A stretch of 43,527 bases of DNA from Planctomycetota bacterium (GTDB lineage Bacteria; Planctomycetota; Planctomycetia; Pirellulales; UBA1268). How positions within the stretch are numbered: position 1 is the stretch's first letter; every line of letters begins with the position of its first letter. Made by a program: the position numbers and the translations under genes. A model generated the notes under the pieces. The model was not told where the DNA came from, did no database searches, and saw nothing but the letters and a program-made list of their open reading frames with translations. Positions 1-43,527 of this stretch are shown one piece after another. The stretch lies in assembly GCA_003670865.1 (NCBI GenBank), contig QWQJ01000035.1:1-43527 (forward strand), given 5' to 3'.

Positions 1-639
1 CAGGTCTGGATCATCGGCCAAGACCGTTCCAATGCCAACGGCGATGGCATCGATTCGCCCGCGTAAAGCGTGGACGATTCCTCGGGATTCCACCGATGAA
101 ATCCAGCGGTTGTCCGGCTGGCCTGTGGCCATGCAACCATCTAAGCTCATGGCCCACTTGGCAATCAGCCAAGGCTTTTTGTTCAACATAAGTTTTTGAA
201 ACGGGGCCGTTAACCGCCGGGCTTCATCTGCGTGAAGGCCTTGCTCTACGGTGATACCGGCGGCCCGAAGAGCCGCAATGCCGCTGCCATTGACGCTTTC
301 AAAGGGGTCTTGTGTCGCCACCACCACGCGCGCAATGCCAGCTGCAATGATGGCGACTGTGCAAGGGGCCGTTTTGCCCCGATGGCAGCAGGGTTCCAGC
401 GTTGCGTAGAGCGTGGCACCGCGAGCGAATGTGCCAGCAGACGCAAGCGCCATCACTTCGGCATGGTCCCCGCCATACTCCGCATGCCAGCCTTCGGCAA
501 CGATTTTTCGATGACCGTCCGGATCAAGAGTAGCGATCACCGCGCCCACCATCGGATTGGGCTCGACGCGTCCCTCGCCCCGCTCTGCGAGCTTGAGCGC
601 TCGTAGCATGGCAGCAGAGTCAAACGCGTCAAAAGCCAT
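1..639 (-). CDS. ribD: Riboflavin biosynthesis protein RibD (pyrimidine deaminase/uracil reductase); C-terminus lies beyond the left edge
   Basis: Absent from the ORF track because it runs off the window. Reverse-complement translation from the ATG at 639-637 is open for 213 codons down to base 1. It reads MAFDAFDSAAMLRALKLAERGEGRVEPNPMVGAVI...HAEVMAL...TLEPCCHRGKTAPC (zinc deaminase HAE / PC..C motifs), then KPWLIAKWAMSLDG (start of the reductase domain). Confidence 0.85.
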   Translation of the reverse strand, partial: MAFDAFDSAAMLRALKLAERGEGRVEPNPMVGAVIATLDPDGHRKIVAEGWHAEYGGDHAEVMALASAGTFARGATLYATLEPCCHRGKTAPCTVAIIAAGIARVVVATQDPFESVNGSGIAALRAAGITVEQGLHADEARRLTAPFQKLMLNKKPWLIAKWAMSLDGCMATGQPDNRWISSVESRGIVHALRGRIDAIAVGIGTVLADDPDL

Positions 640-696
640 CTCAAGAGTTCCGGCAGGAGTCGTCTAATTGTACGAGTGAATCGCGACGCTGACGGA

Positions 697-2883
697 TCAT
701 GAGCCGGGCGTCCAAATTGCTTTCTTTTCGCCGGACGATCCACCCTGCTGGCTCCCTGGTGTCCAGATCCCGGGTGACTCTGGCTGCGATGAACGAGTAA
801 CTCCAGCAGGGCCAGCGATCGGCAATCCCGATCCCTGCCCCATGCCCGCCTGACTAGCCAGCGACGCTAAATCAAAGCCTGCTTCGGAAAGTACTTCGGC
901 GAGGGCTTCGAGCACCTTCTGATCCCGCGAATGTTCGCGACGCAAGTGATCGAGCAACCGCACGATGCTCATTTGATCGCCTCGCTGCATGGCAATACGC
1001 AGTTCGGCTACGTCGACCATGCCGTCGCTCACCTTGAGTGTTTTAGCGATACCACGCATTTCAGCAATGATTTCTAATTTGCGATCGCTCAGGAGGGCTC
1101 GATCTTCCAGCAGACCAAGGGCTTCCCAGCGATCTTCGGGGCTTGTGTCGGTGCGGATCGTGATGGCCTCTGCTGCACGCTCGGCCGCTAAGTCGAAGCC
1201 GGCATTGAGGGCGGTGAGAAACAGCCCTCGCAGTTGGTCGAGATCGAGTGACTGCATGGCCACCCGGTGCCAACGCATCGGTGGTAATTCTTCAAGTGGC
1301 CTAAGCGATTCGAGAGTCGACGGCGGGGCAAGAGCTAATCGCTGTCGCATCGCGGCCCACGCATCAGCTGCATCCCGCCTTCGCGAAGTGGCTTCTCCTT
1401 CGATGATCAAGGCCTCTACGCGGCGAGCACCTGCTGGAAGTTGCACGGCCTCACGCGGTGTTTTACCTAATAATTCAGGCAGGGGCGTATCGGGCCAGAC
1501 GGCCAGAAACCGCTGCCAGAGTGCGGCATCCTGCCGCAAAAGAAGGGCATCGATGGCGGGCAGATCGGTGACCGTTCCAGATTCTGGCGGAGACATGCGA
1601 AACTGTGCGGCCAAGAGCCAGTTGGTGGGTGTTGTGGCCGGCAGGCCTTCCCGTTCGGCCGTGGCCTGAAACGCACATCCCAGGAGCGGCTCCACAATCG
1701 TTCGGGCAGTGGCGACATCGGGCGCAAACCCCTGCAGCACAGCTTCAGGCTCGCGATCGGTTTGCCGACCAAAAATGAGCAGTGAGGCCAACAGTCGCGC
1801 ATATCCAACCTGGGTCGCCTCAAACACACGCCACACCGAACGAGGTGGCGCTGTTCCTCTTGAAACCCATTCAGCGCGATCAAACTGGGCGGTCTCACAC
1901 CATGGACTGTGTCGAAGTTTATCTTCTAACAATTCAATCGCAGCCGCGCTTCCCTCAATGGTTGGTAGCGTTGCCTGCGTCCGCTCAAATAAAATCTGCG
2001 GCGAGCGATCCTCATCGGTTTCTGTTTCTAAGCTTATTGCCCGGCCGGTGAGTTCCACGGCGTGATCGGAATCACCACTGATTGCACCGCTCGCCGCCAG
2101 TTCGGCAGCGGCCAGCCAGGCCTCCGATGCTTCAAATGGGCGGGCAAGCATTTCACAAAGAATGGCGATATTGGTCAACAACTGCCGACTTTTGCCAGCC
2201 ACATCCTTTAGACTGCCAAAGGCTGACAAGCTCTCGGCTAGTTTCCAACTTTTAGCCAAGTCTATCGCCGCATCGAATGCTGGGCGATAGGCAGCGTCGG
2301 CCGGGGGCTCGAGGAGACGCATCTTGGTGCGGAGTGCAGCCGGCACACCCGATGAGCCGACAACCGAGACCAAAAGGCGTCTGTCTTCAGGACTTCCGAT
2401 CGACTTGTCTCGCATCCATTCAACAATTCCCTGCGCAAAGCCCACGTGTCCGGCCTGAGCACTAGCCTGCACAAGGGTTGCCGCAATCTTTACCAGTTCA
2501 GGCGAGACGGTCTCAGCTGACGCAGTGCGGGACTTGTCAAAAAGGGATGCCGCTTCCTGGATATTACCAGTCATGGCAGCGGCGATGGCGGCGTGGCCGA
2601 GGGCCAGCGGATTATCGGGAAAGCCTTCCAAAAAAGTTCGGCTCGTAATGGCTGCTTCGGCAAATTGTTTGGTGGAGAGTTCTAGGTTTATGCGAGTGGC
2701 CAAGAGGCAGGGACGGTTTGGATACCGCTGTGATAACCGTTCCACCTGAACCAGGGCAGCGGAGATTTGATCGCCCTCCACGAGTCGATCAAGTTGTTCT
2801 AAGTCAGTGATCAAGTCTGCACAACAAAACTTAATTTTCTTGCCGGTGCCGCCTGGGCAAGGGGAATATGAGTCGAATGGCAT
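697..2883 (-). CDS. Hypothetical helical-repeat protein with an N-terminal SEC-C-like metal-binding motif
   Basis: 728-aa ORF. The N-terminus MPFDSYSPCPGGTGKKIKFCC resembles the SEC-C motif CPCGSGKKYKKCC. The body is long, Ala/Leu-rich and helical (TPR-like). The Gly/Ser-rich C-terminus carries IWTPGS twice. Confidence 0.6.
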   Translation of the reverse strand: MPFDSYSPCPGGTGKKIKFCCADLITDLEQLDRLVEGDQISAALVQVERLSQRYPNRPCLLATRINLELSTKQFAEAAITSRTFLEGFPDNPLALGHAAIAAAMTGNIQEAASLFDKSRTASAETVSPELVKIAATLVQASAQAGHVGFAQGIVEWMRDKSIGSPEDRRLLVSVVGSSGVPAALRTKMRLLEPPADAAYRPAFDAAIDLAKSWKLAESLSAFGSLKDVAGKSRQLLTNIAILCEMLARPFEASEAWLAAAELAASGAISGDSDHAVELTGRAISLETETDEDRSPQILFERTQATLPTIEGSAAAIELLEDKLRHSPWCETAQFDRAEWVSRGTAPPRSVWRVFEATQVGYARLLASLLIFGRQTDREPEAVLQGFAPDVATARTIVEPLLGCAFQATAEREGLPATTPTNWLLAAQFRMSPPESGTVTDLPAIDALLLRQDAALWQRFLAVWPDTPLPELLGKTPREAVQLPAGARRVEALIIEGEATSRRRDAADAWAAMRQRLALAPPSTLESLRPLEELPPMRWHRVAMQSLDLDQLRGLFLTALNAGFDLAAERAAEAITIRTDTSPEDRWEALGLLEDRALLSDRKLEIIAEMRGIAKTLKVSDGMVDVAELRIAMQRGDQMSIVRLLDHLRREHSRDQKVLEALAEVLSEAGFDLASLASQAGMGQGSGLPIAGPAGVTRSSQPESPGIWTPGSQQGGSSGEKKAIWTPGS

Positions 2884-3212
2884 GGGTCAATTGGCTCCTG
2901 TTTTCTACGGCAATGTACCAAAGCCAGCCAACGCTGAAAGCCGCGCACAAGAGCCCGGGCTATCGCGCGTGAATCGCCTTGATTTCCAGTGAGAATTGCT
3001 TCGAGGACGTCTTTCATCCATCTGGCCGTTGGAAGTGTTCCTGTCAAGTCGAGAGACCGCTGGAGAGACGCTCATTTGAGGAGGACGAGTTGCCTCTCGA
3101 GCGGCTACCCTGCATACTCCAATACTCGCGTCGGTTGGCGGCCAGCGCAAGCATCTTTCTCAGTTACCCTTTCGGTGCGTGCACTCGCGCAGCCTTTCAC
3201 ACGAGCGAATCC

Positions 3213-4607
3213 GTGCAGCAACCACGCATTCTGATTATCGACGCCGAAGGAAGCGGCGGGCTACCCTACGCCAGATTGATCGCACGGCTTCAGCCTATGG
3301 AGGTGCGAGTCGAAACATCAATTGACAAAGCACGTAGCAGTCTGGCAAGGGATGCGTGGGATCTGGGCATTGTGACGGCCAGACCAGGGACGACTGCTGA
3401 GGGTCTGTACGGCGAACTCACCGCATCAGACCCCCAGCTACCGATGATCGTCATTGATCCGCAGCCGAGCATCGCGACGGCAAGAGCCTGCTTGCAGGCG
3501 GGTGCGGGCGACTACCTCGACATCACTCGTGTCGAAACGGATTTAGAAGACGCGATGGTGCGACTGCTCTCGGCGTCCCGGCGCAAAGCCGCCGAAGCGG
3601 TGCTCAGACGCGCGGTTGAAAGGCCCTATTCGTTCGATGAGTTTTTGGGCGAGAGCCCGCCGATGCAAAACGTTTATTCAATCATCGATCGCATTGCAGG
3701 CAGTTCTGTTGACGTGCTTGTCACCGGTGAAACGGGCACTGGCAAGGAACTAGTTGCGCGGTCGATCCATCTGCGCAGCCGCCGATCGGCGGGCCCGTTT
3801 GTGCCGGTTGACTGCGGCGCGATTCCCGATTCGCTGCTTGAAAGTGAACTCTTTGGCCATGAAAAAGGCGCATTTACCGGTGCTGATTCCAGACGGATGG
3901 GGCTTGTGGAATGTGCTGATGGTGGCACGCTCTTTCTCGACGAGGTGGGAGAGTTACCGCTGTCAATGCAGGCAAAGCTGCTGCGAATGCTGCAAGAACG
4001 CCGCGTGCGACGCGTTGGCGCACGACAGGAAAACGCCGTCGATGTACGCGTAGTCGCAGCCACATCGCGAGACATCGTCAAGATGATTGATCGTGGGGAG
4101 TTTCGCCGCGATCTTTATTACAGGATCAATGTAGTGAGGATTGAGCTGCCGCCGCTGCGGTCTCGCGGCGATGATATCGGCCTGCTCGCGGAGTTTTTTT
4201 CCAACCGTGCCGCGCAGGAAATGGGTCGCCCTGCCAGTGGCCTGAGCACCGACGCCTATCAGGTGCTGAGAAACTACGACTGGCCGGGAAATGTGCGGGA
4301 ATTACAAAATGCAGTGCGTCGGGCGATTGCACTGACGCAATCGAGCTTGGCAGGCGTCGACGACCTGCCGGACGAAGTGGTTGCATCCGCTCGTCGGAGT
4401 AGTGTTGAGGTGGGAGCGGTCGGTTTCTTTGCACAGCGGGCAGAGCAGATCGCCACGTTTGAGCGGCAGTATCTCCACGATCTGCTCACCCGAAATTCAG
4501 GCGATGTGTCGGCTGCTGCCCACCAGGCAAAGCTTCCGCGTGGCACGCTCTACAGACTGATGAAGGGGCACGCTCTCGACGGCGCGGCTTTTCGTCACGA
4601 GCGATAA
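3213..4607 (+). CDS. Sigma-54-dependent transcriptional activator (NtrC-family EBP) with a degenerate receiver domain
   Basis: AAA+ sigma-54 interaction domain: GETGTGKELVARSIH (Walker A), ESELFGHEKGAFTGA (GAFTGA loop) and LFLDEVGELP (Walker B). C-terminal Fis-type HTH (SAAAHQAKLPRGTLYRLMK). The ORF is open from GTG 2979. I prefer GTG 3213, just before the receiver-like RILIIDAEG, but the start is uncertain. Confidence 0.85.
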   Translation: MQQPRILIIDAEGSGGLPYARLIARLQPMEVRVETSIDKARSSLARDAWDLGIVTARPGTTAEGLYGELTASDPQLPMIVIDPQPSIATARACLQAGAGDYLDITRVETDLEDAMVRLLSASRRKAAEAVLRRAVERPYSFDEFLGESPPMQNVYSIIDRIAGSSVDVLVTGETGTGKELVARSIHLRSRRSAGPFVPVDCGAIPDSLLESELFGHEKGAFTGADSRRMGLVECADGGTLFLDEVGELPLSMQAKLLRMLQERRVRRVGARQENAVDVRVVAATSRDIVKMIDRGEFRRDLYYRINVVRIELPPLRSRGDDIGLLAEFFSNRAAQEMGRPASGLSTDAYQVLRNYDWPGNVRELQNAVRRAIALTQSSLAGVDDLPDEVVASARRSSVEVGAVGFFAQRAEQIATFERQYLHDLLTRNSGDVSAAAHQAKLPRGTLYRLMKGHALDGAAFRHER

Positions 4608-4704
4608 AAGTGGTTTTAGAAAGTCGTCGTATCACGCCAGAGAGGTTGGAGGTGGCAAGGGACGTCTGGGCTGGAGGTAGGCTTTGGTGGCCCGGCAAAG
4701 ACGG

Positions 4705-6687
4705 CTAGTCTTTGTTGAGCGGTTCAATCACCGCCGCATCGTCCAGTGGCACAATCCAGATGTTACGAAATCGGACGGGGCTGCCGTGGTCTTGCAAAAA
4801 GAGTGGCCCGGAGCCGGTTTCCAAGAGATGTTTTTCAACGCCTCGCAGATAGTCGGTGACGCCATGTTTATAGGGAATGTAGGGGGATCGTGGCTCTTTG
4901 AACTGAATGTTATCCTGGACTTTTTTACCGTTGAGCCATGCCGTGATTGAGCCCGCCTGAGTGATCTTTTTTTGGGCATTGCGACGCGGGGCGCGGAAGC
5001 GAATGTCGTACACCTGCCACTCTCCGACTGGCCTGGCAGCAGCCACGAGCGGCTTACCAAATCGATACAGGCTGCCTTCGTCTTGGTCGGTCGGGGGGTC
5101 GACTCCAAAGGAGTCGAATATTTGCATTTCGTAATGACCATGCAGGTAGAGACCACTGTTGCCCTGATGGACTGCCGTAGTCATAAACTCCGCGTGAATA
5201 TCGGCATCGCGAAAAGAGATTGTCGATATGATGTGGTTGGCATGGCCGGGCGAAGTCTTTACCTCCATCGCTCCTTCTTTAATCGGCCAGTCGATCGGGC
5301 CGCCCGACATGCTGACAAATTGTGCTGTCACAAGAGTCGATGGTTCGCTCGGCTGAGTATCCAGCAGAACAATTGCATTTCGAGGAGCCCCCGCCGGCAA
5401 CTGACTCTGGAGTGGATGAAACACATCCTCGACATCGACGGGATCCACGGCTCTTGTCAAGAGATGTTGATCGGCAAAGTCCGCGAAATGCTGCCAGTCG
5501 GATGGCAGAAGACTGTGCTTCCCTGTCCGCACGCGGTAGCCGATGTCGTGGCCGATTGGCATGTCGAGAGTAGGAAAAGCGACTGTTTCTAGACCCAATG
5601 TGCCAAACAGCTTCCACACCGGCCCGGCGGCACTGGCGGCTAGAAATTCACCGCGAGGATCAGCCCACCGGTCATCGCTGGCACTGGCCACATACAGCGG
5701 CCGCGGTGCGATCATCGCCAAGAGCGCGTGCTGGTCGCAGGGCAGTTCCATTTCGCGGTTGGCATAGGTGGCAAATGCGGGGCAGAACCAGTGCGGAAAT
5801 TGTTTTGTGATCGAGGCCACCGTCTCGCCGTAGTTGCGGCGGGATAGGGCAGCGCCACCACAGCCGGACTGATTGGAAATCACGAGCGCGAAACGGTCGT
5901 CGCACGCTCCAGCCCAAAGAGCCGCTTTTCCGAGACGCGAATGGCCCACTACGATTACTTTTTTTGGATCCACTTCAGGCAGCGTAACCAACCAGTCAAG
6001 AACTCTCGAAAGCCCCCACGCCCACGCTGCAACGGCCCCTGGTTCATCTTCCGCAAGGTTAGGTCCAACCGGCCTGCCAAGCGATTTGAGCACGCTCTCG
6101 GACCGACCATCTGGGCGATCCGGAAAAAAATCATTGCAAGCCACCGTAGCCATGCCGTAACCGCGATTGAGCATTGCGGCAACGGGCCAAGACTGACCCC
6201 AAGACTGACCCTTGGGCGGGATCGCCGTTTCTGCCTCATTGCCGGCAAAGTTGAGGCTGAGAAAACATGGCGCAGGCATGTTTTTTTTTGGTAGCACAAC
6301 AAGGATATCGACGGTTGGGGCATCTGCGGCTGTGCCCATACGAAGACGCGTTTCAATCCGCTCGGCGGGCACATCACCAGCGAGCGTCAGCGACGATCGC
6401 CGGGTAGAACCAACTTCCTGCACAACGACCGCAGGCAACTGCTTGCCATAAACAAACTTCTCTAACTGCCTCAGTTGATGTGGCCGCGATATTGTTTTCC
6501 ACTGCGAAATGGTTTGAGCAGGTACAGCATCGGGCCCAGCGAGCACATCAGGCAGTGTGTACGGTCGCACCAGATCTTCAGCGTAGTTGGGCTCCTCAGC
6601 CATTGCTGCCGGCAATCGATCCAATGCCTGTGGCTGGTAGAGCGTCATTACGATCAAAAATATTCCCACCCTAAAGCCGACAAGCAT
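4705..6687 (-). CDS. Secreted fusion of a CE15-like (glucuronoyl) esterase and a C-terminal DUF1080 / 3-keto-disaccharide hydrolase-family domain
   Basis: N-terminal hydrophobic signal (MLVGFRVGIFLIVMTLY). VIVVGHSRLGKAALWAGACDDRFALVISNQSGCGGAALSRR matches the bacterial CE15 nucleophile region (G-x-S-R-x-G). The C-terminal ~200 aa (NSGLYLHGHYEMQIFDS...GPLFLQDHGSPVRFRNIWIVPL) is typical DUF1080. Confidence 0.75.
   Translation of the reverse strand: MLVGFRVGIFLIVMTLYQPQALDRLPAAMAEEPNYAEDLVRPYTLPDVLAGPDAVPAQTISQWKTISRPHQLRQLEKFVYGKQLPAVVVQEVGSTRRSSLTLAGDVPAERIETRLRMGTAADAPTVDILVVLPKKNMPAPCFLSLNFAGNEAETAIPPKGQSWGQSWPVAAMLNRGYGMATVACNDFFPDRPDGRSESVLKSLGRPVGPNLAEDEPGAVAAWAWGLSRVLDWLVTLPEVDPKKVIVVGHSRLGKAALWAGACDDRFALVISNQSGCGGAALSRRNYGETVASITKQFPHWFCPAFATYANREMELPCDQHALLAMIAPRPLYVASASDDRWADPRGEFLAASAAGPVWKLFGTLGLETVAFPTLDMPIGHDIGYRVRTGKHSLLPSDWQHFADFADQHLLTRAVDPVDVEDVFHPLQSQLPAGAPRNAIVLLDTQPSEPSTLVTAQFVSMSGGPIDWPIKEGAMEVKTSPGHANHIISTISFRDADIHAEFMTTAVHQGNSGLYLHGHYEMQIFDSFGVDPPTDQDEGSLYRFGKPLVAAARPVGEWQVYDIRFRAPRRNAQKKITQAGSITAWLNGKKVQDNIQFKEPRSPYIPYKHGVTDYLRGVEKHLLETGSGPLFLQDHGSPVRFRNIWIVPLDDAAVIEPLNKD
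6187..6210 (-). repeat. Perfect 12-bp tandem duplication inside the CE15-like domain
   Basis: CCAAGACTGACC x2 on the + strand, encoding GQSW-GQSW on the - strand. Confidence 0.95.
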
Positions 6688-6732
6688 TGGTTTCTCCTAG
6701 CCACGCGTTTCGGGAGCCATCAGCCCTGTTTG

Positions 6733-7803
6733 CTACGAGACCCTCGACGGAGCGAGTGTGCCGAGCATTCTGTCAAGGGAATCAGAGGTCTGATAGACGA
6801 GGGCTTCGGGGTAGAATCGATAGGGGTGGAAGTATTCAAATGTCACGAATCCACGATAGCCGATCGCATCAAGGGCATCCATAACAGCGGGCCAATGTGT
6901 GGTGCCGTCGAGTAAGGGACGAAAGGTTTCCAGCGAGTAGTCGGTGCCCTTCTTTGTGAACTCCTTGAAGTGGACATTTTGAATCCGCTTGCCCAGGATC
7001 GGGATCCAGTGTTCGGCGTTTTGAAACATGGAGATATTTCCAGTGTCAAAGTGGACTTTGACATGGCCGTTATCAAATCGATCGACAAAGGCATTCATTT
7101 CCATGGGGGTCATCAGGTAGCCGTTAAAGAAGATATTTTCAATATTCAGCGATACATTGAGCGTCTCTGCCTGCTTTGCCAAGACGCCAATCGCTTCAAC
7201 GGCGCGAGCATCGCAAATGTCATTGGGCACCGGTTCGTGATCAGTTCTCCAAGGAATGTGCACGGCTCCCGGCACGACAAGGACATTTTCCACACCCATC
7301 TCATGAGCGGCCTTGGCGATCAGACCAGCGAGTTCCAAGCCTCGCTGTCGCTTTGCCAAGTCGTTGCTGGTGAGTGGGTAGGGCCAGAACAGAAAAGAAC
7401 AGAGCCCGCTAATCGCGATGCCGATTCTGTCTGCCATTGCGCGGATCGCGACCAGATCCTTAACCGTTGCCTTGGGGGAGAGATCGTTTTCGAGGTCGTA
7501 GTTGAGTTCGATGCCATCAAAGCCGGCATTTTTCGCCAGTCGCATGCACTCTTCCAGCGTCATTCGCTCGGGATAGGGAAATGCCCAAAGATTGATCGAC
7601 TTCTTCATCTCATAACGCTTGGGCGATGCGCGGCGATCGTCGGGCGTCAAGGGCAAAGCGGCGTCAGCAACCGAGACCGAACGAGTGCCCGTTGCTATCA
7701 CAGCAGCGCCACCTAGCACGGCCAAGCCGGATTTTAAGGCATCGCGACGCGCGACTTTCTTGTTTTGGCCCAGCGGAACCGAGAAGGGAGTCTGTTCAGT
7801 CAT
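6733..7803 (-). CDS. Tat-exported sugar phosphate isomerase/epimerase (xylose isomerase-like TIM barrel)
   Basis: Twin-arginine signal (KKVARRDALKSGLAVLGGAAV). INLWAFPYPERMTLEECMRLAKNAGFDGIELNY and HVKVHFDTGN are typical of the AP_endonuc_2 / xylose isomerase-like fold. Confidence 0.75.
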   Translation of the reverse strand: MTEQTPFSVPLGQNKKVARRDALKSGLAVLGGAAVIATGTRSVSVADAALPLTPDDRRASPKRYEMKKSINLWAFPYPERMTLEECMRLAKNAGFDGIELNYDLENDLSPKATVKDLVAIRAMADRIGIAISGLCSFLFWPYPLTSNDLAKRQRGLELAGLIAKAAHEMGVENVLVVPGAVHIPWRTDHEPVPNDICDARAVEAIGVLAKQAETLNVSLNIENIFFNGYLMTPMEMNAFVDRFDNGHVKVHFDTGNISMFQNAEHWIPILGKRIQNVHFKEFTKKGTDYSLETFRPLLDGTTHWPAVMDALDAIGYRGFVTFEYFHPYRFYPEALVYQTSDSLDRMLGTLAPSRVS

Positions 7804-7856
7804 GGCAAATTACCCCGAAGATTAAAAAAAGATGGACCCGACTGTGTGGGCAGAGG

Positions 7857-9344
7857 TTACTGTTTTGATGTGACCTTCGGGCGTTCCCATGTCTGGCCAA
7901 TCTTGTATCGCTTAGCGCGTTCAAGTGATTCGGCGTTTTTGCTCGTGGCCAGCACTATGTCGAGCGCTTTGTCAAACTCTAGTTTGTTGGGCTCGCGCAG
8001 GTCGCGGTGGTGGGCGAGTTCCACGATGCTCCCGCAGGCTTTTTCGGAAGTGACTGGATTTTCCACGAAAGGGAGGAGAAACCGCAAGGTTTCAATCGTG
8101 CGGATGGCACGAGCCCGCTCGATCACGCGATTTCGGTCATCATTTTCTTGGCAGAGCAACAGCGTTTTTTCAAGTAGGGCGAGGCGTTCCTGATTGGGCC
8201 GCTCGTCAGGCAATGGCGCCACGCGAATCAGAGCAGCCAGCAGCATGGCACGCGTGGCCGGCAGGTCTGCCTGCTGAAACAATTCCAAAAGTCGTGGCAC
8301 AATCGATGCATTAGGCCAATTACACAAGGCCCGCAGGCCAGACTGTTGCTTCCCAGCATCGCTGTCCTTAATCCATGTCTCTACAATCTGAAGGGAGTCT
8401 GGCCCGCCAACGCGGCCGAGTGTCCCCACGATAACGGCCGCATCGGCGGCAGCGAGCCCTTGCATGGCTTGAATCAGCGGTGCGGCTTGTGCAGTCACAT
8501 CTGGATTTCGTAAGCAAGCACTCACGATTGCTCGCTCTGCTTCGTCGCGTTCCCGACCAGTCTCTGCCCGAAGCACTCCGCAGACCATGCCCGCCACCTG
8601 CTCGGGACCAGCAATTTTACTGAGGGCTCGCATGGCAGCAGTCCGCACGATCGCATCTTTGTTCACTGCGGCTTGAATCATCACCGGCATGGTGGTCGTT
8701 TCACGCCTGTCGGCCAATATTTCCAGCAAATCGCTTTGCAACTCGGCCGAGCATGTAGGCAACACGGCAAGAATAGCGTTTGCTATTTCTGTGCCTTGCA
8801 ACTGTTTGAGGCTGATGTGCGAGGCTGTGCGCTCTCGCTGAGAAGCCGATAAACTCTTGACAAGCACGGGCACATCGGCCGCCTCTCCGAGGGTTCCGAA
8901 AGCCCGCAGGATTGCCTCCCGAATCGCTTCATTCTGGGTCATTGAGATGAGTGTGATCAGGGCAGGTCGCGCTTCCCGATCACCCCGGTCGGCCAGCGCG
9001 CTGAGCAAACCAATTTGTGACTCTGGCGAGAGCTTTGGAAGCAGGGCTGCAAAATGCCTGGTGGCTTCCGCACTTTTTGCGCCGCTACGAACACTCTCAA
9101 ACCCCACGGCCCGAAAGTCTTTGTCCTCACCAGAAATCAAGTCGGCGACCATCTTGATCAGTTCGTCTTGCTGGTTATCGTCAGCAACTGCCAGTCGCCA
9201 ATCAAGCAGCATGATCGCCAGCACAATTGCCACGAGGGCAATCACGATCCGGTGGCAATTCAATCGGTATTGAGGGTTTCGCTTGACCACGGCTAACACT
9301 TTGGTGACCAACGCAACCGATTCTAACGCTTCTGTTCGAGGCAT
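7857..9344 (-). CDS. Membrane-anchored HEAT-repeat protein
   Basis: 495-aa ORF with an N-terminal TM segment (IVIALVAIVLAIMLL). Repeated HEAT/PBS-lyase-like units follow (VRTAAMRALSKIAG, EAILRAFGTLGEAADVPVL). Confidence 0.6.
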   Translation of the reverse strand: MPRTEALESVALVTKVLAVVKRNPQYRLNCHRIVIALVAIVLAIMLLDWRLAVADDNQQDELIKMVADLISGEDKDFRAVGFESVRSGAKSAEATRHFAALLPKLSPESQIGLLSALADRGDREARPALITLISMTQNEAIREAILRAFGTLGEAADVPVLVKSLSASQRERTASHISLKQLQGTEIANAILAVLPTCSAELQSDLLEILADRRETTTMPVMIQAAVNKDAIVRTAAMRALSKIAGPEQVAGMVCGVLRAETGRERDEAERAIVSACLRNPDVTAQAAPLIQAMQGLAAADAAVIVGTLGRVGGPDSLQIVETWIKDSDAGKQQSGLRALCNWPNASIVPRLLELFQQADLPATRAMLLAALIRVAPLPDERPNQERLALLEKTLLLCQENDDRNRVIERARAIRTIETLRFLLPFVENPVTSEKACGSIVELAHHRDLREPNKLEFDKALDIVLATSKNAESLERAKRYKIGQTWERPKVTSKQ

Positions 9345-10054
9345 GTTTGAATACCACGAGTGGCAGCCAAGCGGATCAATTTCGGATTGGATTCCCCTAC
9401 AAGAAGCATGTAGATCGCCCGTGCATCCTCCATTTTACCTTGAGCCAGGAACGCCTCGGCACAGGCCAAACGTGAATCAATAACTATAGACATAGCAGCA
9501 GCAATAGGCTTGGCAGCGGCTAGGGCCTTGGCAGCTTCTGGTGTACGGATTGAGCCGAGCGCTGCGGCAGCAGCAGCGGCAACTTTGGAATCGGCATCCC
9601 CTAGGGCTGCGGCTATCTGCGTTACGCTCGCAGCATCGCCTCGGTTTCCCAGCGAAGAGAGAACACCAACCTTTAAATCGCCGCTGACCGTGGCAAGGGC
9701 TGCTCGAAGAGCATCGGCGGCTTGGACTGACGGAATGCGCTCCAGAGCAAACCGTGCCATATGCGAAAGCTCTTCTTTCGCTAGGAGCGTGGCCAAACTC
9801 GGCACAGAGGCGGTTGAACCGATCACTGCGAGTGCCCGGCAGACATAATCTTTTGCATCACGCGAGACATCCGATTCAAGAACGGCAATCAAGCGTGCCT
9901 CGAGCGCCGCACGTGCAGCGGCATCACTGGAGGTTGAAACAATTGCGTCTTCGATCGGCTGCAAAGCATTTTTGTCCGCGCCCCAGTTGTAGGCCTTCAA
10001 TGCTTCACAGGCTGAATCTAATTTCGCTGCGTCGTCTGCCATGTTTTTACTCAC
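9323..10054 (-). CDS. HEAT-repeat protein (no signal peptide)
   Basis: 243-aa ORF with repeated Ala-rich HEAT-like units (YVCRALAVIGSTASVPSL, AAAAAALGSIRTPEAAKAL). Its 3' end overlaps the next gene's start by 22 nt in a different frame. Confidence 0.6.
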   Translation of the reverse strand: MSKNMADDAAKLDSACEALKAYNWGADKNALQPIEDAIVSTSSDAAARAALEARLIAVLESDVSRDAKDYVCRALAVIGSTASVPSLATLLAKEELSHMARFALERIPSVQAADALRAALATVSGDLKVGVLSSLGNRGDAASVTQIAAALGDADSKVAAAAAAALGSIRTPEAAKALAAAKPIAAAMSIVIDSRLACAEAFLAQGKMEDARAIYMLLVGESNPKLIRLAATRGIQTCLEQKR

Positions 10055-10138
10055 TGAAAAAGGAACTGATGAGAAACAGGATGCAAAAAGAACGATTGCT
10101 AGGCATTGTCACTATGCCCAGCACGGTACAAGGGTTAT

Positions 10139-11413
10139 TTACGAAAGAAACCAGGGCTGACGACGGGCACGATCGACCATCCGTCCGGCCTCTTCATCAC
10201 CTGGAAATTGCTGGGTGGCCGCGTCCCACTTCACCGTTCGCTGGAGTCGATAGGCGATTGTCAGCAAATGAAGCGCAACCATTGTATTGACGCCGAGTTC
10301 GATGTCTCGGAAGGGTTTTTCGCGGGTCTTCACGCAGTGAATAAAGTCACCGTGAATGCCTCCTCCTCCCTTGTAGCCCGGAGCAGGCTTGGGGTCGCGT
10401 TTGACGCCGTCGCCGTGGATCTGGATCTTGCCTCCATCAATCTGTGGGCCCTCCGGCTTGAGTTGATCGGGGCGGCGGTGGTGAATCTCAAGACCATTGG
10501 GATAGGTCAGTGTTACATACGCCCCGAGTTGGCCATCAGCCTTATGAAATACGGCTGCAGTGGGCTGCAATTCACAGACGTCGCTGGCAAATGTAGCACC
10601 CCCGAAGAGGTGAGCGCCCCAATCAGTGAGACTGCCTCCAGAGTAATCGACATACGACCGCCAACTGTTGCCGCCAGTGCCAAAATTACCATCGCAGCGG
10701 CCTGAGTTATAGGGCTGCCATGGGGCTGGACCGAGCCACATTTCCCAGTCAATATCAGCGGGAGTTTCCTGCGCGGGCAGGTTGCACAGCTGCGAAAGAG
10801 GACCGAAATCTCGAACGTTGACCGACTTGATTGCCCCGAGTTCTCCGTTCCAGCATGGGCCAACAAGGTTGTTAAAATCTTCGCGGACGCGTTGGCTGCC
10901 ACCGGAAACAATCCGGCTGTAGCGACGAGCGGCGGCGATCATTAAGGGACCCTCCCGCAGCGTAAGCGTTTCTGGCTTTTGACAGTAGGCATCCTTGCCC
11001 GCACGACATGCCTCGATGACCATGATCGCATGCCAGTGGTCGGGTGTACCGATGTGAACTGCATCGATGTCGTCGCGAGCGAGTAATTCGCGAAAGTCGT
11101 TGTAGGCTGCGCAGTCACTGTTTTTGTTGCGTCCGTTAACACGGTCCTTTGCGCCGTCACGCCATTTTTTCCGGACGTCGCAAACAGCGACATACTGAAC
11201 ATCACCACGGCCTAAAAAGGCACCCTGATCTCCACCGCCTTGATTGCCAATTCCAATGCCGCCCATCACAATTCTGTCGCTGGCTGGAGGGGTTGTATCG
11301 TCTCCAAGAGCCTTTGAAGTGATGATGTATGGGGCTGCAAAGACCCCCGTTACTGCAGCACCGGTGGCTGTTTTAAGAAATTCGCGACGCGTGCTCGATG
11401 TACCGTGGTTCAT
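10139..11413 (-). CDS. Tat-exported Gfo/Idh/MocA-family oxidoreductase
   Basis: Twin-arginine signal STRREFLKTATGAAVTGVFAAP. Rossmann GGIGIGNQGG. DAVHIGTPDHWHAIMVIEACRAGKDAYCQKP matches the family E/Q-K-P motif. The ATG at 11413 is preceded by GGAG about 10 nt upstream; the ORF-track start at 11479 is probably an over-extension. Confidence 0.8.
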   Translation of the reverse strand: MNHGTSSTRREFLKTATGAAVTGVFAAPYIITSKALGDDTTPPASDRIVMGGIGIGNQGGGDQGAFLGRGDVQYVAVCDVRKKWRDGAKDRVNGRNKNSDCAAYNDFRELLARDDIDAVHIGTPDHWHAIMVIEACRAGKDAYCQKPETLTLREGPLMIAAARRYSRIVSGGSQRVREDFNNLVGPCWNGELGAIKSVNVRDFGPLSQLCNLPAQETPADIDWEMWLGPAPWQPYNSGRCDGNFGTGGNSWRSYVDYSGGSLTDWGAHLFGGATFASDVCELQPTAAVFHKADGQLGAYVTLTYPNGLEIHHRRPDQLKPEGPQIDGGKIQIHGDGVKRDPKPAPGYKGGGGIHGDFIHCVKTREKPFRDIELGVNTMVALHLLTIAYRLQRTVKWDAATQQFPGDEEAGRMVDRARRQPWFLS

Positions 11414-11582
11414 ATTGTCTTTTCTCCGTTTGCTCGGTCGATTCTGACTGCCAACGCCATTCTGTTTTGTCGTTCCCAACCGCTGTCATAGGTCTCTGGG
11501 AGTTCCAGCGATTGAATCGCGTGAAGATTAGCCGTTCGGTGTGTAAAACGCAAGCAACAAGGGCCTTTCTCGGCGTCGCGGA

Positions 11583-11605
11583 GCGCGTTCATTTCGTGAA
11601 CGCGC
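11583..11605. promoter_or_regulatory. Perfect 9-bp inverted repeat in a divergent intergenic region
   Basis: GCGCGTTCA-tttcg-TGAACGCGC, between the Gfo/Idh/MocA gene (-) and glnB (+). Confidence 0.25.
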
Positions 11606-11727
11606 CTCAATGCCGAGACAGACTAAAAATCGACGAGGAGCCTAAAAAGTGGCTCCAGGCGTTTCACATGTGTCACACTCTCAATTGTCGACGACGATTT
11701 TACCGCCATTTTATATCAAATCGTATC

Positions 11728-11743
11728 TGGCACGCCATTCGCA
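11728..11743 (+). promoter_or_regulatory. Candidate sigma-54 (-24/-12) promoter upstream of glnB
   Basis: TGGCACGCCATTCGCA compared with the consensus TGGCACG-N4-TTGCW. GG and GC have correct spacing, with one mismatch in the -12 box (TCGC). It lies 154 nt upstream of the glnB ATG. Confidence 0.3.
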
Positions 11744-11778
11744 CTGCCTTAGCCATGTGAGTCGTTTGCATAAACGCC

Positions 11779-11813
11779 CTGCGGCAAGTTGATCAAAGTG
11801 ATCAACTCCGCAG
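11779..11813 (+). promoter_or_regulatory. Long imperfect palindrome / hairpin in the glnB leader region
   Basis: CTGCGG-ca-AGTTGATCA-aag-TGATCAACT-CCGCAG: 15 paired positions with a 2-nt bulge and a 3-nt centre. Core palindrome TTGATCA-N3-TGATCAA. Confidence 0.3.
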
Positions 11814-11893
11814 TGAAATCGGTCTAGGACGTCGGCGGACCGGCCTTGGCACGAGCGTTACGTCATATCTTTTCAACAGAGAAAGAGAATTGA

Positions 11894-12253
<360 letters not shown>

Positions 12254-12292
12254 CCAGCGGCACGAACGCCTGAGTGCAGCGATCTGATTTTC

Positions 12293-13708
12293 CTAGGGCA
12301 TTAGCGGCCGAGTCATCTCAGCCGGAATCACCCATTGATCGTACTGCTCGGGCGTGACATAACCCAGCGCCACGGCGGCATCCTTAAGGCTTGTGCCGTC
12401 GTGGTGCGCTTGCTTGGCAATGGTTGCCGACTTTTCGTAGCCGATGTGGGGGTTGAGTGCCGTCGCAAGCATGAGTGATTCGTTGAGGTTGTGCTGAATC
12501 CTTACCATGTTTGGCTGAATGCCGATGGCACAGTGAATCCGCATCGAATCGCAGGCATCGGCCATCAGTTCAGCCGACTCCAAGACATTGTGGATCATCA
12601 CGGGCTTGTAGACATTCAACTGAAAATTACCCTGTGAACCGGCGAACGCCACGGTTGCATCGTTGCCAAACACCTGTGCACAAACCATCGTCATTGCCTC
12701 ACACTGAGTTGGATTGACTTTGCCCGGCATGATCGAACTGCCAGGTTCATTTTCGGGAATCGATATTTCACCGATGCCGCAGCGTGGCCCCGAAGCCAGC
12801 CAGCGAATGTCGTTGGCGATTTTGAACAGTGTCATCGCCAATCCTCGCTCAGTAGCACTGATCTCCACAAGCGCATCATGGGCCGAAAGGGCAGCAAACT
12901 TATTGGCCGCCGACACAAATGGATGGCCGGTTTCTTGGGCGATACAGTGCGCGGCCACCTCGCCAAACCGGGGGTGAGCATTGAGGCCTGTGCCAACAGC
13001 GGTGCCGCCAATTGCCAGATCATAAAGGCCGGGGAGAGAGCGTTCAAAGGACTGAATACGGTCATCGAGTTGGGACCTCCAAGCCGATATTTCCTGGCCA
13101 AGCGTGATCGGCGTGGCATCCTGCAGATGCGTGCGGCCAATCTTTACGACCGAGGCATAGCGACTCTCCAGATCAGCAAACAGATCTCGTAGGGATCGCA
13201 CCGCCGGCAGCAGTCGATCGTGGATCAATTCCACGGCAGCGATGTGCATGGCGGTTGGGAAGGTGTCGTTTGACGATTGCCCTCGATTGACATCGTCGTT
13301 GGGATGCACGGGCGACTTTGAGCCCATTTGGCCGCCCGCCATTTCAATGGCGCGATTGGATATTACTTCGTTGGCGTTCATGTTGGACTGCGTGCCACTG
13401 CCTGTTTGAAAGACTACCAACGGAAAGTGGTCGTCGAGCGTGCCGGCGATCACCTCGTCGGCCGCCCGTACGATGAGCTTCACGGTTGCCGGTGGCAGTT
13501 GTTTGAGTTCGCCGTTGGCCAAGGCCGCAGATTTTTTCAAAATGCCAAGTGCCTTTTTGATGGTGCGGCCCCACTGAAAGCGTTGAACACCGATTTTAAA
13601 ATTGTCGCGAGATCGTTCTGTCTGGGCCCCCCAATAACGATCGGCGGGAACATTGACATTCCCCATACTGTCACTTTCGACGCGAAACGCTGGTGGTTGG
13701 ATCAACAT
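12293..13708 (-). CDS. fumC: Class II fumarate hydratase
   Basis: 471 aa. N-terminus [25 protein letters not shown]. Lyase signature [17 protein letters not shown]. Confidence 0.95.
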
Positions 13709-13765
13709 GGCGTGGCAGGCCTTTTTAAGGAAAAGAAAGAGGGCGGGCTTGAGACCTCTTTTATT

Positions 13766-16537
13766 CTAACGAACGCGGGTCTTTCGCTCGGGTGTGGCTG
13801 GCTCTGCAGCCGTGGCAGTTGGCGAGGGCTCACGCTTACCGATTGCGATCGCCAGCCAGCCATCAGTGCAGACAGCCTGCAGGGCGCGCATCTCAGCGAT
13901 GCGAGGATGCGCGACGATCTTTTCTGGAAGCAGTGGAATGGCGCGATCCTTGGGAAAAAGTTTTCCGAAGATTGTCCGTAGGGCAATCTCCATGCGTCCT
14001 TGATGACCGGGGCCGCTGATCTGCACCGGCCCCTCACGCTCCAAAAACACTTGCGGACCAGAAGACGTGGGTTTGTAGGCGACGTGAGCCACGATGTCGT
14101 ACCAGTTGCGGCGACCACTCTCCAAGCTCTCGATTGAGACATGCACATGCATCAGACCATCGCGACATTCGATCCGCAGTGGCCGCGACTTGGTAAAAGT
14201 TACGGCGACTCCCTCAGGCAGGTCTGGCGGGATCGGCTGTTCGATCCCGAGTCGCTTAAAGACCACTCGTACAAGTTCCTCCAGCGACAATCGCCGGCCG
14301 GCCAAGTCAAGTCGCTCAAAGGCATTGTTGAGTGACGACTCATGCATCTGGACGCTACATTGAGAGTCGGAGGGGGCCCGTGGGCGAGGCGTGTGAGCAG
14401 CCAACTGATTATCGGCGGCCAGTCGCAAGCGAACGGTTGCCACTGTAGCAGTGGTTTCCATTGCCACGGCAGTCGGCTCAAGCCCGAGTTGCGTAAGCGG
14501 TTGCCAGAGTTTTGTTCGCACACGCTCGCTGAATTCGATAAACTTTGGTTCCGCCTGTTCGTCCACTTCCCGGCAGGCGCGGGAAATGATTTTGTCGGTC
14601 ACCTCACGATTGAGTTCTGGAAGGCTTCCCTCGTGCTGGCTCTTGACGATTGAGCGCACCACCGATCGCATGACAGGCACGGAGTCAAAACTCGTTTGGA
14701 TCGTGTCGAGGTGAGAGCGATTGGAAGCAACGCCCACAGCATCGCCGAAGAGCAGGCCTTGCGAGGACAGTTTAAATGGCTTGAGCACCGTAAATGCCGA
14801 GGCGCCGCTGGCCGTAACCGCCACCGGTCCAGATTCTGTGATCGTGCGGGAGGCAATGTCGCCGTGCACTTCCAGCTCAAAGCAGATTTCATCGGAGTCG
14901 GGAGTAAGTCGTACGGCTGTCGTCTGTTCGACGGTGCGAGTTCCCCGCACTTTTCGACCCAACACCACTTCCGACATCGGTCCGGTTTGAATGGTGGCCT
15001 CGGGTAGAAGTTGCTTGCAGAAGTTTTCGTGGACGGCAATGCGCACATTGGGGGCGAGATAATGGTCGCCGACCGATTTGGCAATGGCCTTGGCTCCGGT
15101 GAGCGGAGAGGCAGACACGGCGGCAAGTGATGCTTTGACGGACACCGCCTCGGCTGGGGCCAAGGTCTGCTCAAAGCGTTCGAGCGCATCGAGCAGCATG
15201 GCCACTTCGGATTCAATGACACCACCGGCGAGAGAGGCGGGTAAGTGACTGGCAGCGGCTGAGTCGGGTGGACTGGCAAAGAGTGCGCTGGCAGTTCGCC
15301 AGACAGCGACTCGTCGCGACAGCGCCAAGGCCGTTCGTCTGGTGCTCGATGCGATACTGACATCGCTTGTACTATCGGCTAAGGTCATGCCGGAGTGAAC
15401 CGACTCGTCGAGCGATACCAAAGCCATATCGGATGCTGCGTCGGGTGGGCCTTGTGTTGCTAAGACACGATCGAGCTTGTCGCGAGTCTGCTTGGCCCAC
15501 TCGTCGGCGGCGGCATACAACGGGTTAGAGCGAGTTGTGCTGGAGAGTTTTTCAAGCTGCCCAATCAGCGTGGTGGGCTGAGGCCACACTCGAATACTTG
15601 GGATCGTCGCGGGGGCTGGAGCAGACGGTTGGGCGCGGGCAAGCAGGCGGTCTTTTGTGCGGAGGCGCTCAAGGATTCTGCCGCCGAGGGGGCCTGTGGC
15701 ATGATCGCCCGGAATGCTCTTGGGCATGCCCTCGTCCTGTCCATCCCCCGACCGAATCTCGCCTAGACGCCCCGAAAAAAGTTTGAGTCGGGAGATCGCT
15801 TCCGACTTTGGTAAAGCGATGGTCGGGGCATCCGACCAATTCAGACTATCGAGATCTTCACCCGATTCGTGTGGCACCGGCGCTGCCCCGAGGGATTGCA
15901 TAGCACTGGACGCCGCCGGGACAGGCAGAGATGCGGGGGTCGATTCATCGGCGGCAGGCGCGTTTAAAACCAATGGAGATGGCACGATCGCCTGCCTGCG
16001 CACGACGAGATCACGGAGCGAATTAGGAGCCTGAGTCGAGGGGACTGGCTGTGGGACTGACGCAGGGTGCTCAACAGCAGGGGTCGGAGCATTGGTTGGC
16101 TGTGGAATGGGTAGCGTCTGTGAGGCAATTCTCACGCTTTGAAATCCATCTGTCTGCTGTAAGGCCAAACGCTCAGGTGGCTGTGCCGCCAGCACTGCAG
16201 CCATATGCGACAGGTCTCCGACACCCCGATTGCGTGGCGTCTGGTCTTTGGGCGGCATTTCTTGATAGAGCGAAGAAGGCGTGGCTGCCGCAGAGCGTGG
16301 GCCTTCGTTGAGGGTAAGCAGCGGGTTTGCATTCACGGCGATACCTGGAAAAACCTCAATCGCATCGACAAACGCTTCAGTCTTCGCGGCGGGAATGAGG
16401 ACTGGTCCATCGAGACCAAAAAATGGCTCTGGCAATGGGTCCCAAGCCGTCGGCACGCAGATAAACGCCGCCAACAATGTGCCGGCAATAAAGGAGACCG
16501 ATAAGACAGCGACCCCGCCAATCCGTTTTTGAGACAT
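13766..16537 (-). CDS. Large membrane-anchored hypothetical protein (Pro-rich linker plus ~450-aa C-terminal domain with no recognisable motif)
   Basis: Long uninterrupted ORF. ATG at 16537 (MSQKRIGGVAVLSVSFIAGTLLAAFI = signal anchor); the track start at 16552 is a TTG. I recognise no family motif. Confidence 0.6.
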   Translation of the reverse strand: MSQKRIGGVAVLSVSFIAGTLLAAFICVPTAWDPLPEPFFGLDGPVLIPAAKTEAFVDAIEVFPGIAVNANPLLTLNEGPRSAAATPSSLYQEMPPKDQTPRNRGVGDLSHMAAVLAAQPPERLALQQTDGFQSVRIASQTLPIPQPTNAPTPAVEHPASVPQPVPSTQAPNSLRDLVVRRQAIVPSPLVLNAPAADESTPASLPVPAASSAMQSLGAAPVPHESGEDLDSLNWSDAPTIALPKSEAISRLKLFSGRLGEIRSGDGQDEGMPKSIPGDHATGPLGGRILERLRTKDRLLARAQPSAPAPATIPSIRVWPQPTTLIGQLEKLSSTTRSNPLYAAADEWAKQTRDKLDRVLATQGPPDAASDMALVSLDESVHSGMTLADSTSDVSIASSTRRTALALSRRVAVWRTASALFASPPDSAAASHLPASLAGGVIESEVAMLLDALERFEQTLAPAEAVSVKASLAAVSASPLTGAKAIAKSVGDHYLAPNVRIAVHENFCKQLLPEATIQTGPMSEVVLGRKVRGTRTVEQTTAVRLTPDSDEICFELEVHGDIASRTITESGPVAVTASGASAFTVLKPFKLSSQGLLFGDAVGVASNRSHLDTIQTSFDSVPVMRSVVRSIVKSQHEGSLPELNREVTDKIISRACREVDEQAEPKFIEFSERVRTKLWQPLTQLGLEPTAVAMETTATVATVRLRLAADNQLAAHTPRPRAPSDSQCSVQMHESSLNNAFERLDLAGRRLSLEELVRVVFKRLGIEQPIPPDLPEGVAVTFTKSRPLRIECRDGLMHVHVSIESLESGRRNWYDIVAHVAYKPTSSGPQVFLEREGPVQISGPGHQGRMEIALRTIFGKLFPKDRAIPLLPEKIVAHPRIAEMRALQAVCTDGWLAIAIGKREPSPTATAAEPATPERKTRVR

Positions 16538-16900
16538 GCATCGCCCCTGCAAATTTCAGCTTTTCAAGCCTCGAGTGCGGCCGATGGCCCCCGCAGGCCT
16601 ACGACCCGTATAGATGGATCGACAGGCAGGACCCGAAAACTCAAACACTGGCCTATCCATCCGTCAGGGCTTGACAAAGCGTACGAATAGGGGAGGAAAA
16701 TGGCGTCGGGCAGCCCTCGTTTCAAGTCCGAATAACGCCCCATCGCTTCAAGACGGCGGCAGCCAATCGGGGGCACTAAGCCTCGGAAGGTCGCCGAATG
16801 GCCACCTTGGGAATGGCGAGTATCGAAGAGCCAAAGCCGTTTGGTATTGTACGAGACCCAGATTTCTCTCGCAGCGTTGTGCCTCAAAGGCCTCTCTTCC

Positions 16901-17296
16901 ATGCTCGAAATTATCAACCAACGCACTGCAGTGCCTTTCACGACGGCTGACGGCTCGACCATCCGGGAACTTCTGGCCCACCGCAATTCTTCGATTCGTC
17001 AGCAGAGTCTGGCTGAAGCGCGGCTTGCCCCAGGCCAGTCGACGACTCCTCACCACCACAAAGTCACCGAGGAGATTTACTACATTCTCAACGGCACGGC
17101 AGAAATGACTCTCAACAGCGACACGCAAGTCGTTGGCCCAGGGGATGCGATTGCCATTCCACCGAACGCTCGCCACACCATAAAAAATACTGGACGTGAA
17201 GAACTCGTCTTTCTTTGCACCTGCGCTCCTGGTTACGAACCTTCCGACACATTCCTCGAAAATCATTCCTCGCACATCACCCCAGATCTCTCCTAG
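16901..17296 (+). CDS. Cupin-domain protein
   Basis: Cupin motifs HHHKVTEEIYYILNGTAEM and GDAIAIPPNARHTIKNTG. ATG at 16901 (the track start at 16841 is a TTG). The stop lies 22 nt before the next gene. Confidence 0.7.
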   Translation: MLEIINQRTAVPFTTADGSTIRELLAHRNSSIRQQSLAEARLAPGQSTTPHHHKVTEEIYYILNGTAEMTLNSDTQVVGPGDAIAIPPNARHTIKNTGREELVFLCTCAPGYEPSDTFLENHSSHITPDLS

Positions 17297-17318
17297 CAAG
17301 AACGACGCGACTCCTTCA

Positions 17319-19028
17319 ATGCCTCCACCCGATGCTTTTTCCAGTGTCCTTCTCACCGAAGGCATTGTCAGCGCCGCTCAACTTGCCGAGGCCCTGCGCG
17401 TCTCTGCCGGCTCCGGTAAGAAAGTGCACGACGAAGTTGTAAGGCTCGGTTATGCGACTGGCGAAAAAGTGATGAAGGCTCTTGCCAAAGCTCATCGACT
17501 CAAGTTTATTGATCTCGCCGAAATCACTGTGCCTCAGCAGGTCATCGATCTTTTGCCCGAAAGCGTGGCTCGGGAAAACACGATTTTTGCAGTGGCAGAG
17601 AAGGGAACCGCGCTGCAGATTGCGACGTGTGATCCCACTGACATCGACACACAGGACAAACTGCGGTTCATTCTCAATCGTGATGTCGAGTCAGTTTTAG
17701 CTTTGCGGGAGCAGATCGTCGAAGCCATCAACCGTCATTACGGCACGGGTGACGGCGAGAGCGCCGACTCGATGCTGCAAGAATTTACCGACACGGCCAT
17801 CGATTTTACTGAAACGGCCGTCGAGCAGGCTGCAGCAGCCACTACCGAAGACACATCCGACGCCCCGGTCGTGAAGCTCGTCAATCTCATCATCACAGAG
17901 GCTGTTCAACTCCGTGCCAGCGACATTCATATCGAGCCATTTGAAGATCGGGTGAGAATTCGTTACCGGATTGACGGTCGGTTGGTCGAACGTGATAACC
18001 CCCCGCGTCGGTTGCTCGGGGCGATCCTCTCCCGCATTAAGATTCTTTCCAAGCTGGATATCGCGGAACGCCGCCGACCGCAGGACGGGCGCATCAAACT
18101 GACAGCTGACGGCAAAGATTACGACTTGCGTGTCAGCGTGCTCCCCACCAACCACGGTCAGTCGGTGGTGATGAGAATTCTAGACAAAGACAATATTAAA
18201 GTCGGCATTCGCCAACTCGGCCTGTCAGAGAATGACTTTCGTTCATTTAAGAACCTGATCCGTCGCCCCAACGGAATCATCCTCGTGACTGGCCCGACCG
18301 GCTCTGGAAAAACCACAACTCTCTACGCTTCGCTCAACGAGCTCAACCGCCCCGATACAAAGATCATCACGGCAGAAGACCCCGTGGAGTACTACTTGGC
18401 GGGCATTAACCAAGTAGAGGTGCGGCATCAGATCGGCCTCGACTTTGCGAGAGTCATTCGCTCCATGCTCCGGCAGGCGCCCAATGTGATCTTGGTGGGC
18501 GAAATGCGCGACACGGAAACTGCGCAGATGGGAATCCAAGCCTCGCTGACGGGGCATTTAGTCTTCAGTACGCTCCACACCAACGACGCCCCGGGGGCGA
18601 TCACCCGCATGATCGACATGGGAGTGCCAGCGTATCTCGTGGCTTCCAGCGTAATTGCCGTACTGGCCCAGCGGTTAGTCCGCGTCAATTGCACGAAGTG
18701 CAAACAGCCCTACCAACCGCTGGACACACAGATTGAAGCGGCTGGCATCACTCCTGAAATGCTCAAAGGCGCAACCTTTATGAAGGGCCGCGGCTGTTCG
18801 CACTGTCAAAAATCGGGCTACAAGGGCCGGTTGGGCATCTTTGAAATGATGGTTATGACGAGCAAACTGCGGGAGTTGGCCTTTCAAGGTGCTCCCACAC
18901 AGGATATTCGCCGGGCTGCAGTAAGCCAGGGCATGCGGGTAATGTTCAACGACGGGGTCCTCAAGGTGCTCCGCGGAATAACGACTTTCGACGAGGTTTT
19001 TCGCGTTTCCAAGCGGGCTGAGGAGTAG
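17319..19028 (+). CDS. GspE/PilB-family type II secretion / type IV pilus assembly ATPase (copy 1)
   Basis: Walker A GPTGSGKTTTL, Walker B/Asp box PNVILVGEMRD, His box TGHLVFSTLHTNDA, tetracysteine NCTKC...GCSHC, and a T2SSE_N-like N-terminal domain. ATG at 17319 follows the cupin stop; the ORF-track start at 17196 overlaps the cupin gene. Confidence 0.9.
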   Translation: MPPPDAFSSVLLTEGIVSAAQLAEALRVSAGSGKKVHDEVVRLGYATGEKVMKALAKAHRLKFIDLAEITVPQQVIDLLPESVARENTIFAVAEKGTALQIATCDPTDIDTQDKLRFILNRDVESVLALREQIVEAINRHYGTGDGESADSMLQEFTDTAIDFTETAVEQAAAATTEDTSDAPVVKLVNLIITEAVQLRASDIHIEPFEDRVRIRYRIDGRLVERDNPPRRLLGAILSRIKILSKLDIAERRRPQDGRIKLTADGKDYDLRVSVLPTNHGQSVVMRILDKDNIKVGIRQLGLSENDFRSFKNLIRRPNGIILVTGPTGSGKTTTLYASLNELNRPDTKIITAEDPVEYYLAGINQVEVRHQIGLDFARVIRSMLRQAPNVILVGEMRDTETAQMGIQASLTGHLVFSTLHTNDAPGAITRMIDMGVPAYLVASSVIAVLAQRLVRVNCTKCKQPYQPLDTQIEAAGITPEMLKGATFMKGRGCSHCQKSGYKGRLGIFEMMVMTSKLRELAFQGAPTQDIRRAAVSQGMRVMFNDGVLKVLRGITTFDEVFRVSKRAEE

Positions 19029-19420
19029 CCTTACAAGGGGAGCAACAGGGAGTCCGTGAGACTTTTAAAAAATAATTTTGTGCCCGTGACTTTTTTGTCG
19101 ATAAAGCGCATACTATTAGCGGTGCGATTGCCAGCCGTCAGGGGCCTGAGGCGAATCGCTCCTCGAGCCAGTGATCCGTGAGCGGCTTTTCTTTTTCCCC
19201 TGAACATTCTTTTTCGCCAGCAAATGCTCGGCGTTCGGCTGGAAGTTTACCCGCCGAAGTCCAACGGCCGAAGTTTGATTCGCCGGGAAGGTGCTGCGCG
19301 TTTGGGGATCACGCGAAGTCTCTTGTTGGTCCACCGCATCAGCATTCTCTCAGATATACTCAGATTCTAGGGAGGGCCTTGCGGTTTTCCGGTGTTTCCC
19401 ATGTCACAGGTCTTCATCCC

Positions 19421-21004
19421 ATGAATACGAATACCGCGGTACCCTCTCCATTGGTCGTCCAGATCGAGAAGCTCCTCAAAGTTGCCATCGATAACAACGC
19501 CAGCGAATTGCGACTCTCGGGGGGCGCCGCCCCGATGCTTCGCATTGATGACAAACTACGGCCGTTAAAAATCAATAAGGCGATCTCGGCAGAGGAAGTG
19601 CAGGCCATGGTGGCAGCGCTGTTACCACCGGGGGCCGACGATGCCGATTTTTTCTTTGCCACGTCGCTTGGCCGCTATCGGGGTCTTCTTCGTGACGTTT
19701 CTGGCACGCAGGTGCTTGTGTTCCAGCCTGCCCCTGAACCGCCGCCAGACAAACTTCTCGGCGACACATTCACTGAGACTGACGCCCCGCTTGAACTCGA
19801 CATTCAAGCCGATGATTCGGCTGACGATCAAGCTGACAAAAGCACAGGCAAGGGATCGGCCTTCGCCATGCCGGCAGTCGCAAGTGGCACGATTCAGATC
19901 GATAAACTCCTGAACGCGGCCGTGAAAAATGGCGTCAGTGACATTCACATCACAGTGGGTTTGCCTCCTGTTTTCCGCATCGACGGCCACATGAAGTCGC
20001 AGCCAACAAAGGTGCTAACCGCCGACGACACCAACGGCCTGATGAAGGCGATCACTCCCGAGCGTTGCCAAGCAGAACTCGCCGAAGTGGGCGGTTGCGA
20101 CTTCGGCTTCGCATTTGGCGATATGGCCCGTTTCCGCGTCAGTGTGTTCAAGCAGCGAGGTAATATTGCAATGGTGCTGCGGCAGATTCCCAACAAAATG
20201 CTCACGCCGGAACAACTCGGCGTGCCCGCCGTCTGCAAAAAACTAGCCACGCGACCGCGGGGACTTTTTCTCGTCACTGGCCCGACCGGTTCCGGCAAGA
20301 GTACAACGCTTGCCAGTCTGATCAATTACATCAACGAAAACTATGACCACCATATCATCACAATCGAAGACCCAATCGAGTTTTATCACCAGTCAAAAAA
20401 GAGTACGGTCAACCAACGCGAAATCGGCAATGATGTGCCCAGCTTTTCCGAAGCCCTGCGCCGTGCGTTGCGGCAGGACCCCGATGTGATCTTGGTGGGT
20501 GAGTTGCGGGATCTGGAAACAATCGAGGCGGCGATTTCTGCGGCTGAAACGGGCCACGTTGTTTTTGGCACGCTGCACACAACGGGAGCCCAAGGCACGG
20601 TCAACCGCATCATCGATGCCTTTCCCACGAATCAGCAAGAACAGGTGCGCACGCAACTCTCGACGGCCATCATCGGAGTGGTCTCGCAGGCCCTGCTGCC
20701 GAAGATCGGCGGCGGACGAGTGGCGGCCTATGAGATTCTTGTCTGCACGCCGGCCATCGGTAATCTGATACGCGAAAATAAAACGTTTCGCATCAACTCT
20801 GCGATTCAAACCGGCACCAAACTCGGCATGCAGCTTCTCGACGATAGCCTCTTCAAGCTTTGGAGCGAGAAGAAGGTGACGGAGGAAGATGTGCTCGCCA
20901 AATCGCAAAACCCCGACGAACTCGCCAAACGCATCGCCAACGCTAAACGCGGCATTTTTGAAGACGAAGAAGATGTGTCCCGTAAAGCCAAGGAGATGGG
21001 TTAG
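19421..21004 (+). CDS. pilT: PilT-family retraction ATPase with an extra N-terminal domain
   Basis: GPTGSGKSTTL, DPDVILVGELRD, TGHVVFGTLHT, and PAIGNLIRE (AIRNLIRE-type PilT motif). 527 aa from the ATG at 19421; the upstream part of the track ORF is low-complexity and not pilT-like. Confidence 0.9.
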   Translation: MNTNTAVPSPLVVQIEKLLKVAIDNNASELRLSGGAAPMLRIDDKLRPLKINKAISAEEVQAMVAALLPPGADDADFFFATSLGRYRGLLRDVSGTQVLVFQPAPEPPPDKLLGDTFTETDAPLELDIQADDSADDQADKSTGKGSAFAMPAVASGTIQIDKLLNAAVKNGVSDIHITVGLPPVFRIDGHMKSQPTKVLTADDTNGLMKAITPERCQAELAEVGGCDFGFAFGDMARFRVSVFKQRGNIAMVLRQIPNKMLTPEQLGVPAVCKKLATRPRGLFLVTGPTGSGKSTTLASLINYINENYDHHIITIEDPIEFYHQSKKSTVNQREIGNDVPSFSEALRRALRQDPDVILVGELRDLETIEAAISAAETGHVVFGTLHTTGAQGTVNRIIDAFPTNQQEQVRTQLSTAIIGVVSQALLPKIGGGRVAAYEILVCTPAIGNLIRENKTFRINSAIQTGTKLGMQLLDDSLFKLWSEKKVTEEDVLAKSQNPDELAKRIANAKRGIFEDEEDVSRKAKEMG

Positions 21005-21100
21005 CAACTTTCTCAGTTACCGTTCACGCACACAGACCACAGGCAACGACACGCACTCACTTAATGGAACGCATGGGGCAGGGCTTCCTGTCAAAAGACA

Positions 21101-22819
21101 ATGGCAATGAAACGCCTCGGAAAAATCCTTATTGATCTAGGCCTCGTGGACGAGACTCAACTCGCCTCGATGCTTGAAGAACAGTCGAACCGGGGCGGCG
21201 AACTGCTTGGCAAGGTGGGTCTCTCGCTCGGTTTCTTTACAGACGAGCAACTCGGCGAAGCCTTGGCCGAACAATGGGGCACGACATTTGTCACGCTCTA
21301 CGATCGCCCGCCAGCGCCAGCCGTGCTCAAACTTATCAGCGAGCCGATGGCACAGCTCTACCGCATCATTCCCTTAGAGCTCGCAGGCAACCGGCTCACG
21401 GTAGCCTCGGCCGATCCTCAAAAGATTCAAATAGCGGATGAATTACGGACATTTCTGGGCTACGACATCCACATCTGCGTGGCCACCGAGCCAGAGATTC
21501 AAAAGGCTATCGAGAAGTCCTACTCCTCCCACAACGAGAGCGTTGAATCGATTGTTGACGATCTTCAATCCGACAATGTTTTGGCTGCTCAAGCCGCTGC
21601 TGTCGGCCGTGAGGGGCCGACCGATCTGACAAGCGTAGAGGCTCTTGCCGAAAGTGCCCCGGTGCGAAAACTCTTAAATATGGTCCTCTTGATGGCAATT
21701 CGTGACGGTGCCAGCGATATCCATTTTGAGCCTTTTGAACATGAATTCCGCATTCGCCTCAAGGCCGATGGCGTCTTACAGGAAATGGTGCCGCCGCCCA
21801 AGCACCTCGCTTTTGCGATCACGACCCGGATCAAGGTGATGGCAAATCTCGACATCGCCGAGCGGCGATTGCCGCAAGACGGTCGCATCGAATTGAATGT
21901 TGGAGGCCACCCGGTTGACCTCCGAGTCAGCGTGCTGCCCACCTTGTTTGGTGAGAGCGTTGTCATGCGGGTTCTGGATCGAGGGGTTGTGTCACTTGAT
22001 TTAGAAAAAGTGGGAATGGAGCAGCAGTTGCTCCGGCAGTTTCGCGAGGTGATCATTCGGCCCAACGGCATTGTGCTGGTGACAGGCCCCACGGGCTCTG
22101 GCAAGACGACCACGCTCTACTCAGCGCTTTCAGAACTCAATACGATCGACGACAAGTTGATTACGACTGAGGACCCGGTCGAGTACGACATCGACGGCAT
22201 CATACAGGTGCCGATTGATGCAGAAATTGGCAATACGTTTGCTGCCTGCCTGCGGGCCATTCTTCGTCAGGACCCCGATCGGATTCTGGTCGGCGAAATC
22301 CGTGATGTGGAAACGGCTGAGATCGCCGTGCAAGCTTCGCTCACGGGACACATGGTGTTTTCAACACTCCATACCAATGACGCCCCCTCCACAGTCACGC
22401 GTCTTCGCGATATGGGAGTGCCCCCCTTTCTGATCACGGCCACCGTTGAGGCAATCTTAGCTCAGCGACTCGTGCGGCGAATCTGCGTTGACTGCCGAGA
22501 GGAAATCGTACCTGGGGCCGATGTGCTTGCAGACCTCGACCTGACAACAGATCAGACATTCGGCAAGAAGTTTTATCGGGGCAAGGGCTGTCCAAAGTGT
22601 CACGCCACAGGCTACAGGGGTCGTTTGGGCCTCTTTGAATTACTCATTATGAATGACGAAATGCGAGACATGATCATGCGGAATGCCTCAACGGGCGATC
22701 TCCGCGAAGCGGCCCGCAAAAACGGCATGAAGACGCTGCGCGAAGCGGGCGTCGAGGGCATTTTCAGTGGTTTTACCTCCGCTGAAGAAGTCATACGAGA
22801 AACCATCCTTGAAGCTTAA
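21101..22819 (+). CDS. GspE/PilB/MshE-family assembly ATPase (copy 2) with an MshEN-type N-terminal domain
   Basis: GPTGSGKTTTL, DRILVGEIRD, TGHMVFSTLHTNDA, tetracysteine CVDC...GCPKC. N-terminal RLGKILIDLGLVDETQLASMLEEQ. Confidence 0.9.
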   Translation: MAMKRLGKILIDLGLVDETQLASMLEEQSNRGGELLGKVGLSLGFFTDEQLGEALAEQWGTTFVTLYDRPPAPAVLKLISEPMAQLYRIIPLELAGNRLTVASADPQKIQIADELRTFLGYDIHICVATEPEIQKAIEKSYSSHNESVESIVDDLQSDNVLAAQAAAVGREGPTDLTSVEALAESAPVRKLLNMVLLMAIRDGASDIHFEPFEHEFRIRLKADGVLQEMVPPPKHLAFAITTRIKVMANLDIAERRLPQDGRIELNVGGHPVDLRVSVLPTLFGESVVMRVLDRGVVSLDLEKVGMEQQLLRQFREVIIRPNGIVLVTGPTGSGKTTTLYSALSELNTIDDKLITTEDPVEYDIDGIIQVPIDAEIGNTFAACLRAILRQDPDRILVGEIRDVETAEIAVQASLTGHMVFSTLHTNDAPSTVTRLRDMGVPPFLITATVEAILAQRLVRRICVDCREEIVPGADVLADLDLTTDQTFGKKFYRGKGCPKCHATGYRGRLGLFELLIMNDEMRDMIMRNASTGDLREAARKNGMKTLREAGVEGIFSGFTSAEEVIRETILEA

Positions 22820-22854
22820 ACCAAAAGAGGACAGGCAAGAGACCTGCCAGAGCC

Positions 22855-24183
22855 ATGCCAACATTTCAATTTGAAGCCATCGACGCCGCCACAGGCAAGG
22901 AAATCCGCGACTCTGTCGACGCAGCCACCGAGGCAGAGGCTCAGGCCACGATCCGGTCGATGGGCTACATGGTGACAAAGCTCAAGGCCAAAAAAGCCCG
23001 CGCCGCTAACGCTCCCGGCGTAAAAAAGAAACCTGGCCGCACGTTCGTCATTGGTGGCGTTAAAAGTAAAGACCTCACACTCTTCACTCGCCAACTCTCA
23101 ATTCTGCAGGATGCCGGCCTACCAATCCTGCGGAGCTTAAAAGTGCTCGCAGACATGCAAAAACCCGGCCGCTTAAAAAACTCACTGCTCGACACCTGCG
23201 ATGAAATTGAAGGGGGCAGTACGCTGTCGGAAGCATTTTCCAAGAGCCCGAAGGCTTTTGACAGGCTTTACTGCAACATGATTCGTGCGGGCGAAGCTGG
23301 CGGTGCTTTAGAAGTGATTCTGCGGCGGCTGGCCGAATTTCAAGAGCGCAGTCAGTCGCTCAAGCGCAAGGTCAAGGGGGCGATGGTCTATCCGATTGTC
23401 GTCGTCAGCGTGGCCGTCGGTATTTTGACGTTCATCATGATGAAGGTTGTGCCCCAGTTTAAAAAGATATTTGACGATTTTGGCAGCACCTTGCCGCCCA
23501 TGACACAGATTCTGATCGATATTTCAAACTGGGTCGTGAATTACTGGTACCTGATTCCGGCGATCCCCTTTGGAATCAATTTGATCATCAAGGGAATCAA
23601 GATGATTCCCTACGGTCGATTTGGCTGGGACTTATTTATTTTAAAGGCACCGATCTTCGGACAACTCGTCGAAAAAAATATTATGTCGCGTGCTGCCCGC
23701 ACGCTCGGCACGCTCCTGGCCAGCGGCGTGCCTATTCTGGAAGCACTCAACATCACCAAGGAAACCTCTGGAAACATGATGTTTGAGAAACTCTTCACAA
23801 AGGTTTCCGAATCGATTCGAGACGGTAATGCGATCGCCAAGCCCTTGAAAGAGTTTGCCGTACCACCGTTCAATGCGGTGGCGGTCTTGTTCTGGACCGT
23901 GTTTTGCCCTGGCATTGGTTTGCTCATGTATCTGATGCGATACAAGCAGCCGGTTGTCGATGATTTGGTAGTCAACATGGTGGATGTCGGCGAAGAGTCG
24001 GGCGAACTCGACACGATGCTTTATAAAGTGGCCGACACGTACGACGAGGAAGTCGCCGTTCTGACTGAAAGTCTGACGAGCTTAATGGAACCGCTCTTGA
24101 TTATCTTCCTTGGTGGTGCCGTCGGTTTCATTGTCATTGCCCTCTTTATGCCACTCATCAAATTGATTCAGGATCTTTCATGA
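22855..24183 (+). CDS. PilC/GspF-family inner-membrane platform protein
   Basis: Two T2SSF repeats: LTLFTRQLSILQDAGLPILRSL...NMIRAGEAGG, and MSRAARTLGTLLASGVPILEAL...NMVDVGEESGELDTML. Hydrophobic TM segments are present. 442 aa. Confidence 0.9.
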   Translation: MPTFQFEAIDAATGKEIRDSVDAATEAEAQATIRSMGYMVTKLKAKKARAANAPGVKKKPGRTFVIGGVKSKDLTLFTRQLSILQDAGLPILRSLKVLADMQKPGRLKNSLLDTCDEIEGGSTLSEAFSKSPKAFDRLYCNMIRAGEAGGALEVILRRLAEFQERSQSLKRKVKGAMVYPIVVVSVAVGILTFIMMKVVPQFKKIFDDFGSTLPPMTQILIDISNWVVNYWYLIPAIPFGINLIIKGIKMIPYGRFGWDLFILKAPIFGQLVEKNIMSRAARTLGTLLASGVPILEALNITKETSGNMMFEKLFTKVSESIRDGNAIAKPLKEFAVPPFNAVAVLFWTVFCPGIGLLMYLMRYKQPVVDDLVVNMVDVGEESGELDTMLYKVADTYDEEVAVLTESLTSLMEPLLIIFLGGAVGFIVIALFMPLIKLIQDLS

Positions 24184-24193
24184 GAACCTATTT

Positions 24194-24997
24194 ATGAAGC
24201 GCCACGCGTTCACGCTTGTCGAACTCCTCGTCGCAATTTCCATCATCTCTTTACTGATGATGATGGTTGCTGCGGCAGCGTCAGCCGCACAGAGCAACCG
24301 TAAGGTTGCGGCCACGCGTGCAACGATTGCCAAGCTCGATTTAATCCTGACGTCGCAGCTCAGTACCTATAATTCCAAGGACGTGAGCGGTACAACCGCT
24401 GCCCGTGGTGCGGCCATTCGAAAAATGATTACGGCAGATCTGCCCGATCGGTGGACAGATGTGGCTTACATGGAGGCAAATGTGGGCCAATTCACAGCGG
24501 CACCGCAACGAGCCTTTATCGGCACGACTCCCGGTTCAAGTCAGTACGCCGGCGCCGAATGCCTGTTCATGATCATTATGCAGGGTGGTTTTGTGAATTG
24601 CCTTGACTGTGGGGAACTCAGGTCGATTGAAAAGGGTGATAAAGACAGCGATGGTGCCCAAGAGTTTTGGGACGCATGGGGAAACCCCATCGACTACATT
24701 CTCTGGCCGTATGCCGTTGAATTGCCACCGGGCAGTGGTGCCCGTTTTTTCTCTGGGAGCCGACAGCCCGATCTACCGGGTGTATCGTCGTCATCGCCAA
24801 TGCTTGGCCTGCGTCCACTCATCTATTCGCCAGGTGTGGATGGTGAATATGGCTTAGAGCGCAACGGCGAAGCGGCCAATTTGGGAGGCGACTGCGGCAA
24901 CTGGCAAATGTCGCCCACAAGTACTTCGGCAGGCCCAGAGAATTCCTCGAATGCCGCAGACAACATCAGTAATTTTGATCAGGAGGCCAAGCGATGA
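24194..24997 (+). CDS. GspG/PulG-like pseudopilin (prepilin-type N-terminal methylation domain)
   Basis: MKRHA|[16 protein letters not shown] class III signal. Motif-level matches to GspG: DAWGNPIDY (DPWGxxY), YSPGVDGEYG (SLGxDG) and ADNISNF (DDIxNW). 267 aa, larger than a typical GspG. Confidence 0.7.
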   Translation: MKRHAFTLVELLVAISIISLLMMMVAAAASAAQSNRKVAATRATIAKLDLILTSQLSTYNSKDVSGTTAARGAAIRKMITADLPDRWTDVAYMEANVGQFTAAPQRAFIGTTPGSSQYAGAECLFMIIMQGGFVNCLDCGELRSIEKGDKDSDGAQEFWDAWGNPIDYILWPYAVELPPGSGARFFSGSRQPDLPGVSSSSPMLGLRPLIYSPGVDGEYGLERNGEAANLGGDCGNWQMSPTSTSAGPENSSNAADNISNFDQEAKR

Positions 24998-25956
24998 ACT
25001 ACCCCCGGCCCCGTCTCGCATTCACAGTGGTAGAACTGTTGGTTGTAACGGTGATATTTTCAATCTTAATGAGCCTGCTTGTTGTCGGCGGCCAGCCGAG
25101 CGCCGGCGGTCAGATTCGGCGGCTTGCACAGTCGATCGTTTCAGCAATCCTGACAGCCCAGACATCCGCGTTAGGCAATGAGGCTGGAGCAGCGGTCATT
25201 TTTGAGCCATCCAGCACGACCTCAAATGCCTGTAACGCGTTATTTTTTGCCGATTCACAGCCCTATATCAAAGGCACAGTCGGCAGCGGCGTGCCCCCTT
25301 CAAGCCTGGCGTCAACCTCAACAACAGTAGCGCTCACCCCGACCAACGCCGACGCTGCAGATCTGGCCAACGGCTACAAGATTTTATTTCGCTGCGACGA
25401 GCCGTATCTGGCGGCCTCACCTTGGATGTCAATTTCCAGCGGCACGACTGTAGCGTTTCGCACCTCGGCTAATCAAACAGCACAAAACACAATATGGCCC
25501 AAAAAGCCAGCCACCGCACCCCTGCAGTTCCTCGTGGCCCGCTATCCCGTCAAGTCATCGCCGGCGATTGATGTGATCAAAACGGCAGCCATCGATCTCC
25601 GCTACAGCGGTATTGGAAATACGACGACTGGCGATTACGGAGCCCTTGCCAATAAGGGAGCCATCGCGATCACCTTTAATAGCGCGGGTGTGATCGACGC
25701 CGTCATGCAAAATGTGCTCGCCACAACAAAGTCCGTTCAGCCAGTTGTGCCAGCTGCTCCGCTCTATCTTCTGATCGCTAGCCTCAGCGATATTCAGTCG
25801 AACGAGTCGCTGCAGAAAGAGTACTCGCTGTGGTTGGTGCTGGCCCCAAACACTGGCCGGATTACCATTGCCAGCAATGTTACACAAAACGGTACGGCAG
25901 AAGTTGATGTTATCAATGCTCGTGCCAAGGCCCGTCAAAGTATTGCAGTCAAATGA
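24994..25956 (+). CDS. GspH/FimT-like minor pseudopilin
   Basis: RPRLA|FTVVELLVVTVIFSIL, then RRLAQSIVSAILTAQTSAL...AVIF (GspH-like helix/strand). The ATG overlaps the upstream stop (ATGA) and AGGAGG lies 7 nt upstream. Confidence 0.65.
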   Translation: MNYPRPRLAFTVVELLVVTVIFSILMSLLVVGGQPSAGGQIRRLAQSIVSAILTAQTSALGNEAGAAVIFEPSSTTSNACNALFFADSQPYIKGTVGSGVPPSSLASTSTTVALTPTNADAADLANGYKILFRCDEPYLAASPWMSISSGTTVAFRTSANQTAQNTIWPKKPATAPLQFLVARYPVKSSPAIDVIKTAAIDLRYSGIGNTTTGDYGALANKGAIAITFNSAGVIDAVMQNVLATTKSVQPVVPAAPLYLLIASLSDIQSNESLQKEYSLWLVLAPNTGRITIASNVTQNGTAEVDVINARAKARQSIAVK

Positions 25957-26990
25957 TTTTAAATCCTTTCCCATCAATAAAGACATATTCCATGCACGCC
26001 ACTTCTGTATGGGCTCCGCCTGCTTTGTGTCCAGCGAAGGCCTCAAGCGCCTTCAGGCTCACTCGCGCGAGTTTAGTGTGTTGTCGGACTCGGCAAGCGG
26101 GGCTTGTATCCACTATTCCGCGAGCAGTGCTGCGGCAGGGATTTTCTCTTCTGGAGGTGCTGGTGGCCTGTGGCATACTGGTCGTCGGTTTGGCCGGTAT
26201 TGCAGCGATCTTGCCGGCTGCAGGCTCAAGACTGTCCGAGGCGACCCTCTGCGATCGGGCTTCGGCGGCAGTTGGTGTGGCGATGTCTGATGTCGTCGTA
26301 CGAAATGTTGCCTCATCCAAGCTCTTTTTTACCAATCCAGTCGCTACAAACCCCCCGGTCGCCATTGGCAGCAATATAGCCGTTGTTTTGGGCGAGGTGT
26401 TGCCACAAATTACAACTCTTCCATCGCCTCCGACGGGACTGCAGCTAGGCAACTCACTCTTTCTGAGTGGGCTCTTTGATACGGGAACAGGTGACATGCG
26501 GCGAGGTTTTTTCCTGGAAGATGAGGTGCAATACGAATCGCCCCCACGAGATATTCCCACACGGCTGCCGGCCTCCCAAGGCGTGAAGCCGTTTAATCGC
26601 GGCGTCTGCTGGGGTGCGATGGTCTCGCCTCATCCATGGGGCACAAGTCCCGCCAGCATGACCAAGGCTCGCATTGCAATTGCCGTCTTTAAAAAGTCCG
26701 GAGCAATCAAGCAAATTCCTCTGACAAAGACCGATTCCAGCATCTACAAAATGACCGCCGCCGATGAATCTACGCGAAAAACTTTTTTAAAGGGCTGTTC
26801 GTGGGTGTTATCACTACCGGCCGCCGGGACCACAACGGCACCGCAATGGCTCGAAATTAATTCGTCGTGGCAGTCCGGCGCAAACGTATTCATTATTTTT
26901 CGGGAAAGCACGGTCGATAGCCCCACGCTCAGTGTGGTTGGTTTTGACGGTTTGCTGTCTGTGACAGAACAGATCATCGCTATTCAATAG
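25953..26990 (+). CDS. GspI/PilV-like minor pseudopilin (start uncertain)
   Basis: RQG|FSLLEVLVACGILVVGLAGIAAIL. ATG 25953 overlaps the upstream stop (ATGA) but would give a 63-aa leader. The in-frame GTG at 26127 would give a normal 5-aa leader (VLRQG). Confidence 0.6.
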   Translation: MILNPFPSIKTYSMHATSVWAPPALCPAKASSAFRLTRASLVCCRTRQAGLVSTIPRAVLRQGFSLLEVLVACGILVVGLAGIAAILPAAGSRLSEATLCDRASAAVGVAMSDVVVRNVASSKLFFTNPVATNPPVAIGSNIAVVLGEVLPQITTLPSPPTGLQLGNSLFLSGLFDTGTGDMRRGFFLEDEVQYESPPRDIPTRLPASQGVKPFNRGVCWGAMVSPHPWGTSPASMTKARIAIAVFKKSGAIKQIPLTKTDSSIYKMTAADESTRKTFLKGCSWVLSLPAAGTTTAPQWLEINSSWQSGANVFIIFRESTVDSPTLSVVGFDGLLSVTEQIIAIQ

Positions 26991-27000
26991 GGTCGCACGT

Positions 27001-30000
27001 ATGTGGGCAAGGCAGAGTGTGAGTATGAGAGGAGAAGATTTCGCTATGAAAAATTCACTGAGGCTACGGAGTCGGCATCGTTGTGACGTGAGTTGCAACC
27101 GTTGCTGCAGCGACGCCGACCGCAGCGGCATGCTGCTGTTGATTGTGCTCATGATGCTCTCGCTCTTCATGGTGACGGGAATTGCTATGCTCACTATGGC
27201 CACGCGAGCGCGGTCCGTGGCCCGCGCCAATCTAGTGGCTCGAAGTAAACTTTCCGGTACGGAGGAGATTGCTCGAACCGCCCTCGACGAAGCATTGCTG
27301 GCAGCCTTGCGAGGCACGAAGGTTGGTGCCAACGATCCAATCACAGAAAGCATCCTTGCCGATAAGTATGGCGATCCAATTATTGGAAAAGGATCGATCA
27401 AAGCACCAACGTCTGCCGTCCCGTCGACAACTCACTTCATGGCCTCACTCAGCGATCTTTTGCCAGCCCAAACAGCCCCCTCCCGTCTGAATGGCCGCGT
27501 CCTGACGTTCATTCCCGCTGGTGATGACGGAGACGTTGCCAGTTATAGAATCCTGTTGGCCGCAAAGAATCCGGCAGTAGCAACTGATATTATTTGTCTG
27601 CTGCGAAAAACGGCAGTGAGTCGAGCGCAGACGGCTCCTAAGCTACAATCGGACATTATTATCAACGGTCGCGAGTATACGCCGCTGGCTGCTGGTGCTG
27701 CTGGGGTAAGCCCTGAGGCGTACGACGCCTTTGATGACAGCAATAAGTGGCTGGCACAGTTAACAGTCGCCAAAGGTCAAGTGAGTGCCGTTCCGCGAAC
27801 TTCCTTTGGTGGCAACGCGGTTGTCGATAATGATGGCGACGGTATCGTGGACGGTGGCTGGCTGGCGAATGTCATCCCCGCTGCGACCTCGCCTTTGGGC
27901 GGTACGCTTACATTCCAAGTCTCCTATCACATCCTTGATCTCGACGGGCGTATCAACATCAACGCGCAAGGGCCCGCTGAACCGCCAAATCAAAATGACT
28001 ATGCCAACACGCCGCCGGTTCCCCTAGGCATGGGGTACGGTCCGGCCGATATGGATCTTTCCCAACTGTTGTCGTCTGGTCCCGCTTCAACGCTTATTGG
28101 TGGCGGACAGCCGTCGGTCAATTGCGCAGACCCGACTGCCGATCAGCGACGCAGTCCACCGGCCGTGGGTCCTGTAGAGGGTCGTTATGGCCCCAACGGA
28201 AAGCCCGGGGGCAGCGGTGACGACACTCCATCGTACGCGTCCATGATTGCCGGTAACTCATCGGGTGATCTCAAAGCCCGTGTGAAGGTCTTTATGACGG
28301 CGCCAGCTGCCAATCAGGTAACAGCAACGCTGACCATGTATCAGCCTGATTGGATAACGAATCTGGATCAGACAGACAATCCCTACCAGCTTCGATTAGA
28401 TGCTGGAGCCCCGCGATTTAGCACTCCACGGAGGCCGTTGCCTGACGATTCCTCAAAACAGGACGACAGTCCTTACACGCTTTCAGAACTCGAGCGTGTA
28501 TTGCGTTCATTTGATGCCGACGCTACGCAGTTACCACAGCGACTGGCTGCCATTTTAGAAATCCTCGGCGATCGAAACCGCACAATGATCACCACTGACA
28601 GTTGGGATACCCCTGCCTTAACGGGAGTCGCTGCTCGAAAAATAGAAGATTTTATTGCCACCCTGCCGGAAGAAAAGGTTTACGATAACACGACATTGCC
28701 TCCGGAATTAGTGACCGGCTTGCGATTTGATATTGGCAAACCTCTGATCACGACAGGAATTACCAGTCCTGGAGCCGTCAGCTCAACGACTTTTGCTAAA
28801 CAGCTGTATCAGGTATTAATCGCTCTGGGAGAAACAAATCATGCCAAAGCTGCTCAGTGGGCTGTCAATGTTGCCGATTTCCGCGACACGGATTCAAGAA
28901 TGACCCGCTTCCAGTACGACACAGATCTTTCAAATGGTTGGAGCGTGGGTACCGCCTCGCCAGGTGTGTTTGGCGTTGAAAGGCCTGAAATTATAATTAC
29001 GGAAACTGCTGCATGGCGAGATACTGAGACGAACCAAGCACAACTCTTCGTTAGCCTCCACCGCCCAGCCTGGAAGGCGGTGCTTACCGGATTGGCAGGA
29101 AAAACACCGACGCCAGCGGAGACCGAACTGATCGATCCCGTGCTGGAGACTGCAGGCGCGCTCGATTTGGCAAAAACCCATAATAATAACAACACCGGTA
29201 GTCCGATCTGGCAACTACGATTTGATACCAACAAAGTCGTTCGTTTTCAGAAAGACTCGCAAAATGTGAGTCCAGCAGGAGCAGTGACCACTACAAATCC
29301 AACGCCCTTGGTTGGCATGACATCCTCAACAGCCATTGCTACGACGCCTTCCACAAAATTGGCGGCCAACGGCTATCTTTGTGTTCATTCCCCGACTCCT
29401 ACAAAATATACGCTTGCCATGCCAGGATTTCCCGTCGATAAAGGAGGTTCTTTTCAGCTTCCCGTTAGTTCCGCAGTGGGAACCGTCTATTTAGAACGAC
29501 TGGCAAATCCGGCAAGTGCATGGAACGTGACGAGTAACCCATATATTGTTGTCGATTCAGCTACCGTTTCGATACCTAACACCGGGGCTCAGGAAGCACT
29601 CGCCAAGCAACGGCGAAAGGGACCGGCCGACACGGTCGCCGCTGCAGATATCGCCACTCGCCTGCAATCTTTTTGGCGTAGGGAGTGGGTAAGCGATGTA
29701 AGCACGACCCTTGGTGCCTACACAGCGGCCACTCCTGCCCAGCCAGCGTCATGGCTGCATTGGCCGAATCGCCCTTTTGTGAGTCAGGCCGAGTTGGCCT
29801 TAGTGTCTGCGAGCAGTCCAGAAAATTTCCTTAACAATTACACATTCCCGCCCGACTCGTTGGCTTCTGCTCAGAATAATCTGATTCTCGATGCCGTCTG
29901 TGTTCCCTCCCGCTTTTGCCAACATTCAACAACGCTCGTTGAGACAAGCTGGTCAACAACGCTGCAGAATCTCACATGGGCCTATCCAGAGTGCAAGGCC

Positions 30001-30495
30001 GGGAGTGTCTTTTCAAGTTGGCGCGAGCCCGGCCGCGTGAATGTAAATACTTTTCCGGTCGATAACGCAGAACCAGCTGCGGATGCTCCAGGTATATGGG
30101 CAGCATTATCGGGCGGAACAAATCCTGCCAATCCATTTGTGGGCGGTGCTGCAGCGATGAGCATCAGGGAAATGCTCTCGCTCAAGAATCCCAACGCACC
30201 GGTCTACTCGAAGGATTATAAGGCGGGTGATCCCAAAGACAACAACCCATTTTTAGACAACAACCCATTTTTGTCGATGGCGCTGCCGGTTCGCCTGGCG
30301 AACGTGGGCACCATTCGTTCGCAGGTCTTTGCTGTTTGGATCACGGTTAAGGTTACGGACGATTCTGCTAATGCACCTTCACCAACAACAAAACGTTTGT
30401 TTGCGATTGTGGACCGTTCGATTCCAGTCGGCTACTCGCCGTCAGAGAACCTTAATGTTAGCGACTGCATACGGTTAAAAAGAGTGCTCGACTAA
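27001..30495 (+). CDS. Giant GspK-like minor pseudopilin (1164 aa)
   Basis: Hydrophobic pilin-like N-terminus without Glu5 (RSG|MLLLIVLMMLSLFMV), as in GspK. AYDAFDDSNKW, VVDNDGDGIVDGGW and ILDLDGRININA resemble the GspK D-x-D region and the G(K/R)xNxN hallmark. YTLSELERVLR resembles the GspK SELxxV segment. Alternative starts at 27025 and 27046. Confidence 0.6.
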   Translation: MWARQSVSMRGEDFAMKNSLRLRSRHRCDVSCNRCCSDADRSGMLLLIVLMMLSLFMVTGIAMLTMATRARSVARANLVARSKLSGTEEIARTALDEALLAALRGTKVGANDPITESILADKYGDPIIGKGSIKAPTSAVPSTTHFMASLSDLLPAQTAPSRLNGRVLTFIPAGDDGDVASYRILLAAKNPAVATDIICLLRKTAVSRAQTAPKLQSDIIINGREYTPLAAGAAGVSPEAYDAFDDSNKWLAQLTVAKGQVSAVPRTSFGGNAVVDNDGDGIVDGGWLANVIPAATSPLGGTLTFQVSYHILDLDGRININAQGPAEPPNQNDYANTPPVPLGMGYGPADMDLSQLLSSGPASTLIGGGQPSVNCADPTADQRRSPPAVGPVEGRYGPNGKPGGSGDDTPSYASMIAGNSSGDLKARVKVFMTAPAANQVTATLTMYQPDWITNLDQTDNPYQLRLDAGAPRFSTPRRPLPDDSSKQDDSPYTLSELERVLRSFDADATQLPQRLAAILEILGDRNRTMITTDSWDTPALTGVAARKIEDFIATLPEEKVYDNTTLPPELVTGLRFDIGKPLITTGITSPGAVSSTTFAKQLYQVLIALGETNHAKAAQWAVNVADFRDTDSRMTRFQYDTDLSNGWSVGTASPGVFGVERPEIIITETAAWRDTETNQAQLFVSLHRPAWKAVLTGLAGKTPTPAETELIDPVLETAGALDLAKTHNNNNTGSPIWQLRFDTNKVVRFQKDSQNVSPAGAVTTTNPTPLVGMTSSTAIATTPSTKLAANGYLCVHSPTPTKYTLAMPGFPVDKGGSFQLPVSSAVGTVYLERLANPASAWNVTSNPYIVVDSATVSIPNTGAQEALAKQRRKGPADTVAAADIATRLQSFWRREWVSDVSTTLGAYTAATPAQPASWLHWPNRPFVSQAELALVSASSPENFLNNYTFPPDSLASAQNNLILDAVCVPSRFCQHSTTLVETSWSTTLQNLTWAYPECKAGSVFSSWREPGRVNVNTFPVDNAEPAADAPGIWAALSGGTNPANPFVGGAAAMSIREMLSLKNPNAPVYSKDYKAGDPKDNNPFLDNNPFLSMALPVRLANVGTIRSQVFAVWITVKVTDDSANAPSPTTKRLFAIVDRSIPVGYSPSENLNVSDCIRLKRVLD
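30238..30273 (+). repeat. 18-bp tandem duplication (17/18 identical) inside the GspK-like gene
   Basis: GACAACAACCCATTTTTA / GACAACAACCCATTTTTG, encoding DNNPFL-DNNPFL. Confidence 0.9.
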
Positions 30496-30533
30496 GTATC
30501 TCGGTGGACTAACTCCATGGTGGTGTTCGCATA

Positions 30534-31901
30534 ATGAATGGCTTTTACTCAAACGATGCTTCGCAGCGTGATGCGACGCACTCTTATGGTGTACGACAGG
30601 ACTGTTGCGGCAGGCCCGGGTTCACGCTTATCGAGCTACTTGTGAGTGCGGCGATTGCGATGAGTGTCATGGGAGTTGTGGCCAGTCTTTTTGCGCTCTT
30701 TGGACGGTCGGCAGCAAACGGTCAATCGATTGTTGATATGTCTGGACGCATGCGGACGGCTGCCGACAAGCTCTCTCAAGATCTCAAGGGGTTGACGGTG
30801 CGGCTGCTGCCCCCAGCAAATCCGGAGAGTGCCACTGGTTACTTTGAACTGATTGAAGGCCCAGTCAACGATGCCAAATCCTCGCAAGGCGATTGTGACG
30901 ATACGCTGCTGTTTACGACGCGATCAACAACTCGCCCCTTTGTCGGCCGTTATAAGAGCTCTCAGCTTGAATATAAGAGCTCTCAGCTTGAATCGCCGGT
31001 GGCTGAGGTGGCTTGGTTTTCCAAAGCCTCGCCGACCCAGGTGGTGAGCGGTCTGACGCTCTACACGATCTATCGCCGACAATTACTGGTAACGGCATAT
31101 GTCGGCGCAGAGCCTTTTTTTGTCAAAGGTCGCGATACAAATAACCAGATCGTTGGCGTCCTTCCGGCTGCCTACAACAATTATGACCTTTCGCTGCGGG
31201 TAGACCCTGTTACATCGGCACTTGTGCCAAACTCATTGGCCGACCTTACGCTAAGAGAAAATCGCTTTTGTCATTCTGGAGTACCGCCTGTTTTTTCTTC
31301 AATTTCATCTTCATCTGTCTTTGACTCCACCAGTGGTCGCGAGGGGGAAGACGTTGTGCTCACAAATGTCCTTGCATTTGACATTCGCGTGTTTGATCCA
31401 AAGGCCCCAACAAGAGTCAGCAGTGTAACCACACCCGCCTCCGGATCGACTCCAAGCACAACGGTCATCAATACGGTGATCTACCCGACAGACCCGGGTT
31501 GGGAAGCTGGAACTGTGGCCGCTGCGCCAGCGCCCAGTATCGTAGGTGGCTTTGTTGATCTCGGAACTGGCAGCGGTACCACGCAGGGGTCTGCGACCAA
31601 CACGACTCAGACCAGCGTACTGACTTCTCCCAGTAGCAACGCGCCGTTCGTGACAACCTACGACACATGGAGCACGCATTACGAATCCAACGGCATCGAC
31701 GAGGATGGCGATGGCATCGTTGACCGAGGCACCAACGGAGTCGATGACAACGGCGATCTTGCTCCGGACGATCCAAGTGAAGCTGAATACCCGCCCCCCT
31801 ATGCGGTGCCGCTGCGGGGCATAGAAGTTCGCATTCGCTGTTATGACCCCAGCAGCAAACTCGTTCGACAGGTCACTGTTCGCCAAATATTTTCGCGATA
31901 A
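30534..31901 (+). CDS. GspJ/PilW-like minor pseudopilin
   Basis: GRPG|FTLIELLVSAAIAMSVMGVVASLF after a 29-aa leader. C-terminal NGIDEDGDGIVDRGTNGVDDNGD Asp-rich segment. Terminal strands RGIEVRIRCYDPSSKLVRQVTV. Confidence 0.6.
   Translation: MNGFYSNDASQRDATHSYGVRQDCCGRPGFTLIELLVSAAIAMSVMGVVASLFALFGRSAANGQSIVDMSGRMRTAADKLSQDLKGLTVRLLPPANPESATGYFELIEGPVNDAKSSQGDCDDTLLFTTRSTTRPFVGRYKSSQLEYKSSQLESPVAEVAWFSKASPTQVVSGLTLYTIYRRQLLVTAYVGAEPFFVKGRDTNNQIVGVLPAAYNNYDLSLRVDPVTSALVPNSLADLTLRENRFCHSGVPPVFSSISSSSVFDSTSGREGEDVVLTNVLAFDIRVFDPKAPTRVSSVTTPASGSTPSTTVINTVIYPTDPGWEAGTVAAAPAPSIVGGFVDLGTGSGTTQGSATNTTQTSVLTSPSSNAPFVTTYDTWSTHYESNGIDEDGDGIVDRGTNGVDDNGDLAPDDPSEAEYPPPYAVPLRGIEVRIRCYDPSSKLVRQVTVRQIFSR
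30951..30992 (+). repeat. Perfect 21-bp tandem duplication inside the GspJ-like gene
   Basis: TATAAGAGCTCTCAGCTTGAA x2, in frame, encoding YKSSQLE-YKSSQLE. Confidence 0.95.
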
Positions 31902-31955
31902 CAATCACATTCGTCCGTATCAATTCACCGACACCATTTTTTGTGGAGATTTAGT

Positions 31956-33017
31956 ATGCACGCTACCCGCATCCCCGTTCGACGAGGCTTTACGCTTGTG
32001 GAACTCCTTGTTGTGATTGCCATTATCGGCCTCCTGATGGGGCTCTTACTGCCGGCGGTGCAAAATGCCCGCGAGGCGGCCAGGCGGCTCGCCTGCTCAA
32101 ACAATTTGTATCAATTGGCCTTTGCCAGTACGCGGCACTCTGAGTCCAATGGCTTTATACCTGGCTGGCGAAATAAAGCTGCGGGAAACGGCATCACCTT
32201 TGGCTGGCCTGTCTCGCTACTGCCATTCGTGGAGCGGCGAGACCTAGCCACTGCGATCACAGGCACGACCACAAGTTCTGCGTATGTCGATGCGGCGAAG
32301 TCGTACGTTAGTTTATTTGTCTGCCCATCGAGTCCACCAAGCAATCAGTCAGATGCATGGCTTAGCTACGGTGGCAATGCGGGCTACGGAACGACGGTCG
32401 CGGTGACTTCCTCGCCAGGTGCTGATGGCAAAGGCAGTGGCACAATGATCGATTACTCACTATCAGGCAATCAGACAAATAGAATCGACGTAGAGTATGT
32501 CTCTAATGGCGATGGTACGGCCAATACGGCGTTACTCAGCGAAAAGTGTGGTAAGTTTGTGGGCATCACTGGGCCGAAGTGGTCGGCTTCGATCAGTGGT
32601 GCGTCAGCAAATCCAATTGGAAAATGGCCATCGGGTAATCCACAGCCCCCGCCGGTTGTCCAGGCCGACGTAAATCCTGCGGTCATCGCACAACTCCCTG
32701 TGTTTCTCTTTACAGGCACCGGTACTTCGCCGAGTTTTAGTGCGTCGCTGCCCACGGGCGTCAGCGGTACGAGCAACATCGATTTTCCTGCCGCTGGCAC
32801 GACGGCGGCTTACACAGACAATCGGTTTCCAAGTTCCAATCACTCCGGCGGCGTCAGTATTGCTTTCTGTGATGGGCATGTGCTGTTTATTCGGAGCACC
32901 ATTGATATCGGCACGTACACCCAAATCATGACATCCAACGCAAAAGAGTCGATCACATGGAATAGTGGAACAGGTCAAGACAATGTCGGCATTTACGACG
33001 AGGGAAAATTGCAGTAA
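31956..33017 (+). CDS. DUF1559 / prepilin-type H-X9-DG protein
   Basis: VRRG|[40 protein letters not shown] is the classic DUF1559 N-terminus. [12 protein letters not shown] is an exact H-X9-DG. ATG at 31956 with GGAG 7 nt upstream (the track start at 31941 is a TTG). Confidence 0.8.
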
Positions 33018-33074
33018 CGCAGAAAAGAGTCCGGCCCCTTTTTCACACATAGACGTGGATGGCTCAGGCTGTTA

Positions 33075-33097
33075 TCCTCTCGGGCTATCTGAGAGGA
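33075..33097 (+). promoter_or_regulatory. Possible SD-sequestering hairpin before the PA14-DUF1559 gene
   Basis: TCCTCTC-gggctatct-GAGAGGA. The 3' arm is the only SD-like sequence, 7 nt before the ATG at 33105. Confidence 0.25.
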
Positions 33098-33104
33098 CAT
33101 TCTC

Positions 33105-34304
33105 ATGACTTATAACCTTCGATATCTACTGAGGCAAAAAGCCCATAGGAATCGGCCTGCACCACAGGCTCTCAAGGGTTATCCGCCGGCGTTTACGCTT
33201 GTGGAGGTGCTCATCGTTCTTGCCATCATCGGGATTCTAATTGCGATTTTGTCCTCCGCTCTTTTGCAGGCCAAGGCGTCGAGTCAAACTGCTACGTGTG
33301 CCAATAATCTACGACATGTTGGTATCGCTTTCCAGCGATACCAACATGCATTCGGAGGTAAAGTGCCCGATGCCAGCACCGTCCTCGATGCGACTGAAAA
33401 GGGTTTGGGAGCGTATCTCGATGTCTCTCGGGATCAGCGATCTGCAGCCTATATATGCCCGACAGTGTTGTCGCAGGTCACCATTGCTGGGAATAATCAA
33501 TTTAATAATTCTTACGGCGTCAATCCCTGTGTCGGTCGGTTGCTTGCCGAGTCGGCCAAAGTCGTGGCGCTCGATGCGAATGCCGACTTAGTTGACTACG
33601 AGGGAACCAATAAAGAACTCTGGCAATCTGATGTTGATCCTCGTCACTTTGGCAGCATGAATGTCTTGTTTTGTGACGGCCATGTTGATCGCCACCTTTC
33701 GGATGAACTCAATCCTTACGCCGAGGGCACTGTTCAGCAACTGCCAGTCGTTTTGGCTTATTGGAAACCGGAATTGAGTGGCTGCGACTGTCGTACGAGT
33801 GGATTTGGCCGCGGCCAAGGTCTTTTGGGGGAATATTACACAACCGATCAGTGGGCCGGTACGCCTGAGGCATCACGACTTGATCCGACACTCGAACTGC
33901 CGTTTGGAAATCCGGATTTTTATGGAGTGCCGTACGATGTGCCATTACCGGGGGCGACGACAAGCCGGTCCGCACCTCTCAAAACAGCCAAATTTCGCGG
34001 GTCTATTTTAGGCCTGACAAACGAACCCTACCAATTCCACGTTTGCTGTGACAATGAGGTTTGGGTCTATGTCAATGGTAGCCTAGTAATTTCTCGATCT
34101 GCAGGAGGAGCTGGAGGCGTGCAGCAATGGCAGGCCGGCACGACAACGGTCGACTTATCGAACAACCGCTGGATCGATTTTGAGGTTCGTTGGCGAGAAG
34201 AAGGCGTCGGCTCCCCCAGCCACCTCATGGTTCGTTGGTCTTGCCCCTCGTCGCCAGCACCAACCAAAATTCCATCGAGCCAGCTCCGTCCAGCCCGGCA
34301 GTGA
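33105..34304 (+). CDS. DUF1559 / H-X9-DG prepilin-like protein fused to a C-terminal PA14 domain
   Basis: YPPA|FTLVEVLIVLAIIGILIAIL...ATCANNLRHVG. HFGSMNVLFCDG = H-X9-DG. The C-terminal GLLGEYYTTDQWAG...FRGSILGLTNEPYQFHVCCDNEVWVYVNGSLVI...VRWREEG is PA14-like. Confidence 0.8.
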   Translation: MTYNLRYLLRQKAHRNRPAPQALKGYPPAFTLVEVLIVLAIIGILIAILSSALLQAKASSQTATCANNLRHVGIAFQRYQHAFGGKVPDASTVLDATEKGLGAYLDVSRDQRSAAYICPTVLSQVTIAGNNQFNNSYGVNPCVGRLLAESAKVVALDANADLVDYEGTNKELWQSDVDPRHFGSMNVLFCDGHVDRHLSDELNPYAEGTVQQLPVVLAYWKPELSGCDCRTSGFGRGQGLLGEYYTTDQWAGTPEASRLDPTLELPFGNPDFYGVPYDVPLPGATTSRSAPLKTAKFRGSILGLTNEPYQFHVCCDNEVWVYVNGSLVISRSAGGAGGVQQWQAGTTTVDLSNNRWIDFEVRWREEGVGSPSHLMVRWSCPSSPAPTKIPSSQLRPARQ

Positions 34305-34324
34305 CAGCTGCGGCGAAACTCTTC

Positions 34325-34945
34325 ATGCAACGGGGCCTCTTTATGAAGACATGCAGGTGTGTCAGCAATCGATTTCTGACGTCTGTTGTCGTCTCGATCC
34401 TCATCTCGGGCTGTGCAAAGCAACCCCCCTTTCCTCGCACAAGGGATGAAATTATTCAAGAAAGTTTGTCGCTGCCAGCCTTGTATCTGACCGAAAAAAC
34501 CCGACAGAGAGTCGTCGCTCCGGAGAGCGAAGGCGTGCTGATAGTCGACAAAAAGAGCGGGGAAATCGCCTGGCGGGCGCTGGTTTGCACGGCGCCCGAT
34601 TGCCCGGGAAAAGGGCCCAAAGGGGAACCCCATATCTGCAGCGAAAATGACCTAAGTTATTTCGTCAAAACGGATGGCTCATTGGGCTACGATCCAAAAC
34701 GGATGCCGCTTGATCCGACCAAAATCGGGATGTGCCAGAAGTGCAACTCCGTGAGGAACCCCGCCACTGAAACGGAGCAAAAGCGACAACAATACACCCA
34801 GTGGGTTCAAAACTATGTGCTGCCCGAGTCAATCATCCGCAAAAAACAACTCGAGGAGGAATTAAAACGGCGGGTTCAATACGAACGCCAGCATCGCATC
34901 CTTCGACCAGACTCTCAACAAAAAATGGTGATCCCTCAGCCTTAA
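34325..34945 (+). CDS. Lipoprotein with a Cys4 zinc-ribbon-like motif and a charged C-terminal helix
   Basis: Lipobox VSILISGC after MQRGLFMKTCRC...; CTAPDC...HIC...CQKC; Lys/Glu/Arg/Gln-rich tail. The alternative ATG at 34343 is also in frame. Confidence 0.6.
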   Translation: MQRGLFMKTCRCVSNRFLTSVVVSILISGCAKQPPFPRTRDEIIQESLSLPALYLTEKTRQRVVAPESEGVLIVDKKSGEIAWRALVCTAPDCPGKGPKGEPHICSENDLSYFVKTDGSLGYDPKRMPLDPTKIGMCQKCNSVRNPATETEQKRQQYTQWVQNYVLPESIIRKKQLEEELKRRVQYERQHRILRPDSQQKMVIPQP

Positions 34946-35107
34946 AAAGCGGCCTAGCGGCTGTTTGATTAGAGATCGACTGTCGGTCAGCCAGTCACCC
35001 GCAATCTGCTACCGCCACAGAGCGTCCTTCCGGAGATGGCTTTTTACGGCAGTGTCACTTTTGATATGAGAGAGGTCAGGCGATCCGGTCCGCGTGCGTA
35101 GCAGCGA

Positions 35108-37198
35108 TCATTTTGCAGCAGCCAGATCGGCCTTGCGTTTCTCTTCGACGATCTCCCGCTGAATGTTGGCCGGCGTCGGGCGATACTTGGAAAACTCCAT
35201 TGTAAAAATGCCTTGGCCCTGCGTCATGCTCCGCAAGTCGGTTGAGTAACCGAATGTCTCGGCCAGCGGCACTTCAGCGATAATCGTTGAGGTTTTGCCA
35301 ACTGTTTCAGTTGAGATAATCAGACCGCGGCGCTTGTTGAGTTCGCCTGTCACCGGCCCCTGAAAGTCGGCTGGGACCTCAACCTCCATCTTCATGATCG
35401 GTTCGAGCAATACCGGCTTAGTCGCAAGGAACGCCTCGCGGAAGCCGGCCCGAGCACAAATCTGAAACGCCATGTCGGAGGAGTCAACATCGTGGTACGA
35501 ACCGTCGGTCAGCGACGCTTTCACACCCACGATCGGGAAGCCCGCAATCGGTCCCTTGGAAAGTGACGCTCGAAATCCCTTTTCGACAGAGGGAATGTAT
35601 TCCTTTGGCACACGGCCACCGATGACGGCATTTTCGAAAATGAATGTCTCAGGCGAATCATCAGGCAGAGGCTCAAGGGCACCGACGATATGGGCAAACT
35701 GCCCTGAACCACCGGTCTGCTTTTTATGTTTGTATTCGTAGTCGGTGGCCCGGGTAGGTGCTTCGCGATAGCTCACTTTGGGCGCACCCACCTCCACCTC
35801 CACCTTAAACTCCCGCTTAATGCGTTCGACATAAATATCAAGGTGGAGTTCACCCATGCCGGCAATCAGCGTTTCGCCCGTTTCCTCATCGGTGGCCACA
35901 CGAAAGGTAGGGTCTTCGCGGGAGAACCTTTGCAAGGCTTTGCTCAGTCTGTCGAGTCCGTCGCGATTGATGGGAGTGATCGCCATCTTGATGACAGGCT
36001 CTGGCACAAACATATTTTCTAGCGTGCAATATTTATGATCCGTGGCGTAGGTATCACCACTGGCAGCATCCACGCCCATCGCAGCCACAATGTCGCCGGC
36101 CTCAGCCGAGTCGATTTCCTCACGCTTATCAGCATGCATCTTGACAATCCGACTGAACCGCTGCTTTTGGCTGGTGCGCTGATTGATATAGGCTTCGCCC
36201 TTGGTGATTGTGCCCTGATAGAGTCGCATGAACGTCAACTGACCGTAGGGATCGTCTACGATTTTAAATGCCATCGCCACCAAGGGCTTCTTTGAATCTG
36301 GTTCCAGATCAAAAGCCTCGTCTGGCTTGTCCCATTTCTTGGCAATGATCTTCCGTTCCAGCGGGCTCGGCAGATACCGCACAACGGCATCTAGCAAAGG
36401 TTGCACACCCTTATTTTTGTAGGCCGATCCACAGAGCACGGGCGTCGCACTCAAACTTTGCACAGCTTGCTTCACCACAGCATGGATTTCATCCTCAGTC
36501 ACAGGCATTTCGCTGAGCAGTTTCTCCATCAGCGAGTCTGAATACATGGCAAGCGCCTCGAGCATCACGTGCCTTGCTTCGGCAGCCTCGGCGAGAAGAG
36601 CTTCGGGGATGTTTTCCCGACGCACTGTTTCACCGTTTTCACCGTCGCAGTAGATGGCCTGCATGGCAATCAGATCGATGACGCCTTCGAGTTTTTCTTC
36701 TTTACCGATAGGAATTTGTAGTGGGATCGCATCGCAGCCCAATTTTTCTTTGAGCTGCTTGACGACGCGACTAAAATTCGCGCCGGTGCGATCCATCTTG
36801 TTGATGAATGCCAAGCGGGGCACTTTGTAACGCTTCATCTGGCGATCGACCGTCATCGACTGGCTCTGCACGCCACCAACGGCGCAAAGGACAAGAATCG
36901 CACCATCCAGCACCCGCAGACTGCGTTCTACTTCAACGGTAAAATCGACGTGGCCAGGCGTGTCGATCAGATTGATGGCGCACTCACCCCACTTTACGCT
37001 TGTGGCAGCGCTCGTGATCGTAATGCCCCGTTCGCGCTCCAGATCCATGTAGTCCATCGTCGCGCCATCGCCGCCGCCCTTCACTTCTTGAATGCGATGA
37101 ATTCGTCCCGCGTAGAAAAGAATCCGCTCGGAAAGCGTTGTTTTGCCGGAATCAATGTGGGCCGAAATGCCCATGTTTCGAACGTTGGCGAGATCCAT
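35108..37198 (-). CDS. fusA: Translation elongation factor G
   Basis: MDLANVRNMGISAHIDSGKTT (G1), DTPGHVDF (G3), NKMD (G4), and full-length EF-G domains II-V. The ATG at 37198 gives 696 aa; the 111 codons upstream in the track ORF are not EF-G-like. Confidence 0.95.
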   Translation of the reverse strand: MDLANVRNMGISAHIDSGKTTLSERILFYAGRIHRIQEVKGGGDGATMDYMDLERERGITITSAATSVKWGECAINLIDTPGHVDFTVEVERSLRVLDGAILVLCAVGGVQSQSMTVDRQMKRYKVPRLAFINKMDRTGANFSRVVKQLKEKLGCDAIPLQIPIGKEEKLEGVIDLIAMQAIYCDGENGETVRRENIPEALLAEAAEARHVMLEALAMYSDSLMEKLLSEMPVTEDEIHAVVKQAVQSLSATPVLCGSAYKNKGVQPLLDAVVRYLPSPLERKIIAKKWDKPDEAFDLEPDSKKPLVAMAFKIVDDPYGQLTFMRLYQGTITKGEAYINQRTSQKQRFSRIVKMHADKREEIDSAEAGDIVAAMGVDAASGDTYATDHKYCTLENMFVPEPVIKMAITPINRDGLDRLSKALQRFSREDPTFRVATDEETGETLIAGMGELHLDIYVERIKREFKVEVEVGAPKVSYREAPTRATDYEYKHKKQTGGSGQFAHIVGALEPLPDDSPETFIFENAVIGGRVPKEYIPSVEKGFRASLSKGPIAGFPIVGVKASLTDGSYHDVDSSDMAFQICARAGFREAFLATKPVLLEPIMKMEVEVPADFQGPVTGELNKRRGLIISTETVGKTSTIIAEVPLAETFGYSTDLRSMTQGQGIFTMEFSKYRPTPANIQREIVEEKRKADLAAAK

Positions 37199-37370
37199 AG
37201 AAACACATGACCTTAGGGGATCGAGGGAGGAAAGCGAGCGGTGGGAAAAACGCGGAACCGTCCTACGGAATATACTCAGGGTTGAAAAAATGGGACAGAT
37301 GAATCGTTTCAGGGCCGATGGAATGGGTATGTGGGACAAAAACCCCTTAGGTGGATAAAGGGAAAATCCT

Positions 37371-38117
37371 TTGAAAACGATCGTGGGCAAATCTGCTGCT
37401 ACGCCAAACATCGACCTCGGCCCCGCCAATCCCGTAATGACGTGTGTTGTGCCGATGGTTCTTTTTATGGTGATTGGCTTGCTCGAACCAACGCCCAGCG
37501 GGGGTGGCATCGTGGAGTCGCTAGGGATCACCTACGACCATTATCCGCTGATCTACTCGCTCCGACTGGCAACGACTCTCGCTGTGCTTGCCGTTTGTTG
37601 GCCAGCGATCTGCAACTGGATCGGCCGGCCGAATTGGTGGCCGCCGCTGCTGGGGTTCGGGCTTGTCATACCGTGGGTCGTGCTGGCCACTTTGCAACGA
37701 GAAGCTGGCTGGACCACAGCGATAAGCGATCGTAGCGCCTTTAATCCCTTTCACGAGTTTGCTTCTGGATCACCGATGGCCGGGGTTTTTTTAGCAGTGC
37801 GTGGCGTGGGTCTGATTGTGGTCGTGCCGCTCATGGAGGAACTTTTTCTGCGAGGGTTTCTCATGCGTTATGCCATCCGCGAAGACTTTTGGCATGTTCC
37901 CTTTGGGTCGCTCACACTGCTTTCGGCAGCAGCATGTGCCGTGTATGCGTCGGCAGCCCATCCCTCAGAGGCCTTTGCTGCGGTCGGCTGGTTTGCGATC
38001 ATCAGTGGCATCGCCGTGGCAACCCGTCGGCCGATCGATACGATTCTCGCGCACGCAGCAACGAATCTTGCTCTTGGGGCATACGTTCTTGCCACTGGCA
38101 ATTGGTGGCTCGTCTAG
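37371..38117 (+). CDS. CPBP-family (CAAX/Abi) intramembrane glutamic protease
   Basis: Polytopic hydrophobic protein with PLMEELFLRGFL (EExxxR), SAAHPSE and ILAHAATNLALG (HxxxN). The start is either TTG 37371 or ATG 37437. Confidence 0.75.
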   Translation: MKTIVGKSAATPNIDLGPANPVMTCVVPMVLFMVIGLLEPTPSGGGIVESLGITYDHYPLIYSLRLATTLAVLAVCWPAICNWIGRPNWWPPLLGFGLVIPWVVLATLQREAGWTTAISDRSAFNPFHEFASGSPMAGVFLAVRGVGLIVVVPLMEELFLRGFLMRYAIREDFWHVPFGSLTLLSAAACAVYASAAHPSEAFAAVGWFAIISGIAVATRRPIDTILAHAATNLALGAYVLATGNWWLV

Positions 38118-38298
38118 AAGTGACCATCTGCTTCCGATCACCCCCTCGGGTCGCGCCAAGCCTCCAGCGGCCCACGGGCTGGAGAGATTGGCGGAAGCTT
38201 GAGCGGTTCGCCCGCCCGGCTTGAGCGTGAAGTTGTGGGGCGTGCGCTGGCAGGCAGTGGTAACAGTTCACCTAACAGTGACGGTTTTGGGTCACCGG

Positions 38299-38320
38299 CG
38301 ACGAGTGGGTCCACTCGTCG
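38299..38320 (-). terminator. Hairpin downstream of the tRNA-Leu/tRNA-Lys pair (possible terminator; no U-tract)
   Basis: CGACGAGTGG-gt-CCACTCGTCG is a perfect 10-nt inverted repeat (effectively an 8-bp stem with a 6-nt loop). It lies 34 nt beyond the 3' end of tRNA-Lys. Confidence 0.25.
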
Positions 38321-38353
38321 TAAACCCAAGCGGCAGCAGGCGGTTACAAAAAG

Positions 38354-38427
38354 TGGGGCCGCTGGGACTCGAACCCAGGACCAACGGATTAAAAGTCCGA
38401 TGCTCTAACCAACTGAGCTACAGCCCC
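38354..38427 (-). tRNA. tRNA-Lys (anticodon TTT)
   Basis: The reverse complement GGGGCTGTAGCTCAGTTGGTTAGAGCATCGGACTTTTAATCCGTTGGTCCTGGGTTCGAGTCCCAGCGGCCCCA folds as a cloverleaf. It has a 7-bp acceptor stem, a CTTTTAA anticodon loop and a TTCGAGT T-loop. CCA is not encoded. Confidence 0.9.
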
Positions 38428-38502
38428 TAAAAAATGGTCTCTGATCTCGCCTGCCGCCGATGCCTAAGGACACAATGTACGAGAGCAACTAACACCTCAA
38501 AA

Positions 38503-38586
38503 TGCCCGAGAGAGGACTTGAACCTCCACCCAGTTACCTGGACAAGAACCTGAATCTTGCGCGTCTGCCAATTCCGCCACTCGGGC
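38503..38586 (-). tRNA. tRNA-Leu (anticodon CAG), long variable arm
   Basis: The reverse complement is GCCCGAGTGGCGGAATTGGCAGACGCGCAAGATTCAGGTTCTTGTCCAGGTAACTGGGTGGAGGTTCAAGTCCTCTCTCGGGCA. The anticodon stem is CAAGA/TCTTG with loop TTCAGGT. It has a class II variable arm and a TTCAAGT T-loop. Confidence 0.9.
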
Positions 38587-38671
38587 AAGTTGCGGCCGCT
38601 CATCGCAGCTTCACAGATAATGCTACCAACGGCCCGGAAGCACGCAAGGCTTGCCGTTGGCTCCCGAAGCC

Positions 38672-40555
38672 TTACTCCACCGTTACGCTCTTGGCCAAAT
38701 TACGCGGCTTGTCAACGTCGCAGCCTCGCAGCACGGCGATGTGGTAGGCCAAGAGTTGCAGAGGGATCGCTGCGACGATTGGCTGTAAAAAATCGACCAC
38801 TGCCGGTATCTCTATCACGTCGTCAGCCAACTCGCCAACACGCTGATCTCCGTAGCTCGATACGGCAATCACCGGCCCCTTTCGCGCCTTGATCTCCTCC
38901 AGATTGAGAAGCACCTTCTCGTAGACCGCCCCCTGCGGAATCAGAAATACGCTTGGAGTAAAAGCGTCTACCAGTGCGATCGGTCCGTGCTTCATCTCTG
39001 CCGCCGGATACCCCTCGGCGTGGATATAACTGATTTCCTTAAGCTTGAGGGCCCCTTCGAGTGCAACGGGAAAATTGAACTGCCTGCCGAGGTACAGAAA
39101 GGTGCTGGCGTTCTGATACTTTTCTGCAATCCGCCGCACAGCATCATCGGTCTTGAGCGTCTCGGCCACCAGTGCCGGCAATGCTTCAATCGCCGAGATA
39201 CATTCCAGCCCTTTCTCGTAGCTCATGTGTCGCAGGCGACCAAAGTAAAGGGCCAATAGCGCCAGCACTACGCACTGGCTTGTGAAGGCTTTGGTGCTGG
39301 CCACACCGACTTCCGGTCCCGCATGCAGATAAATGCCGCCGTCGGCCTCCTTCGCAATGCTACTGCCCACGACATTGCAGATCGCCAGGGTCGGATGACC
39401 TTTGCGTTTCACCTCGCGCAGCGCAGCCAGCGTATCGGCCGTCTCGCCCGACTGCGTGATTGCAAACAGCAGCGTCCCTTCGTCGATTGGCGGATTTCTA
39501 TAACGCAGCTCACTGGCATATTCAACCTCGACGGGCAGCCGAGCAAACTCCTCGATCAGGTATTCGCCGACGAGCGCTGCATGCCAACTGGTGCCGCAGC
39601 CGGTCAATACGATTCGTTTTACACGCTGCAACTGAGCCGGGCCGAGGTTGAGTCCGCCGAAGACTGCCGTCGCATCATCACGCGAGATTCGGCCACGCAT
39701 CGCAGCCGCGATCGTTTCAGGCTGCTCAAAGATCTCTTTCTGCATGAAGTGGGCATAGTTGCCCATACCGACATCACTCAGCAACAGGTCCAACGGCACA
39801 CTAGCAGCCACAACGCTGCCTCTATCCCGGTGGATCACGTGCACGGTGCTTGCCGTAACGACCGCCACTTCATGGTCGTTCAGAGAAACGATCCGTTCGG
39901 CATGTCCAGCCAAGGGGCTTGTATCGCTGGCGATCACAGTCTCGCTGTCACCGATGCCTACCACCAGCGGACTGCCAAGGCGGGCTGCTAGAACCATCTG
40001 CGGCTGTTCGCGAAAAAGCACCAGTAAGCCATAGGTGCCCCGTAACTGCGCGATCGCCTCCTGCACCGCCATCACCCAGGGGGTGTCGGCTAGATCATCG
40101 GCAACATGCGGTCTACAGGCCAGCAATCGCTTCAGGCTCTTGTCGATTAAGTGAGCAATCACTTCAGAGTCTGTTTGAGATTGAAAGACATACCCATCGG
40201 CTTCAAGATGCTTTTTGATCGCACGATAGTTCTCAATGACTCCATTGTGAACGACGGCCACGGAAGGGTTTTCCTTTGCGCCACCAAGATGCGGATGGGC
40301 ATTGTCGTCAGTCGGTACGCCGTGCGTGGCCCAACGGGTGTGGCCGATGCCGATTGAACTATTGAGCACTTGAGCGTGCAGAATTGCCTCTAGGCACGAA
40401 AGCCGGCCGGCTGCCTTGCAAACCACGAGCCCGCCGTCAGCGTTGAGCACTGCCAAGCCGGCGGAATCGTAGCCCCGATACTCGAGCCTGCGAAGGCCGC
40501 TAACAATAAGATCGGCGGCCTGACGAAAACCGACGTAGCCAACAATGCCGCACAT
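38672..40555 (-). CDS. glmS: Glutamine--fructose-6-phosphate aminotransferase
   Basis: MCGIVGYVG N-terminal Cys nucleophile, two SIS domains, and C-terminal DKPRNLAKSVTVE. The ATG at 40555 is preferred over the track start at 40630. Confidence 0.95.
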   Translation of the reverse strand: MCGIVGYVGFRQAADLIVSGLRRLEYRGYDSAGLAVLNADGGLVVCKAAGRLSCLEAILHAQVLNSSIGIGHTRWATHGVPTDDNAHPHLGGAKENPSVAVVHNGVIENYRAIKKHLEADGYVFQSQTDSEVIAHLIDKSLKRLLACRPHVADDLADTPWVMAVQEAIAQLRGTYGLLVLFREQPQMVLAARLGSPLVVGIGDSETVIASDTSPLAGHAERIVSLNDHEVAVVTASTVHVIHRDRGSVVAASVPLDLLLSDVGMGNYAHFMQKEIFEQPETIAAAMRGRISRDDATAVFGGLNLGPAQLQRVKRIVLTGCGTSWHAALVGEYLIEEFARLPVEVEYASELRYRNPPIDEGTLLFAITQSGETADTLAALREVKRKGHPTLAICNVVGSSIAKEADGGIYLHAGPEVGVASTKAFTSQCVVLALLALYFGRLRHMSYEKGLECISAIEALPALVAETLKTDDAVRRIAEKYQNASTFLYLGRQFNFPVALEGALKLKEISYIHAEGYPAAEMKHGPIALVDAFTPSVFLIPQGAVYEKVLLNLEEIKARKGPVIAVSSYGDQRVGELADDVIEIPAVVDFLQPIVAAIPLQLLAYHIAVLRGCDVDKPRNLAKSVTVE

Positions 40556-40722
40556 GGACAAGCTTTCGTTGAGGGAACGCTGGACACCCGCGATCATGCC
40601 GAGGAAAGAACGCGACTGTCTGTAACACAATTCCGATTCTAGCCCTCTTCATGAGCGGTGGCGAAAAGCATTACGATTTCAAGCTGTAAGGCTATTGACG
40701 CCCCCGACCCGAGCTATTTTTT

Positions 40723-41550
40723 ATGACGGCCCACTCCACCAACGCCCTGATCGTCATTCCCGCCCGTCTGTCGAGCCAACGACTGCCACGAAAAATGTTG
40801 CTGGCCGAAACCGGCAAGCCGTTGATCGAGCACACTTGGCTGGCCGCCAGGCGTTGCCAGCAGGCCAGTCGCGTCATCGTCGCTACCGATAGTGAGGAGA
40901 TTGCGGCCGTGGTTCGCGGCTTTGGCGGTGAGGCTGTGATGACCTCGCCAGATGCAGCCAGCGGCACGGCAAGAATTGTCGAAGCACTGCCATTTCTTGT
41001 CGACTCCAATGTGATTATCAATGTGCAAGGAGACGAACCAGAGATCTCTGCCGCCGCCATCGATGCGGCAATCGATCTGCTCACGCGCTGTCCGGCAGCG
41101 GGCGTGGCCACGCTCGTGACACCGCTGCTCCGCAGCGAAGATCTCCACGACCCCGCTTTAGTCAAAGCAGTGCTCACCCCATGGCGATCGCAATCTACCC
41201 CCATAGGAATTTCTCCGGAACCCGTGGTGGACGCGTGGCGGGCCCTCTACTTTAGTCGCGCTTTGGTGCCTGCTGCCCGCGACTGGAGCGACTCGCTTTT
41301 GGCGATCACGCCCCCGCTTTACTGGCAGCATGTCGGCCTCTACGCCTACCGCCGCAGCGTCCTGGAGGCCTGGAACGACCTGCCCGAATCGCGACTGGCA
41401 ACGCTCGAAAGTCTGGAACAGTTGCGTCTGATTGAGGCCGGCATTGCCGTCGTGGCCGGCGTGGTCGACCATGCAGCACGGGGCATCGATACTCCAAAAG
41501 ACTATGCGGCTTTTGTGAAACGGCAGTCTGCCCGACAAACAGAGAATTAA
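40723..41550 (+). CDS. kdsB: 3-deoxy-manno-octulosonate cytidylyltransferase (CMP-KDO synthetase)
   Basis: ALIVIPARLSSQRLPRKML...GKPLIEHT...VIVATDSEEI...INVQGDEP are typical KdsB motifs. Confidence 0.9.
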   Translation: MTAHSTNALIVIPARLSSQRLPRKMLLAETGKPLIEHTWLAARRCQQASRVIVATDSEEIAAVVRGFGGEAVMTSPDAASGTARIVEALPFLVDSNVIINVQGDEPEISAAAIDAAIDLLTRCPAAGVATLVTPLLRSEDLHDPALVKAVLTPWRSQSTPIGISPEPVVDAWRALYFSRALVPAARDWSDSLLAITPPLYWQHVGLYAYRRSVLEAWNDLPESRLATLESLEQLRLIEAGIAVVAGVVDHAARGIDTPKDYAAFVKRQSARQTEN

Positions 41551-41552
41551 AA

Positions 41553-43527
41553 ATGCCTTCGTCGACAGCAGGCTTTTCCTCGGCTCTTCTGCCGACTCGG
41601 CTCTCCGCTAGTGCACGCGAGCAGATTGAAATAAGCGTGCAAACAATCGGCCGCTCGCTGCTGGAAAAGTCTCTCGCCGGCCAGCCGTCACCGATTTCTT
41701 CGGAGTGGTGGGTACAGCAGGCTGGCGAATGGGCCATGCACGACGATGAACTCAAAGTGCGGTTGTTTCGGCTCGTCGACTGCATGCCGATGCTCGAAGA
41801 TCCAACCTCGCTCAATCGCCACATGCGAGAATACCTAGATAAAGACACGCTTCGACGGCTCCCGACAATCTTGCGGATGGCGATGGAAGCGGCACAGACA
41901 GGATTGCTAGCGCCGCTGGCTGCCCGCGCGGTGCGGGCAGCAACGCTGGCGCAGGGGAGGCGATTCATTGCCGGCACTACGCCTGCCGAGGCTGCGCAGG
42001 CGGCACTCGGAGAACGCCATCGCCATCGCGGCTTCACGCTCGACCTGCTCGGCGAGGCGGTTACGAGTGAGACCCAGGCCGACGCCTACGCCGCAGCCTA
42101 CAGGCATCTGCTGGAAGAGCTTCCCGGTATCGCTAGCCACTGGGCAGCCGATCCGCTTGTCGATGATGGGCCAGAGCCTGCCCCTTTGCCTGCGACCGTT
42201 CGTGTCGGAAGCGGAAATGAAAAACCCTCCGGACAACTGCCACGAGTCAATGTTTCGCTCAAGCTTTCGGCGCTCGACAGTCAGTTTGATGCGATTGATC
42301 CGCGTGGCACAATCCGTCGCGTGCTCGCGCGGTTGCGGCCCCTGTGGCGATTGGCCCGTGCCCAGCAGGCTCAGGTTCACATTGATATGGAGAGCTATGC
42401 CAGCAAAGACCTTGCGCTGGCAATCTTTCAACAGCTTGCCAGCGAAGAGGAGTTTCGAGACTGGCCGCACTGCGGCATTGTTGTGCAGTGTTATCTGCGC
42501 GATGCGCCGAGTGATCTGGAATCACTGCTGGCATGGGCCCGCAGGCGGGGCACGCCTATTTGGGTGCGGCTGGTAAAGGGGGCCTACTGGGACTACGAAA
42601 CGATTCACGCCCAGGCCGCCGGTTGGCCGCGGCCTGTCTGGGAGCAGAAGTGGCAAACCGACGCTTGCTTCGAGGCAGCCACCACATTTCTGATGGAACA
42701 CTCAGAGTTCCTCAGGCCGGCTTTGGGCAGTCACAACCTCCGGTCACTGGCGCATGGCATGGCTGTGGCCGAGCACCTTGGCATCGATCGCCGGGCCGTT
42801 GAAATGCAGATGCTCTACGGCATGGGCGATGCTGAAAAAGACGCGGTCACCGCGGCCGGATGGCGGATGAGGGTGTACATGCCGTACGGCCAACTCGTGC
42901 CTGGCATGGCGTATCTGGTGCGGCGGTTGCTCGAAAACTCTTCTAACGATTCATTTTTGCGAGCGGGATTTGTCAAGCATCTGCCTGCCGAGACGCTTTT
43001 TGCTCCACCCCATGCGTGGGCCGGCGAGTTGCTCAAACCCTCCTTATCGACAACAGACACGCCCAACTCGTCTTCATTTACAAACGAACCGCACAGCGAC
43101 TTTTCTCGTTCCCTTGTGCGGCAATCGATGCAGACCGCGATCGAACGCTTGCGTGCCGACTTGGCCGGTGATCGAGCAGTCGTTGTGCCAATCATTATCA
43201 ATGGTCATCGGGAAGAGTCGGCTGATCGATTTATGCGACATGATCCTGCCGACCATGCCAGGCTCGTGGCTACGATCTGTGCCGCCACGCCTGAGGCAGC
43301 CCGTCGTGCTGTGACTGCTGCCAGTAACGCTTTGCCAGCATGGCGTGCCAGTGGTTGGAAGCATCGCGCCGGTCTGCTCAGGGCAGTTGCGGCTTTGATC
43401 GGGCAACGGCGGTTTGCATTAGCGGCGCTACAAATCGTTGAAGTCGGGAAACCGTGGCGAGAGGCCGATGCGGAGGTGGCAGAGGCGATTGATTTCTGTA
43501 ACTACTACGCATACAAGGCCGAATCAC
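41553..43527 (+). CDS. putA: Bifunctional proline dehydrogenase / 1-pyrroline-5-carboxylate dehydrogenase (PutA-like); C-terminus beyond the right edge
   Basis: Absent from the ORF track because it runs off the window. The frame is open from the ATG at 41553, 2 nt after the kdsB stop. Proline dehydrogenase motifs: VHIDMESY, VRLVKGAYWDYE, QMLYGMGD, AYLVRRLLENSSNDSF. Then the start of an aldehyde dehydrogenase domain: EVGKPWREADAEVAEAIDFCNYYA. Confidence 0.85.
   Translation, partial: MPSSTAGFSSALLPTRLSASAREQIEISVQTIGRSLLEKSLAGQPSPISSEWWVQQAGEWAMHDDELKVRLFRLVDCMPMLEDPTSLNRHMREYLDKDTLRRLPTILRMAMEAAQTGLLAPLAARAVRAATLAQGRRFIAGTTPAEAAQAALGERHRHRGFTLDLLGEAVTSETQADAYAAAYRHLLEELPGIASHWAADPLVDDGPEPAPLPATVRVGSGNEKPSGQLPRVNVSLKLSALDSQFDAIDPRGTIRRVLARLRPLWRLARAQQAQVHIDMESYASKDLALAIFQQLASEEEFRDWPHCGIVVQCYLRDAPSDLESLLAWARRRGTPIWVRLVKGAYWDYETIHAQAAGWPRPVWEQKWQTDACFEAATTFLMEHSEFLRPALGSHNLRSLAHGMAVAEHLGIDRRAVEMQMLYGMGDAEKDAVTAAGWRMRVYMPYGQLVPGMAYLVRRLLENSSNDSFLRAGFVKHLPAETLFAPPHAWAGELLKPSLSTTDTPNSSSFTNEPHSDFSRSLVRQSMQTAIERLRADLAGDRAVVVPIIINGHREESADRFMRHDPADHARLVATICAATPEAARRAVTAASNALPAWRASGWKHRAGLLRAVAALIGQRRFALAALQIVEVGKPWREADAEVAEAIDFCNYYAYKAES

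Follow-up and report, generated by a model that had tools for sequence, protein, structure and literature searches.

Genes at the locus

Thirteen open reading frames, all on the + strand, follow one another head-to-tail from 16901 to 34945 in the window, i.e., the whole 43,527-nucleotide stretch of DNA that was analysed, and on this the ORF list and the gene calls for the whole window agree with each other and with the first-pass annotation. Two genes for PilB-type ATPases (ATP1 and ATP2) lie on either side of a gene for PilT and are followed by one for PilC/GspF and then by a block of subunit genes; six of the encoded proteins bear prepilin signals, and another, of 1164 aa (p1164), has a GspK-like N-terminus. 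The two ATGA overlaps (at 24994 and 25953) and the mostly short gaps of 10–96 nt that had been noted before are indeed present; there is also a GTGA overlap at 34301, and the gap between ATP1 and PilT is, at 392 nt, exceptional and the largest in the locus. Profile matches agree with the earlier assignments to the cupin, PilT, T2SSF, and DUF1559/H-X9-DG families.

The first gene (16901..17296, +) encodes a Cupin_2 protein of 131 aa (Pfam Cupin_2, E 2e-19), which is probably a neighbour and not a part of the machine, and is found upstream of ATP1 in close relatives only. In more distant relatives neither this gene nor those for the lipoprotein and the second DUF1559 protein belong to the conserved module.

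The motor

ATP1 (569 aa; 17319..19028, +) and ATP2 (572 aa; 21101..22819, +) are 42.7% identical and both combine MshEN with T2SSE domains (448.5 and 459.8 bits). Against the NCBIfam models ATP1 scores 619 bits for PilB and 604 bits for GspE, each slightly below its cutoff. Its closest solved relatives are the PilB proteins of Geobacter and Myxococcus (493 bits, vs. 398 for Vibrio GspE), and PilB is also the closest solved relative of ATP2 (545 bits). Of the earlier label “GspE/PilB-like” the family therefore stands, but the MshEN N-domain and the better full-length PilB matches mark both large ATPases as PilB/MshE-type and not GspE-type. The tandem MshEN motif RLGxxLxDLGLxxxxQLxxxLxxQ is present in ATP2, which also exceeds the cutoff of NF053729, the model for the c-di-GMP motif (40.2 bits, cutoff 38); the ATP2 motif RLGKILIDLGLVDETQLASMLEEQ is kept in its orthologs. 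The canonical c-di-GMP motif (RLG...Q) is absent from the N-terminus of ATP1 and from ATP1 orthologs, and its conservation is thus confined to the orthologs of ATP2.

The PilT-type retraction ATPase (527 aa; 19421..21004, +) scores well above the TIGR01420 cutoff (483 vs. 319 bits), shows the AIGNLIRE motif in its translation and has a conserved start at 19421. Its N-terminal extension is an additional copy of the PilT N-domain (it matches the core N-domain with E 9e-8), kept in Pirellulales-like relatives and missing from those labelled Thermoguttaceae. The PilC/GspF platform protein (442 aa; 22855..24183, +) contains two copies of T2SSF (E 4e-60) and scores 358.6 bits for GspF and 355.3 bits for PilC, each under its equivalog cutoff. 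A family-specific, hydrophobic insertion of ~30 aa (aa ~341–372) is kept in its relatives and is not found in E. coli GspF. Judged from these matches and from the catalytic motifs of all three ATPases, the motor is type IVa-like, combining a pair of hexameric, PilB-type ATPases with PilT and with PilC as platform. In Myxococcus and Geobacter, pilB-pilT-pilC is the usual order of type IVa pilus genes; of the oddity previously seen in a PilT between two extension ATPases only the extra PilB is left. The unusual feature is this additional PilB together with GspG-type subunits.

The subunit genes

The block opens with an enlarged GspG-like pseudopilin, followed by two prepilin-type proteins, the giant protein and one more prepilin-type protein, and is ended by one or two DUF1559/H-X9-DG pilin-like proteins. 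Six of its class III (prepilin) signals are canonical; with that of p1164 there are seven of class III type. In three pilin-like proteins the −1 residue is Ala rather than Gly, and a standard peptidase may therefore fail to cleave them. None of the pilin-like ORFs in the window is smaller than 200 aa, as had been observed before.

The first subunit, p267 (24194..24997, +; N_methyl), is 267 aa long, or 263 aa after predicted cleavage. It aligns in hhalign with residues 1–135 of E. coli GspG (probability 97.2%, E 3.5e-11), an alignment that extends beyond the N-terminal helix to take in the globular-domain motifs DxWGNP and SxGPDG. It shares homology with the DUF1559 family, too (probability 98.8%); p267, p320, p455, and DUF1559 are pilin-type families all related to one another by homology. 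p267 is a candidate major subunit, uncertain because some relatives have a second architecture, with an additional pilin of ~220–245 aa immediately after PilC. The minor pseudopilins p320 (24994..25956, +) and p345 (25953..26990, +) each carry an N_methyl signal and begin in an ATGA overlap with the preceding gene; the signal of p345 lies at aa 61 and its true start may be internal. In hhalign p320 matches GspG (probability 95.5%) and GspH (91.5%), largely through the N-terminal helix, and p345 matches PpdB (probability 91.7%) and GspI (71%). The fourth prepilin-type protein, p455 (30534..31901, +; N_methyl), contains a pair of DxDxDG-type loops. In some pipelines its homologs go by the names PulJ or PilW, but none of 42 homologs matches the Pfam T2SSJ or PilW models, and its AF2 model (pLDDT 64) gave no significant match in Foldseek.

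Since no Pfam or NCBIfam model of GspG, H, I, J, K, PilV, W, or X reaches its threshold in the window, and only p267 is GspG-like beyond the N-terminal helix, the “full G-H-I-K-J set” of the first-pass annotation is not upheld. The labels GspH, I, and J for p320, p345, and p455 are positional guesses, which leaves the K-before-J order without support.

The giant protein p1164 (27001..30495, +; its start may instead be at 27046) has a GspK/PilX-like N-terminus with the signal G/MLLLIVL (slash, cleavage site), without Glu5. It possesses the invariant motifs DLDGRxNxN, DNDxDGxxDG, and REPGRVNVNT. GRxNxN occurs twice, at aa 316 and 1011, both invariant in 46 homologs, and the two GspK-like hNhN motifs succeed each other as they do in E. 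coli GspK. The earlier description of a GspK-like protein with GRxNxN that lacks Glu5 is thus borne out, by two copies of the motif. For GspK as a label the motifs and the N-terminus speak, but neither p1164 nor 40 homologs matched a Pfam or NCBIfam model, and a fold search gave no significant match; the K-like call is a putative one, made from motifs only. The AF2 model (pLDDT 77.7, pTM 0.83) has an N-terminal helix of 60 residues. The family counts 4474 representatives at 50% identity.

Behind p455 lies a DUF1559/H-X9-DG pilin-like protein (31956..33017, +) with N_methyl, PF07596 (E 3.6e-32) and TIGR04294 (30.8 bits, cutoff 19), whose position after a p455-type gene is conserved in most relatives that share the architecture of the window. 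The second H-X9-DG pilin-like protein (33105..34304, +; N_methyl; TIGR04294 21.6 bits, cutoff 19) matches DUF1559 weakly but, like the first, passes both the DUF1559 and the H-X9-DG model; it has a weak C-terminal PA14-like module (E 0.0015; 18.8 bits, under the cutoff of 24) and is lineage-specific. The last gene (34301..34945, +), identified in the ORF list and by gene calling, encodes a putative lipoprotein of 214 aa with the lipobox ISGC and Cys pairs. It matched no Pfam or NCBIfam model and had no tblastn match in any related locus of other species; six contigs of the same species stop short of this gene.

Partner genes

A profile search of the window for secretins, A24 peptidases, and PilM homologs was negative, and no secretin, PilM/GspL-type partner, or prepilin peptidase is encoded in the window, in the ~10 kb past each end, or in 85 related loci, none of which has a GspC, L, M, or D gene in cis. 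That the locus lacks genes for a secretin, an alignment complex, and a peptidase, as reported before, is therefore confirmed for the window and the 85 related loci, and such genes do not lie just outside the window either. The lack is a property of the locus but probably not of the whole system: the remaining components are probably encoded at other genome positions, because in Planctopirus limnophila the PilM gene and an A24 peptidase lie apart from the corresponding locus.

Distribution and the putative counterpart in P. limnophila

The module is restricted to Planctomycetota, where relatives of p1164 occur in at least 550 species genomes. The order ATP1-PilT-ATP2-PilC-pilins-giant-pilin(-DUF1559) is kept in dozens of loci that carry the labels Pirellulales, Planctomycetaceae, or Thermoguttaceae. 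By its distribution the machine is thus specific to Planctomycetota and not, as “PVC-type” had implied, PVC-wide. Across relatives the motor proteins are 60–89% identical and the subunit block 25–50%. Variation within one species is concentrated in p1164, the most variable gene (93–97% identity), p455 (96.5–98%) and p345 (97.4–98.3%), which fits an exposed tip complex.

In P. limnophila, Plim_0410-0401 are annotated, in this order, as T2SS E, twitching-motility protein, T2SS E, T2SS F, and six hypotheticals, the latter six found in Planctomycetes only (Rivas-Marin 2023, PMC10632474). Transposon sequencing indicated that nine of the ten genes are essential, PilT being “unclear” (PMC10632474). 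A predicted operon of eight genes, Plim_0409-0402, begins at PilT (PMC10632474), which fits the 392-nt gap between ATP1 and PilT. Plim_0076 is given as PilM, essential and away from the locus, directly followed by the hypothetical and likewise essential Plim_0077 and Plim_0078; Plim_1841 is a separate A24 peptidase elsewhere in the genome, and the two listed secretins are both dispensable (PMC10632474). Additional secretins or peptidases may exist beyond those listed. Of the 68 DUF1559 paralogs in this species, two are essential (PMC10632474). We infer from gene order and annotation alone that the window locus is orthologous to Plim_0410-0401. The P. limnophila architecture may be of the three-pilin or the four-pilin type of the relatives. 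The machine had been called uncharacterised; this is true of its function, but its architecture was already in print as an essential operon without an assigned function (PMC10632474).

Interpretation of the locus

We consider it probable that the locus encodes the motor, platform and filament subunits of a hybrid type IV filament (T4F) machine peculiar to planctomycetes. The observations of the first-pass annotation are thus partly confirmed and its interpretation partly supported: a PilB-type motor with PilT plus a GspG-like subunit indeed fits the textbook form of neither the T2SS nor the T4aP. In the machine that we propose, the class III signals would be cut by a prepilin peptidase encoded elsewhere, and p345, p1164, and p455 would form an initiation and tip complex with p1164 as the candidate cap, restricted to the tip position by the lack of Glu5, as are GspK and PilX. 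This tip-complex model is an analogy, because the identities GspH, I, J, and K find no support in family models or fold searches. The PilB-type ATPases would drive PilC and p267 would be polymerised below the tip, with the H-X9-DG paralogs perhaps added as alternative or accessory subunits. ATP2 may respond to c-di-GMP via its MshEN motif, and ATP1 may be under different regulation or serve another subunit set. PilT would retract the filament, and partners such as PilM would be supplied from other genome positions. Since the putative P. limnophila counterpart is essential for growth, a core function in the envelope or in nutrient acquisition is probable, rather than optional adhesion or motility.

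A divergent but true T2SS, in which p267 builds a short periplasmic pseudopilus that exports folded exoproteins, e.g., polysaccharide-degrading enzymes, through a channel encoded elsewhere, seems unlikely to us. It would account for the GspG-like motifs of p267, the GspK-like N-terminus and NxN motifs of the giant protein, and the database names of homologs (PulG, PulJ, “type II secretion”). In one Verrucomicrobiota isolate, moreover, a PulG-like pseudopilin (67 paralogs) lies within an alginate-utilisation cluster, and the proteins over-expressed on alginate included a pseudopilin. However, PilT is conserved inside the locus, the ATPases have MshEN N-domains and match full-length PilB better than GspE, and none of the 85 loci has GspC, L, M, or D in cis. 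The variation of the tip proteins within a species suggests surface exposure, and in P. limnophila the locus is needed for growth but the two listed secretins are not.

An ordinary type IVa pilus for adhesion or twitching with scattered genes, as in Pseudomonas, is quite unlikely. The locus would then be no more than a pilB-pilT-pilC block and a minor-pilin operon, with pilA, pilD, and pilMNOPQ elsewhere; the best matches of PilB, PilT, and PilC to type IVa proteins, their gene order, the remote PilM gene in P. limnophila, and the name “PilW family” on a p455 homolog in one NCBI record all agree with this. Yet the gene beside PilC is GspG-like and no type IVa pilin, no small pilin occurs in the window, the locus has a second PilB, and PilB and PilC stay under the NCBIfam equivalog cutoffs. 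The combination, in P. limnophila, of an essential locus with secretins that are dispensable, as far as listed, is at odds with a type IVa pilus too; in the well-studied model species, classical pili of this type are not known to be essential. We give practically no credence to chance juxtaposition or an annotation artefact, in which the large “pseudopilin” ORFs would not be genes. The globular parts of p320, p345, p1164, and p455 do lack a curated family model, but the ORFs are conserved as proteins in the same order in many genomes, conservation that refutes this reading; the confident AF2 model of p1164 and the start/stop overlaps at three junctions also argue against it.

Comparison with known systems

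The hybrid T4F machine resembles the T4aP of Myxococcus xanthus and Geobacter in its full-length PilB matches, a PilT over cutoff, PilC and gene order, but has a second PilB between PilT and PilC, a PilT with a duplicated N-domain and a PilC with an insertion. It lacks a type IVa major pilin as well as pilMNOPQ or pilD in cis, and its subunits are GspG-like and H-X9-DG proteins. With GspG-H-I-J-K of the T2SS it shares the p267 motifs DxWGNP and SxGxDG, several prepilin-type proteins thereafter, and the absence of Glu5 and two hNhN motifs in p1164, as in E. coli GspK. However, every subunit exceeds its T2SS counterpart two- to fourfold in size, none reaches a T2SS family model, no gene for GspC, D, L, M, or O was found, and PilT is present beside MshEN-bearing ATPases closer to PilB. 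ATP2 resembles MshE-type ATPases of the MSHA pilus in its tandem MshEN motif and NF053729 match, but the window holds no other MSHA components and ATP1 lacks the motif. The P. limnophila locus shares the annotated order and the operon from PilT, although the six genes were described there without pseudopilin, GspG-like, or giant cap-like assignments (PMC10632474). “Verru_Chthon cassettes” differ: models C and D match the N-terminal helix only, far under their cutoffs, and no model matches the giant protein. With the PulG-like/H-X9-DG (DUF1559) paralog expansions of the PVC group, the locus has in common its two H-X9-DG proteins and the homology of p267 to DUF1559.

Organization of the Locus

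Every substantial gene among the window ORFs between 16901 and 34945 lies on the + strand, and the same locus occurs on six metagenome or MAG contigs with 93–100% protein identity, the independent gene calls of which provided the probable gene starts used here. The run opens with a cupin (16901–17296, +; Cupin_2 in Pfam), followed by a large PilB-type ATPase (ATP1; 17319–19028, +), a member of the PilT/PilU family (19421–21004, +), a second large PilB-type ATPase (ATP2; 21101–22819, +) and the platform protein PilC/GspF (22855–24183, +). Downstream, on the same strand, lie genes for three prepilin-type proteins named by their length in amino acids (p267, p320, and p345), a giant protein of 1164 aa (p1164), a further prepilin-type protein of 455 aa (p455), two DUF1559/H-X9-DG proteins (31956–33017 and 33105–34304) and a small putative lipoprotein. 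ATGA overlaps occur at 24994 and 25953 and a GTGA overlap at 34301; the other intergenic gaps measure 10–96 nt, with the exception of the 392 nt between ATP1 and PilT. The ORFs and the gene calls from the six contigs bear out the run of 13 + strand genes with ATGA overlaps described in the first-pass annotation, which was on the whole largely right in its observations and partly right in its interpretation.

The ATP1–PilT gap (19029–19420) is the largest of the locus and measures 135–480 nt in relatives. Regulatory sequence, such as an internal promoter, may lie within it. Rfam revealed no riboswitch in the locus and nothing in this gap, and a promoter/terminator scan gave a result no better than that for shuffled sequence.

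Elsewhere in the window, a divergent 928-aa ORF (13766–16552, −), conserved in the same species, ends 348 nt upstream of the cupin gene, and a 728-aa ORF is located at 697–2883 (−). Neither has a convincing Pfam or NCBIfam match, the only indication being one weak TPR hit (14.6 bits, cutoff 312). A sigma-54-dependent activator (2979–4607, +) is encoded 12 kb upstream of the locus, and tRNA-Lys(ttt) and tRNA-Leu(cag) (38353–38587, −) are found between an Rce1-like gene and glmS.

The Motor

With PF00437 scores of 448.5 and 459.8 bits, ATP1 and ATP2 belong to the PilB/GspE family of hexameric ATPases. They are 42.7% identical to each other and contain the Walker A, Walker B, Asp-box, His-box, and tetracysteine motifs, and the residues of the first four are kept in all three ATPases of the locus, PilT included. 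Both fall below the cutoff of the GspE equivalog TIGR02533 (604.3 and 614.2 bits against 630.25) and below that of the PilB equivalog TIGR02538 (619.2 and 627.2 bits against 675.65). Their best full-length matches are PilB of Geobacter/Myxococcus (493 and 545 bits, vs. 398 and 414 bits for Vibrio GspE), and in Pfam both combine an MshEN N-domain with the T2SSE domain. ATP2 and nearly all of its orthologs carry the tandem c-di-GMP-binding MshEN motif RLGKILIDLGLVDETQLASMLEEQ, and ATP2 passes NF053729 (40.2 bits, cutoff 38); the ATP1 orthologs are without this motif. Judged from this motif, ATP2 probably senses or responds to c-di-GMP, and the motor would then be under c-di-GMP control.

The gene between the two large ATPases encodes a PilT-type retraction ATPase (TIGR01420, 483 bits, cutoff 319.1; AIGNLIRE motif). 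It lies inside the locus and is conserved, which is at variance with a T2SS, a system defined as having no dedicated retraction ATPase. The arrangement of three motor ATPases with PilT between two large ones, as noted before, is upheld by Pfam, NCBIfam, and the motifs. At its N-terminus (19421–19900), PilT repeats its N-domain once more, the two copies sharing 29% identity over 101 aa (E 9e-8). The extra copy is kept in Pirellulales-like relatives, where PilT measures ca. 515–530 aa, and is missing from Thermoguttaceae-labelled relatives (362–381 aa). The platform protein is polytopic, with two copies of PF00482 (E 3.8e-60). Its second cytoplasmic domain contains a hydrophobic insertion of ca. 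30 aa, PPFNAVAVLFWTVFCPGIGLLMYLMRYKQ (aa ~341–372; ~23875–23970), which is present in eight aligned relatives from across clades, is absent from E. coli GspF, and may form an extra membrane hairpin. Leaving aside these oddities, i.e., the second PilB, the PilT N-domain duplication and the PilC insertion, the motor is, by its sequence affinities, type IVa-like and not T2SS-like. The order pilB-pilT-pilC is that of Myxococcus and Geobacter.

The Subunit Block

A six-frame motif scan of the window recovered exactly six canonical class III signals (G/A followed by FTLxE), all within the subunit block, in addition to one signal without Glu5. Five of the six proteins with a canonical signal pass the N_methyl cutoff of Pfam; the sixth, the second DUF1559 protein (20.8 vs. 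21.2 bits), passes NCBIfam TIGR02532 only. No pilin-like ORF of <200 aa was found among the proteins with a class III signal, as had been claimed earlier, and a type IVa major pilin was not found in the window, the nearest subunit being GspG-like. The residue preceding the predicted cleavage site is Ala instead of Gly in p267 (24206), p320 (25018), and the second DUF1559 protein (33189), which is unusual among substrates of PilD/GspO-type peptidases; many p267 homologs also have Ala at this position and one has Ser.

None of the window proteins reached a curated GspG, H, I, J, K or PilV, W, X model in Pfam or NCBIfam, and the same negative result was obtained with fragments at E up to 10, with 42 p455 homologs and with 40 p1164 homologs. 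Family alignments built from the related loci were also compared by hhalign with the Gsp and Ppd pseudopilins of E. coli K-12. Among the subunit families so compared, only p267 showed similarity extending past the N-terminal helix: it aligned with residues 1–135 of GspG with a probability of 97.2% (E 3.5e-11), placing FxDxWGxPIxF over DPWGNDY and PLIYSxGPDG over LLSAGPDGE. Its TIGR01710 score is 21.6 bits (cutoff 88.85), no Pfam T2SSG match was obtained, and the family profile matched PDB sequences in the N-terminal helix only. The corresponding hhalign probabilities were 95.5 (GspG) and 91.5 (GspH) for p320, 91.7 (PpdB) and 71 (GspI) for p345, and 82.6 (PpdA), 71 (PpdB), and 64 (GspJ) for p455; the signals for the minor-pseudopilin labels H, I, J, and K derive mostly from the N-terminal helix. 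Some database pipelines name p455 homologs PulJ, PulG, or “PilW family.” The AlphaFold (AF2) model of p455 is mediocre (pLDDT 64), and a Foldseek search with it against the PDB gave nothing at E ≤ 1e-3, an EpsI:EpsJ chain ranking 50th (E 4.6).

The giant protein p1164 has an N-terminus (G before MLLLIVL) with no Glu at position 5 and two hNhN motifs (DLDGRININ at aa 313 and GRVNVNT at aa 1011). It has this in common with E. coli GspK, which likewise combines a signal without Glu5 with two such motifs (FNLNAL, INLNML) in the same order. The AF2 model of p1164 is confident (pLDDT 77.7, pTM 0.83) and starts with a 60-residue N-terminal helix. Foldseek found nothing in the PDB at E ≤ 1e-3, with GspK at rank 9 (E 0.23), a whole-chain search being a weak test for a multidomain protein. 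The family profile did not match any PDB sequence, and no model of the curated family libraries matches the giant family. It is the N-terminus and the NxN motifs that suggest a K-like protein. The “full G-H-I-K-J set” of the first-pass annotation consequently keeps its G-like member through the hhalign result for p267 and its K-like member through motifs; H, I, and J stay putative labels with ambiguous hhalign probabilities, and the proposed K-before-J order is as putative as they are.

Loops of the DxDxDG type occur in three subunits (p267, aa 149; p1164, aa 276; p455, aa 389 and 404), and that of p1164 is invariant in 46 homologs. In PilY1 a motif of this type is a calcium site.

Both DUF1559 proteins combine a prepilin signal with the C-terminal H-X9-DG motif of that family (TIGR04294, 30.8 and 21.6 bits, cutoff 19), and the first one matches PF07596 (E 3.6e-32). 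The C-terminal ca. 175 aa of the second (33777–34301) gave a PA14 match below the cutoff (E 0.0015; 18.8 vs. 24 bits), on which basis it would be a modular pilin with a carbohydrate-binding, lectin-like tail. The window proteins differ from those of the Verru_Chthon cassette (TIGR02596–02600): the subfamily cutoffs are not reached (20–29 bits against 70 for TIGR02596; 16–22 against 256 for TIGR02599), the matches are confined to the N-terminal helix, and no cassette-A model matches the giant protein family.

Partner Genes

The Pfam scan of the larger window ORFs revealed no secretin, PilM/N/O/P, GspC/L/M, or A24 peptidase, and neither the PilM/N/O/P alignment complex nor PilQ was found in cis. 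The ca. 10 kb past each end of the window hold housekeeping genes only (RibD, FTR, and PheST on one side; KdsB, PutA, and an MFS transporter on the other) and no partner genes. Phmmer searches with E. coli GspD, HofQ, GspO, HofM, and other partners against the six-frame ORFs of the window and 85 related loci (1.28 Mb) gave no match, the positive controls GspE and GspF giving 88 and 43 matches; GspC/L/M were also without a match in these 1.28 Mb, single-sequence searches being insensitive for such fast-evolving proteins. The A24 prepilin peptidase is missing from the window, the ca. 10-kb flanks and the 85 related loci. The absence of secretin, alignment complex and peptidase genes reported earlier is borne out in the sequences searched, and their presence just outside the window, which had been set beforehand as counter-evidence, is contradicted by the flanks and the 85 loci. 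The best-supported reading is that the remaining partners of the machine are encoded elsewhere in the genome.

Distribution and Variation

Full-length homologs of the giant protein number in the hundreds and are without exception annotated as hypothetical; relatives of it occur in at least 550 genomes (one genome per species). The best 80 of these relatives are nearly all labelled Planctomycetota, which narrows the “PVC-type” scope assigned before. An exhaustive search with the family profile yielded 4474 representatives at 50% identity with E ≤ 1e-3, 1384 of them with E ≤ 1e-30. The order ATP1-PilT-ATP2-PilC-pilins-giant-pilin(-DUF1559) is kept in dozens of loci, in which the motor proteins are 60–89% identical and the subunit block only 25–50%; chance juxtaposition of these genes can be rejected because of this conserved synteny. 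Two architectures are found, differing in the number of prepilin-type genes that separate PilC from the giant gene (three or four). The loci with four (among others the related loci L038, L042, L043, L049, L061, and L070) possess an extra pilin of ca. 220–245 aa directly 3′ of PilC, a candidate for the true major subunit of these lineages.

Within the species (contigs L001–L006) the motor genes are 99.3–100% identical, vs. 93–97% for p1164, 96.5–98% for p455, and 97.4–98.3% for p345. In p1164 the variation is highest at aa 700–850 and 1050–1100. This near-identity of the motor next to variable p1164, p455, and p345 fits exposed, diversifying tip proteins and suggests diversifying selection on their exposed parts.

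Some contigs with planctomycete-type gene content (L012, L023, L041, L049, L050, and L059 among them) bear labels that do not fit it (Chitinophagaceae, Chitinophaga, Candidatus Kuenenia, and Phenylobacterium), mis-binning or misnaming of MAG contigs being the likely cause. A Planctomicrobium label is also inconsistent with contig content, and inconsistent organism labels were left out of the taxonomy.

A Similarly Ordered Locus in Planctopirus limnophila

Rivas-Marin et al. (2023; PMC10632474) singled out Plim_0410-0401 in Planctopirus limnophila, which encodes in order a T2SS E protein, a twitching-motility protein, another T2SS E protein, a T2SS F protein, and six hypothetical proteins whose genes are restricted to Planctomycetes; Plim_0409 to Plim_0402 form a predicted eight-gene operon. 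In the accessible part of that study, transposon sequencing marks nine of the ten genes as essential and scores Plim_0409 (PilT) as “unclear,” and Plim_0408 and Plim_0410 are the sole essential ones among the eight GspE paralogs listed. According to the same part, PilM (Plim_0076), encoded outside this locus, and the adjoining hypothetical genes Plim_0077 and Plim_0078 are essential, Plim_1841, an A24 peptidase outside the Tad loci, is scored “unclear,” and the two listed secretins (Plim_0794 and Plim_3839) are non-essential. The boundary of the predicted operon coincides with the position of the 392-nt ATP1–PilT gap. Because of the similar gene pattern and this operon break, the locus studied here is very likely orthologous to Plim_0410-0401. 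Our literature search encountered no paper characterising this machine; the system has already been flagged as essential, yet it is uncharacterised.

Discussion

This locus is best read as a type IV filament machine specific to the Planctomycetota, with GspG-like subunits and with its remaining partners encoded elsewhere. It would possess a type IVa-like, retractable motor, probably responsive to c-di-GMP, and a fast-evolving tip complex including the giant protein with its GspK-like N-terminus. The sequence data establish which parts there are, how they are conserved and to which families they are related; the order of assembly, the tip location, retraction, c-di-GMP control and the link to essentiality are inferences.

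The type IVa-like motor could also belong to an ordinary type IVa pilus with its genes scattered over the genome. Several features contradict this: the subunits are GspG-type, no type IVa pilin is present, and, if the orthology with the P. limnophila locus holds, the machine is essential with the secretins listed in the accessible part of that study being dispensable. The GspG-type subunits, in turn, could point to a true T2SS, which is likewise contradicted, by the conserved PilT, the PilB/MshE-type ATPases and a search in cis that recovered no GspC, L, M, or D gene. We regard both as unlikely compared with a Planctomycetota-specific filament machine.

What such a machine would do touches on several puzzles of the planctomycete envelope, i.e., crateriform pits with the membranes held together, dextran-binding fibres, and the uptake of whole macromolecules into a large periplasm. 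The fibres were shown to emerge from crateriform structures holding both membranes together (Boedeker et al., 2017), and the machinery behind macromolecule uptake is still given as unknown in a 2025 review of the phylum. Among the Verrucomicrobiota, one isolate encodes a PulG-like pseudopilin with 67 paralogs within a cluster for alginate utilisation, and the proteins over-expressed on alginate include a pseudopilin. We consider it possible, though rather unlikely, that the fibres of the crateriform structures are built by this presumably essential machine as a “fishing” device serving import, not export or motility. Polysaccharides or proteins would be bound by the variable tip p345-p1164-p455 and by exchangeable H-X9-DG/DUF1559 pilins, some of them equipped with lectin-like modules like the PA14-like tail described above, and PilT-driven retraction would reel the bound macromolecules into the enlarged periplasm. 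The machine could also be the inner-to-outer-membrane “press stud” of cryo-tomography, a role that would explain its essentiality and the dispensability of the secretins listed in the accessible part of the P. limnophila study.

A type IV filament machine essential for growth would itself be unusual, and the parts of this locus are concrete candidates for these envelope and uptake questions. They include a motor with two extension ATPases and one retraction ATPase, GspG-like subunits, and a giant cap-like protein, whose family comprises ca. 4500 clusters at 50% identity and is not represented in curated libraries, and they would tie the huge DUF1559 paralog families to one specific assembly machine. 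The system falls within the known type IV filament superfamily and is relevant to specialists in filament and planctomycete cell biology; for the classification of type IV filaments, it represents a lineage that the current definitions of T2SS and T4aP would both reject.
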